Of a stretch of 64,000 nucleotides of DNA, positions 1-64,000 are shown piece by piece. The first letter of the stretch is position 1. Each line of letters opens with the position of its first letter. The DNA comes from Malacoraja senta. Its lineage: Eukaryota. The notes under the pieces were generated by a model. It ran no database searches and was not told the origin of the DNA. It saw only the letters and a list, made by a program, of their open reading frames with translations. The stretch lies in NCBI GenBank assembly GCA_038087875.1, contig CM075995.1:2482001-2546000 (forward strand), written 5' to 3'. Both the position numbers and the translations under genes were made by a program.

Positions 1-344
1 GCCATTTAAAGTCAACGTACATTCCTGACATTAATGTGACCCGAAATGAACGGAACTCCAGATCAAGCGAAGACAAGCTTTATTTATGTGAGCTTTGCTG
101 CCTTAGTTTAAGACTTTTTCCCCCCATCAAAATAACAGATTTCAGTTATCTAAGAAGGGCTTTTCTTTGGGTAGATTACACAAAACTGCAGAACATAGAA
201 AAGCACAGCGCAGGAAAGGGCCCTTCGGCCCATAATGCCCGTGCTAAATATGATGCCAAATTAAACTAATTCCTTCAGCTTGCACGTTCGCTCCGTTCCG
301 CGGACCACCATATTCATGCGTAATATGCATGTTCCTTGCATATC

Positions 345-468
345 TTCTTCTTCTTACGTACAGCGTGCACAGCCTAAAGTGTGAGGACAACTTGTTCTAT
401 TTGATCTTATTTGATTGTGCATACCGTCGAAACAGGGCGGACCACGTGAAGGTTGCAATATCCCACCC
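345..468 (-). mobile_element. Short non-LTR 3' fragment with (GAA)n tail (RTE-like)
   Basis: (CTT)n at the left end; flanked by direct repeat ccttgcatatct. Confidence 0.55.
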
Positions 469-578
469 CCTTGCATATCTAAAAGCCTCTTAAATACCAC
501 CATTGTATTTGCTTCCACCATCAATTCCAGCCATCGACCACACTCAATGTAAAAAACGTATTCTTCACATCTCCTTTA

Positions 579-1130
579 CGGGCCTGTCCCACTTGGGCGA
601 CCTAATCCGCGAGTTCTGGCGAGTTTGCCCTCGACTCATACTCGCAGCATGGTCGTCACGAGGTCGTAGGAGGTCTTCGTAACTCTCCTTCATGCTCGAG
701 AGTGGTCTCCGCGTACTCGAGGCCTCAGCAAGGTCGCGGCATTTTTTTCAATATGTCAAAAATTGCCCGCAAGTAAAAAAAGGTCGCCATGGAAAAAATC
801 AATACTTTTTTTACTCGTAGGTTTAGTCGTAGTAGGTCGTAGTAGGTCGCAGTAGGTCGGCATGTTAGTCGTAGGTAATCGAGGGTAGTCGTAGATAGTC
901 TTCATCATAATCGAAGGGAGGTCGAAGGAGATCCAAGGAGGTCGTCTTCACTCTCCACTATTCGCTGTCCAATTTTCCCGAAGTTAGTTGTAGCTAGTCG
1001 TAGCTAGTCGAAGCTGGCTTCAACATAGTGGAAGGAGGTCTTCTACATAGTCGAAGGAGGCCTTCAACATGTCATTTTTTCAAACTCTTCCAAACTCGCC
1101 AATTAGGTCGCCCAAGTGGGACAGGCCCCT
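579..1130. mobile_element. PIF/Harbinger-like MITE, subfamily A
   Basis: TIR GGGCCTGTCCCACTTGGGCGACCTAAT / ATTAGGTCGCCCAAGTGGGACAGGCCC; TTA at 576-578 and 1131-1133; interior rich in GGTCG/AGTCGTAG. Confidence 0.8.
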
Positions 1131-1489
1131 TTAAGCTTTCTCCCTCTTACCTTAAAGCTAAGGTCTCTATCCTCTCCAATAGCTACCCTAGAATAAAAAC
1201 ATCCTTTATCACTGCCGTATATTTTCTGCAAAGACTCTCTAAATTTACATTTTATACTTTAACAATGCATTTATTCTACCCTCTGCCTGCTTTCAGAGTA
1301 ACCGGCCTTTCTTCAGTACCAAGATAAAATACCATGAATAAATAGCGCAAGATGGACAATAGAGAAATGATGAATCAGGATATTATATCTTCGTCTGAAT
1401 CTATAAAAATCTTCATGAAAGGTTTGAGTTTGCATTTGTTGTAAAATTACAGTGTTGTTATGGTTTAGTGCAAGAAGATCCAATCACGA

Positions 1490-1803
1490 CAGCACGGTGG
1501 CGCAGCGGTGGAGTTGCCGCCTTACGCCATATGCCTTAAGACCCGGGTACGATCCAGACTACGGGTGGTGTCTGTACGGAGTTAACGTTCTCCCTGTGGG
1601 TTTTTGGCCGAGATTTTCTGTTTCCTCCCACACTCCAAAGACGTACAGGTTGTCGGTTAATTGGTTTGGTACAAATGTAAATTGTCCCGAGTGTGTGTAG
1701 GATAGTGTTAAAGTGCGGGATCGCTGGTCGATGCGGACCCGGTGGGCCGAAGGGCCTGTTCTGTGCTGTGTCTCTAAACTAAACTAAACTAAACTACACT
1801 AAA
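1490..1803 (+). mobile_element. tRNA-derived V-SINE (HE1-like)
   Basis: A-box GGTGGCGCAGCGG, V-domain, CR1-like tail, (CTAAA)n end. Confidence 0.85.
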
Positions 1804-2224
1804 CAAGTTACATAATGCATCAAAACATGCCAGCTTTGATGTCATTTGTAAAGGGTTTGATGTTTTTGATTATAGTCAAGGAACATAGAACAGAACAGCA
1901 CAAAAAACAGGCCCTTCAGCCCTTAATCTCTGGGGGGGAACATGATGCCAAGTTCAAGTAATCTCCGAACAACGAATACTTGTTTTTGGTCCGCCAAGGC
2001 CAAAAGATCTTCCGGTTGCTAACTGTTTTAACTCTCCATCCCATTCCCGTACTGCCCTTTCTGTCCTGGGCCTCCTCCATTGTCAGAGTGAGGCCACACA
2101 CAAACTGGAGGGCAAGCAACTCATGAATATGAGCTCATAAGTCATAGGAGTAGAATTTGGCCATTTGGCCCATCGAGTCTAATCTGCCATTGGCTGACCT
2201 ATCTTTCCCTCTCAACCCCAATGC

Positions 2225-2870
2225 TTACAACCCAATGGTATTAACGTTGAATTCTCCAAACTTAGCTGAGCTCCAAAACCCATTTGAGCCCTGAGCTCCA
2301 AAACCCATCACAGCCCCTCTACCTTCCCCATCCCCCTGTGCCCTACCTGGTCTTGCATAGATTTCTCCCCTCCACCTTTGTTCCTTCCTCTGGCTTCACA
2401 ATTTGCAGCTCTTCGATCCTTCCGTCTCACACCTCCTGTTTTAATCTTCGTCCTTTGTTCCAACCATCTGCTTATCAAAACCCCCCATCGCCTCAGAGGG
2501 TGGTGGAGGCAGGTTCTCTGGATGCTTTCAAGAGAGAGCTAGATAGGGCTCTTAAAAATAGCGGAGTCAAGGGATATGGGGAGAAAGCAGGAACGGGGTA
2601 CTGATTGGGGATGATCAGCCATGATCACATTGAATGGCGGTGCTGGCTCGAAGGGCCGAATGGCCTACTCCTGCACCTATTGTCTATTGTCTATTGCCTC
2701 TGTTCACTTATTACCTGCCAATGCTTTGCCCTGCCTCTAGTCTCTCCCAGCTTTCTTCCCGCATGCCCCCCTACAACCAGTCTGAAGAAGGGTCCTGACC
2801 CAAAATGTCACCGATCATGTTCTCCAGAGATGCTGTCTGACCCGCTGGGTTACTCCAGCACTCTGTATCG
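2225..2870 (+). mobile_element. Penelope-like 3' region interrupted by a CR1 3' end (~2490-2697)
   Basis: Degenerate PLE end motif ctgaagaagggtc..; inserted CR1 C-terminus FKRELDRAL..GYGEKAGTGY plus 3'UTR. Confidence 0.65.
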
Positions 2871-3105
2871 TTTTCAGCAATCTCCTCTGCCTGCACATTA
2901 TCTTTATTGCTCCATCCCCCTACATGTCTATGTGTTCCTCTTAAACACCACTATCACACCTGCTTCCACTACCAACCCTGGCAGCGTATTTCAGGCACTG
3001 AAACTCTCTGTAAATTCCTAGCAATGCTATGCAGCCAAAACCAAAATAGTATTGAAGATATTACCTGTGGATCTAGATTATCAGTGAGAGAGGATTCTCC
3101 ACTGA

Positions 3106-3778
3106 TCAAGTCAAGTCAAGTCAAGTCACTTTTACTTCTATAGCACATTTAAAAAACAACTCTCGTTGACCAAAGTGCTTTACATTGGTGGAGGTACTAA
3201 GGTTATACAACAGTGGTTCATGGATTAAGTACATACATAAATACATACATATAGCCCTCCCTCAGAGGACGTCAAGAAAGGCTTCAGAGTAAAGATGAGT
3301 TTCGTCTCGACTTAAAAGAGTCGATGGAGGGGGCAGTTCTGATGGGAAGAGGGATGCTGTTCCACAGTCTAGGAGCTGCAACCGCAAAGGCGCGGTCGCC
3401 CCCGAGCTTATGCCTAGACCGCGGATGTTCAGTAACCCAAGTCGGCCGATATGAGGACCTGGAGGTGGTGTGGTGTGTAAGCAGACTTTTGATGTAGGTG
3501 GGGGCAAGCCCGTTAAGGGCTTTGTAAACATAAAGAAGGATCTTGAAATTTATTTGGAACCGCACAGGGAGCCAGTGGAGAAAGCAGAATCGGGGTGATG
3601 TGGTCCCTTTTTCGGGTGCCCGTCAGGAGTCTCGCTGTGGCGTTTTGGACCAGTTGCAGGCGGACGGGGAAGATTGGCTGATGCCAGTGTTAAGGGAGTT
3701 GGAGTAATCGAGGCGGGAGGAGATAATGTGTGGATGATTTTTTCGAGGTCGTCAACCGGAGGAATTGTTTTATTTGAT
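3106..3778 (-). mobile_element. L2 LINE 3' fragment
   Basis: FKILLYVYKALNGLAP..GDRAFAVAAPRLWNSIP; (TTGAC)n tail. Confidence 0.85.
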
Positions 3779-3779
3779 T

Positions 3780-4240
3780 CTCTACATGATTCTCTACATC
3801 GGCGAGACCAAGCGCAGGCTCGGCGATTGTTTCGCTGAACACCTCTGCTCAGTCCGTCTTAACCGACCTGATCAGTGGTTCAGCACTTCAACTCCCCGCC
3901 CATTTCCAATCTGACCTTTCTGTCCTGGGCCTCCTCCATTGTCAGAGTGCGGCCCAGCGTAAATTGGAGGAACAGCACCTCATATTTCGCTTGGGTAGTT
4001 TACACCCCAGCGGTATGAACATTGACCTCTAACTTCAGATAGCCCTTGCTTTCTCTCTCCCTCCCCTTCCCCTTCCCAGTTCTCCCACCAATCTTAGTCT
4101 CTGCCTACATTCTATAATTATCCCGCCCCCTTCCCTGACAACAGTCTGAAGAAGGGTCTCGACTCGAAACGTTGCTCATTACATCTCTCCAGAGATGCTG
4201 CCTCACCCGCTGAGTTACTCCAGCATTTTGTGTCTACCTT
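3780..4240 (+). mobile_element. Penelope-like element 3' part
   Basis: YIGETKRRL GIY-YIG remnant followed by PLE end; near-direct repeat tagatta(t)(c/a)agtga at ~3074 and ~4240 brackets both the PLE and the nested L2. Confidence 0.75.
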
Positions 4241-4584
4241 AGATTATAAGTGAACTGTTTTGCACATGACTGATATTATTAATCAAGAAACAGTAAAAGG
4301 CATTGTAACCAATGTTCAATCAGTAAAAGTGCCTGACCCACTGAGTTGCTCCAGGATTTTGTGTCTATCTTCAATCAGTAAAACCTACATAATAACCATG
4401 TCTTGACATTTTATTAGCGTTTTTTATTGCTCTCTGTCTGCTGCATGCCTATTGCCCAACTTCCAGGGCACAACTGCACATAAAATTTAAATAAAGGGAA
4501 TTTGAGCATTTATTTATCGTTGTGTCATATTCTCAAGGCCAAAATAGTTAAAAGAATTGGAATGAATACAGATCCTGCCAGTTG

Positions 4585-5270
4585 CAACTCCCTAGTTAAC
4601 TCATCTCTTCCCACCCAAACCACCCCCTCCTCAGGTACATTCTCCTGCAACCGCAGGAGATGCAACACTTGTCCCTATACCTCCCCCCTCGACTCTGTCC
4701 AGGGCCTCTGACAGTCCCTTCAGGTTAGGCAGAGGTACACTTGCACCTCCTCCAACCTCATCTACTGTATCCGTTGTTCAGATGTGGACTCTTACACATC
4801 GGCGAGACCAAATGTAGACTGGGCAATCGTTTTGCTGAACACCTTCACTCAGTCCACCTGGACATACCCGATCTCCCAGTTGCCAAACACTTTAATCACC
4901 CTTCCCATTCCACACAGGCCTTTCTGTCCTCGGACTCCTCCAATGTTAGAGTGAGGCTAAACGCAAATTGGAGGAACAGCATCTCATATTTCGCTTGGGC
5001 AGTTTACAACTCAGGGGTATGAATATTGATTTCTCTAACTTCAAGTAACCCTGGCATTCCCTCTCTCCCCATCCCTCCCCCACCTAAGTCACACCAGGTT
5101 TTAGTTCTCACCTAGTAAACAGCTATCAATGGCCTGTTTCCTTTATCACTGTTACAATTTTGCTTATCTTTCATTCATTTGTTCTGTATCTCCCCACATC
5201 ATCGTCTATATCTCTCGTTTCCCTTTCCGTGACTTTCAGTCTGAAGAAGGGTCTCGACCCTAAACTTCAA
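4585..5270 (+). mobile_element. Penelope-like element fragment (GIY-YIG endonuclease region)
   Basis: Frameshifted GTFSCNRRRCNTCPY / NLIYCI..CGLLHIGETKCRLGNRFAEHL..PVAKHFN. Confidence 0.85.
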
Positions 5271-5483
5271 CCAAACTTATGTAATGGGAAACATACGGGT
5301 TTAGCTTTAACCCCATCCAAGAATATATATGAGCATTCTGGTTGTTAAAGATGACATTTAGTAAAGATTATTAGACTAAGAAGAGTAGAAACAATGATAA
5401 TGTATAAAATTATAAGATTGGGGGGGGGGGGGGGGGGGTGATCTCTGTAAACTGAGGTGCATGGGAACTTCATGCAGAGGGTG

Positions 5484-5703
5484 GAAAGAAAGAACTACAG
5501 ATGCTGGTAATACACAAAATGACACAAAATGCTGGAGTAACTCATTGAGTCAGACAGCATTCCTGGAGAACATGGATAGGTGATGTTTTGCATTGAGACC
5601 CTTCTATAGACTGAAGAAGGGTTTCGACCCGAAATGTCACCTACCCATGTTCTCCTGGGATGCTACCTGACCTGCTGAGTTACTCCAGCACTTGGTGTCT
5701 TCC
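5484..5703. mobile_element. Fold-back Penelope mini-element inserted into a CR1 fragment
   Basis: Inverted PLE ends; direct repeat tgcagagggtg on both sides. Confidence 0.7.
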
Positions 5704-5996
5704 TGCAGAGGGTGATGAATTTCTGGAATTCTCTACCCCACAGGGTTGTAGAGAGTTGATCATCGGGAATATTTCAAGAGGAAATAGATACATTCTTGAA
5801 AGATGAGGGAATCGTGGGCTATGGGAACAGGCTCAGAAGAGGGGTTGAGGCCTGGGACAGATCCGCCAGGATCATATGGAATGCAGGACAGACCTGAGGG
5901 ACTGTGTGACTTACTCCTGCTCCTGTCTTATGCTCTTATAAAAGCAATTTACCTTGCAGGCACCGTACACAGAATAGTGTGTGCCAGTTATAAAAG

Positions 5997-6075
5997 TCGA
6001 CCTGAAACGTCACCTATTCCTTCGCTCCATAGATGCTGCCTCACCTGCTGAGTTTCTCCAGCGTTTTTTTCTACC
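5997..6075 (+). mobile_element. 79-bp Penelope terminal insertion
   Basis: 15-bp TSD tgccagttataaaag (5982-5996, 6076-6090). Confidence 0.8.
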
Positions 6076-6619
6076 TGCCAGTTATAAAAGAGTAGGAACT
6101 GCAATGCACCAATAAACTACTTGGAGCCATACAGCATGGATACAGGCCCTTTGGCCCAACTTGTCCACAAGATGCCCCATCTAAACTAGCCCCATTTGCC
6201 AGTGTTTGGCCAATATCCATCTAAACCTTTCCTGTCCAAGTATCTTTTAAATGCTGTTATAGTGCCTGGTTCAACTACTCCTCTGGCAACTCACTTACTC
6301 ATCAACATGAAGTTTCAGCACTCTTAGAACAAGTCATGATCTGAAATGCACCAGCTGAAAAGGTAATGGAAGCAGATGCATTGGTGACCAGTAAAAGAGA
6401 ACGGATTGAATACTTGGATAGGAAAAAATTGCAGGGTTATGGAAAAGAGTGATGGGGGAAGTCGAATAATTGATTACCCAGATAGAATGGCCAACTGGCA
6501 TCCTTTGATGGGAGATTCCCGAAAGTCCTCTGCATTTAATGAATGCTTTGAAGTTTAGACTACATGATGGACCAAAAGACCTCATGGAAACCCCCCCCCA
6601 ATGGTGCGTTGTTGTCAGG

Positions 6620-6812
6620 GAAGGAACTGCAGATGCTGGTTTACACCAAAGATAGACTAAATGCAGGAATAATAAGCGGGACAGGCAGCATCTCCGGAGA
6701 GAAGGAATGAGTGACGTTTCGGATCAAGACCCTTCTTCCCCGAAACGTCACCCATTCCTTCTCTCCAGAGATGCTGTCTGTCCCGCAGAGATACTCTAGC
6801 ATTTTGTGTCTC
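6620..6812. mobile_element. Fold-back Penelope mini-element
   Basis: gaaggaactgcagatgctgg... then an inverted copy ending tagcattttgtgtct. Confidence 0.7.
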
Positions 6813-6824
6813 TCTTGGGTGCGT

Positions 6825-7140
6825 TATTGTCACATGTGCAATGCACAGCAAAATTATTTTTTGCATAGATCACACATACACGAGCTGCCAAATTTTACGG
6901 CATTTACAAAAAGTCCAAGGTCCGGTCCAAGAGCACGATGTACTGGAGTGGCTCCCGATCCAGGTAAGCCCCAGGCCGTTGTAGGGCCTCCTCTGTTGCC
7001 TTCGACCGGCTCGGCCCATGATCCCACGTCCCTCTCCTCGCCCGACTGCCTTGTGTCCCGGGGGCGCCTCCTGCAGCCGACCTTGAAGGCGCTGGATGCA
7101 TTACCCCGGTCCCTCTCCTACCTGCCCACTCACCACGTCC
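6825..7140 (-). mobile_element. GC-rich non-autonomous element with Rex-type tail; opposite-orientation relative at ~46730-47230
   Basis: Shared gatgtactggagt.gctccc and cctcctgcagccgacc.tgaaggcg with the reverse complement of 46980-47120. Confidence 0.55.
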
Positions 7141-7435
7141 CTCTGAAACTATGTTCCATTCTTTCCCTAAATTTCCGACTGAACTCACTCTTGTTATGAA
7201 CCTCTGAAGCCAGGGGGTGGTAGGTTTGTGGAATTCATTGCCGCAGGTGGCTGCAGAGGCCAGGAAATTGGGGATTTTTAGGGCGGAGATTGATTCTTAA
7301 CGAGGAAGGGCGTCATATGTTACAGGGAGAAGGCAGGAGAATGGGGTTGAGAGGGAAAAATAAATCAGCCATGATTGAATGGTGGAGTAGACTCAATGGG
7401 CTGAATGGCCTAATTCTGCTCCTCGGTCTTATGGC

Positions 7436-7900
7436 ACCACATCACCCCAGTTCTCAAGAACTCCACTGGCTTCCCATTTCCCACCGGATCATCTACAAAA
7501 TCCTGGTCCTCACCTACAAAGCTCTCAACCACTTGGCCCCCCCTTATCTCACTGACCTCCTCTCCCCTACCAACCCTCACGGTCCCTCAGATCCACATCA
7601 GCTGGTCTCCTCTCCACTCCGAAATCAAACCTCTGCACTTTTGGAGGCAGAGCCTTCTCCAGGGCAGCTCCCAGGCTCTGGAATTCCCTCCCACAACTGA
7701 TCCGAAATTCTGAGTCCCTCACCATGTTCCAGTCCCGCCTCAAGACCCATCTCTTCACCTCTGCATACCCTTAGTCCCATGTTCCCCTCCCCTTTGCATC
7801 TCTGTCTTACTGCTCTATTTTGTTTATTCTTGACTCTCAATGTAAAGCGACTTTGAGTCCTGAAAAGCGCTATATAAATAAAATGTATTATTATTATTAT
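7436..7900 (+). mobile_element. L2 LINE 3' fragment
   Basis: ELHWLPISHRIIYKILVLTYKALNHLAPPYL; tail gtaaagcgactttgag..(tat)n. Confidence 0.85.
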
Positions 7901-8337
7901 GGCCTTAACACAAAGTTGCCTGGACCCTAAACATCGCTTGCCCATTCCCTCCGCGGATGCTGCCCGATCTCTGCAGTCCCTCCAGCTCTGCTACTGCTGT
8001 AACTAACTTTGTTTGCTAAAAAGCAATATATTTGAGAGTAGACTTAAAATGATTTCATGAAGAAACCATAGTTGTAATGGCAAATTTCCGACTCTTCCAG
8101 TGTCCTCTTTCCGTTGCCATGACTACACAGGTAAGTAGGAGTGATCTTACGCAGACCAAATACAACAGATCTTCCAGTCGTTACTTGGTTGATTATTGAA
8201 GTAGTTGTACAAACAAAGAGATGAACGTACCAGGTTTTCCTTATTCTGCATGCAAGTTGTAGCTGGCTGTTCTCCCCAGTCTGGTGAGAACTGTATGCTC
8301 TCCTTCCCTGTGCCTGGTCTGCCTCTTCCTATCCCCT

Positions 8338-8373
8338 ATAGAGGGGCCTATATATATATATAGGCCCCTCTAT
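8338..8373. repeat. Perfect 36-bp palindrome with (TA)7 centre
   Basis: atagaggggcc-(ta)7-ggcccctctat. Confidence 0.9.
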
Positions 8374-9067
8374 GCATCTAATGACCACCCTCAAGTCTCC
8401 AAAATAATACTGCAAGATATATCTAGACAAAATAATATAAGATGCCAACAGTAGCTAGCCTAAACATAAATGGCTCCTACAATCGTGGTATGACTTCTAA
8501 CAGGATAGGGGATTTTGCTTCTATTATTGGTGCAGTTATAGATAAGTAAGTAAGTAAGTTTATTGGCCAAGTATTCACATACAAGGAATTTGCCTTGGTG
8601 CTCCGCCCACAAGTAACAACATGACACACAGTGACAGTTACGAATGACTCAGAAAACACTAAACATTAATAATAATAAAACAATAATGATAAAGTAATCT
8701 TTGTAGGGTTTTCACAGACGACACAAACGAACAAACACATACAAAACAGCAAGGAGCAGTACACCGTGGCCGCCATCGTCGGCGCCAGCAGCAGCAGCTA
8801 CACTGCAAGCAGCAAATATATATTTTAAACCTGGCAGATAAACTTGTTGCATCTTGGAGGAAATTCCCCATTTGTGTTTAACATTCAAGGCCTTCATGTT
8901 AAGTAGTCAAACGTTTAACGTTGCCCTTTTAGCTGTGATGTAAATGCATGATTGTGTTACTTGGGCATCTTGCTTACTATTGCAAAAGGTCAAAAAGCAC
9001 AACACAATAACTGGATGTACCAAACGTGAACATCCCAATTGTTGAATTCTTATTCCAGGAACACCTC

Positions 9068-9502
9068 AGAAAGAATGGATCGACTGGGCTTATATTCACT
9101 GGAATTCACAAGGATAAGAGGGGATCTTAGAGAAACAAAAAAAATCTTAAGGGATTGACAGGCTAGATGCAGGAAAAAAAAAATTCCCGATGTTGGGAGA
9201 GTCTAGAACCAGGGCTCACAGTTTAAGAATAAAGGGTAGGCCATATAGGACTGCGATGAGGATAAACGTTTTCTCCCAGAGAGTTGTGAATCTGTGGAAT
9301 TCTCTGCCACAGAAGGCAGTGGAGGCTAATTCACTGGATGTTTTCAAGAGAGTAAGCTCTTAAGGCTAATGGAATCAAGGGATATGGAAGAAAACAGGAA
9401 CAGGGTACTGATTTTGGATGATCAGCCATGATCATATTGAATTGCGGTGCTGGCTCAAAGGGCCGAATGGCCTACTCCTGCACCTATTTTCTATGTTTCT
9501 AT
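9068..9502 (+). mobile_element. CR1 LINE 3' fragment
   Basis: Degenerate RT C-terminus plus 3'UTR gatcagccatgatcatattgaa..gggccgaatggcctactcc. Confidence 0.85.
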
Positions 9503-10828
9503 TAAAGCCTAGATATTACTCCACTCTGCAGTTGGGACTGACAATCAAGAAGACTACCAATGCAGAATGCTTTCACTCTTGTGAACTTGTGAAAACTTTA
9601 GCATCTTCACAAGTTCACAAATTATAGGACTAGAATTAGGCCATTCGGCCCATCGAGTCTGCTCCACCATTCAATTATGGCTGATCTCTGCCACCTAATC
9701 CCATTTTCCTGCCTTCTCCCCGTTACCCTTGACACTCGTTCTAATCAAGAATTTGTCTATCTCTGCCTTAAAAATACCCACTGACTCTATATCTTTCTAC
9801 AGAATAGCATTTACATATGCAGAGAAATGCAAACTGGAAGTACTACCTACTACCCAACGGTACATTGAACTCTCCAATTTCAAATAAAATTACCCCCATC
9901 CACCCCTCTCTTTCCCCAGCTCCTGCCCCCACATCCGCTGTGTGATATATTTGTCCCATTACTCCCCGAACTCTGTACCTTACCTTCACTCGCCCTCTTC
10001 AGTCCATCTTCCACCTCTCCCTACTCCGTTCTTCTTTTATCTTCCTTCTTTCCCCTCTCCCTAGTCCCTTTCCACTTGGTTTGCATTTCACTCCTCCTCT
10101 CCCGTCTTTATCCACATCTTTTGTCTCCATTTCACCTCTAACCTCTGCCATTATATCTACCCACTTGCCAACCAACCCCAACCGTTTCAGGTCAGAACCC
10201 TTCTTTAGACCTTCTGAAGAAGGGTTCTGACCCAAAACGTCACCTATTCCTTTTCTCCAGAGATGCTGCCTGACCCAGTGAGTTACTCAAGAACCTTGTG
10301 TCTATCATAAGGAAGAGGAGTAGAATTAGGCCCATCAAGTCTACTCCGCCATGGCTGATTTATCGCTCCCTCTGAACCCCATTCTCCTGTCTTCTTCTCT
10401 GAACCCCATTCTCCCCATAACCTGTGACACCCGTACTAATCAAGAATCCTCCAGCACTTTGTTTTTTCTACTCAAGTTCCCAGCATCTGCAGTCTCTCAT
10501 GTCTCAATAGGGAATGTTGGTATTTCAGATGGAACCCAGCAATATTCTAAACATCTACTAAATTTTGCCTACCGACATTAAAAAATGCCAAACATCCAGA
10601 TTCTTCGGCAAGAGACAAAAATGTCTCACCGAAGTATTCCTGAATTTGAAAACTTTTCATTACTGGCCGCATAATTTGAAATTGTTATAATAAATGTGAT
10701 CATTAAAAGGGATACTAAAATACATAACCTTAAAGTAACGTTCACTGCCAGATGGAGTGCACGAGACATTATTACAGAAAGGCTCATCTCAAACCTTCTG
10801 ATTTAGGTAATCCAATGATTTGTGATGA

Positions 10829-12383
10829 ATGGTGAAAGAAAGAATGGGTCGACTGGGCTTATATTCACTGGAATTTAGAAGGATGAGAGGGGATCTTAAA
10901 GCCCTGTCCCACGGTACGAGTTCATTCCAAGAGCTCTCCCGAGTAAAAAAAAAAAGAAAACTCGTGGTAAGCACGGGGAATGAACGTAGCGGGTACGTTG
11001 GCAAAAACAGGAAAGCAGACTATTATCTAAATGGTGGCCGATTAGGAAATGGGGAGATGCAGCGAGACCTGGGTGTCATGGTACACCAGTCATTGAAAGT
11101 AGGCATGCAGGTGCAGCAGGCAGTGAAGAAAGCGAATGGTATGTTAGCTTTCATAGCAAAAGGATTTGAGTATAGGAGCAGGGAGGTTCTACTGCAGCTG
11201 TACAGGGTCTTGGTGAGACCACACCTGGAGTATTGCGTACAGTTTTGGTCTCCAAATCTGAGGAAGGACATTATAGCCATAGAGGGAGTGCAGAGAAGGT
11301 TCACCAGACTGATTCCTGGGATGTCAGGACTTTCATATGAAGAAAGACTGGATAGACTTGGCTTATACTCGCTAGAATTTAGGAGATTGAGAAGGGATCT
11401 TATAGAAACGTACAAAATTCTTATAGGGTTGGACAGGCTAGATGCAGGAAGATTGTTCCCGATGTTGGGGAAGTCCAGGACAAGGGGTCACAGCTTAAGG
11501 ATAAGGGGGAAATCCTTTAAGACCGAGATGAGGAAAAACTTTTTCACACAGAGAGTGGTGAATCTCTGGAACTCTCTGCCACAGAGGGTAGTTGAGGCCA
11601 GTTCATTGGCTATATTTAAGAGGGAGTTAGATGTGGACCTTGTGGCTAAACGGATCAGGGGGTATGGAGAGAAGGCAGGTATGGGATACTGAGTTGGATG
11701 ATCAGCCATGATCATATTGAATGGCGGTGCAGGCTCGAAGGGCCGAATGGCCTACTCCTGCACCTATTTTCTATGTATCTATGTATCTATATGTCGGAGC
11801 TCGGGGACGTCTCTTAGCGGCTCGTAACGCTAACGGCAGGTACTCGCGAAGACTCGTGAAGATTTTTCAACATGTTGAAAAATATCCACGAGAGCCCCGA
11901 GTACCGACGAGTGGCCATTACCATAAATCTCCGAGTTCGAATCAGGGCAAACTCGGGAGAGCTCTTGGAATGAACTCGTACCGTGGGACAGGGCTATTAT
12001 AGAAACATATACAATTCTTAAGGGATTGGACAAGCGAGGTACAGGAAAAAATGTTCCGCATGTTGGGGGAGTCCAGAACCGGGGGTCACAGTTTAAGAAT
12101 AAGGGGTAGGCCATTTAAGACTGAGATGAGGAAAAACTTTTTCACCCAGAGAGCTGTGAATCTGTGGAATTCTCTGCCACAGAAGGCAGTGGAGGCCAAT
12201 TCACTGGATGTTTTCAAGAGAGAGTTAGATATAGCTCTTAGGCCTAACGGAATCAAGGGATATGGGGAGAAAGCAGGAACGGGGTACTGATTTTGGATTA
12301 TCAGCCATGATCATATTGAATGGCAGTGCTGGCTCGAAGGGCCGAATGGCCTACTCCTGCACCTATTTTCTATGTTTCTATGT
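10829..12383 (+). mobile_element. Outer CR1 3' fragment split by a MITE, which itself contains a second CR1
   Basis: CR1 ggggatctta|tagaaacata is interrupted at 10899-11996. Confidence 0.85.
10899..11996. mobile_element. PIF/Harbinger-like MITE, subfamily B, with nested CR1 at ~10999-11790
   Basis: TIR GCCCTGTCCCACGGTACGAGTTCATTCCAAGAGCTCTCCCGAG at both ends; TTA TSD at 10896-10898 and 11997-11999. Confidence 0.85.
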
Positions 12384-13036
12384 TGCTGGAACCTTCAAAA
12401 AAACAATCTGGCCCAGGACCTCTCTCCTCTTTCGTTGATTGTTAAGAACCTATGGCAACCAGGCTCCCAAATGCATGTATGGCCACAGCATGAACGTCCT
12501 CTTACAGCCTACACCATTAAAAATTTAAACGCATATTCTAATATCTGATAACATTAACATTTTTCAGGCAGTAATTTCGCAGCAAGCTTAACAGATGGTA
12601 TTCCTGCTCTTTTCTGGTGACAGATGTATCCTGAGGGTGCAATAATATCTCATCTTTTCATTTTATATAGTCCCTGTTCGGTCTGTCTCCAGTTATATTT
12701 CCGACAGAAGCGCAACTGGAGAGGGCAGTGTAAACGTGAGGAATTACAGACTGGCTTGACCCAGCCGTTAAAAAGATTGAGAAACACGCTGTTAACTTGT
12801 ACCTTGATAAAGCAGCACACATACCCTTTTGGCAGCTTTGAATTGCTTCATTACTCAATTCAAATAATCAACGTGTCCTCAGATATAGTTAGCTTCTGCT
12901 GGTCTGCCAGCACCTGCAGTTTTATATAAAATGGTTTATGAATTAGTACTATAACTCATTTATTTGAACTATGTTGCTGTTACTATGGTTATTGCCATTT
13001 AGTGTACGTTGGAATAGCATTGATCAGGAACAACAT

Positions 13037-13162
13037 GGAAGAAGGGTCTCGGCCCAAAACGTTGCCTATTTCCTTCGCTCCATAGATGCTGCCTCACACG
13101 CTGAGTTGCTCCAGCATTTTTGCCTACCTTTGATTTTCCAGCATCTGTAGTTCCTTCTTAAA
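13037..13162 (+). mobile_element. Penelope terminal insertion
   Basis: 12-bp TSD caggaacaacat (13025-13036, 13163-13174). Confidence 0.8.
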
Positions 13163-13290
13163 CAGGAACAACATATTAGGCATTAGCCAGTTTTTTTTTG
13201 GATTAAAAGTGCAATCCAAAAGGAGCAGATATTACCAACAGATATCTGGCAAAGGAAAGATTTGGTAAATATTTTTATTGCTATCCTAAC

Positions 13291-13784
13291 TAGGGTCGCC
13301 AACTGTCCCGTATTAGCTGGAACATCCCGTATTTTGGGCTAAATTGGTTTGTCCCGTACCGGACCACCCTTGCCCCGTATTTGACTGCTACTACTCCGGT
13401 CGAGGGAACTGTCGGGTCGGAGCACCGCGTCTGGCCCCGCCTCACCCGTCCCGATGTAGTGCAGCCCATGGCCGCGTCGGTCAGCAGCCCGGCCAGCTGT
13501 CCGACCTTCGGACCTTCGCTTACCGCCGACACCACCACCCCCTCCTTCTCATGGCCGATCATCGGTTCATGTGTTGGATGGAGCGCCGTCTTTGCTCGCT
13601 ATGTCGCGCGGCCCGGGCCAAAACTCCTCAGCTGGCCCGCCGGCTGTGCTTTGTAATGCAGTCCAGCACCCGGGCCTACTCATCATTCACCATGGCCGAG
13701 TCGGTCAACGATATGCTGTCGGGAATTTGTCCTGTATTTTGACCTTTTGTCCCTTATTTGGGAGTGAGAACGTTGGCAACCCTA
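13291..13784. mobile_element. Non-autonomous hAT DNA transposon
   Basis: TIR TAGGGTCGCCAAC / GTTGGCAACCCTA; 8-bp TSD atcctaac (13283-13290, 13785-13792); repeated subterminal tgtccc(g/t)ta; GC-rich interior. Confidence 0.9.
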
Positions 13785-13803
13785 ATCCTAACCCTTTTTC
13801 AGT

Positions 13804-14150
13804 ATCATAGAGTCATACAGTGTGGAAAAAGGCCCTTTGGCCCACACCGACCAACATGTCCCATCTACACTGGTCCCACCTACTTGCGTTTGGCCCTCCA
13901 AACCTGTCCTATCCATGTACCTGTCTAAATGTTTCTTAAACGTTGCAATAGTACCTGCCTCAACTACCTCTTTAAGTAGCACGATCCATATACCCATCAC
14001 CCTTTGTGTGAAAAAAGTACCCCTCAGGTTCCTATTAAATCTTACCCCGCTCACCTTAAGCCTCTGTCCTCTGGTTCTCGATTCCCTTACTCTGGGTTAG
14101 AGACTCTGTGAGTTTAACCAATCTATTCCCCTCACGATTTTGTATACATC
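13804..14150 (-). mobile_element. CR1 3' fragment (second 3'UTR family)
   Basis: FFTQRV..FKKHLDRYM; tail ctgtatgactcta. Confidence 0.8.
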
Positions 14151-14614
14151 TCCTGAAAGCCCAGGCACTCGAGTGCTGACAATGTTTTCCCTTGAGCCTT
14201 TCTGTACCATCATTAGTTAAGATGTTTTTTGAATGCGAAAAATACACAGGTTAGGATAGTACTGATCAACATTTAGCAAGATTCCACTTGTACACCGATC
14301 ACCCAGTATTCAGCTTGGAAACTCCCCATTCACTTTGGGAAAACCAGTCCAGATTAATTACACTTGCAACGATCAGATAATATTTTTGCTGATTAGCTTG
14401 GGCAGGTTACAAATTGGATGTCACACTTAGACATACTACTGTTAAGGAAAACTGAAAAGAAATTGAAAATGCTGGAAATCTGAAAATTAAACAGATAGCA
14501 TGGGAAATATTAAATGCATAGGAAGGAACTGCAGTTGCTGGTTTAAACCTAAGATATACACAAAAAGCTGGAGTAACTCCAGGCAGAATCTTTGGAGCCA
14601 AAGGACAAAAGGAC

Positions 14615-15055
14615 ATTTATTGTCACATACACCAAATGGTGTAGTGAAATTTGTTCTTGCCATGCAGCACAAATAGACACAACATTAAAGAAATGTAACA
14701 TAAAACATCCCCCCACAATGGATCCCACTGTGGGGGAAGGCACAAAGTCCAGTCCATATCCCCTTGTCCACCCATAGTCTGGCCTATATAGGCCTCCACA
14801 GTCGCCGCTATGGGGGCCGATGTTACAGGCCCTTCTTCGCCGGGTGATGGTGTTCCGGCGTCGGGAGAACCCTCTCAGCAGCTTGGGACAACTGCAACGG
14901 CCGTCTCCCTACCGGAGTCCGCGGCTTCCGAAGCCGACAGGAGCTCCAACTCGATGGAGCTCCACCACTGGCGATCTCGTCGCGAGATCCCAGGCTCCCA
15001 ATGTAAAGTTCAGCGCCGCCGCCCGCAGCTGGTCGCTCCACAGTCCCACAGCTCC
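14615..15055 (-). mobile_element. GC-rich Rex-tailed non-autonomous element, copy 1
   Basis: Homologous to 31150-31950; 3' tail ..gtgtatgtgacaataaa on the minus strand. Confidence 0.65.
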
Positions 15056-15169
15056 AGATGGAATGGGTGACGTTTTGGGTCTGAAAAAGGGTCTCGATGT
15101 TGCCTGTCCCACTGAGTTACTCCAGCATTTTGTGTCTATCATGGGAAATTTTGTGTCTATCATGACAAC

Positions 15170-15712
15170 ATTGGCGGCGGTGCAGCGCTGGAGCGCTGTC
15201 GTGGAGCGGGCGATGCCTTTCCTGGGTCGCCGCGCTGGAACTCCAGTATGCTGGGACCGCCGATGAGAACATCGTGGAGCCGCGGTTCTGTGGAGCGGCC
15301 CAGCTGCGACGCTGAACGTTACATCCCGGAGCCTGGGATCTCTCGCTGAGATCGCCAGTGTGTGGGGCTCCGTCCGGCGTGGTCTGTTGGCTTGGAAGCC
15401 GCGGTCTCCGGTGGGAATGCGGCCGTTCCTGGCACTCCAAGCCGCTGGGGGTTCTCCCGACGCCGGAGTACCATCACCCGGTGAGAACATCGGGCGCCGT
15501 GGCGGCGACTGTGGAGGCCTCAATAGGCCCGACTCTGGGTGGACAAGAGGATGGGGACTGGACTTTGTGCCTTCCCCCACAGTGGGGACCACTGTGGGGG
15601 GATGTTTTTGTGTTTTGGTGTTGAACTTCTTTTTGAATGCTATGTTGTATTTTTATTGGTGTGCTGCAAGTACATCTGAATTTCCCCTGAATAAGGGGAT
15701 TAATAAAGTCTA
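15170..15712 (+). mobile_element. GC-rich non-autonomous element, copy 2 (inverted relative to copy 1)
   Basis: Reverse-complement match to 14700-15050 and to 31260-31680. Confidence 0.65.
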
Positions 15713-15811
15713 ATTCAATTCATCTGCAGAGAGCAAAAGATGGTTAACATTTCAAGTCAATGACCCGATGACCAGAATGTTGAGTATGTACATCCTGTTA
15801 GCTTCAATAAT

Positions 15812-16080
15812 TAGTTTAGTATAGTTTAGTTTGGAGGTATAGCGCGGAAACAGGCCACTCGACCCACCCAGTCCGCACCGACCAGCAATCCCCACACACC
15901 AACACTATCCAGCACACACAGGGGACAATTTTTTATATTTATACCAAGCCAATTAACCTACAAACCTGTACGTCTTTGGAGTGTTGGAGGAAGCTGAAGA
16001 TTTCAGAGAAACCCCACGCAGGTCACGGGGAGAACGTACAAACTCCATATAGACAAGCACCCATAGTCGGGATCGAACTT
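15812..16080 (-). mobile_element. HE1-like V-SINE (partial)
   Basis: V-domain and (TTTAG)n tail. Confidence 0.8.
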
Positions 16081-16126
16081 CAGCGTTCGGTGCTCCATTA
16101 CATCAGCAAGACCAAGCGTAGACTTA

Positions 16127-16349
16127 AGGGCCTGTCCCACTTCGGCGTCATTTGAGCGTCATTTACCTGACATCATTTACGCGTCACGACGCACGTGACG
16201 TGCGCATGGCGTGCATTATGCGCGCATGGCACGTGGTGGCGTAGGCAGTGATACGCTGTAGCGCGCGGCTCCCCAGGATTTTAGGATTCTCAAAATCCTC
16301 GCGCACCACCTGCGTGACGCGCAAATGACGCCCAAGTGGGACAGGCCCT
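16127..16349. mobile_element. PIF/Harbinger-like MITE, subfamily C (short form)
   Basis: TIR AGGGCCTGTCCCACTT(C/G)GGCGTCATTTG; TTA TSD; inserted into a PLE GIY-YIG remnant. Confidence 0.85.
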
Positions 16350-16404
16350 TTAGCGACCATTTCGCTGAACACTTGTGAACACTTGTCTACCTGGGCCGAC
16401 TGGA

Positions 16405-17160
16405 TATAGACAATAGACAATAGGTGCAGGAGTAGGCCATTTGGCCCTTCGAGCCAGCACCGCCATTGAATGTGATCATGGCTGATCATCCCCAATCAGT
16501 ACCCCGTTCCTGCCTTCTCCCCATATCCCCTGACTCCGCTATTTTTAAGAGCCCTATCTAGCTCTCTCTTGAAAGCATCCAGAGAACCTGCCTCCACCGC
16601 CCTCTGAGGCAGAGAATTCCACAGACTCACCACTCTCTGTGAGAAAAAGTGTTTCCTCGTCTCCGTCCTAAATGGCTTACTCCTTATTCTTAAACTGTGA
16701 CCCCTGGTTCTGGACTCCCCCAACATCGGGAACATGTTTCCTGCCTCTAGCGTGTTCAAGCCCTTAACAATCTTATATGTTTCAATGAGATCTCCTCTCA
16801 TCCTTCTAAACTCCAGAGTGTACAAGCCCAGCTGCTCCATTCTCTCAGCCTATGACAGTCCCGCCATCCCGGGAATTAACCTTGTGAACCTGCGCTGCAC
16901 TCCGTCAATAGCAAGAATGTCCTTCCTCAAATTAGGGGACCAAAACAGCACACAATATTCCAGGTGTGGTCTCACTAGGGCTCTGTACAACTGCAGAAGG
17001 ACGTCTTTGCTCCTATATTCGATTCCTCTTGTTATAAAAGCCAACATGGCATTCGCTTTCTTCACTGCCCGCTGTACCTGCATGCTTACTTTCATAGACT
17101 ACAAGGACCCCCAGATCCCGTTGTACTTCCCCTTTTCCCAACTTGACACCATTTAGATAG
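16405..17160 (-). mobile_element. CR1 LINE 3' fragment
   Basis: LYRALVRPHLEYCV..RGHSLRI..GYGEKAGTGY. Confidence 0.9.
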
Positions 17161-17499
17161 TAGATCTCCTGATTCATAACCATTTTAACTCCCATTCCCA
17201 TACCGACCTCTCTGTCGTAGATCGCCTCTATTGCCAGAGTGAGGCCACAATCAAAACTGGAGGAACAACACCTCATATTCCACTTACAGATACAGATACA
17301 GATATACACCGCGAAAACAGGCCCTTTGGCCCACGCTGAGTGCGCGCTGCCCAGCAATCTCCACAGTACATAAAGACCAGATCAAGGATGGACTGCCAGC
17401 CATTCTCTATTATTGTGGCTTGTACTTTAGTATTTTTATGCAGTTGATAAACCTTTCATTAATACAGAAGTAATGAGCCACAGTTGCATTGAGTATTCC

Positions 17500-17740
17500 A
17501 GTTCACTGGCACTAGCACTGTCTTGCACACAAGGGATAATTCACAATCTCACCGAAGCCAATTCACCGACAAACCTGTATGTCTTTGGAGTGTGGGAGGA
17601 AACCGGAGCACCCGGAGAAAACCCACGCGGTCACAGGGACAATGTACAAACTCCGTACAGACAGCACCCGTAGTCAGGATCAAACTCAGGTAGAGGTGCT
17701 GTAAGGCAGCAACTCTATCGCTGTGCCACTGTGCCGCCCT
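17500..17740 (-). mobile_element. HE1-like V-SINE
   Basis: Head and V-domain on the minus strand. Confidence 0.75.
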
Positions 17741-17864
17741 CTTGGGCACTTATAATCCAACAGTATGAACATTTAATGCTCCAATTTTAAGTAATGTCCC
17801 TCTTCCCCCTCTTTCTTTTCCTCTGCCCCATACTTTCCCCCCAAACCCCAATGCATGAGTTTGA

Positions 17865-18250
17865 ATTTTGTTTATTGTTACGTGTACCGAGCTACAGTGA
17901 AAAGTTGTTTTTGCGTGCTAACCAGTCAGCGGAAGGACAAATCACAATTTCAATCGAGCCATCCAGTGTACAAATACATAATAAGTGAATAACATTCAGT
18001 GCAAGATAAAGTAAAGTCCGATCAAATATATTCTGAGTCTGCAATTACGTAGATAGCAGTTCAGCACTGCTCTCTGGTTGTGGTAGGATGGTTCAGTTGC
18101 CTGATAAACAGCTGGGAAGAAACTGTCCCTGAATCTGGAGGGGTGCGTTTTCACACTTCTATACCTTTTGCCGGATGGGAGTGGGGAGAAGAGGGAGTGG
18201 CCAGGGTGCAACTGCTGGCCTTGCCGAAGCAGCGTGAGGTATAAATGGAA
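17865..18250 (-). mobile_element. Rex1/Babar LINE 3' fragment
   Basis: HPGHSLFSPLPSGKRYRS..SRFRDSFFPAV; tail ggtacacgtaacaataaa. Confidence 0.8.
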
Positions 18251-18267
18251 TATTTCTATACTTTTTT

Positions 18268-19340
18268 GGTAAGTTTCAATGAGGTACCCCCTCAACCTTC
18301 TAAACTCCAGTGAGAAGAGGCCCAGTGCTGTCCAACGCTCATCATATGCTAACCCACTCATTCCTGGAATCATTCTTGTAAACCTCCTCTGGACCCTCTC
18401 CAGAGCCAGCACATCCATCTTCAGATATGGGGCCCAAATTTGCATACAGTACTCCAAATGTGGCCTGACCAGTGCCTTATAGAGCCTCAGCATTACATCT
18501 CTGTTTTTGTATTCCAGTACTCTTGATATAAATGCTAGCATTGAATTTGACCTCCTTACCACCGATTCGACTTGCAAATTAACTTTTTGGGAGTCCTGCA
18601 CCAGGACTCCGAAGTCCCTTTGCACCTCCGGTTCCTGGATTCTCTCTCCATTTAGAAAATAATCTACACCTTTATTCTTATTACCAAAATGCATGACTCG
18701 GCACTTTGCTACACTAAACTTCATCTGCCACTTCTCTGCCCACTCTCCTAACCTGTCCAAGTCCTTCTGCAGAGTCCTTCCTTCATCTACACTGCCTGCC
18801 CCTCCACCTATCTTAGCATCATCTGCAAACTTGGTCACAAAGCCTTCAATCCCCTTATCCAAATCATTAATATACAACGTGAAGAGAAGCGGCCCCCGAC
18901 TCTTGCGGAACTCCACTAGTCACTGGCAGCCAACCTGTAAAAGCGCCTTTTATTGCGACTCTTTGCCTTCTGCCATACAACCAACTCGCTATCCATGCTA
19001 GTATCTTCCCTTCAATACCATTGGCTCATCTTCCCTAGCAGCCTGACATGCGGCACCTTATCGAAGGCCTGAAATTCTAGGTGAACAACATCTACATTCT
19101 CCCCTCTGTCTGTCCTGCTATTAACATCCGCAAAGAACTCCAGCAGATTCATCAGGCAAGATCTTCCCTTCACAAAACCATGCTGACTTTGGCCTATTTT
19201 ATCGTGAATTTCCAAGTACTGCGTAACATCATTCTTTATAATTGACCCTAAAATTTTACCAACCACCGAAGTCAGGCTAACCGGCCTATAGTTTCCGCTC
19301 TTCTACTGCGCTCCCTTCTTGTACAGCGGGGTGATATTCC
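18268..19340 (-). mobile_element. CR1 LINE RT fragment
   Basis: QHGFVKGRSCL..AFDKVPH; GPLLFTLYINDL..KFADD. Confidence 0.9.
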
Positions 19341-19374
19341 ATTTACTATGGGATTATTTCAATTGAAGTATTGC

Positions 19375-19836
19375 AGCACAGTGGCACTGCGGTAGAGTTG
19401 CTGCCTTGCAGCGCCAGAGACCTGGGTTCGAACCTGACTACGAGTGCTGTCTGTATGAAGTGTGTACGTTTTCACTGTAACCAAATAGGTTTCTTCTGGG
19501 TGCTCCGGTTTCCTCCCACATTCCAAAAACGTAAAGGTTTGTAGGCTAATTAGCCTGTAAATTGTCCCTAGTGTGAAGAATAGATAGGCCCACCAGCGAT
19601 CCTCAGGATCGCTGGTGGGCCTATCTATTCTTCACACTAGGAACAATTTTAATTTACCAGCTAATTAACCTACAAACCTTTACGTTTTGGAATGTGGGAG
19701 AAACCGGAGCTCCCGGAGAAAACCCATGCAGGTCACAGGAAGAATGTACAAACTCCATACAGACAGGACCCATGGACAGGATCAAACACGGGTCTCTGGT
19801 GCTGTGAGGCAGCAACTCTACTGGTGTGCCACCGTG
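19375..19836. mobile_element. Two HE1-like SINEs fused tail-to-tail (fold-back)
   Basis: Plus copy ~19375-19603 and minus copy ~19605-19836; perfect 37-bp arms centred on 19604. Confidence 0.9.
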
Positions 19837-20451
19837 ACACCATTTCTTTAAACTGAACTAAAGTACAAATTTGGCAAAAACGAAAAGTTACAACAATTTA
19901 GTATTTAAATCCTAATGGCTCGTTTCGGCAAAGAAAGCTTTAAACTGATGTGTGGGGGTTAGCAAAAGAGCCAAACAGTGAATTTCTGCAGCAGGTGACA
20001 CTTCCTCGCCATTGAAAATAGGGCGCGATGGGGGAGGAAAGTATGTGGGGGGTAGCAGGCAGTCAAAATCAAGTTAGACCAACACGAAAAAGTGAGGTAA
20101 TGGAAAAATAACTGTGAATCGCACCATTCAATTAGCACCATGACATCCAGCTGCACGCACTTCACAGGAACAGCTGTAAAATGTTACTCCACATGAGGCA
20201 GAGGTTTGAGGGAGTTGACCACCTACAGTGAGCTGACAAAACACCAAGCTGAGGTTCTGCGTCGAAGCGTGTTAAAACAGATTAATAATGAGCAGAGTTT
20301 TGAAAAATGCTAAAAGGAAACATTTCTGGATTTCCACTCCAAAACTTCTGTCAACTTAATTTTTTGGCTTGGAAAAGAAAGCGCTCAAAATATTTTCTTG
20401 TTTACACATCTGGTAAAACATGCAATGGAAGTGGTGAATACTAGGTACTGT

Positions 20452-20762
20452 TTAGGTTTAGTTTAGTTTAGTTTAGAGATACAGCATGGGAAACAGGCCC
20501 TTCGGCCCACTGAGTCCACGCCGACCAACGATCCCCGTACACTAACACTATCCTACACGCACTAAGGACAAGTAACTATTTTACCAAGCCAAGTAACCTA
20601 CTAACCTGTACATCTTTGGAGTGTGGGAAGAAGCCGGAGTACCCGGGGAAAACCCACACATGTCACGGGGAGAACGTACAAACTCCGTACAGACAGCACC
20701 CGTAGTCAGGATCGAACCTGGGTCTCCGTCGCAGTAACACAGCAAATCTACCGCTGCACCAT
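20452..20762 (-). mobile_element. HE1-like V-SINE
   Basis: Near full length with (TTTAG)n tail. Confidence 0.85.
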
Positions 20763-21077
20763 CGTTAGGTGTGCATATGAAGGTTTCAAAGAACTTGAGT
20801 TAATTACTTAAGAATTTGTCTCAACGTGGAATAAATATTGAGGTCATTGGGAACTCCAGGGAATTTGAAACATACTTTAAAAAATCTGGATATCTTTTAC
20901 TTTCTGCAAAGAAGACAGATAACAGAAGCATCATGGCTGCTGGCATTATGGTTTAGCTATTTCAAATGTAGCTTATGGACAGATTGTAGAAGACATTACT
21001 CAATACCCTAACACAGTATGAAAATGCCATGTATCAGGGCTTTTGTACAGTCCTCTGGAGTCATAGAGTCATACATG

Positions 21078-21900
21078 CATCACAGCTTGGTCTGGGAACA
21101 GCTCCATGCAAGACCGCATGAAATTGCAGAGAATTGGGGACTTAGCCCAGACCATCACGCAAATCAACCTCCCTTACATTGACTCCATCTACATTTCATG
21201 CTGCCTCGGCAGGGCCACCAGCATAATAGACAATAGACAATAGGTGCAGGAGTAGGCCATTCGGCCCTTCAAGCCAGCACCACCATTCAATGTGATCATG
21301 GCTGATCATCCCCAATTCCTGCCTTCTCCCCATATCCCCATAGACAGGACAAGTCTCTCCCCAGTCACTCCCTCTTTTCCCCTCTCCCATCAGGCAAGAG
21401 GTACAGAAGTATGAAAACGCACACCTCCAGATTCAGGGACAGTTTCTTGCCAGCTCTTATCAGGCAACTGAACCATCCTATCACCAACTGGAGAGCGATC
21501 CTGACCTACCATTTATCTCATTGGAGACGCTCGGACTATCTGTAGTTGGATTTTACTGGACTTTATTGCACTTTATCTGTTTATTTATTTATGTGTGTAC
21601 ATATATATATATTCAATGGTATATGGCCACACTGATCTGTATTTATGCCTACTATATTCTGTTGTGCTGAAGCAAAGCAATAATTTTATTGTCCTATCTG
21701 GGACACATGACAATAAACTCTCTTGAATCTTGAATCTTGACTTTATCGTGCACTAAATGTTATTCCCTTTATCCTGCATCTGTACACTGTGGATGGCGTG
21801 ATTGTCATCATGTTTTGTTTTTTCACTGATTGGATAGCATGCAACAAAAAGGCTTTTCACTGTACGTCGGTACACGTGACAATAATAAACAAAACTCTAA
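21078..21900 (+). mobile_element. Rex1/Babar 3' fragment with nested CR1 3'UTR (~21227-21340, minus)
   Basis: CITAW.GNSS..DR.KLQR-like remnant; ggcaagaggtacagaagt; tail ggtacacgtgacaataa. Confidence 0.7.
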
Positions 21901-21987
21901 ACTCTCTTCCCTTTTTCTCTTCCTCTCTGTTCCTCCTACTTCTCTCTCTCCCTCTTTATTTCCCCCCTCTCTCCTTCCATGTCTCAC

Positions 21988-22435
21988 TCCCTCCCACCTA
22001 TCTCTGACTCCATTTATACCTCACGCTGCCTCGGCAAGGCCAGCAGCATAATCAAGGTTGAGTCGCACCCTGGCCACTCCCTCTTCTCCCCTCTCCCATC
22101 GGGCAAAAGGTATAGAAGTAGGAAAACGCACATCTCCAAATTCAGGGACAGTTTCTTCCCAGCTGTTATCAGGCAACTTAACCATCCTACCGCAACCAGA
22201 GAGCAGTCCTGAACTACTATCTACCTCAGCAGGGACCCTCGGACTATCTTGGATCGGACTTGACTGGCTTTACCTTGCACTAAACCTTATTCCCTTATCA
22301 CGTATCCGTACACTACGAATAGCTCGATTGTAATCATCCATTGTCTTCCTGCTGACTGGGTAGCACGCAACAAAAGCTTTTCACTGTACCTCGGTACACG
22401 TGACGATAAACTGAACTGAACTGAAGCTAAACTGA
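21988..22435 (+). mobile_element. Rex1/Babar 3' fragment
   Basis: IYTSRCLGKASSII..HPGHSLFSPLPSGKRYRS..FFPAVIRQLN; (ACTGA)n tail. Confidence 0.85.
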
Positions 22436-23468
22436 ACCCTCTCTATCTTTCTTCCATCCTCTCTTTCTTTCCCATCCAGATGATTAAACACACACCAGAA
22501 AATATCTGCTGAAGCAGATAAAACCCAATGCTGCAGATTGCACCATGAATCGGTACAAGTCACTTCGTTTTTTTCCCTGCCATTGCTGATAAAAATGCTT
22601 CACACTGAACCGGAATTTCGCAAGTTCCATCTTCACTTCACCGACGTGTCTATTCGTGATATAAAGGGTGAGCGCCGACAGGCAATTGGGGCCACGCAAT
22701 GGAGAAAAAAGAAGGCCATCATTGTGAAGCACGATTCTGTCACCACAACAACATCCTCAAGCAAGGATCAATAAACAGCCATTAAAAAGTGCAATGATTT
22801 TTCCTCCTGCGGCTTGGCCAATTCCCTCATCAGATGTTAGCTGGAGCCAAAAAAGCAAAACAATCAAACCTGGAATATTTTAAAGCTCCAACATATCTTC
22901 AAGCCTTAACAAAGCTTCAAGAATCGGCACCATGATTACATTGGCAACGCTGAGGAATAAATATCAGTGCGGATAAAATAACCACACACGAGCAGATTAC
23001 AAAGCGTCTTTTACTTTAATGATTTTAATAAGTCATGAACTTCAATCAATTTCTGAATGTTTCTGAACCTGCAGGTAATTGCTGCTTTTAAAGTGCTATT
23101 TTCTTCTTTTTTTTTGTATGGTAAAAGGTGCATTTTCTTTTGCCCTTGATCAAGCAAGCATTTATGCTTTATACTATAAACCATCTGTAGTTTATTGATC
23201 CCTCCTTCTGAGCAGGATGGCTTTCCTTTCTGCTCTCTGTGAAGGTCATTTTATCTATTTGTAATCTGAGGGGGTAGGGAACATAATGTATTTTAACCGT
23301 TTTAAAAGGAGCATCCTCCTTGAAGGAGGTTTGAAACGATTTGATGATGAGCCATTGAACTTGAGAACCAACAGCAGTAGGTTTGGAAGTTCAAAGTTAA
23401 TTTTAAAATTGTACAGAAAAGCAAACATAGCTGTCAGTTTGCAGAACCTTTCTTCTTGCATGGAAATA

Positions 23469-23981
23469 TTTAGTTTAGTTTAGTCTAGTTCAGAGACACA
23501 GCGCAGAAACAGGCCCTTCGGTCTACCGAGTCCACGCCGAACAACAATCACCCTGTACACTAGCGCTATCCTACACACTAGGGACAATTTACAATTTTTA
23601 CTGAAGCCAATTAACCTACAAACCTATAAGTCTTTAACCTGTTTAAGAAGGAGCTGCAGATGCTGGAAAATCGAAGGTAGACAAAAATGCTGGAGGAACT
23701 CAGCGGGTGAGGCAGCATCTATGGAGCGAAGGAAATAGGCAACGTTTCGGGCCGAAACGTTGCCTATTTCCTTCGCTCCATAGATGCTGCCTCACCCGCT
23801 GAGCTTCTCCAGTCTTTAACCTGTACGTCTTTGTAGAGTGGGAGGAAACCGGAGCACCTGGAGAAACACTACGAGGTCACGGGTAGAACGTACAAACTTC
23901 GTACTGACATCACCCGTAGTCAGGATCGAACCCGGCTCACTGTCGCTGTAAGGCAGCAACCCTACCGCTGCACCACCGTGC
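23469..23981 (-). mobile_element. HE1-like V-SINE interrupted by a fold-back Penelope mini-element (23643-23810)
   Basis: 14-bp TSD agtctttaacctgt (23629-23642, 23811-23824); near-perfect ~60-bp inverted arms centred ~23750. Confidence 0.85.
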
Positions 23982-24417
23982 CAGTCTGGAACTGTTTTTT
24001 CCCTTTATGGGGAGATCTGGACCTATCAATATAATTATTGAGGGCAAACTGTAAATCAGTAACAGGATGTCGTATAGTTGGTGCTGTTGATTAATAGAAC
24101 ACTACCACTGGAACGTTTGTAGGTGTAAATGTTATACTCTCTCAGCAGATTCTGTTTGTTTTTACAGTGAAAGTTTAATCAACTGGCATAATAGAAGCAA
24201 TGCTGACTCCACTTGATTGATAATGTAAACTGACAAATAATCAAAAGTTCCCCTCCACTTAGACTCACATGGTCGATTGTCAACTTCTCCAAAACCCCAC
24301 TGACCCATATGTCAAATGTCAGAGGCAACTCTGCCAGCTGGAAAAGCAACAGCAGCGAGTGATTATATTTCAGTTTCAATGCATTCAATCCATTTGGGTC
24401 TCAATTCCAAAAATATA

Positions 24418-24732
24418 TTTAGACTTTAGACTTCAGAGATACAGCACGGAAACAAGCCCTTCGGCCCACCGAGTCCACACCGACCAGCGATCACCCCGTA
24501 CACTAGCACTATCCCAGATACTCAGGACAATTTACAATTTTACTGAAGCTAATTAACTTACCAACCTGTACGTCTTTGGAGTGTGGGAGGAAACCGGAGC
24601 AGCCGGAGAAATCCCACGCAGGTCACAGGGAGAATGTACAATCTCCGTATAGATAGCAGCCGAAGTCAGGATTGAACCCAGGTCTCTGGCATCGTAAGGC
24701 AGCAATTCTACTGCTGCGTTTCTGTACCACCC
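24418..24732 (-). mobile_element. HE1-like V-SINE
   Basis: Head, V-domain and tail. Confidence 0.8.
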
Positions 24733-24989
24733 ATTTGTTAACTTTGTGATGTCTTACATTGTAAAGTAATCAAATAGAATTTGGAAGTGAGATCGAAGTG
24801 CGTCAGACAAATGGATAAAATTAGTTCAAGGAGTAGATGTTAAGTAATGGCTTAACAGGACTGAGAGGCAGAGAAACTGAATGTCCTTGAGCAAGATTGA
24901 GTGATGATACTGTGACTGAATGCTCAGAATTATCAGTGGCGGACAATGGGAACTATTTCCTGCGTCTTATCAACATTATTATCAACATC

Positions 24990-25962
24990 TATATATATAT
25001 TAATGATTTAGATGAGGGAATGAAATGTGACATCTCCAAGTTTGCGGTTGACACAAAGCTGGGTGGCAGTGTGAGTTGCGATGAGGATGCTATGAGGCTG
25101 CAGGGTGACTTGGATAGGTTGGGTGAGTGGGCAGATACATGGCAGATGCAGTATAATGTGGATAAATGTGAGGTTATCCACTTTGGTGGCAAGAACATGA
25201 AGGCAGATTATTATCTGAATCGTGTGCGATTAGGAAAAGGTGAGGTGCAACGAGGCCTGGGTGTGCTTGTACATCAGTCACTGAAAGTAAGCATGCAGGT
25301 ACAGCAGGCAGTGAAGAAAGCTAATGGCATGTTGGCCTTCATTGCGAGAGGATTTGAGTTTAGGAGCAAGGAGGTCCTACTGCAGTTGTACAGGGCCCTG
25401 GTGAGACCGCAACTGGAGTATTGTGTGCAATTTTGGTCTCCTAATTTGAGGAGGAACATTATTGCTATTGAGGGAGTGCAGCGTAGGTTCACCAGGTTAA
25501 TTTCCGGGATGGCGGGACTGACAAGTGATGAAAGAATGGGTCGACTGGGCTTATATTCATTGAAATTTAGAAGGATGAGAGAGGATCTTATAGAAACATA
25601 TAAAATAATAAAAAGGACTGGATAGGTTAGATGCAGGAAAAATGTTCCCGATGGTGGGGGAGTCCAGAACTAGGGGTCACAGTTTAAGAATAAGAGGTAG
25701 GCCATTTAGGACTGAGATGAGGAAAAACCTCTTCACCCAGAGAGTTGTGAATCTGTGGAATTCTCTGCCACAGAAGGCAGTGGAGGCCAATTCACTGGAT
25801 GGTTTCAAGAGAGAGTAAAATTTAGTTCTTGGGGCTAAAGTAATCAAGGGATATGGGGAAAAAGCAGGAATGGGGTACTGATTGGGGATGATCAGCCATG
25901 ATCATATTGAATGGCTCGAAGGGCCGAATGGCCTACTCCTGCACCATATTTCTATATTTCTA
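24990..25962 (+). mobile_element. CR1 LINE 3' ~1 kb
   Basis: YINDLDEG..KFAVDTKL..LVRPQLEYCVQFW plus 3'UTR; frameshift near 25610. Confidence 0.9.
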
Positions 25963-26221
25963 TTAGGAACAGATTATTGATCATTATCAGATTACTATTT
26001 CAGGGTGAAGGCACAGGAGCTTGAAAAGCTTCTACCAGCTTCTTCCCCACTATTATCAGGCTTCTGAACGGGTCCTTCCATTAGCGAAGGTACTGCCCGA
26101 TTCACCTCCACTCCATTGTGGACATTAGACTTGAACTAAGGATCTGATGCACTAGGTAGTTGAGGCTGGGACTATCGCAACGTTTAATAAGCAATTAGAC
26201 AAGTACATGGATAGCACGTCT

Positions 26222-27118
26222 TGATGACACAAAGCTGGTTGGCAGTGTGAACTGTGAGGAGGATGCTATGAGAATGCAGGGTGACTTGGACAGGTTGGGT
26301 GAGTGGGCAGATGCATGGCAGATGAAGTTTAATGTGGAAAAATGTGAGGTTATCCACTTTGGTAGCAAAAACAGGAAGGCAGATTATTATCTAAATGGTT
26401 GGGAAAAGGGGAAGTACAACGGGATCTGGGGGTCCTTGTTCATCAGTCAATGAAAGGAAGCATGCAGGTACAGCAGGCAGTAAAGAAACTGAATGGCATG
26501 TTGGCCTTCATAACAAGAGGAGTTGAGTATAGGAGCAAAGAGGCCCTTCTGCAGTTGTGAGACCACACCTGGAGTATTGTGTGCAGTTTTGGTCCCCTAA
26601 TTTGAGGAAGGACATTCTTGCTATTGCGGGAGTGCATCGTAGGTTCACAAGGTTAATACCCGGGATGGCGGGACTGTCATATGCTGAGAGAGTGGAGCGG
26701 CTGGGCTTGTATACTCTGGAGTTTAGAAGGATGAGAGGGAATTTTATTGAAACATATAAGATTATAAAGGGTTTGGACATGCTAGAGACAGGAAACATGT
26801 TTCCGATGTTGGGAAAGTCCAGAACCAGGGGCCACAGTTTAAGAATAAGGGGTAAGCCATTTAGAACGGAGATGAGGAAATACTTTTTCACACAGAGAGT
26901 TGTGAGTCTGTGGAATTCTCTGCCTCAGAGGGCGGTGGAGGCTGGTTCTCTGGATAATTTCAAGAGAGAGCTAGAAAGGGCTCATAAAGATATGGGGAGA
27001 AGGGGATATGGGGAGAAGGCAGGAACGGGGTACTGATTGGGGATGATCAGCCATGATCACATTGAATGGCGGTGCTGGCTCAAAGGGCCGAATGGCCTAC
27101 TGAACCTATTGTCTATTG
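26222..27118 (+). mobile_element. CR1 LINE 3' fragment nested in a second-family CR1 3' end (~26155-27235)
   Basis: RT C-terminus plus 3'UTR; host tail resumes at ~27119 with gggccaaatgcaggcaagtgggac. Confidence 0.85.
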
Positions 27119-28429
27119 AGGGTTCTGGGCCAAATGCAGGCAAGTGGGACTAGTGCAGATGGGACATGTTGGTTGGTGTTGGCACGGTGGGCCGAAGGGC
27201 CTGTTTCTACACTGCATGACCCTACAATTCTATGACAAATGCTGAGAACTCTATTCTAGACTATCTTCCCCTTTGCTTTATCGTACTTGAGTTTGATTTG
27301 ATTGTATTTTTGTATAGTATTATCTGATCTGATAGATAGGATGCAGAACAAAGCTTTTCACTGTACACATAAACCATTGTACATAAGAAACCTAAACCCG
27401 ACTATGTGTAGACCAGCAACTGTGTTTGCTGGCATTATAATAATGAATTATTTCAAAGTACTTCATTTATTGTCGAGGTTTTTTAAGGACATCTCGAAAA
27501 GGATACGAAAGGAACCACATTGATTCAAGAATTAATTTATTTTTTCTTTAAACTCCCTTACCACCCTATCATCTGCACAAGGCTGAATTTCTCCTGTAAA
27601 TTCAACAAAATCTCTAACCTTGCAAAACCGGAACATCATTTGGTGGCTCACATGATTTCAGAAGCTACCTGGGTTTAGCTCTCATGGTAATAGCGTGTTT
27701 GAACCCCTTAGTGTGGCTGAAGCCTTTTTAATGTCTTTCATGTTGAGCTGTTATTCATAATTAATGCCTTTTACTGTCAGCTGGAAGTCAGAGCAGACTC
27801 GATGCACATAATGTGAAAGGCTGTATGAATTCAACCCATTTTCTGCTTCAGATTGATCAAAGCATCGTGCAACCTCCTCACTCATTCAAGTTTATACCAG
27901 AATGACGGTCAATTCAGATTCAGATTAGTTACTTCAAATTCCTCTTGTAGGAATATAGAAGACATATTTAATTTTTCATTCAAAAAATGTACATCCACGT
28001 CCATGTATTATTAAAAGGAGAATAAGTGGAAGGAATATCGGAAAATATGACAAACACAAACACAACATTTTATTTTTGCCTGGCCCTTTTCATCGTGAAA
28101 GATCAAAGAGAATTGCAACACAAGCTGCAATGGGTCTGGAAAACCAACACTGTAACCAAGTACATATTCTGACTGTGTGGTTTTTCATACTCTAAAGCTT
28201 TGGCCATTGCACACTATAATTAAAATATCACACTTTAAGCAAATGTTCAGAAATCGATGCAAAGTCATGACAATGACGGAGACTAGTTGCCACGGTGCCA
28301 CTCTGCTGTTCAGTACATTTTTAACTTCAGCATCCGTACGTGCAGAGCAGAAGGATAGAACGCACTGGAGATCAAACATAGAAAATAGGTGCAGGAGTAT
28401 GCCATTCGGCTCTTTGAACCAGCTCCCTT

Positions 28430-28698
28430 TGGCCCTCTGAGTCCTCGTCAACCAGCAACCGCCACACACTAACACTATCCTATACACACTAGGGACAAGT
28501 TACGATTTTATCGAAGCCAATTAACCTACAAACCTGTACGCCTTTGGAGTGTGGGAGGAAACCGGAGCACCCGGATAAAACCCACTCAGGTCACAGGGAG
28601 AACGTGCAAACCCTGTGCAGACAGCACCTGCGGTCAGGATCAAACCTGGGTCTCTGACGCTGTAAGGCAGCAACTCTATCGCTGTGCCACCGTGCCGC
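28430..28698 (-). mobile_element. HE1-like V-SINE
   Basis: Head and V-domain. Confidence 0.8.
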
Positions 28699-28811
28699 CG
28701 GTGGGGTCAGAACCTTTCTTCAGACAGAGGTTCTTAAACAGATCATTTACACCCTGAGGAATATTGCAATATGCAAATTATTAATTGAATGTTCCTGTCG
28801 GACAATAGCTC

Positions 28812-29150
28812 AAATGGACGTGGAGAGGATGTTTCCACTTGTGGGAGAGTCTAGTACTACAGGTCAAAGCCTCAGTATTAAAGAACGTTCCTTGAGGAAG
28901 GAGATGAGGAAGAATTTCTTTAGTCAGTGGGTGGTGAATCTGTGGAATTCTTTGCCACAGAAGGTTGTGGAGACCATGTCAATGGATATTTTTAAAGCAG
29001 AGATAGATTCTTGATTAGTACGGGTGTCAGGGGTTATGGGGAGAAGGCAGGAGAATGGGGTTAGGGGGGAGATAGATCAGCCGTGATTGAATGGTGATGT
29101 AGACTTGATGGGCCGAATGGCCTAATTCTGCTCCTATCACTTATGACCTT
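28812..29150 (+). mobile_element. CR1 3' fragment
   Basis: ERMFPLVGES..NFFSQWVVNLWNSLP plus 3'UTR. Confidence 0.8.
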
Positions 29151-31149
29151 AAGTAATGGCTTGGAGCACTCGAGACATATTAAGGATGCTGTGGTGAGTC
29201 AGAGCTTTATACATGAGTTTTGAACGAGAGGTTTATTCCTTCCTCGGGCACTGTTCCATGTTGCAGACTTTATCATGTTAAGAGTTAATTACAGGAAGGG
29301 TTAGAAGTAGATTAGTAAATTCATTATGATCAGGCCCCTCAATGACAGGGCTGTATCATCCCCTGTAGATGGAGGAAAGTACTTGCTCATCTTTCAACCT
29401 TTTAGAGAGACTGCAGCAGAGAAACAAAATACACGGCTCCCAGCACCTATTGGGCAGAAGCTACAGAAGCTTAAATGCACGTACCGCTAGATTCAGGAAC
29501 AGCTGCTTCCCCCTATGTTATGGAGTCGTAAGCTCAGAACTACATAGACGGGGGCATTATTTTTGTCTTTGCACTATTATTTGTATATATATATATACCA
29601 TTTTGGGTTGTTTATTAAGGGTTTACCAGTTGTGCTGTTGCAAGTAAGAATTTCAATGTTACGTTTTGGGATATATGACAATAAAACACTCTTGACTCTC
29701 ATAGAGTGATACAGTGTGGAAACAGGCCCTTTGGCCCAGCTTGCCCACACCAGCCAACATGTCCCATCAACACTCGTCCCACCTGCCTGTATTCGGCCCA
29801 TATCCTTTTAAACCTCTCCTATCCATGTACCTGCCTAAATGTTTCTTGAACGCTATGAGAGCGACGATGTTATCAGGTTTCTGAACGGTCCTTCCAGAAG
29901 CTGGGGTACTGCCCAATTTACCTGTAAACCATTGCGGACATTGGAATTTGTCAATGGAAATGAAGTGCTACAATGCTGGAAACTATATTCTGCACTCTAT
30001 CTTTCCCTCTGCTCTACCCATTGTTCTAGAGTTTAGCTTGATCATATTTATGTATGGTACCATCTAATTTTAATGGACAGCATGCAAAGCAAAGCTTTTC
30101 CTTCCACCACGGGGTACACATGACAATAATAATTTATCAAAACATAAACATAAACCGATGGACTATAGTCAGCACACATAGCTACTTTAAGTTTATGGAT
30201 ATTAAGTTTATTGGTACTTATGTTTCTGGAGTTTTAACGGTTAATTATGTTGATGAAAATGTCGAGAAGGTAATTTATTACAAATCAATTTTACAGGCAG
30301 AAAGATTCATTAGACCACTGCAGAAGACCTGTGTAACCATAATTCTCTCCTTTCACTGTTGAGTCACAGGTAAAATCCCTCGGATTCTTTAAAAAAAACA
30401 ATGTTGTGTAATTCCATCAACTAAAAATCAGAATAAGAAAACAAGGCAAATCAATTTGCAATCAGTCAGGAAGAAAACTGCATGCAGATCAATATAATTT
30501 AAGGTGAAGAGGAAAAGATTTAATAGGAATCTGAGGAGCCATTCACAGTGTACAGATACATGATAAAGGGAATAACGTGAAAAAGGTTTAGTGCAAGACA
30601 GTCCAGTAAAGTCCGATTAAAGATAGACCGTGGGTCTCCAATGAGGTAGATAGTAGTTCAGGACTGCTCTCTAGTTGTTGGTAGGATGGTTGAGTTGCCT
30701 GATAGCAGGCTTATAATTAGTCTGTCAAGAGCATGGTCAGACTCAGTAAATGGAACCAGATTTGAGAAGCGCAGAACAACTATCACTCACTTTAATGTTG
30801 TGCGCTTAATGAATGCAAATGAAGACAATTTTCTGCTCCAAGATCTTTAGCAGCAGCCGTTTATCTGCATTGCCAGCTTTAGCATCCTAACAGGCTCATC
30901 GAAGCCCAAAATCAGCGGAAGATGGCGACATTCATATTACTAAGGACCAACTTTTGTGCAATCACTGCTTTTGTTTTTAAACTAAAATTGTTCAAATGTA
31001 TTCACATAGACTATATCCAGGAGTGATCCAGGACTCAAGGACCTGAGCTACACAGAGAGGTTGGGCAGGCTAAGACTGGAGTGCAGGAGGCTGAATGGGT
31101 GATCTTGTAGAGATGTATAAGATGATGGCGGGAATAGGTCAAAGGTATT

Positions 31150-31950
31150 TTATTTGTCACATTCACATACACCCAGGTGTAGTGAAGTGAAATGCTTCTT
31201 GCCATTTTGCAGCACACAAAAAAAAGAGAATAGACATAACACCAATAAGAGTCTTAAACACAAAAAACATCCCCCCACAATGGCTCCCACCATGAGGGAA
31301 GGCACAAAGTCCAGTCCCCAACCCCAGTTCACCCATAGTCGGGCCCATTGAGGCCTCCACAGTTGCCTCTACGGAGGCCCGATGTTCCAGGCCGTTCTCG
31401 CCGGGTGATGTTGCTCCGGCGTCGGGAGAGTCCTCCCAGCGGCCTGGGAACCCTGGAACGGCCGCTTCCGCACTGGAGGCCGCGGCTTCAACTGGCGATC
31501 TCATCTAGAGATCCCAGGCTCCCGGTGTAAAGTTCAGCGCCGCCGCCCGCAGCTGGTCGCTCCACAGTCCCGCAGCTCCGCGATGTTTTCCCCAGCGATC
31601 CTCAGCTCATCGGAGCTCCAGCGCGGCGACCTGGGCAAGGCATCGCCCGCTCCGCGACAGCGCTCCAGCGCTGTGCCGCTGCCGAAGCCGAGGTTCTGGG
31701 CGATCCCCGACAGGAAACGCCGCTCCAGGCCCGCTGGTAGGCCGCGAGGACGGGTCGAAGCTGCAGCCCGGAGAAAAGCTGCCTCTCCGACCAGGTAGGG
31801 ACCCTGAAAGGTAGTTTCCCCCTTCCCCCCCCCCCCACATAAAAAAGTCTAGACCTCCAAACAAAACACTTAACTAACTAAAATAAAAAATAAAAAGATG
31901 AAGAGACAGGCAGCTGCTGGCTGGGCAGCCATGCACAGGACAGCGCCCCC
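31150..31950 (-). mobile_element. GC-rich Rex-tailed non-autonomous element, longest copy, inserted in a CR1 fragment (~31015-32240)
   Basis: 5' gggggcgctgtcc..atggctgccc start; CpG-rich body; 3' gaatgtgacaaataaaa. Confidence 0.65.
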
Positions 31951-32584
31951 ACATCATGAATAGATGGGGTGAATGTACAGAATCTTTTACCCAGAGTAGG
32001 GGAATCAAGAACAAGCGAACAAAGATTTAAGGTGAAAGGGAAAAGATTTAATGGGAACCAGGGGGGGGGGGGGTTTCACTCAGAGGGTGGTGGGTATATG
32101 GAAAGCGCTGCCAGAGGAGATAGTTAAGCTAGTACTATAACAGCATTTAAAAGACACTTGGACAGGTACATGGATAGGAAAGATTTGGAAGGATATGGGG
32201 ATAACTGGGCTAACTTATGTGGCATCTTAGTCGGCATGGACAAGTTGAGCTAAAGTCAAGATGGGCCAAGTCAGCGATATTTTTCAGGCGGATATTTTTA
32301 AGGCGGAGATTGACGGATTCTTGATTAGTAATGATGTCAGGGGTTATGGAGAGAAGGCAGGAGAATTTGGTTGAAGGGGAAAGATAGATCGGCCATGTTT
32401 AAATGGCGGAGTAGACTTGATGGGCTGAATGGTCTAATTCTGCACCTATAATGTATGAACTTATGAAGGGCCAGCTTTCATGATGTATAACTCTTTGAAT
32501 ATGATGAAATTCAGCATGCTCAGCAAGCCATACCCTGCTGCATTAATTCAGCTGTAAAGTTCCTGGTAACACACACACTTGCAG

Positions 32585-32881
32585 GGAGGCATGGTGGCGA
32601 GGCGGTAGAGCTGCTGCCTTACAGCACCGGAGACCCGGGCTCCACTCTGACTATGGGTGCTATCTGTACGGAGCTTGTAACTTCTTCCCGTGACCTACGT
32701 GGGGTTTTCTCCGGAATCTCTGTATTCCTCTCACAGTCCAAAGTCGTGCAGGTTGGTAGATTAATTGGCTTAGGTAAAAATGTAAAATGTCCCTAGTGTG
32801 TGTAGGATAGTGTTTCAGTGTGCAGGGATCGCTGGTCGGCGCGGGCCTGTTTCCGTGCTACATCTCTAAACTAAACTAAAC
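32585..32881 (+). mobile_element. HE1-like V-SINE
   Basis: Head, V-domain, (CTAAA)n. Confidence 0.8.
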
Positions 32882-34647
32882 AGAAACCTGCGTGCCTCTA
32901 GTGGAACTGAGAAAATTAAAACCACAGTTTTCAATGATTGATGTCTAAATGACTACGTGAAGCATGGGAGCATCTCATACAGTACTCGTTTCACAAAGTT
33001 TCTATACCTTGCCCCACTGGTTTGAATTATTCCTCCCTCTGAGGGCAGGGATTCAAGGCTTGGTTCCAAACAGATTTACACTCACACACATTCATACTGG
33101 TAAGAAACGACTGAAATAAATTTAGTGTAGTATTATGTAATACAGTAATTCATATTAAGCAATACCAATGGCAAAACAATCCAGTAGTGAGTTAGAGCGT
33201 GTGTGATATACATTGCATATAAACAGCTGGAATGAAATTCTGCAACATGTCTGAAATTACTAAATCAAAGCTGATTTTTATTTTTCTAAATTAATACCAT
33301 CTTGGGAACCATAAAGCATATCGGGATTCTGTAAGTGATACGGCTCCAAATGCTACTGTGGTGCAGTGTTGTGGGTCGGAACACCGTTCTGAAGTAGCAG
33401 CAAGCTGAAAGGAGATCACGGGCAAACAGCAGCCATCCTCGGTAATTCAAAGTAATGCAAAAGTCATTTGGGCTCTTGGGAGTCTGCAGAAACTGATGTA
33501 GTAGGCAGGCAATAGAGACAGCCATGTAATTGCCAGCTTGAAATATCCTTCTTTAAATATCTATCACCATTATTTCTATAAATAAATCAAAAATCACCTG
33601 AGGGTGCACTAAAAAACCCCCAAATAATAAATAATCAATCTCATCTATATTCTACATGGAGGCTTTTTGGGAGCATAATTCACACACGGGTGGCCAATTT
33701 GCTGCAACTAATAAGTAAATTATATCTTGATTAATCCAGAATAAGTAAGTTTGAAAAAAACCCCCACAGGAACAGGCCCTTCGTCCTATGATGAAAGTGA
33801 TCTATTTCCTCACACATCCAGTTTAGCTTATGGTCACGCGAGATACCGAGATACAGTGAAAAACTTTTGTTGCGTGCAAACCAGTCAGCAGAAAGTCCAA
33901 AGAGATGTGGGTTGATAGGTTAACTGGCCACTGTATAGATAGATATAAAGAGATACAGTATGAAAATAGGTCCTTTTGCCATCACGCTGAACATAAAGCA
34001 TCTATTTACGCTAATTCTACATTAACCTAATTTAACTTTAGTGTTTTCAATTGCCACCTCCCAGAAACATCACCTTTTCCTTTTCTCCAGATATGCTGAC
34101 TGGAGAAAGTCAGTCCTACTTTCCTAGGACTGAGGGACCTACTACAGATTTTTGCTGACCTAGTCCAGATTTAGGTCAGGAATCTCCAGATTTTTGTGTC
34201 TATCTTCAGTTTAAACCAGCATCAGCAGTTCCTTCCTCCACAGTACACAGTGTCACCAGTTTGGCACCATTTTCAAGTCCCAGTTGTTGTAACTTCAGGG
34301 ATCTTGACCTGACCATGAAGGTCACTTGTTCATATCATAATCACTTACAAGCAGACATCATGTAAAAATATGTCAAGCATCAGACTCAACTAGTAATTAA
34401 CGTTTGAACAATCTATCTACAGTCTATCTTCGGTTGAATCGAGCATCTGCCGTTCCTTCCCACACATCTCTATCTCTAAGACGGGCAAAGGCATCAGGTG
34501 GGTTGGAATATCTGCAGGCTCCTTGCCCACTACCTGCACTCATTCAACAATCACCCTTGCTCTTGTTCACCCATCAAGTTTAAATAGACACACACACTAT
34601 CATAACTTGGAAATATCCTGCCACTCAATCACTGTCACTGCGTCTAA

Positions 34648-34977
34648 AGGGCCTGTCCCACTATACGAGGTAATTCAAGAGTTCTCCCGAGTTTTCCCGA
34701 TTCGAACTCGGAGAATGTCCGTAGCGGGTCCGTAGGAGTTCGTGGATGTCTCGTAGCGGCTCGTACGAGTAAAAGGTAACACTTTTTTTCATCACGAGTA
34801 TTTTTTTACTCGTGGACATTTTTCAGTGTTGAAAAAACGTCACGAGTTTACCGGATTTCCCGAGTACCTACCGTAACTCGTACGAGTACCTACTCGTAAC
34901 TCGGACATTCTCCAAGTTCGAATCAGGGGAAAACTCAGGAGAACTCTTGAATTACCTCGTACAGTGGGACAGGCCCT
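34648..34977. mobile_element. PIF/Harbinger-like MITE, subfamily D
   Basis: ~70-bp imperfect TIR AGGGCCTGTCCCACT(A/G)TACGAGGTAATTCAAGAGTTCTCC..; TAA TSD at 34645-34647 and 34978-34980. Confidence 0.88.
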
Positions 34978-35140
34978 TAAATCTGGGGACTCAATACCCA
35001 CTAACACTGTGTAAGCACCGTAACGGCTCACCGCCACCTTCTCAATGGGATGTACAGCTGGGTAAGAGATGCTTCATTCACCTTTGACAGCCACTTCCAA
35101 AATGTTACACAGAGAGAATGTTACACAAATGTTACACAGA

Positions 35141-35385
35141 TTTTTCACACAGAGAGTGGTGAATCTCTGGAACTCTCTGCCACAGAGGGTAGTCGAGGCC
35201 AGTTCATTGGCTATGTTTAAGAGTGTGGCCCTTGTGGCTAAAGGGATCAGAGGGTATGGAGAGAAGGCAGGTACGGGATACTGAGTTGGATGATCAGCCA
35301 TGATCATATTGAATGGCGGTGCAGGCTCGAAGGGCCGAATGGCCTACTCCTGCACCTAATTTTGTATGTTTCTCTGTTTCTATGT
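35141..35385 (+). mobile_element. CR1 3' end
   Basis: FFTQRVVNLWNSLP..GYGEKAGTGY plus 3'UTR. Confidence 0.85.
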
Positions 35386-35461
35386 TAAAAATTAAAAAAA
35401 CATTTAAAAAGATGCTGACAGATAGTATCAGTGACTAATTGAAACGTTCCCACTCTTTTTG

Positions 35462-35665
35462 TGTAGGAAGGAGCTGCAGATGCTGGTTTGAACTGAAGAT
35501 AGACACTGAAAACTGGAGTAACTCAGCGGGACAGGCAGCATCTGGAGAGAAGGAATGGGTGACGTTTCAGGTCGAGACCCTTCTTTCTCGACCCGAAACG
35601 TCACCCATTCCTTCTCTCCGGAGATGCTGCCTGTCCCGCTGAGTTACTCCAGCATTCTATGTCTA
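35462..35665. mobile_element. Fold-back Penelope mini-element
   Basis: ctggagtaactcagcgggacaggcagcatct.. / ..agatgctgcctgtcccgctgagttactccag. Confidence 0.8.
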
Positions 35666-36507
35666 TTCCCACTCTTTTTATTCTCCCTGTAGCAGTACTG
35701 ATAACTGGGTCCCTATCACATCGAGGACCCGCGTCGCGGACTGAGAACCTGCCCGGAAGGCCTGGCGCTCCCGCCCAGAGTGGACAGAGCGTGGTAAGCA
35801 GACCAGCTATGGGACGGAGCGTGGTGCCTCGATGGTGCAGTGGGCTGTTGCAGCAGCAGCCTGGGGCTCGGCTGGACCGGGCGCCGCTCCAAGAGGCCGA
35901 GCATGTGGACCGCACGTGGCCTACAGCGGCGGAGCGGCAGCGGACGACACCCCCCCCCCCCCAAGGACTACGCTTGGCTAGGCCGACCCTGCATTGCCAC
36001 CAGGACAATGTGCCTTCATGGTCAGATCAAGATCCCTGCACTTACAACAACTGGGACTTGAAAATGGCACCAAATTGGTGAATCTGTACACTGATTCACT
36101 GCTATACACTTGTACCGTATCTGAGATGCTTATCTAAGATGTATCCAAGTGCTTATGTCCCGTGGTACTTGTACTGATCTGTAAATAAAAATGAATTTCA
36201 CTGTACCTCGGTACATGTGACAAATAATGTATCACGGACACATTGAATACCATTGAACCGTTCTTACGAGAGATCAATTCAAATTGCTGGAATCTGAAGC
36301 CCTCCTTGCTATATCACTTCCATGGTGCCAGGTTAACAGTCTCATTCCCCCCCCCCCCCCCCAATCTCAGCCATTATAGGGATGCTTTAAATGGTTTTGC
36401 ATGTACATTACATGGAATAGCAGCAATTGTTTTTTTTTCATTTTCAGTTTAATTCTGATATCGATATTGAGGACATTTCATTCCAGATATTGAGGAAAGT
36501 GTGCGCA

Positions 36508-36945
36508 CATAGAGTCATAGAGTGATACAGTGTGGAAACAGGTCCTTCAGCCCAACTCGCTTACACTGGCCAACAATGTCCCAGCTACCCTAGTCCCACT
36601 TGCCTGCGCTTGGTCCATATCCCTCCAAATCTGTCCTATCCATGTACCTGTCTAACTGCTTCTTAAACAATGGGATAGTCCCAGCCTCAACTACCTCCTC
36701 TGGCAGCTTGTTCCATACACCCACCACCCCTTTGTGTGAAAAAGTTACCCCTCGGATTCCTATTAAATCTTTTCCCCTTCACCTTGAACCTATGTCCTCT
36801 GGTCCTCGATTCCCCTACTCTGGGCAACAGATTCTGTGCATCTACCCAATCTATTCCTCTCATGATTTTGTATACCTCTATAAGATCACTCCTCATCCTC
36901 CTGGGCTCCATGGAATAGAGACCCAGCCTACTCAACCTCCCTCTT
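36508..36945 (-). mobile_element. CR1 3' fragment (second family)
   Basis: LGLYSME.RRMRSDLIEVYKIM..RGHRFKV. Confidence 0.8.
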
Positions 36946-37640
36946 GCCCACACCCTCTAGTCCAGGCACAGTTGGCTGCATTAAAAATAGACTTGCATTG
37001 TCCAAGCATAAATCATTGCTGGTGGTATTTTAAAATAATATTCCATGGATGTTCGAAGGCAGTGATAAATTTAGAAAGAAAGCCAAACAATACGCTATTT
37101 TTACTTATAACACAGGAATCTTTTAAATTGATACATACATAGCACCCTTTCTGAATGCAGAGATTAGGAAGCAGGCTTGGTGCAGGGAAGAAGAGGAGGA
37201 TTTGCTTCAGTTGAAGTGGTGGAAAGTTTTTTTTACAGTTAATCTGTGTCGACCTGCAATCAGGGTAGAGGCTCCAAAACTAGTTTCAGAGAGTCAAGAG
37301 TGTTTTATTGTCATATGTCCCAGACAGAACAATGAAATTCTTACTTGTAGCAGCACAACAGAATATATAAACATTGTACTCTGTAAATAATACAATAAAC
37401 AAGGAAAAAAATTCACACACACACATACATATAAAAACAAATAAACAATAAGAGTGCAAAGACAAAACCACTGTGTAGTTCAGAGCTTATTTGGAGGTTG
37501 TAGTGTTTGATAGCCTGATGGCTGTTGGAAACCTAGATGTGTTGGAAGGAACTGTAGATGCTGGTTAACACCGAAGATAGAGACAAAATGCTGGAGTAAC
37601 TCAGCGGGACAGGCAGCATCTCTGGATAGAAGGAATGGGT

Positions 37641-37668
37641 GACGTTTCGGGTCGAGACCCTTCTTCAG
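37641..37668 (-). ncRNA. Minimal hammerhead ribozyme core in a Penelope end, on the CDKAL1-sense strand
   Basis: Reverse complement is CTGAAGAAGGGTCTCGACCCGAAACGTC; stem I is poorly supported in this copy. Confidence 0.45.
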
Positions 37669-39233
37669 AATCTGAAGGGTTTTGGCTGAGAACCTGGATG
37701 TTACAGTTTTCAGGCTCAGTTTAGATTATTGTCAAGAAGGAACTGCAGATGCTGGAAAATCGAAGGTAGACAAAATTGCTGGAGAAACTCAGCGGGTGCG
37801 GCAGCATCTATGGAGCGAAGGAAATAGGCAACGTTTCGGGCCGAAACCCTTCTTAGATTATTGTCACATGTACTGTGGCACAGTGAAAAGCTTTTTGCTG
37901 CGTCCTATCCAGTCAGCGGAAAGACTATACAATCGAGCCGTCAACAGTGTACAGATACAGATAAAGGGAATAACATGTGCAAGATAAAGTATAGTAAAGT
38001 CGTTAAAGATAGTCCGAGGATCACCAATGAGGTAGATGGAAGCTCAGGACTGTTCTCTAGTTGTCGATAGGATGGTTCAGTTGCCTGATGACAGCTGGGA
38101 AGAAAATGTCCCTGAATTTGGAGGTGTGCGTTTTCACACTTCTGTATCTCTTGCCCGATGGGAGATGGGAGAGGGGAGAAGAAGGAGTGACCGGGGTAAG
38201 ATTCATCCTTGATTAATCATTTCAAACTATTCACTTCAAATTTACAGGTATATATTAAGATAGGGATTTAGTAAATTGGATTTAATTTTACTTCAAACAG
38301 AAAAAAAATGTGTACTTATGAAAGTTTGTTGCAGATCAAATTGACTTTCCATTGGATTATTATTTCAGAATGAGGAGAACTGAAAATCTGCTCAAATAAG
38401 TTCCCAAATGGGAAAATGAATTTAATTCCCAAAAAACCTTGAACTTTACAAAGTCATAATGTGCAAACATCAACGTAAATGTCAAAAAGAAATGAACCGT
38501 TCGTGTTCAATATATAGCATTTATACAGGGCTTGGAAGTATAAGCTGGTTTAATTTCAAACCCTTCACAAACAAGTGAAAGCACTGTGTGGGAGGCGAAA
38601 GGGATTGTGCAAATGTAAAGAACTTCATTGCCTTACAGCCTTTCCTCGTATTTGTGTCAATTATTAGACCGTGGAGAGACTCGATATCTTTTCACCTCAA
38701 AACTAACTTAGCTCGGAATTTTGTGATACGGACAGAAAAAGGCAGCTGGAAACGAATCATAAATGATGCACCAGGACATCATCAATGGTAACTCTCAAAG
38801 TGCAAGTGACAATGTTTCTGAGGAATACTGAAATAGCCAGAAGGTACACTTCCAAATCGTACTGCTCCAAAATGGGTGATATAACGTTTGGAGTTGCGCA
38901 ACGCTGTCTTGTAACTCACTGCAGTACATTGTTCTCGGTAGAAAACAACCTTTTCGTCTGAAAATTTTATAGCCCGAGAGACCAATTTGAATAAAAATAA
39001 TGGCAATGTAATTGCCCTAATAAATTTCCATGGGCAGCAAATGCTCTTAAATGACTCCAAACATGCATCCATGGTTGAACATCAGGTATTAATCACAGGC
39101 CCTTGTCAAGAAACATAAAATCTCACCGCTTGATACTGTAAATAAATTCCAGGTTTGTTCAAAAGAACAATAGCAATTCTGCATCTTGAAGCGAACACAG
39201 TGATTAATCAGAAGATTAAACTTCAACATTGCC

Positions 39234-39545
39234 TGGCGGCACGGTGGCGCAGCGGTAGAGTTGCTGTCTTACAGCACCAGAGGCCCGGCTCCGATCCCGA
39301 CTACGGGTGCTGTCTGAATGGAGTTTGTACGTTCTCCCCATGACCTGCGTGGGGTTTCTCCGGGTGATCCGGTTTCCTCCAACACTCCAAAGACGTACAG
39401 GTTTTCAGGTTTATTGGATTTGGTAAAAACTGTAAATTGTCCCCAGCATGTAGGATAGTGTTAGTGTACGAGGTGATCACAGGTCGTTGCGGACTCTGTG
39501 GGTTGAAGGGCCTGTTTCCCCGCTGTATCTCTAATGTCTAAAGAT
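39234..39545 (+). mobile_element. HE1-like V-SINE
   Basis: Full length. Confidence 0.85.
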
Positions 39546-39667
39546 CCAAAGCTTTAACCTAAAAGTTAGCCAGGAAAGCTGAACAAGTGCCAAATTCCAT
39601 CCAGCTGGTGGGTCTTTGGCACTGTGGGGAGGTTTAATGTTCCTACAACTTGAGAAAACAACCTGCT

Positions 39668-39968
39668 AGTTTAGTTTAGTTTAGAAATACAGCATGGAAA
39701 CAGGCTTTTCAGCCTACCGAGTCCACTCCGACAAACCCCACCCCATACACTAGTTCTATCTTTCACATTAGGGACAATTTACAGAAGCCAATTAATCTAC
39801 AAACCTGTATGTCTTTGGAATGTGGGAGGAAACCGGAGCACTCGGAGGAAACCAATGCGGTCACGGGGAAAACGTACAAACTCCATCCAGACAGCACCCA
39901 TAATAAGAATCGAACCTGTGTCTGGTGCTGTAAGGCAACAACTCTACCGCTGTGCCACCGTGCCACCC
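39668..39968 (-). mobile_element. HE1-like V-SINE
   Basis: Full length; inverted relative to the previous copy. Confidence 0.85.
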
Positions 39969-40711
39969 AAATGTAATGCTGCTGAACAAACATTAAACCT
40001 CATCGACCCAAAGTGGGACGGGTTCATGTTTGTACGGATAAAGTTGGAACCCCACTTGGTTGCATTTCCTTTCATCCATAAGATTTTGGACAACTGTCTT
40101 CTGTAGAGTTAATGTTAATACGTTGTAGAAGCAGAATTAGGCCATTCGGCCCATCTAGTCTACTCTGCCATTCAATCATGGCTGATCTATCTTTCCCTCG
40201 TAACCCCCGGACGCCCTTACTAATCAAAAATCTATGCTCTAAAAATATCCACTGACTTGGCCTCCACAACCATCTGTGGCAATGAATTCCACAGATTCAC
40301 CATGGACGTGGAGAGATATAGAATCAGAGTCTGAGTCATAGAGTTGTCGAGCACCGAAATGGGCCATTCGACCCACCACGTCCACACCAATCTTTTTGCC
40401 TGCCTATACTAATCCCATCAACCAGCTGCGCCACTGTTTTACACTGAGAGACAAATGATCTGTAAACTACACAAATCAAACACAATGATAAAATGCGAGA
40501 ACACTTCTGGGATCAAAATGTTTAACTGAAGATAAAAGCTTTTACAAGATGTGGGATACAGCAGTTTTTGGGGATTTGTGAAACGACTACCGTTGCAATA
40601 AATTTCTCAGAGTTCTGTTGTGCTGCAGTAAACAGATAATCTGTCACTTTGTGCCTACATTCAAAAACCATGACTGTTTTGCATCTGTCTCAGCAAGTGA
40701 TGTTTTCCACA

Positions 40712-41620
40712 CTCCGTTTTAACTCACCAGGGCCCCAGTTCACGCCTCCATTTTAACTCACCAGGGCCCCAGTTCACATCTCCATTTTAACTCACCAGGG
40801 CCCCAGTTCACGCCTCCATTTTAACTCACCAGGGCCCCAGTTCACATCTCCATTTTAACTCACCAGGGCCCCAGTTCACGCCTCCATTTTAACTCACCAG
40901 GGCCCCAGTTCACGCCTCCATTTTAACTCACCAGGGCCCCAGTTCACGCCTCCATTTTAACTCACCAGGGCCCCAGTTCACACCTCCATTTTAACTCACC
41001 AGGGCCCCAGTTCACATCTCCATTTTAACTCACCAGGGCCCCAGTTCACGCCTCCATTTTAACTCACCAGGGCCCCAATTCACGTCTCCAATTTAACTCA
41101 CCAGGGCCCCAGTTCACGTCTCCATTTTAACTCACCAGGGCCCCAGTTCACACCTCCATTTTAACTCACCAGGGCCCCAGTTCACGCCTCCATTTTAACT
41201 CACCAGGGCCCCAGTTCACGCCTCCATTTTAACTCACCAGGGCCCCAGTTCACATCTCCATTTTAACTCACCAGGGCCCCAGTTCACGCCTCCATTTTAA
41301 CTCACCAGTGCCCCAATTCACGTCTCCAATTTAACTCACCAGGGCCCCAGTTCACGTCTCCATTTTAACTCACCAGGGCCCCAGTTCACGTCTCCATTTT
41401 AACTCACCAGGGCCCCAGTTCACGTCTCCATTTTAACTCACCAGGGCCCCAGTTCACGTCTCCATTTAAACTCACCAGGGCCCCAGTTCACGTCTCCATT
41501 TTAACTCACCAGGGCCCCAGTTCACGGCTCCATTTTAACTCACCAGGGCTCCAGTTCACGCCTCCATTTTAACACTAGAGCCCCAATTCATGCCTCCATT
41601 TTAACTCACCAGGGCCCTGA
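40712..41620. repeat. 34-bp minisatellite, ~27 units, degenerate tail to ~41720
   Basis: Unit CTCCATTTTAACTCACCAGGGCCCCAGTTCAC(GC/AT/AC/GT/GG); period 34 (e.g. 40746, 40780). Confidence 0.95.
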
Positions 41621-41951
41621 CTCATCTGGTCTCTTTCAACTCACTGGGGCCCCAGCCCATGTCTTCCATTCAACTCACCAGGATCCAGGTACCCATATTT
41701 GATTTCAACTCACCGGGTTCACGGTAAAATTTCTTCCAGTACGGTGTAACAGTTTTTTAAAATTATAAAGTGATCTAAAAGTGTGTTGAAGCATTAATAA
41801 CATCTGAGAATCTGGAAAAGCTGCAGTCCGACACCACCAATGTCTTAAGTTTGATGAATTATTGGTGTTTTATTGAATCTAACTCAAATAATTTTGCGAG
41901 CTGTAGTGGGAAGGTTTCTCTGGACTAGAATGCATGGCAAAGCCATCTTAC

Positions 41952-42014
41952 CTTGTGATCATACGGGGTGTACGACTGAAACAGCTGAGACAGCTCCCTG
42001 GTTCTTTGCTTTTT
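41952..42014 (-). CDS. CDKAL1: Internal coding exon (63 nt, phase 0-0) of CDKAL1, the threonylcarbamoyladenosine tRNA methylthiotransferase (radical SAM/TRAM)
   Basis: Minus strand reads ttttttgttccag|AAAAAGCAA...GATCACAAG|gtaaga, with canonical acceptor and donor. It translates to KKQRTRELSQLFQSYTPYDHK, matching the recalled human CDKAL1 segment KKQRTKDLSRVFHSYSPYDHK just before the TRAM domain. Neighbouring exons were not found in the window. Confidence 0.92.
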
Positions 42015-42219
42015 CTGGAACAAAAAATGTAACCAATATTTAGAAGTAATCTAAATTATGAATAATGCAAGCAAAGCAATTAGCACATTAAAGCAACATT
42101 GCATCAACTGAAAAAAATATTCACGATAATGTAACCATCCCCAGGTAATGAACAGGTTCTGTTTTGACAGATGTCCATAAGTTGATTTTGTCCATAAAAA
42201 TCACACAATAGCTCCATAG

Positions 42220-42500
42220 AGCGGCACTGTGGCGCAGCGGTAGTGTTGCTTGCTTAGAGCACCAGAGACCTGGGTTCGATCCTGACTAGGGGTGCTGTCT
42301 GTACGGAGTTTCTGCGTTCTCCCCGTGACCGCGTGGGTTTTCCTCCCACATTTCAAAGACGTGCGGGTTTGTGGGTTTCATTGGCTTTGGTAAATGGTAA
42401 ATGTTCCCTAGTGTGTAGGATAGCGTTAGTGTATGGGGTGATCACTGGATGGCACGGACTCGGTGGGATGAAGACCTGTATCTGTACTGTATCTCTAAAG
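42220..42500 (+). mobile_element. HE1-like V-SINE
   Basis: Head, V-domain, tail; ~200 bp from the exon acceptor. Confidence 0.8.
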
Positions 42501-42585
42501 TCTAGTACTGTAATGAATTGCTTCAAAAGGACACAAGAAAAATAAGAAGGAACAATTACTAAAAGTGGTGTGAGAGTGGAAACTA

Positions 42586-43065
42586 AATGTTTAAGAAAGA
42601 ACTGCAGAAGCTGGAAAAATCGAAGGTAGACACAATTTCGGTCGAGACTCACTCTGGCCATGGAGGAGGCCCAGGACTCCACTCAGTTCGCATTAACCAA
42701 CCTGATCTCCCGGTGGATCAGCACTTTAACTCCCCCTCCCATTCCGCATCCGACCTTTCTGTCCTGGGCCTTCTCCATGGCCAGAGTGAGTCCCACCGCA
42801 ATTGGAGGAGCAGCATCTCATATTTGCTTGGGCAGTTTACACCCCAGTGGTATGAACATTGACTTCTCCAATTTCAGGTAGTCCTTGCTTTCTCCCCTTC
42901 TCAGCTCTCCCCCAGCCTACTGTCTCCGCCTCTTCCTTTCTTCTTCCTGCCCCCCCTCCCCCACATCAGTCTGAAGAAGGGTCACGACCCGAAACGTCAC
43001 CTATTCCTTCGCTCCATAGATGCTGTCTCACCCGCTGAGTTTCTGCAGCATTTTTGTCTACCTTC
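42586..43065 (+). mobile_element. Penelope element: 5' inverted end, GIY-YIG remnant and 3' end
   Basis: 15-bp TSD tgagagtggaaacta (42571-42585, 43066-43080). Confidence 0.85.
42971..42998 (+). ncRNA. Minimal hammerhead ribozyme core (Penelope-associated)
   Basis: CTGAAGA-A-GGGT(CACG)ACCC-GAAA-CGTC. Confidence 0.6.
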
Positions 43066-43437
43066 TGAGAGTGGAAACTATTTCTGTCGCTCGTAGGAAT
43101 TAATGTACATTGGATTTTTGAATTTAGTAATAATATGGAGCGTGTCAATAAGTTGGGTGTTCATCACCCATGGACGGCCAACAATAAAACAATATTTGAA
43201 GCTCAGAATGCATTTTCAGTGGAGATTCCATTACAGTCCAGCCATAGATGTCAAGGTGAAACATAGATAAGGTTGCAATTTACTACATGTCAGCAGAAGG
43301 TCTGCTGCATATATTTCTGGTCGATAGAAATTGGAAAACGTTAGCTTCTGGTGCTTTTTAAAGTTATATTTAACACTCAGCCAACTGATGGAAGCCAAAT
43401 TCACAGACTTGAATACAAGATCGCCACGTTTTAACGC

Positions 43438-43728
43438 AGTTTAATTTAGAGACACGGCGCAGAAACGGGCCCTTCTGCCCACTGAATCTGCGCTGACCAG
43501 CGATCACCTGCACACTAGGAACAATTTACAAGTTTTACCGAAGCCAAATTAACCTACAAATCTGTACATCTTTGGAGTGTGGCAGGAAACTAGAGTTCCG
43601 GGGGTAATCCCACGCAGGTCACGGGGAGAAGGTACAAACTCCGTACCGACAGCACCCGTTGTCAGGATAGAACCCGGGTCTCTGGCGCTGTAAGCCAGCA
43701 ACTCTACCGCTGCGCCACCGTGCCACCC
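43438..43728 (-). mobile_element. HE1-like V-SINE
   Basis: Full length. Confidence 0.85.
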
Positions 43729-44109
43729 CATGGCTATACATGACCATATTATGGTGAAATTCAGATGATATCATAGCAACAAAGCTCAAATAGTTTTTAA
43801 GTTAGCATCTTACTCTGGGAGTTCTTTAAAAAAAAACAATAGCATCCACTGATGTTTGCAATTGGGCTGTGTGAAATCTTTCTAAGAAAGTCATAAATTA
43901 CTCCAATCATAAAAACAAAAAATGCAGAAAGAGAAACAAAATTAACCAAAAGACCCTCCTTCAGTAGACACTCACAACTTGCTGACCAACAGTTCTCTTC
44001 ACATCCATAATGATAAGTTCACTTGGGGTTTGAAGATTTTTACAAAGTACAAATATACTTCATTTGTCGCAACATTTTCAAAGAACAACGATTCATAATG
44101 GGCTCTACA

Positions 44110-44295
44110 GAAAAGGACACAAAGTGCTGGAGCAACTCAGCAGGTCAGGCAGCATCTCTGGAGAACATGGATAGGTGACACCTCAGGTCGCGATCCGAAA
44201 CGTCACTTATCCATGTTCTCCAGAGATGCTGCCTGACCAGCTGAGTTACTCCAGCACTTTGTGTCCTTCAGTGTATCAACCAGCATCTGCAGATC
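44110..44295. mobile_element. Fold-back Penelope mini-element
   Basis: aaggacacaaagtgctggag.. / ..ctccagcactttgtgtcctt inverted arms. Confidence 0.8.
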
Positions 44296-44708
44296 TTTGT
44301 TTCGACACAATGGGCGCTAAATATGTATTGTATTATGAAAATGAGAGAGAAAAAAAGAGAATTCATCAGAACTGTTCTCAGGATATGACACGTGTTGAGT
44401 TTCTCAGCATTTATGCCATCATCAACTGCTCTGAAAAGATATTGCAGGTTTTTCCACATATCATTTTATTCTTTGTTGTGATGGTAGACCCACAACTGCA
44501 GTTTGATAGGAATCATAGGAAGTTGATCCAGTGACAATATATTGTCACCGAGTCGTGTCCTCCAAAGAATGCTGTGTGACATTGAGTGGATGCCCATAAT
44601 GCTGCTGTTCATCTAACCCAGACAGACTGGTCTCAGGGGAACGATATGCAGTCAATGTCAACTTGGTAAGTTGATGCAAACAATAGATAGTATATTTTGC
44701 AAGCCTTA

Positions 44709-45323
44709 AGGGCCTGTCCCACTTGGGCGTCATTTGTACGTCATTCACGCGACATCCTAAAAATTGGTTGGCCCGTAATGACACGCGCATGGCGCGTGAT
44801 GAGGCGTGGTGGCGTATGCAGTGACGCGCGGTAACGTGCGGCGCTCCAGGATTTTGGAATGCTCAAAATCCTCGCACGCCACCTGCATGACGTATCCCTT
44901 GTGCATGCTGACGTACTGATGGCGTACGCTGACGTACTGACGGCGTACGTGTAGCGCGTGGTGACGCATGGTTACGCACGAACATTGCATATGCTAATTT
45001 ATTATGCGTCACAGTGCGTCAACGTCCGTAACCATGCGCCGCCCGTATGCCGTCGGCGCGCCATTTGTGCGTCATTTGAGCGCCGCACCACGTGACCACC
45101 CGGGTATAAAGCGCGCGTAGTTTTGAAAAATTTTCACTGGGAAAATACTTGCCACGAGATTGGACTAAGTACGAACAACATCGCAAATGGCTCCCAAAAG
45201 AAGCAGGACCCTCAAGAGCACTTGGCGCGCGACTGTCGTACTGCTAGACAATTTTCGCGCGACAGTCGCTACCGGCCTGTCATGTAAATTACGCGCAAAT
45301 GATGCCCAAGTGGGACAGGCCCT
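44709..45323. mobile_element. PIF/Harbinger-like MITE, subfamily C (long form)
   Basis: TIR AGGGCCTGTCCCACTTGGGC(G/A)TCATTTG; TTA TSD at 44706-44708 and 45324-45326; shares interior blocks with 16127-16349. Confidence 0.88.
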
Positions 45324-47264
45324 TTATTGTGCTGGAGATGAGTTTTGGTTTAGTTTATTGAGTTTAGTTTATTGTCACGTGTACTGAGGTACGGTGAAAA
45401 GCTTCTGTCGCATGCTAACCAGTCAGCGGCAAGACATGATTACAATCTGCCATCCACAGTGTGCAAATACACAATAAATGGAATAACTCGAATCACATTT
45501 AGTGCAAGATCAAAGATAGTCCGTGTGAAGTCTGATCAAAGATAGTCCGTGGGTCTCCAATGAGGTAGATAGTAGCTCAGGACTGCAGATAGAACAGGAC
45601 TTCAAAAGGACAAAAAAGTAATGATGATAAAGGAAACAGGCCATTGTTAGCTGTTTATTAGGTGAGAATGAGAAACTGGTACGACTTGGGTGGGAGAGTG
45701 ATGGAGAGAGAGAGGGAATGCAGGAATGACGTGAAAGTAGAGAAATCAAAACTCATACCAATGGGTTGTAAGCTGCCCAAGCAAAATATGAGATGTTGTT
45801 CCTCCAATTTGCCTCACTCTGACAATAGAGGAGGCCTAGGGCAGAAAGACAATGGAGGAGGCCTAGGACAGAAATGGCCTGTTTCCTTTATCATCGTTAC
45901 TTTTTTGCATATCTTTCATTCATTTGTTCTATATCTCTCTACGTCACTGTGTATATCTCTCATTTCCCTTTCCCATGACTCTGTCTGAAGAAGGGCCTCG
46001 ACCCGAAACATCACCCGTTCCTTCTCTCCAGCTGAGAGAGCCTGTCCCACATTTATATCTTTAGTTACTCCAGTATTTTGTCTTTCTTCGATATAAACCA
46101 GCGTCAGCAGTTCCTTCCTACACAGTGTACAGAGTCGCCAGTTTGGCGCCATTTGCAAGTCCCAGTTGTTGTAAGTTCAGGGATCTTGACCTGACCATGA
46201 ATGGGCTGTTACCTGATTATGATCCGTTACTGATCATAATCAGTTACAAGCAGACATCTTGTAAACGTATGAGTTAAGCATCAGACTCAACTGGTAATCA
46301 CCCATTGATCAATCACCTTCTTGGAACTGTTTTTGTTTCACGGCTTACACCCAGATGTTTTTTTTATTACAGCCGAACGCACATTTAAAGAGCAAAAAGC
46401 AACATGTTTTAAGTTGCATTGTCATGAATCATGTAATGCATGTCACTAATCCAAATATCCATTAGTGTCAATGCCTCCATTAAATATTTGATGGGATATA
46501 AACTATTAAATGCAGTGAGTCATAACTCCAAATATTGGCAGTTCCACAGCATAATGATCACAGTCAACATTAATTCATTACGAACACAATTTCACCTTTT
46601 CATATTATTTACCAATTTATTCTCATTTGGCCATCATCAGGAGGGTCAAAAATTATTACTCGTAACTAAATGCCCTTGAGAAGGTGATGGAGATATATGC
46701 CTTCTTAAACCACTGCAGTCTTTACAGAGGTGCCGCGCAGCAGAGGCCTTCCCAAGGTGCCGCAGCCATCACGCACGCCTCAAGACTTGTCGGTTGGTGG
46801 GACCAGGGACCCGCCCGTAGGCTCGTCAGTCGCTGGGACCCGCCAGATGATTCGTCGGTTGGCGGGACCCCCCCGAAGGTTCACGGGGCCCGCACAAAGG
46901 CTCGGTCGTCGTCGGGGCCGGTAACCCACCCGAAGGCTCATTGAACAGTGTAATCGGGAAGGAGCTGGAGACGTCATGCGGTAGGAGGGTGAACCAGTGT
47001 GATGCCTCCACGCCTTCAGGGTCGGCTGCAGGAGGCACACACCCGGGACACAAAGACGGCCGCGCGACGAGAGGAGAGGGATGTCGGTTCGCGGGAGCTA
47101 CTCCAGTACATCGAGCGCACAGGCCACCCGACAATGCAATTTGAATAACGGTGCCAAAAATGGCGTTCCAGCAGACGTTGGAAATGCAAAAAATATTTCA
47201 ATGTACAGTTGCTTATGTGACAAATAAAGCACTATTGAAGTATTGACCTATCTTTCTCATGAAA

Positions 47265-47745
47265 GATCTGTATATCAGCGAGACCAAGCGCAGGCTCGGC
47301 GATCGTTTCGCTGAACACCTCCGCTCGGTCTGCCTTAAACTACCTGATCTCCCGGTTGCTCAGCACTTTAACTCCCCCTCCCATTCCCAATCTGACCTTT
47401 CTGTCCTGGGCCTCCTCCATCGTCAGAGTGAACCCAGCGCAAATTGGAGGAACAGCACCTCATATTTCGCTTGAGTAGCTTACACCCCAGCGGTATTAAC
47501 ATTGACTTCTCTAACTTCAAATTGCCCTCGCTGCAATTCTCTCTCCATCCCCTACCCCGTCCCAGTTCTCCCACCAGTCTTACTGTCTCTGACTACATTC
47601 TATCTTTGTCCCGCCCACTCCCCTGACATCAGTCTGAAGAAGGGTCTCGACCTGAAACGTCACCCATTTCTTCTCTCCAGAGATGTTACTCCAGCATTTT
47701 GTGTCTACCTTCAATTTAAACCAGCACCTGCAGTTCTTTCCTAAA
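47265..47745 (+). mobile_element. Penelope 3' fragment
   Basis: LYISETKRRLGDRFAEHLRSV..PVAQHFNSPSH plus end motif. Confidence 0.85.
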
Positions 47746-47754
47746 CACTGTGAA

Positions 47755-48055
47755 TTTAATTTAGTTTAGTTTAGAGATACAGCGCAGAAACAGGCCCTTC
47801 GGCCCACCGAGTCCTCACCAACCAGCGATCCCCGCACATTATCACTATCCTACACACACGAGGGACAATTTACATTTATACCAAGTCAATTAACCTACAT
47901 GTCTTTGGATTATGGGAGGAAACCGAAGATCTCCGATAAAACCCACGTGGTCACGTGGAGAACGTACAAACTCCGTACAGACCAGCACCCATAGTTGGGA
48001 TCGAATCCGGGTCTCCGCCACTGTAAGCGCTGTAAGGCAGCAACTCTACTGTGCA
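47755..48055 (-). mobile_element. HE1-like V-SINE
   Basis: Tail and V-domain. Confidence 0.8.
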
Positions 48056-49069
48056 ATTCGTAGGTCAAGATCTCAAACCTGCTACAAATCTCTGTATGTG
48101 CTGGGCATTAGTATTCTTGCCCACCTGCGTGCTTGATATTTGGATTATCTCCTCAAGAACAAACGAAAATAGCATAGTAGGTCACCTACCGTCTCAACCC
48201 TGCTCTGAAATCGAGGGCTCAAAGGCCCCGACCACGGGTGAACAAAAAAGAAGATGACTGAACTTTATTGCCTTCCCTCACAGTGGGAAACGTTGATTCC
48301 GCTGTGGGGGATGTTCATGTTAAATTCTATCGTGTATTGTGTTCTTTTTATTCGTATGGCTGTATGGCAATTCAAATCTCACTGTACCAATTGGTGCATG
48401 TGACAATAAATGTCTCTTGAACTCTTGAAATTCAGTATCACCATGGCTGATCGAGTACATGCTCGACTTCTCTGCGCAAATCCCCGTGGTCTTCAACTCC
48501 CCATCTTCCAACAATGTGTCTACTCCCACTTTAAATACTTCTGATGAGGTGGTGTCCACAGCTCTCTGGAGGAGAGAATTCCAGTCATTCACTGTCCATA
48601 CCAGGCACCTCAAGGCACCAGCAAGACGTCAGCAATGCTGTCTCCACAAGGTCACCCAAATCCACTGGAGGGAAATGTTAACCAACAGATGTCTCTATTA
48701 GACGGGGCATGTTATTTATATGTCCAATGCCAGACACTCAAGACAGACATTCTATACTGAGCTCTGTCATGCAGGGAGATTACCGGGCAGATTTGGAAAA
48801 AAGATTCAAGGATGTTCTCAAAGTCTCATTGTAAACGCGCAACATACCGGCCATCATCCAGGGGAAAAGGTTTTGACTGTCCACCCAATGTATTGTGATT
48901 TTATATACTTTTTTCTATAATTCTATCAAAGAGGCCTGGCATTGATCAGCCATTGAGGTGTTAGATGTTCTCTCCTACTATTTTCTTGTTTTTTTGGGTT
49001 TCAGATACAAAGTTAACACTGAAGCGCAGGCTCCAGTATAGTCCAACATTATTTATTGTATACAATAAT

Positions 49070-49383
49070 AGTTTATTTTAGTTTAGTTTAAAGATACAGC
49101 GCGGAAAAAGGGCCTTCGGTCCAGCCAGTCCGCGCCAACCAGCGATCCCCACACTAATACTATCCCACACACTCGGGACAATTTACAATTAAACCAAGCC
49201 AATGAACCTGCAAACCTGTACGTCTTTGGAATGTGTGCGGAAACCGGAGAACCCGGAGGAAACTCATGCAGGTCACGGGGAGAACGTACAAACTCTGTAC
49301 AAACAAGCACCCATAGTCAGGATCGAACCCAGGTCCCTGGCGCTGTAAGGCAGCAACTCTACCACTGCGCCACCGTGCCACCC
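49070..49383 (-). mobile_element. HE1-like V-SINE
   Basis: Full length. Confidence 0.85.
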
Positions 49384-50564
49384 TTGTCTTTGGCACTCAT
49401 GTGCTGGGCCGTGCTATCTTTGCGAATTAGGATTCTCAAAGACGTGCAGGCTTGCAGGTTAATTGGCTTCTGTAAATTGTCCCTTGCGTGTGTAGGATAG
49501 AGCCTGTGTACGGGATGATCGTACACTGGTCAGTGCAGACTCGTGCAACATACCGGCCAACGCTTGTTGACTTTCATCCAGGTGAAGAGCCTGTTTCCAG
49601 GCTGTATCTCTAAACTGAACTAAACCATGCCATGACTCGACCTGGGGATCCCAATCCCCATGCAGACTGATACTCCACTCCCCAAGCCTTGCCTTTGCCC
49701 CTCCGTGGCACTTCGTGTCCACAATTTACAGTAATGTTAATGCCAGTTAGCACGTTGAGCATGCAAGATATGTTCTGCTGCTCACCCTGAGTTGGGCAAT
49801 ACACAACCAGTACTTATTTTTCAACATCCCTGCACAATCCATGTGTTGGTCCATCACACACCAAATATTTAACACTAACTTTTCGATGCCCAAGAATTGC
49901 TGCACCAATCTTTGATCGGACTTTACCTTGCACTAAAAGTATCATGAATCTGCACACGGTGAATGGCTCGATTGCAACCATGTGTTGTCTTTCCACTGGC
50001 TGGCCAGCATGCAACTAAAGCGTTTCACTGTATCTCGGTACACGTGACAATAAATTAAACAAAAACCAAACCTTATCATGTATCTGTACACTGTGAATGG
50101 CTCGATTGTAATTATGTGTTGTCTTTCTGCTGACTGCTTAGCAGGCAACAAAAGCTTTTCACTGTGCATTGGTACACGTGACAATAAACTAAACTGAACT
50201 GAACTAAAAAAAATTAGGCATTGGAATAAGGAGGCAATGCTTGCAATCTTTAGTCTGCCCATTAAGGCATGCATATAAACATTCTCCAACACTCTTTTCT
50301 CGAACCCTCATCCTCGGGTTTAAACTGAAATAACCTCTTTATTGTCATACCCTTTTATCACCTGTGTTATGCTATACACTAATTTTCAAGAAACAAAAAA
50401 TCCCTCTGTTATGTAAGCAAACCCAGATAGAGATTCGCAGCAAAACAAACATACATTATTTTTTATATTTTGTAAATATCCTCTAGATTTAATGCATTTA
50501 ATTAAGAATGAATGGGCAATGCTGAATTCTTATTCCCTATTTTGTCATTGGTCAGTTTACTATG

Positions 50565-51512
50565 CATAGAGTCATAGAGTCGTGGAGACATATTGCGTGG
50601 AAATAGGCCCACTGGCCCTGCTTGCCCACGCCGACCAACATGTCCTACCTACACTAGTCCCATGCCTGCTTTTGGCCCATATCCCTCCAAACCTATCCTA
50701 TCCATGTACTTGTCTAAGTGTTTCTTGAAGGTTGCAATAGTACCTGCCTCAACTACCCCCTCCGGCAGCTCGTTCCATGCACCAGCACCCGTCATGTAAA
50801 ACAGTTACCCCTCAGGTTCCTATTAAATCCTTCCCCCTCACTTTAAAATTATGTCCTCTGGTTCTCGATTCCCCTGTTCTGCACTAGAGACTCTGTGTCT
50901 TTACTTGATCTTTTCTTCTCACGATTTGGTACACCTCTATAAGATCACCCCCTCATCGTCCTGCTCTCCAAGAGTCCTAGCCTGCCCAATCTCTCCCTAT
51001 AGCACAGACCCTCAAGTCCTGGAAATATCCTTGTAAATCTTCTCTGCACCCTTTCCAGCTTGACAACATCTTTACTATACCAAAAGGTGAACACGATACT
51101 CGAAATGTGGCCCCACCAACGTCTTATACAACTGCAACATGACCTCCCAATTTCTATACTCTGTACTCTGACTGATGAAGGCCAATGTGCCAAAAGCTTT
51201 CTTGACCACCATACCTACCTGTGACACCACTTTCAAGGAACCATGCACCTGCACTGCTAGATCCCTCTGCTCTACAACACTCCCCAGTGCTCTACCGTTC
51301 ACTGTGTAGGTCCTGCCCATGTCAGATGTCCCAATATGCAACACCTCACATTTCTCTATATTAAATTCTGTCAACCAACCATCTGGCCAACTGATAAAGA
51401 TCCTGCTGCAATTTTTGACAACCATCTTCACTATCTACAATACCAACTACTTTTGTGTCGTTTGCAAACCTGCTAATCAGGCAGTGTACTTTCATATCCA
51501 TATCATTGATGT
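50565..51512 (-). mobile_element. Degenerate CR1 RT/3' fragment
   Basis: ISRFANDTKV..FNIEKCEVLH..LERVQRRFTR. Confidence 0.8.
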
Positions 51513-51707
51513 CGCAATGCCAGTTACATCCTTCAAACTTGACGTGAAAATATGAAAAGTGAGTCTGTGGGCTTGAATTTCTGTCCTGCAGTCTCAAGGA
51601 AACAATTTACCAAGCTGTTCATATATTTATCTGCCAGTGATTGAAATACTTGTCTCTGATCAGTGGACAGAGGATATCACTTGTTAGGGAAACTAATGGT
51701 CCAAACA

Positions 51708-52120
51708 TGACTATTCCTTGGAGCGCAGGAGGATGAGGGGTGATCTTATGGAGGTGTACAAAATCATGAGAGGAATAGATCAGATAGACGCACAGTCTTT
51801 TGGCCAGAGTAGGAGAATCGAGAACCAGAGGACATAGGTTTAAGGTGAGGGGGGAACGATTTAATAGGAATCTGAGGTGTAACTTTTTTACTGGAAGAGT
51901 GGCTGTGTATGGAACGGGTTGCCGGAAGAGGTAGTTGATGCAGGTATTATTGCAATGTTTAAGAAGCATTTAAACAGGTACATAGATAGGACAGGTTTAA
52001 AGGGATATGGGCCAAATGCAGGCAGGTGGGACTAGTGTAGATGGGACACGTTGGACGGCGTGGGCAAGTTGGGCCGAAGGGCCTGTTTCCACGCTGTAAG
52101 ATTCTGACTCTATGATTCTG
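51708..52120 (+). mobile_element. CR1 3' fragment (second family)
   Basis: Tail gggccgaagggcctgtttccacgctg. Confidence 0.8.
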
Positions 52121-52654
52121 ACTTGCTCCAATTGCCAGATCTGCTAGCTCTTCATTTGCTGAAGACCAAAAGTTATGATCTGCTAATGTTACTACACTGG
52201 ACGATAAAAATGTAGGGGCAAGAGTAGGCTACTCGACCCCTTAATGCTCGCCATTCAATATGATCATGGCTGATCGGCCCCAGGCTAATCCCCCTCGTAT
52301 GTGCCAGCCCCACATGTCTCACAATTCCCCAATCTTACAAAAATGTATCTATCTCCTCTTTAGATCCCTCCAGTGATTAAGCCTCCTCTACCCACCGGGG
52401 TAGAGAGTTCCAGAGATTCACCACCCTCTACATGATGTTGTTTCCACGAATCTCTGTTTCAAGTGACCGATCCATAACGATTCTCCCCTTTTAAGATTCT
52501 CCACCTTGGGGAAACATTGCAACATCTATCCTTCCTCCCTTAGGACCTTGCATGCTTCCATAAAAAAAACTCTTCATTACTTATGAATTCCAAAGGATAT
52601 CAATCTGATTTATTTAGCAGCTGGTTTGAATTAGCTCTACATAATTTCACTAGC

Positions 52655-52955
52655 CTCCCTGTTGGATTGCAACCTTGTCGTGGTCGGGGAGCTTGTATGT
52701 CTCAGTGACCCCTAGAGCTATGCCAGCGGTAGATTCGTCTCCTGTTAGGGTCTCCCATGCTGGACAGGTCGAAGGGTAGAGGCGAGACGAAGAGCGATCC
52801 ACTGGTCCTCCAGGTTGGAGGTTGAACGCAGGGCAAACAACCCTGTCTCGTAAAACAAATATGTTATGGAAACAGCAACTGAAGGAATCAACAGGAGTGG
52901 AGGACCTTCGTTGCTGCCCTACATGCCAGGAGGCATAATAGGTAGTAAGTAAGTA
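52655..52955 (+). mobile_element. RTE-derived bipartite short element (5'UTR joined to 3' tail)
   Basis: accttgtcgtgg..gagctatgcc..agggtctcccatg resembles recalled RTE/Expander 5'UTR; tggaggaccttcgttgctgcccta plus (gtaa)n tail. Confidence 0.6.
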
Positions 52956-53005
52956 CATCCACTGGCCAGAAACTCAACTGAGCTAGTTACTTGAATGCTA
53001 TGAAT

Positions 53006-53290
53006 GGCACGGTGGCGCAACGCTAAAGTTGCTGCCTTACAGCCCCAGGGTCAGGGATTCGATCCTGACTACGAGTGCTTCTCCACATGACCTGCGTGGG
53101 TTTTCTCCGGGATATCCAGTTTCCTCCGACACTCCAAAGACATACAGGTTTGCAGGTTAATAGGCTTGGTAAAATTGTAAATTGTCCCTAGTGTGTGTAG
53201 GATACTGCTAGTGTGCAGGGATCGTGGTCGGCGCGGACTCGATGGGCCGAAGGGCCTGTTTCCACGCTGTATATCTAAAGTAAACTAAAA
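53006..53290 (+). mobile_element. HE1-like V-SINE
   Basis: Head, V-domain, tail. Confidence 0.8.
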
Positions 53291-53770
53291 CAAAAAAAAA
53301 CTAGACTACAAGAGCAAGTCAGAAGTCCTGCAGTGAGAAACTCATCTGCTGACAGAAAAGGAGAACTTACTATCACAACGTTTAGAAAACATTTAGACAG
53401 GTACGTACATAGATAGTACAGGTTTAGACGGCTATGGGCTAAACACAGGCAGGTGGGACCAGTGTACTTTAGGCATGTTGGTCAGCAGGGGCAATTTGGA
53501 CCGAGGGGCCTGCTTCCATGCTGTATCTCTATCAAAGCCTTTCATCATAGACAAGACATATATATGAAGTGTGATGGAATACTGTCTACTTATTTGACTA
53601 ACAATCATGAAGCTCAATACCATGAGTATAAACTTTTGAGTATTAATTAGTCATTTCAAATAGCCCTTGCTTTCCCTCTCTCCATCCCCACCCCCTTCCC
53701 AGTTCTCCCACCAGTCTCACTGTCCCCGACTACATTCTATCTCTGTCCTGCCCACTCCCCTGACATCAGT

Positions 53771-53798
53771 CTGAAGAAGGGTCTCGACCCGAAACGTC
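53771..53798 (+). ncRNA. Minimal hammerhead ribozyme core (Penelope-associated)
   Basis: agt-CTGAAGA-A-GGGT(CTCG)ACCC-GAAA-CGTC-act; 3-bp stem I is possible. Confidence 0.65.
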
Positions 53799-54663
53799 AC
53801 TCTTTCCTTCTCTCCAGAGATGCTGCCTGACCCGCTGAGTCCAGCATTTCGTGTCTACCATGAATATAAAGACAGCCGAATCATTAACCTATATGTTCAT
53901 CACTCCACCAATACCTAATGACTGCAGTATCATTTAAAAAATGCACTACATTTATTTTCTTGCTTGCTTCTTCTTCTTCTTCTTAGGCAGTCCCTCGGAT
54001 ATGGGTAGGAAGGAACTGCAGATATTGTTTAAACCCTCGGATATGGGGATGACATGCAACTAGTGAGAGGACAAAACTCTCATCTCAGGAATCAACCAAG
54101 TGAATCTCTTTTGCAATGCCTTCAACACCAGCATATCCTTTCTTCAATAAGGAGACCAAAGCTGCACCAAAACCAAACCAATTCCAGGTGTGACCTCTCC
54201 TGTACAATTATAATAATACTTCCCATTTTCCAAACACCAAACCTCTTGCAAGAGACCATTTGCTAACAACAAGTAGCACCTGCCCGACAACTGTTTGTAA
54301 AGTCGCAGATCCCTCAATACTTTGCTCGATTGCAATCTTGCTCCATTTAGATAAGTCTCATTTAATTCTTATTTCTGAAGCGGACGACCACGATTTTCCA
54401 CATTAAACTCCAATTGCCAAGTTTTCACTCACTCGTTCAACCCACCTAAACCCTGTCATGGAGTCACACCATCGTCATTACAATATACCCTCCCATTTAT
54501 TTCCGTGTCATTGGCAAAGTGGAAGATGGAGTGGTAAGGCAGCAACTCCACCGCTGCACCACTGTGCTGCCCATTTGGGAAGTGGTTGCCCTGTCTAGTC
54601 TGCGAGCACCTCACAAACCTGCAGCCTCCACCACCAAGGTTGAAAACCTCAGTGAACACAGTG

Positions 54664-54968
54664 GGAGGCATGGTGGCACAGCGGTAGAGTCGCTGCCTTA
54701 CGGCGCCAGAGACCTGGGTTCGATCCTGACCTCGTGTGTTGTCTGCACGGAGTTTCCCCCTGTGACAGCGTGAGGTTTCCTCCGGGTGCTCCAGTTTCCT
54801 CCCACGCTCCAAAGACGTGCAGGTTTGTAGGTTAATTGGCCTCTGTAAATTGCCCCTAATGTGTAGGAAAGAACTAGTGTACGGGTGATCATTGTTCGGC
54901 GTAGTCTCGGTGGGCGAAAGGGCCTTTTTCCACGCTGTTTCTCTAAATTAAACTAAACTAAACTAAAC
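54664..54968 (+). mobile_element. HE1-like V-SINE
   Basis: Full length. Confidence 0.85.
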
Positions 54969-55327
54969 ACTTCCATCTGCAGGTTCAACTTCAAGTTGCA
55001 CAATATCCTGACGTAAGAATATTTCAATGTTCTTTTTCATGGGTCTGAAGCCTGGAACTTTGTGCCGACCACACTCGGGATGTATCTTCACCAGGACTAC
55101 AGCAGTACAAGGAGATGGCTCACCACTTCCGTTTAACCCATCATTAGGGATAGGCAATGAAATGGGTTATAAAAACTGGCTTCACCAGCAATCCCTGACA
55201 CTGAAAAACAAATTAATTTAAAAATGTGCGGGCTGTTATTTAATTTTTAGGGGCGGTACAGGTGGCGCAGCGGTGGAGTTGCTGCCTTACAGCGCCGGAG
55301 ACCCGGGTTTGACCACAGGTGCTATCA

Positions 55328-56372
55328 GTAGGTATGTTACAATAGTTGGCTTCAGTCGCGCTGTAATTCTGTCACTGGCCGTGTGCGCGATTTTGCCGCC
55401 TTTAAGGGGGGGGGGCGGGGTTAAAACGCGGTTTCTCCTACCTTGTCCTGAATCATATTTTGTTGGAGTACAAGCGTTTGCGGAAGAATCGTTCCGAGGG
55501 GCGTCTTGAGTATTTTGTTTTAAAAATCTCCCGACAAGTTCAGCGTTGGAATCATTTTAAAATCATCTTCTGAACCCGTCAACGCCAACAACGGGGACGG
55601 ATTTCACACACGGGAAAGGTAAACGAAAGTGCTTTATTTTTATGTATAACAGTTCTCCTTAAGAGGCCTTTAATTCACATTTTTACATGCGATACGGTGA
55701 TTTTTTTCCCCCGAACTAACGGCAATAATTTTCATGCCAATACGGGGTTAAATTCACCGCAAATGAACGTTCCAAATGATCGCGTTCCAGAAATCCCCAT
55801 TCGCAAGATGATATAAATTCCCATTAATTTACAGGTATTAAACATTCAATTTCTTCCATTTGGCCTATAAATCAATGACAATGAGATTTAAAAATTATGT
55901 TATATTGTGAATTCTTGTGTGAATGTTATTTGGATACTTAGGCTATTTAAAAATGTTAATCTATTCTTAAGAAATTGATAGATGTTTAGATCTAGTAATT
56001 GAATTTTGTAATTAGCTACAATTAGGTAACTAACTAATTATATGCTTTAATTTCATGTCATCTAAGTAAGATTGTTTCATATTTGTTTCAGAATGCTTCA
56101 ATCTATAATAACTGAAAATTTCTTTCAGTTCTCTTAATTTTTAAGAAAGTTATGGGCTTTTGACTGTCCTCGATCACAGCTTTTGTGTTGTCAATGGAAA
56201 AGCAATAGGGAACAAGATGCTAATTTCAGAGTATGAAAATGGCCATAACTTTTTTAATACTGAAGATATGAAAGTGAATTAGGTGTCAAATTAAACTTCT
56301 TTTTATGCTTTATCTGATGGGATAAATTACAGACTTGATTTTTAAAATCTCAAAATTTTGTAACATTGCTAC
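55328..56372. mobile_element. Unclassified ~1045-bp non-autonomous TIR DNA transposon inserted in a V-SINE (~55250-56615)
   Basis: Ends GTAGGTATGTTACAA / TTGTAACATTGCTAC; tatca duplicated (55323-55327, 56373-56377); SINE halves rejoin in register. Confidence 0.75.
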
Positions 56373-57742
56373 TATCAATGCTGAGTTTGTACGTTCTCCC
56401 CGTGACCGCGTGGGTTTCCTCCCGGTTGCTCTGGTTTCCTCCCACACTCCAAAGATGTGCAGGTTTGTAGTTCAATTGGCTTTGTAGGTCAATTGTCCTG
56501 AGTGTGTAGGATAGTGTTAGCGTACGGGGTGATCGCTGGTCGGTGCGGACTCGGTGGGCCGAAGGGCCAGCTTCCGTGCTGAATATCTAAACTAAACTTA
56601 GACTGAACTAAACTAGTAGTTCTGAATCAGAAAATGAAAACGTTATTGAGTCCAGCCACTCAGATGTCCCTTGGCTGTAGATCACTGCAGTTTTTTGTAC
56701 TGTCTGCCACAACTGTCCTACTTTAACAAGAGCGGACTCGGCTATTTATAGTGTTGAACTCTTGTGCACACAATGGGACTTGGTTTCATGTTTTTAAGAG
56801 AGCGACAGTGGCTGAGATCATGAATTTTCTTCTGATGACCAGCAGCTGAGTTGTCAGAATGACTTTAAGTCAACAACGTTTCAGTTCAGTGACACCACCG
56901 ACTGCTGGTGGGGGTGCAGTCCAATAATTTTCAAGGCAAGATTGAAACTTAAGACCCACACACATTGCCTCTCCTGTGAACCCAGGCCAGCGATGAACAG
57001 ATTGCAAACGTATGCCTTAAAACCTGATAGTGTTGTGACACAGATCAGGCATTTTGTCGTATTGAATTATCAAAATAATTTTCACACGTTACCAGAGAAC
57101 GGAAGCACATTTTTTTCCCCTCCCAAAGGTTCCAAAGGGGATAGACATTTGACAGGTGCGATTCTAAAGATAAAACAAAGGAAGTAAGTGCCTGAACGTA
57201 CGTGACTCAGTGGAGCTGAGCTGGCTCATCTTGTGGCTGCCTCATTTATATGTCAGACTGTTGTGCATTTTAGCAGCTGATCTGAGGAAAAAATCTAGAC
57301 TGACACTTCTTATCTGTGCAGCTCCATTAACCTGAACTAATGCAATGCCCTGCTGCTTCATAACTTCATAGTGATAAGAGCAGAATTTGGCCATTCGGGC
57401 CCATCAAGTCTACTTCGCCAATCAATCATGGCTGATCTATTTCTCCCTCTTAGTTCCATTCTCCTGCCTTCTCACCCATATCCCCTGATACAAGTACTTG
57501 TATTGCTTGTATTTTGCATCTGACTCAATCACCCATCACTTGTGCTCATGGGTCTCTGGTGCACCAACATTTTACATTTAAAATCCCCTGATCGTGTCAC
57601 CCTTCCTCATTTCAAAGTCTTAGTTCCCCCATCCTGAGAACACAGCGCTGCTCTAGTTTTGGCTTCCCGTGCACTTCACTGAGAGTGGATTGATTCAATG
57701 ATAATTGGCTGGATTGGATTAGTTTAGTTTAGTTTAGAGACA

Positions 57743-57952
57743 CAGCTCGGGACGTCTCTTAGCTGCTCGTAACGCTAACTAACGGCAGGTACTCGGGAAA
57801 CGCGGTAAGCTCGTGAAGATTTTTCAACATGTTGAAAAATGTCCATGAGAGCCCCCAGTACTTAAGAGCGGCTATTACCATAATTCTCCGAGTTCGAATC
57901 AGGGGAAACTCGGGAGAACTCTTGAATTAGCTCGTACAGTGGGACAGCCCCA
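57743..57952. mobile_element. Partial Harbinger MITE (B-type interior, D-type right TIR)
   Basis: Ends gaactcttgaattagctcgtacagtgggacagcccca|taa; left TIR missing. Confidence 0.7.
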
Positions 57953-58125
57953 TAACACTAATTTACACTCACACTCACAATTAATCTGCAAACCTGTACG
58001 CCTTTGGAGTGTGGGAAGAAACCGAAGATATCGGAGAAAACCCACGGAGAGAACATACAAACTCCGTACAGACAGCACCCGTAGTCGGGATCGAACCTGG
58101 ATCTCTGGTGCTGCAAGCGGTGTAA

Positions 58126-58454
58126 TAGCCCTGTCCCACGGTGCAAATTCATTCAAGAGCTCTCCTGAGTTTTAAAAAAATCAAACTCGTGGTAAGCACG
58201 GAGAATGAACGTAGCGGGTACGTCGGAGCTCGGGGACGTCTCTTAGCGGCTCGTAACGCTAACGGCGGGTACTCGGGAAGACTCGCTAACGGCAGGTAAG
58301 CACGGGAAGACTCGTGAAGATTTTTCAACACGTTGAAAAATGTCCACGAGAGCCCCGAGTACCGACGAGTGGCCTTTACCGTAAATCTCCGAGTTTGAAT
58401 CAGGGCAAACTCGGTAGAGCTCTTGGAATGAACTCGTACCGAGGGACAGGGCTG
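58126..58454. mobile_element. PIF/Harbinger-like MITE, subfamily B (uninterrupted)
   Basis: TIR gccctgtcccacggtgcaaattcattcaagagctc / gagctcttggaatgaactcgtaccgagggacagggc; flanks TAA and TTA. Confidence 0.82.
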
Positions 58455-58969
58455 TTAGGCAGCAACTCTACCACTGCGCCACCGTGCTGCTTGTTCTGTC
58501 GCTGACTCCCATATTCTCATCTGCTTGGTGCCAAAGCTCTGAAACTTACAGAGTCAAGGAGTTGTAGAGTTATACAGCACAGGCACAAGCTCTTTGGTCC
58601 AACTCGTCCATGCCGAGCAAGATGCCTGATCTAAGCTAGTTCCATTTGCTCATGTTTGGCACATATTCCTCCGAACCTTCACTATCCATTTACCAAATGT
58701 CTATTAAAAGTTATGATCATACCTGCCTCTATTACTTCCTCTAGCAGTTTGTTCCACGTACCCACCATATTCTTGTTCCACCTCTTCTCCTCTTGTCACC
58801 TGCTGAAGGCATTATCTCCTTGACCAAGCTTTTAGTCATTAACTATAATGTCTTTTCTTGTTCTTGAATGCCAATTTTACTTTAGGTAATGATTCCCGTA
58901 AGGAGAAAACCACGAGAGGTTTTACTCGATTAAGGATGAAGAATGTTGGCCTAGAAATTCAACCACCAT

Positions 58970-59268
58970 AGTGTGGCGCAGCAGTAGAGTTGCTGCCTTA
59001 CAGCGCCAGAGACCCAGGTTCAATCCTGACTACGGGTGCTGGCGGTGTGGAGTAGGTACGCTCTCCTTGTGACCTCGTGGGCTTTCTTCAGGTGCTCTGG
59101 ATTCCTCCCACATTCCAAAGACACACAGGGCTGTAACTCAATTGGCTCCTGTGAATTGTAAATTGTCCCTAGTGTGTAGGATAGTGCTAGGGTACGGGTT
59201 GATCGCTGGTCAGCACGGACTCGGTGGGCCGAAGGGTCTATTTCCACGCTGTATCACCAAAGTCTAAA
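58970..59268 (+). mobile_element. HE1-like V-SINE
   Basis: Full length. Confidence 0.8.
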
Positions 59269-60169
59269 GTACGTTGTTTTTTATTTATGACCCAAGGTTT
59301 GATAGATGCGTCAAATGAATAGCTGCACTTCTAGACATGCACAATATTTAGTAGAAGTTTGAATGATACCCCCTGGAGCAGAGAATAAATACACACACAT
59401 GTACTATCAGACCTGTTGTTTTCAGGTAAGTTCATTCCAAACGTGGACGACCATTCATTTCCTCAAAAAGGACACAAAGCGCTGGAGTAACTCAGCGGGT
59501 CAGGAAGCATCTCTGGAGAACATGGATAGGTGACATCTCGGGATTGGACCCTTCAGGCTTTCTATCACTTCAACAGTGGATGCTGGTCCTTCAATTGTCC
59601 ATAAAGATCAGCCTTGGGATTGTGGAGGTTGCTAGACATGGGCAAGGCAGAATCAGAGACATCTCTGGCAATGGCAGATGAGGTCAATGAGATTAATGCC
59701 CATTTTAAACAGGCAAAGGTCTGCTGAGGTGCACATCCCCATATGTCCCATGTATCTAGTGTATGGAGTGCCACAGACAGCTGTGGAGGCCGTCAACGGA
59801 TAGCTTTAAGGCCGAGATTGACAGATTCTTGATTAGTAAGGGTGTCAGGGGTTAAGGGGAGAAGGCATGAGAATGGGGTTAAGAGGATCAGCCATGATTG
59901 AATGGTGGAGTAGACTTGAAGGGCCGAATGGCCTGATTCTGGCCCTAGAACTGATGAACTATCTCCACTACAGAAGATCTCTCTTCTTGAGGGTAAATTC
60001 TCAGTAAGCAGCTGGTCCAAAGGTGTCCCTGGACGGGCTTTTAAATCATGCACCAATCAACAGCCCAAAGTCTACAAATGTCGTCAACCAAACACTTTAA
60101 CAGTCTTCTCTTTCTGTCTGCTTTAATGAAACCTCCATCAATTCATCATTTCCCAAAAAAAGTAAATGA

Positions 60170-60295
60170 AGAAGGGTCTCGACCCAAAACGTCACCCATT
60201 CCTTCTTGCCAGAGATGCTGCCTGTCCCGCTGAGTCACTCCAGCATTTTGTGTCTATCTTTGGTGTAAACCAGCATCTGCAGTTCCTTCCTACAC
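60170..60295 (+). mobile_element. Penelope terminal insertion
   Basis: 12-bp TSD aaaagtaaatga (60158-60169, 60296-60307). Confidence 0.8.
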
Positions 60296-60464
60296 AAAAG
60301 TAAATGACTTGTCCCAATGACTACTGCCCACTATCTATAACATGAACCATATGAAGTGCTTTGAAAGACTGGTAATGGTACATTTGTGCTAATCTCCAGG
60401 ATAGATAACCTAGGCCATGTTTCCATGCTGTATGACTCGATGGTGGACCACTGTTCCCAAAACA

Positions 60465-60870
60465 TTCATTCATTCATTCATCATCGTTGAAAACATTAGC
60501 GACGCAGCGGTGCTGGTTTCCAACGGGAATGGTGACGGACGCACCACACATCTCTGTCCTCCAGTTCCTGCGGACTTCCGCCACTGGAAGTATAGGATTT
60601 TGGTGTGTGTGCTTTATCATCATTCCTTACAATGCTGTGTACGACAGTGATCACAACTTCTACTGAAGTGTGGATGGCCGTTGGCTCGCTAGGAGCTCAT
60701 CCGCCCTTTGACAGGTCTTGTTTTTGGTCCTGCTGGGGATCCACAGCCCCCTCCTCACCTGGCAAACCAGGTGGGGGAAACAGTTTAGTAGCCGATTATC
60801 CGACCTCGGAGCAGGTAGCACGGGATTACATGGTACCCGTGGCGGGGGGAACTCCCACCGACCTGACCTG
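60465..60870 (-). mobile_element. Unclassified non-LTR-derived element with (TGAA)n tail
   Basis: 12-bp TSD gttcccaaaaca (60453-60464, 60871-60882); (ATTC)n at the left end. Confidence 0.65.
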
Positions 60871-61104
60871 GTTCCCAAAACAGATACCTTGCAAATGAGT
60901 CCTGACCCAAAATGCCTCTTATCAATGTCCTCCAGAGATGCTGTCCTGATCTGCTGAGTGTTTGTGTTTGTGTGTTTTTTTGTCAATAAACTAATCTGAC
61001 CTGATCTGACATTATAATACAATTAAAAATGCATACTAGTTAAAGCATACAAGTCGTGTAGAAACATGGAACTGCAGATGCTAGTTTGTACAAATAGACA
61101 CAGA

Positions 61105-61410
61105 GGCAGTACAGTGGCACAGCAGTAGAGTTGCTGCCTTACAGCGCCAGAGACGCAGGTTCGAACCTGACTAAGGGTGCTGTCTGTACGGAGTTTGTAC
61201 GTTTTCCCCGTGACCGCGTGGGTTTTCTCCGGGATCTCCAGGTTCCTCCCACACTCCAAAGACATACAGGTTTGTAGGTTAATGCACTTTGGTAAAAGTT
61301 GTACATTGTCCCTAGTGTGTAGGATAGTGCTAGTGTACAGGGGGGATCACTGGTCGGAGAGGACTCGGCGGATCGACGGGCCTGTTTCCACGCTGTATCT
61401 GTAAGGTCTA
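61105..61410 (+). mobile_element. HE1-like V-SINE
   Basis: Full length. Confidence 0.85.
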
Positions 61411-62208
61411 GAGTTTAAAGTCAAAGGACCAAAAAATGCTGGAGTAACTCAGAGGGTGAGGCAGCATCTCTGTAGAACATGGAAAGGTGGCGTTTCAGGT
61501 CGGGACCCTTCTTCTTGATGTAATTCAGTACATTAAAACTCTGTTACAGGAGAGACCAAGTGAAACATTGCCTAGCTCTCCTTTCCTGAGACAGACCACA
61601 GACGTGATCAAGCATATAAATCATACGGGCTTGGATCAGGGACTTAGGAAATTAGGTTCATGAAATCTACCGCTATCACAGTTTGGGAGGGAACGCAGAT
61701 TGTGGTGCTTTCTGGAAATCAGACACGGGCAAACAGAATTTAGTCAAATATTTCACTGGCTTGCTGAAAACGCCTGACCTTCGTTGTCCCTGGAGTGCCC
61801 AATGATGGATGCCTCCAGGCCAACATTGTCCGACTTCCTCTGCAAGGATATTTGCAAAGGAAATCACAACATCCTTGTTGCTCCTAACATGCAAGCCACA
61901 GTGTAGGTCACAGCAGATTACTCATGACTAAACCTGCCCACTTGAGCAATGCAAACTGAAAGTGGTCGTCATTACACATCACGTGGGAAATTGCTTTAAA
62001 ATTACATAGCTCTGTTAAAAAACACAGGAACAAGCAATTGAACTTTATATGCTAATTTAAGTTACAATTTTTAAATGATGTTCATAGCAATGGTTTTAAT
62101 TATTTAAAAGTAGTAATCAGGGCCAGAATTCATAATGCAAGGAGAAGATTTAATTTTGGCTTGAATTTTAAGCATCTCATACTGCGACGAAAGGTATAGG
62201 AAATATCT

Positions 62209-62266
62209 ACACACACACGCACACACAGTACACACACGCACGTGCGCACGCATGCACACACACACA
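62209..62266. repeat. (CA)n/(CG) microsatellite
   Basis: acacacacgcacacacag..cacacac. Confidence 0.8.
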
Positions 62267-62321
62267 ATGCAAACTCTTGACTATTGAATTAATCGTTTTT
62301 TCTTTATGTTCCGTAATTGAC

Positions 62322-63665
62322 TGCTGGTTCTGGACTCCCCCAACATCGGGACCATTTTTCCTGCAACTAGCCTGTTCAATCCTTTTAGAATTTTATATGT
62401 TTCTGTAAGATCTCCTCTCGTCCTAAATTCCAGTGAATACAAGGCCAGTCGACCCCTTTCTTTCATTATATGTCAGTCCCGCCATCTCGGGAATTAACCT
62501 GGTGAACCTGCGCTGTACTCCCACAATAGCAATAATGTACTTTCTCAAATTAGGAGACCAAAACTGCACACAGTACTCCAGGTGCAGTCTCGCCAGGGCC
62601 CTGTACAACTGCAGTACGACCTCCTTGCTCCTAAACTCAAATCCTCTCGCAATGAAGGTCAACATGCCATTAGCTTTCTTCACTGCCTGCTGTACCTGCA
62701 TGCTTATTTTCAGTGACTGATATACAAGCACACCCAGGTCTCGTTGCACCTCCCCTTTTCCTAATCTGACACCATTCAGATAATAATCTGCCTTCCTGGT
62801 TTTGCCACCAAAGAGGATAACCTCACATTTCTCCACGTTATACTGCATCTGCCATGCATCTGCCCACTCACACAACCTATCCATGTCACCCTGCAGCCTC
62901 ATAGCATCCTCCTCGCAGCTCACACTGCCACCCAGCTTTGTGTCATCCGCAAACTTGGTGATGCCACATTTAATTCCCTCGTCTAAATCGTTAATATATA
63001 TTGTAAACATCTGGGGTCCCAACACTGAGCCTTGCGGCACCCCACTCATCACTGCCTGCCATTCTGAAAAGGACCTGTTAATTCCTACTCTTTGCTTCCT
63101 GTCTGCCAACCAGTTCTCTATCCATGTCAATACCCTACCCCCAGTACCATGTGCTCTAATTTTGTACACTAATCTCTTGTATGGGACCTTGTCAAAGGCT
63201 TTTTCAAAGTCCAGATACACCACATTCTACTTGTTACATCCTCAAGAAAATCCAGGTCAAACATGATTTCCCCATCATAAATCCATGCTGACTTTGACCG
63301 ATCCTGTCACTGCTTTCCAAATGCGCTGCTATAACATCTTTAATAATCGTCTCCAGCATCTTCCCTGTTTTCTCTCTCCCTCCTTTCCTCCCTCCAGCCC
63401 ACAGGAACTGATCCAGAGTCGACAGAACATTGGAAAATGATCACCAATGCATCCACGATTTCTAGGGGCACCTCCTTGAGTACTCTTGGATGCAGATCAT
63501 CTGGCCCTGGGGATTTATCTGCCTTAAGTCCCAACAGTTTACCTAACACCATTTCCTGACTAATGTGGATTCCCTTCAGTTCCCCCCTCCCACTAGATCC
63601 TTGGTCTGCAAGTATTTCCAGGAGATTTTTTGTGTCTTCCTTAATGAAGACAGAACCAAAGTATT
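62322..63665 (-). mobile_element. CR1 LINE RT fragment
   Basis: KSPGPDDLHPRVLKE; VYLDFEKAFDKVP..GVPQGSVLGP..YINDL..KFADDTKL. Confidence 0.92.
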
Positions 63666-63709
63666 CGTTTCCCCCCTCCTCTCTCCCCCTCCCTTCCCCC
63701 CCATTCTGT

Positions 63710-64000
63710 CACAGTTGGGAAAAGGGGAAGTACAACGGGATCTGCGGGTCCTTGTTCATCAGTCAATGAAAGTAAGCATGCAGGTACAGCAGGCAGTAGG
63801 CAGTAAAGAAAGCAAATGGCATGTTGGCCTTCATAACAAGAGGAGTCGAGTATAGGAGCAAAGAGGCCCTTCTGCAGTTGTACAGGGCCCTAGTGAGATC
63901 ACACCTGGAGTATTGTGTGCAGTTTTGGTCCCCTAATTTGAGAAAGGACATTCTTGTTATTGACGGAGTGCGGCGTAGGTTCACAAGGTTCATTCCCGGG
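63710..64000 (+). mobile_element. CR1 fragment running off the window
   Basis: LGKGEVQRDL..LEYCVQFWSP. Confidence 0.85.

Follow-up and report, generated by a model that had tools for sequence, protein, structure and literature searches.

The occurrence of hammerhead ribozymes in Penelope-like retrotransposons (PLEs) has been known since 2014. An extra base between positions 9 and 10.1, a G10.1-C11.1 pair and a palindromic 15.2-16.2 segment are listed for their minimal hammerheads (min-HHRs) in PMC4209133, where a helix I of only 2 bp is reported for D. virilis. A term search of supplement file 2 and of parts of the main text returned no shark or skate min-HHR. The motif analysed here, from a window of 64,000 nt of the Malacoraja senta genome, is an expected, very high-copy example of this arrangement. 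Like the published min-HHRs of PLEs it combines the core boxes, an unpaired base 9/10.1, the G10.1-C11.1 pair and a palindromic ACGU replacing helix III, and it is present once per terminal repeat (pLTR), most copies being dispersed singly. Its helices are shorter than in S. mansoni: helix II has 4 bp instead of 7-8, and helix I has 2 bp, with 2 more past an internal loop, instead of 4-5.

Occurrence of the motif in the window and the genome

Searching both strands with up to 4 mismatches gave 17 matches in the window and none in 100 base shuffles. A first-pass annotation had described more than 10 recurrences, and the motif is indeed found at all 12 positions named there. It is exact at 42971, 53771 and 37641-37668 (minus), has one mismatch at 4146, 5611 and 47634, and has 2-3 mismatches at 2782, 5241, 10214, 13036, 45985 and 60166, the copies already regarded as decayed (there placed at ~2782, 5241, 10214, 13038, 45985 and 60167). 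The former division into intact and near-intact copies holds in part only. The 37641 (minus) copy is not a complete motif because helix I is reduced to 1 bp despite the intact core; 4146, listed as near-intact together with 5611 and ~47634, is complete by our criteria, and 5611 has lost the ACGU palindrome. Altogether 3 of the 17 window copies are complete, all of them antisense to the CDKAL1-like gene described below, and none of the six minus-strand matches is. Unselected DNA contains 196 copies in 444 kb, with a complete motif in 13 of 144 matches.

A hammerhead search had been proposed earlier as a check. The Rfam scan of the window yielded no hammerhead family match at E<=5; its only matches were to miRNA models, which hit fold-back insertions with scores far short of the gathering thresholds. 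An independent minimal-hammerhead descriptor found four sites (4146, 42971, 47634 and 53771, all on the plus strand) and none in 200 shuffles. Genome-wide (1.94 Gb) there are 22,279 and 21,869 exact matches on the two strands, thus 44,148, and none for the reversed motif, which bears out the high copy number claimed before; ~4,000 copies in coelacanth and ~9,000 in Xenopus were reported with another search method. The features of the window are summarised in Table 1.

Table 1. Penelope-derived features and gene context in the window
Feature	Position	Strand	Details
Old PLE 3' end	2006..2869	+	GIY-YIG remnant 2006-2263, interrupted 3'UTR, decayed hammerhead 2782-2809
PLE 3' end	3786..4240	+	GIY-YIG C-terminus 3786-4029, pyrimidine-rich 3'UTR, complete minimal hammerhead 4146-4173 (GUU), tail
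PLE 3' end	4616..5268	+	Endonuclease remnant 4616-5042; GAAA box of hammerhead 5241-5268 broken
PLE ends, head-to-head fold-back pair	5521..5704	.	5611-5638 (+) motif without ACGU
PLE ends, fold-back pair	6649..6816	.	Truncated core 6713-6740 (minus)
Decayed cores, head to head	10181..10306	.	10181-10208 (-) and 10214-10241 (+)
130-base stump with tail	13036..13164	+	Start of core lost; 12-bp target duplication; sequence inspected directly
Fold-back insertion	23640..23812	.	Centre is helix II; 13-bp target duplication
Fold-back insertion	35460..35669	.	Truncated core; 14-bp target duplication
Stump	37538..37669	-	Catalytic core 37641-37668 intact, helix I 1 bp
Stump	37734..37857	-	CUGA box lacks one base; 14-bp target duplication; 189 nt from 37641 copy
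CDKAL1-like exon, 63 bp (context, outside element)	41952..42014	-	AG...GT borders
PLE 3' end	42677..43065	+	GIY-YIG remnant, 3'UTR, complete minimal hammerhead 42971-42998 (GUC)
Inverted GIY-YIG fragment 45733-45810 (minus) adjoining decayed hammerhead 45985-46012 (+)	45733..46128	.	
PLE 3' end	47268..47747	+	GIY-YIG C-terminus, 3'UTR, hammerhead 47634-47661: G-U replaces G10.1-C11.1
PLE 3'UTR	53655..53870	+	Complete minimal hammerhead 53771-53798 (GUC)
130-base stump	60166..60296	+	C3 and G12 lost; 12-bp target duplication
Decayed stump	61430..61516	-	

The motif belongs to a Penelope-like element, putatively of Neptune type

The motif is located in the pLTR of a young, high-copy, putatively Neptune-type Penelope-like retrotransposon. 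Two copies elsewhere in the genome (L095 and L100, 99.6% alike over 4.4 kb) show the whole-element order hammerhead, RT/GIY-YIG ORF of 1,235 aa, hammerhead with periods of 3,996 and 3,987 nt; the hammerhead thus lies in both pLTRs. The single ORF combines RT with a C-terminal GIY-YIG domain (Pfam RVT_1, E 6.6e-6; GIY-YIG, E 0.0016; both below the curated cut-offs), and the placement in the Neptune clade is putative, its one character being the CX2-5CxxC linker motif, here CxxxxCxxC between RT and EN (CNRKRCNTC in P0001). A GIY-YIG C-terminus is found directly 5' of five window copies which, together with the whole elements, supports the earlier assignment to Penelope-like termini. Throughout the DNA examined, a set enriched by the choice of loci, the motif lies within 450 nt after the GIY-YIG C-terminus in 110 of 124 cases, typically ~80-220 nt (up to ~410) past the stop codon, and 163 nt ahead of the ORF start of the next unit. 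The youngest family carries GUU, not GUC, which speaks rather against the hammerhead reading.

Hammerhead anatomy

As judged from its sequence, the motif fits the published minimal type I hammerhead and is a putative ribozyme. The C3UGANGA9 and G12AAA core with U16.1-H17 is present in the majority sequence of well-sampled subfamilies, and N17 is C in 76% of 294 copies and U in the other 24%. Helix II has the G10.1-C11.1 closing pair and an extra base after A9, and its four pairs are kept in 89-96% of 304 copies (chosen by motif match). The ACGU palindrome (15.1-16.1 segment) stands in for helix III. Helix I begins with 2 bp, after which come A-C and C-Y mismatches and then two further pairs; among 141 long copies pairs 1-2 are kept in 96% and 94%, positions 3-4 are mismatched, and pairs 5-6 are kept in 90% and 79%. 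The minimal type I anatomy described by the first-pass annotation is supported. Decay is concentrated at CpG, such sites differing in 10-16% of the 304 copies and other sites in 1-4%. The majority sequences of five subfamilies have the core boxes in common, with 47% likeness over the 35 nt upstream and 79% over the 40 nt downstream.

Two-sided covariation of stems I and II, for which a test had been proposed, is not seen. Changes in the helices are one-sided only (U-A/U-G at 10.4-11.4 and 2.1-1.1) and no two-sided compensatory change occurs in any helix among the closely related subfamilies of this one genome. Moreover, the predicted minimum-energy fold is not a hammerhead, the purine-rich core pairing with downstream pyrimidines or with the 5' arm of a partner. 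The very short helix I, the missing two-sided covariation and these competing folds would also suit a 28-mer kept for another reason, such as a promoter or an RT-binding structure, after loss of catalysis in this lineage, and the Anolis element inserts in vitro without needing cleavage (PMC11167929). We nevertheless regard this as improbable, given that well-sampled subfamilies differ only at sites which a hammerhead tolerates: loop 2, 11.4 (A/G), N17 (C/U) and 1.1 (A/G).

Ends of the dispersed stumps

Roughly half of the young copies are stumps of 95 or 130 bases. Their 5' ends fall at a TCAGTCT resembling an initiator, 1-3 bases ahead of the core and not at the cleavage site, and their 3' ends lie near +93 in 63 of 90 and near +129 in 25 of 90. 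The 30-40-bp tail of PLEs is defined by this pair of preferred 3' ends, which lie at +93/94 and +129 counted from C3. The tail is equally frequent in stumps (25/88) and long copies (11/39, p=1.0), and the template repeat is therefore not identifiable from it. A target duplication of 9-28 bp ending <=15 nt from C3 accompanies 41 of 90 stumps. As tests for a cap-derived G, an extra base was found at the junction in 4 of these 41 (A, G, G, T), and among 22 non-inverted cases GT is preceded by a G in 12.

Of 196 unselected copies, 168 extend beyond the cleavage site and a single one starts there (+26..+28), which is the pattern that uncleaved RNA templates would give. Cleavage products as templates were ruled against, there being no 5' pile-up at +1. 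No RNA data set on record was listed as containing this sequence. In a polyA RNA-seq run of a related organism, of which 6% was covered, read ends do not pile up at the cleavage site or the proposed start among the matches listed; this library type rarely keeps RNA ends, which makes the run uninformative for them.

Origin of the sharp 5' edge and a possible life cycle

The sharp common start point of the stumps may mark the start of the element RNA. By analogy with the Anolis element (PMC11167929), reverse transcription would start at two internal sites and uncleaved RNA would be copied straight through the cleavage site. The stumps could then be run-off cDNAs that reached the RNA 5' end at the initiator-like TCA(+1)GTCT in the upstream repeat, a reading to which we give somewhat less than even credence. 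The hammerhead itself would likely have only weak cleavage activity, in dimeric form or with the protein of the element.

The edge might instead reflect a 3' splice site (pyrimidine tract plus CAG|U), or proteins bound there that stall reverse transcriptase. CAGT after a pyrimidine tract is kept in five of five subfamilies, the intron of D. virilis Penelope ends just before the hammerhead (PMC4209133, PMC2377424), and L181/L182 joins the 5'UTR end to the motif like a donor-to-acceptor splice over the ORF. We consider this rather unlikely, since element-like letters reach -3, past the AG|U junction, and since the letters between target duplication and C3 vary from copy to copy in the 41 stumps mentioned above and therefore contain no common exon. 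Spliced-type junctions amount to 3 matches at 2 loci, of which that at L183 is a target duplication, against 1,200 unspliced, so that the ORF as a single intron (donor-like AAG|GTATG at the start codon to CAG|U) is unsupported as the main route; nor is there a joint into CAG|U among the matches listed from the related organism's RNA-seq. Alternatively, the edge could be made at the DNA level when cDNA ends anneal or snap back at the near-palindrome TCAG-T-CTGA, ending synthesis. Fold-backs make up 27 of the 70 copies with an edge at -6..0, others are centred on helix II and on ACGU, and palindromic junctions have been described for PLEs (PMC3846280). The same edge in the remaining 43 of 70 and in 75 of 90 young stumps, all non-inverted, renders this quite unlikely.

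Elsewhere in the genome, L196 consists of a 13 x 384-bp array flanked by one single target duplication. The tandem derives from the pLTR, and each of its units holds a complete motif. Its junction occurs at one locus only; it thus represents a single birth, and the 384-bp unit was rejected as a family. Tandem units with a complete hammerhead each are absent from the window. In a wider and on balance doubtful scenario, the thousands of 95/130-base stumps would be strong-stop-like run-off cDNAs from two internal starts, with an initiator at the helix I base and a transcript opening with the hammerhead, and the array would have been copied as a single rolling-circle product from a circular RNA made by the hammerhead, and would be a newborn retrozyme. 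If true, the genome itself would map the replication cycle of the element.

Relation to the CDKAL1-like gene

The exon in the window belongs to a gene which we take to be CDKAL1-like. A preceding exon, with a TIGR01578 match below its cut-off, lies 23 kb right of the window; neither the window nor the 60 kb to its left yielded later exons, and a search with the TRAM family found none either. The last exon found is 5' of the minus-strand copies 37641 and 37830, whose membership in the pre-mRNA is therefore putative. Cores were earlier placed on the CDKAL1 pre-mRNA strand: minus-strand matches do exist in the window, but all are incomplete.

An effect of the dispersed copies on host transcripts, such as dimers that cut or destabilise the CDKAL1-like pre-mRNA, is unsupported and in our view very improbable. 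The density of 196 copies in 444 kb would favour it, as would three complete gene-strand copies located in introns beyond the window (L199, L209, L211) and the abundance of the repeat, on both strands, in the relative's polyA RNA. Against it, the introns show no strand depletion (35 sense and 31 antisense of 66 copies, p=0.71; 22 and 20 of those with a core), complete motifs are as rare as given above, and the minimal hammerheads described so far either show poor cleavage, even when dimeric (PMC4209133), or need the element's protein (PMC11167929). Most window copies are broken, and they probably do no harm to the host gene. Taken together, the motif very probably is a minimal type I hammerhead in the terminal repeat of a high-copy PLE, with likely weak cleavage (dimer or protein), its window copies being 5'-truncated, mostly broken and likely inert.

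Comparison with known systems

The element family is an apparently recently active vertebrate PLE. Its long open ORFs, its junctions, which number in the tens of thousands, and its fresh tandem array offer natural material for testing how reverse transcription of PLEs begins and ends and what role their hammerhead has. It shares with the Neptune clade of EN+ PLEs (Craig et al. 2021, PMC8557442) the single ORF of RT, CX2-5CxxC linker and C-terminal GIY-YIG, as well as pLTRs from partial tandems, inverted 5'-truncated copies and the 30-40-bp tail, all present in this family. Unlike that clade, its 1,235-aa ORF contains a long Pro/Ser/Thr-rich insert.

According to the consulted sections on PAc, a Poseidon element of Anolis (Frangieh et al. 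2024, PMC11167929), two preferred 3' ends likewise define the tail and copies read through the cleavage site, with no RNA reads seen ending there. In PAc the ORF starts inside the hammerhead, here 163 nt after C3; those sections describe no 5'-end pile-up, whereas here the 5' ends of stumps pile up before the core. The L196 array resembles the non-LTR retrozymes (Li, Clavereau, Pollet 2026, bioRxiv 10.64898/2026.07.22.740005) as a pLTR-derived tandem with a complete motif per unit. It differs from them in its restriction to one locus, the window copies being single. The sole chondrichthyan among these retrozymes has a mean of 363 bp, compared to 384 bp for the L196 unit.

Occurrence of the motif and state of its copies

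The 28-base hammerhead-like motif described in the first-pass annotation was found again at each of the 12 positions checked. The window contains 3 exact matches and 17 matches at ≤ 4 mismatches, compared with none in 100 shuffles. A structure descriptor made independently of the motif detects four sites in the window vs none in 200 shuffles. The proposed very high copy number also holds, with 44,148 exact matches in the genome (1.94 Gb) and none for the reversed pattern. Complete in every respect are 3 of the 17 window matches; in 444 kb of DNA picked without regard to the motif, the figure is 13/144 matches. Substitutions are concentrated at CpG, including the catalytic G12, and judged from the sequence this decay looks as in unconstrained methylated DNA.

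Features in the window and at further loci of the same genome (G000)
Feature	Location	Remarks
Complete motif copies	4146, 42971, 53771	antisense to the CDKAL1-like gene
Motif copies immediately downstream of a GIY-YIG C-terminus	2782, 4146, 5241, 42971, 47634	
Exon with proper borders	42014-41952	63 bp
Minisatellite	40712-41617	34 bp, 26.7 copies, 94% matches; ~330 nt downstream (3') of the 63-bp exon
LINE-like fragments	10829-11692, 16431-17100, 17996-18919, 24891-25625, 62423-63226	second retroelement family
Tandem array (L196)	G000:C1:28,900,500-28,909,000, minus	13 units of 384 bp
ORF insert	L100:5044-5271	78-nt repeats
ORF-start tandem (L197)	G000:C1 ~48.310 Mb	73 bp
5' UTR-motif junction (L181/L182)	G000:C4 ~79.902 Mb	two inverted copies

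The carrier element

The placement of the motif in Penelope termini is supported by upstream GIY-YIG C-termini and by elements of the order motif, ORF, motif. In all fetched DNA the motif follows within 450 nt after 110 of 124 GIY-YIG C-termini, a biased rate since many loci were chosen for carrying the motif or the DNA upstream of it. Many long open frames came up in a protein search of the genome, and 20 stretches around the longest were taken. Two of them have the full order, with periods of 3,996 nt (L095) and 3,987 nt (L100). Both are 99.6% alike across 4.4 kb, so the family of this Penelope-like element (PLE) is young. The 1,235-aa ORF matches RVT_1 and GIY-YIG, both under the Pfam cut-offs, and possesses a CxxxxCxxC linker, a type given as a mark of Neptune in the accessible part of PMC8557442.

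In the ORF of L100, a long Pro/Ser/Thr-rich insert with internal repeats separates the N-terminal part from the RT. At L197 a short tandem of the ORF start lies next to an inverted truncated element end.

The units of the L196 array are near-identical, each with a complete motif, and represent the young element with an internal deletion of almost the whole ORF. Their junction occurs at this locus alone in the genome. The array sits inside other coding-like repeat DNA, and a single 11-bp duplication flanks it entirely. This is compatible with a single insertion copied from a circular template and equally with tandem expansion at a later time.

Hammerhead anatomy and predicted activity

In the motif, C3UGAAGA9 is followed by one additional A, a helix II of 4 bp, GAAA and CGU, with C or U occupying the cleavage position. 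The majority sequences of five subfamilies (D built on 2 copies, E on 5) are 93% alike in the motif, 47% in the upstream 35 nt and 79% in the downstream 40 nt. Three features count against a ribozyme: helix I comprises 2 bp, two mismatches and again 2 bp; a check for covariation in the helices found all pair variation to be one-sided; and in the predicted lowest-energy folds the core pairs with flanking pyrimidines. Scanning the window with Rfam (E ≤ 5) gave no hammerhead match; the Rfam hammerhead models include helix III, which is absent from the minimal form. According to the accessible part of PMC11167929, the hammerhead of an Anolis element cleaves only with the element's protein, and uncleaved RNA serves as the main template. 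Because of the short helix I, the one-sided variation, the competing folds and both Anolis observations, we only infer from the sequence that the motif may be self-cleaving.

A sharp 5' edge at the hammerhead

Unselected DNA yielded 196 copies when searched with the 3' part. Of these, 70 start at -6 to 0 from C3, corresponding to 0.089 per base vs 0.002-0.029 in other bins, whereby absent subfamily references could inflate the -4 to -8 classes. Only one copy starts at the cleavage site. In the young family the upstream 11 nt are kept in 7,402 copies and absent from at least 6,840.

Short 5'-truncated copies (stumps) were sampled as 90 of the first 100 listed. Element match reaches 1-3 bases before C3 in 63/90, and 3' ends cluster near +93 (63/90) and +129 (25/90). 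A target duplication is located near the 5' edge in 41/90; the control, from an earlier set, gave 27/163 vs 1% in shuffled pairs. Once the inverted copies (15) and the long ones (4) are removed, positions -1 to -3 show a strong enrichment of element-like letters, and -4 is near background. The edge coincides with the A of TCAGTCT, with a splice-acceptor-like CAG/U and with a near-palindrome.

Of three readings we tentatively prefer run-off of the reverse transcriptase at the 5' end of the RNA, by which the stumps would end at the initiator-like TCAGTCT. TCAGTCT fits the initiator consensus. An Inr-like TCACT is noted for a rotifer PLE terminal repeat in the accessible part of PMC3846280. Stalling at a splice site, which the CAG/U at the edge and a Drosophila virilis precedent (accessible part of PMC2377424) speak for, seems rather unlikely, and annealing of the near-palindrome on which the edge falls is judged unlikely. 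RNA-seq of a related organism contains neither end pile-ups nor splice joints among the matches listed.

The L181/L182 locus holds two inverted copies in which the 5' UTR end meets the motif precisely where a donor-like AAG/GT and the acceptor-like CAG/U would be spliced. Either a rare spliced template lacking the ORF or chance 2-bp microhomology could account for this.

The host gene and other repeats

On the minus strand, 23 kb beyond the right end of the window, there is an exon with a match to TIGR01578 that stays below cut-off. We take the gene to be CDKAL1-like, and the 63-bp exon was located by sequence motifs. Earlier CDKAL1-like exons lie 0.5 Mb further left, on the same strand, an order wrong for a single minus-strand gene (G000:C19:1,935,359-2,569,395), which suggests a scaffolding error or rearrangement; a search for later exons in the window, in the 60 kb to its left and by the TRAM family found none. 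The idea that copies lie on the CDKAL1 pre-mRNA strand stands for 35 of the 66 copies between identified exons (31 are antisense) but not for the complete window copies. Nothing points to an effect on the gene.

Two of the LINE-like frames tested match RVT_1 above cut-off. Window repeat families D8, D12, D13, D15 and D17 belong to a SINE-like repeat that is dispersed and abundant and has a tail of the CTAAA type, presumably resembling the HE1 SINE of sharks and rays.

Comparison with known systems

Hammerheads in Penelope elements have been in print since 2014. Our literature search, with most subscription papers outside its scope, returned no report of the skate PLE family or of a 5' edge at the hammerhead. 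The claimed minimal anatomy is supported in that the motif agrees in layout with the minimal hammerhead in the accessible part of PMC4209133. The two 3' ends of the skate stumps agree with the Anolis element, in which reverse transcription has two internal start sites. By the definition in the accessible part of a 2026 preprint, the L196 array is a non-LTR retrozyme; units of this kind may already be listed in the supplements of that preprint.
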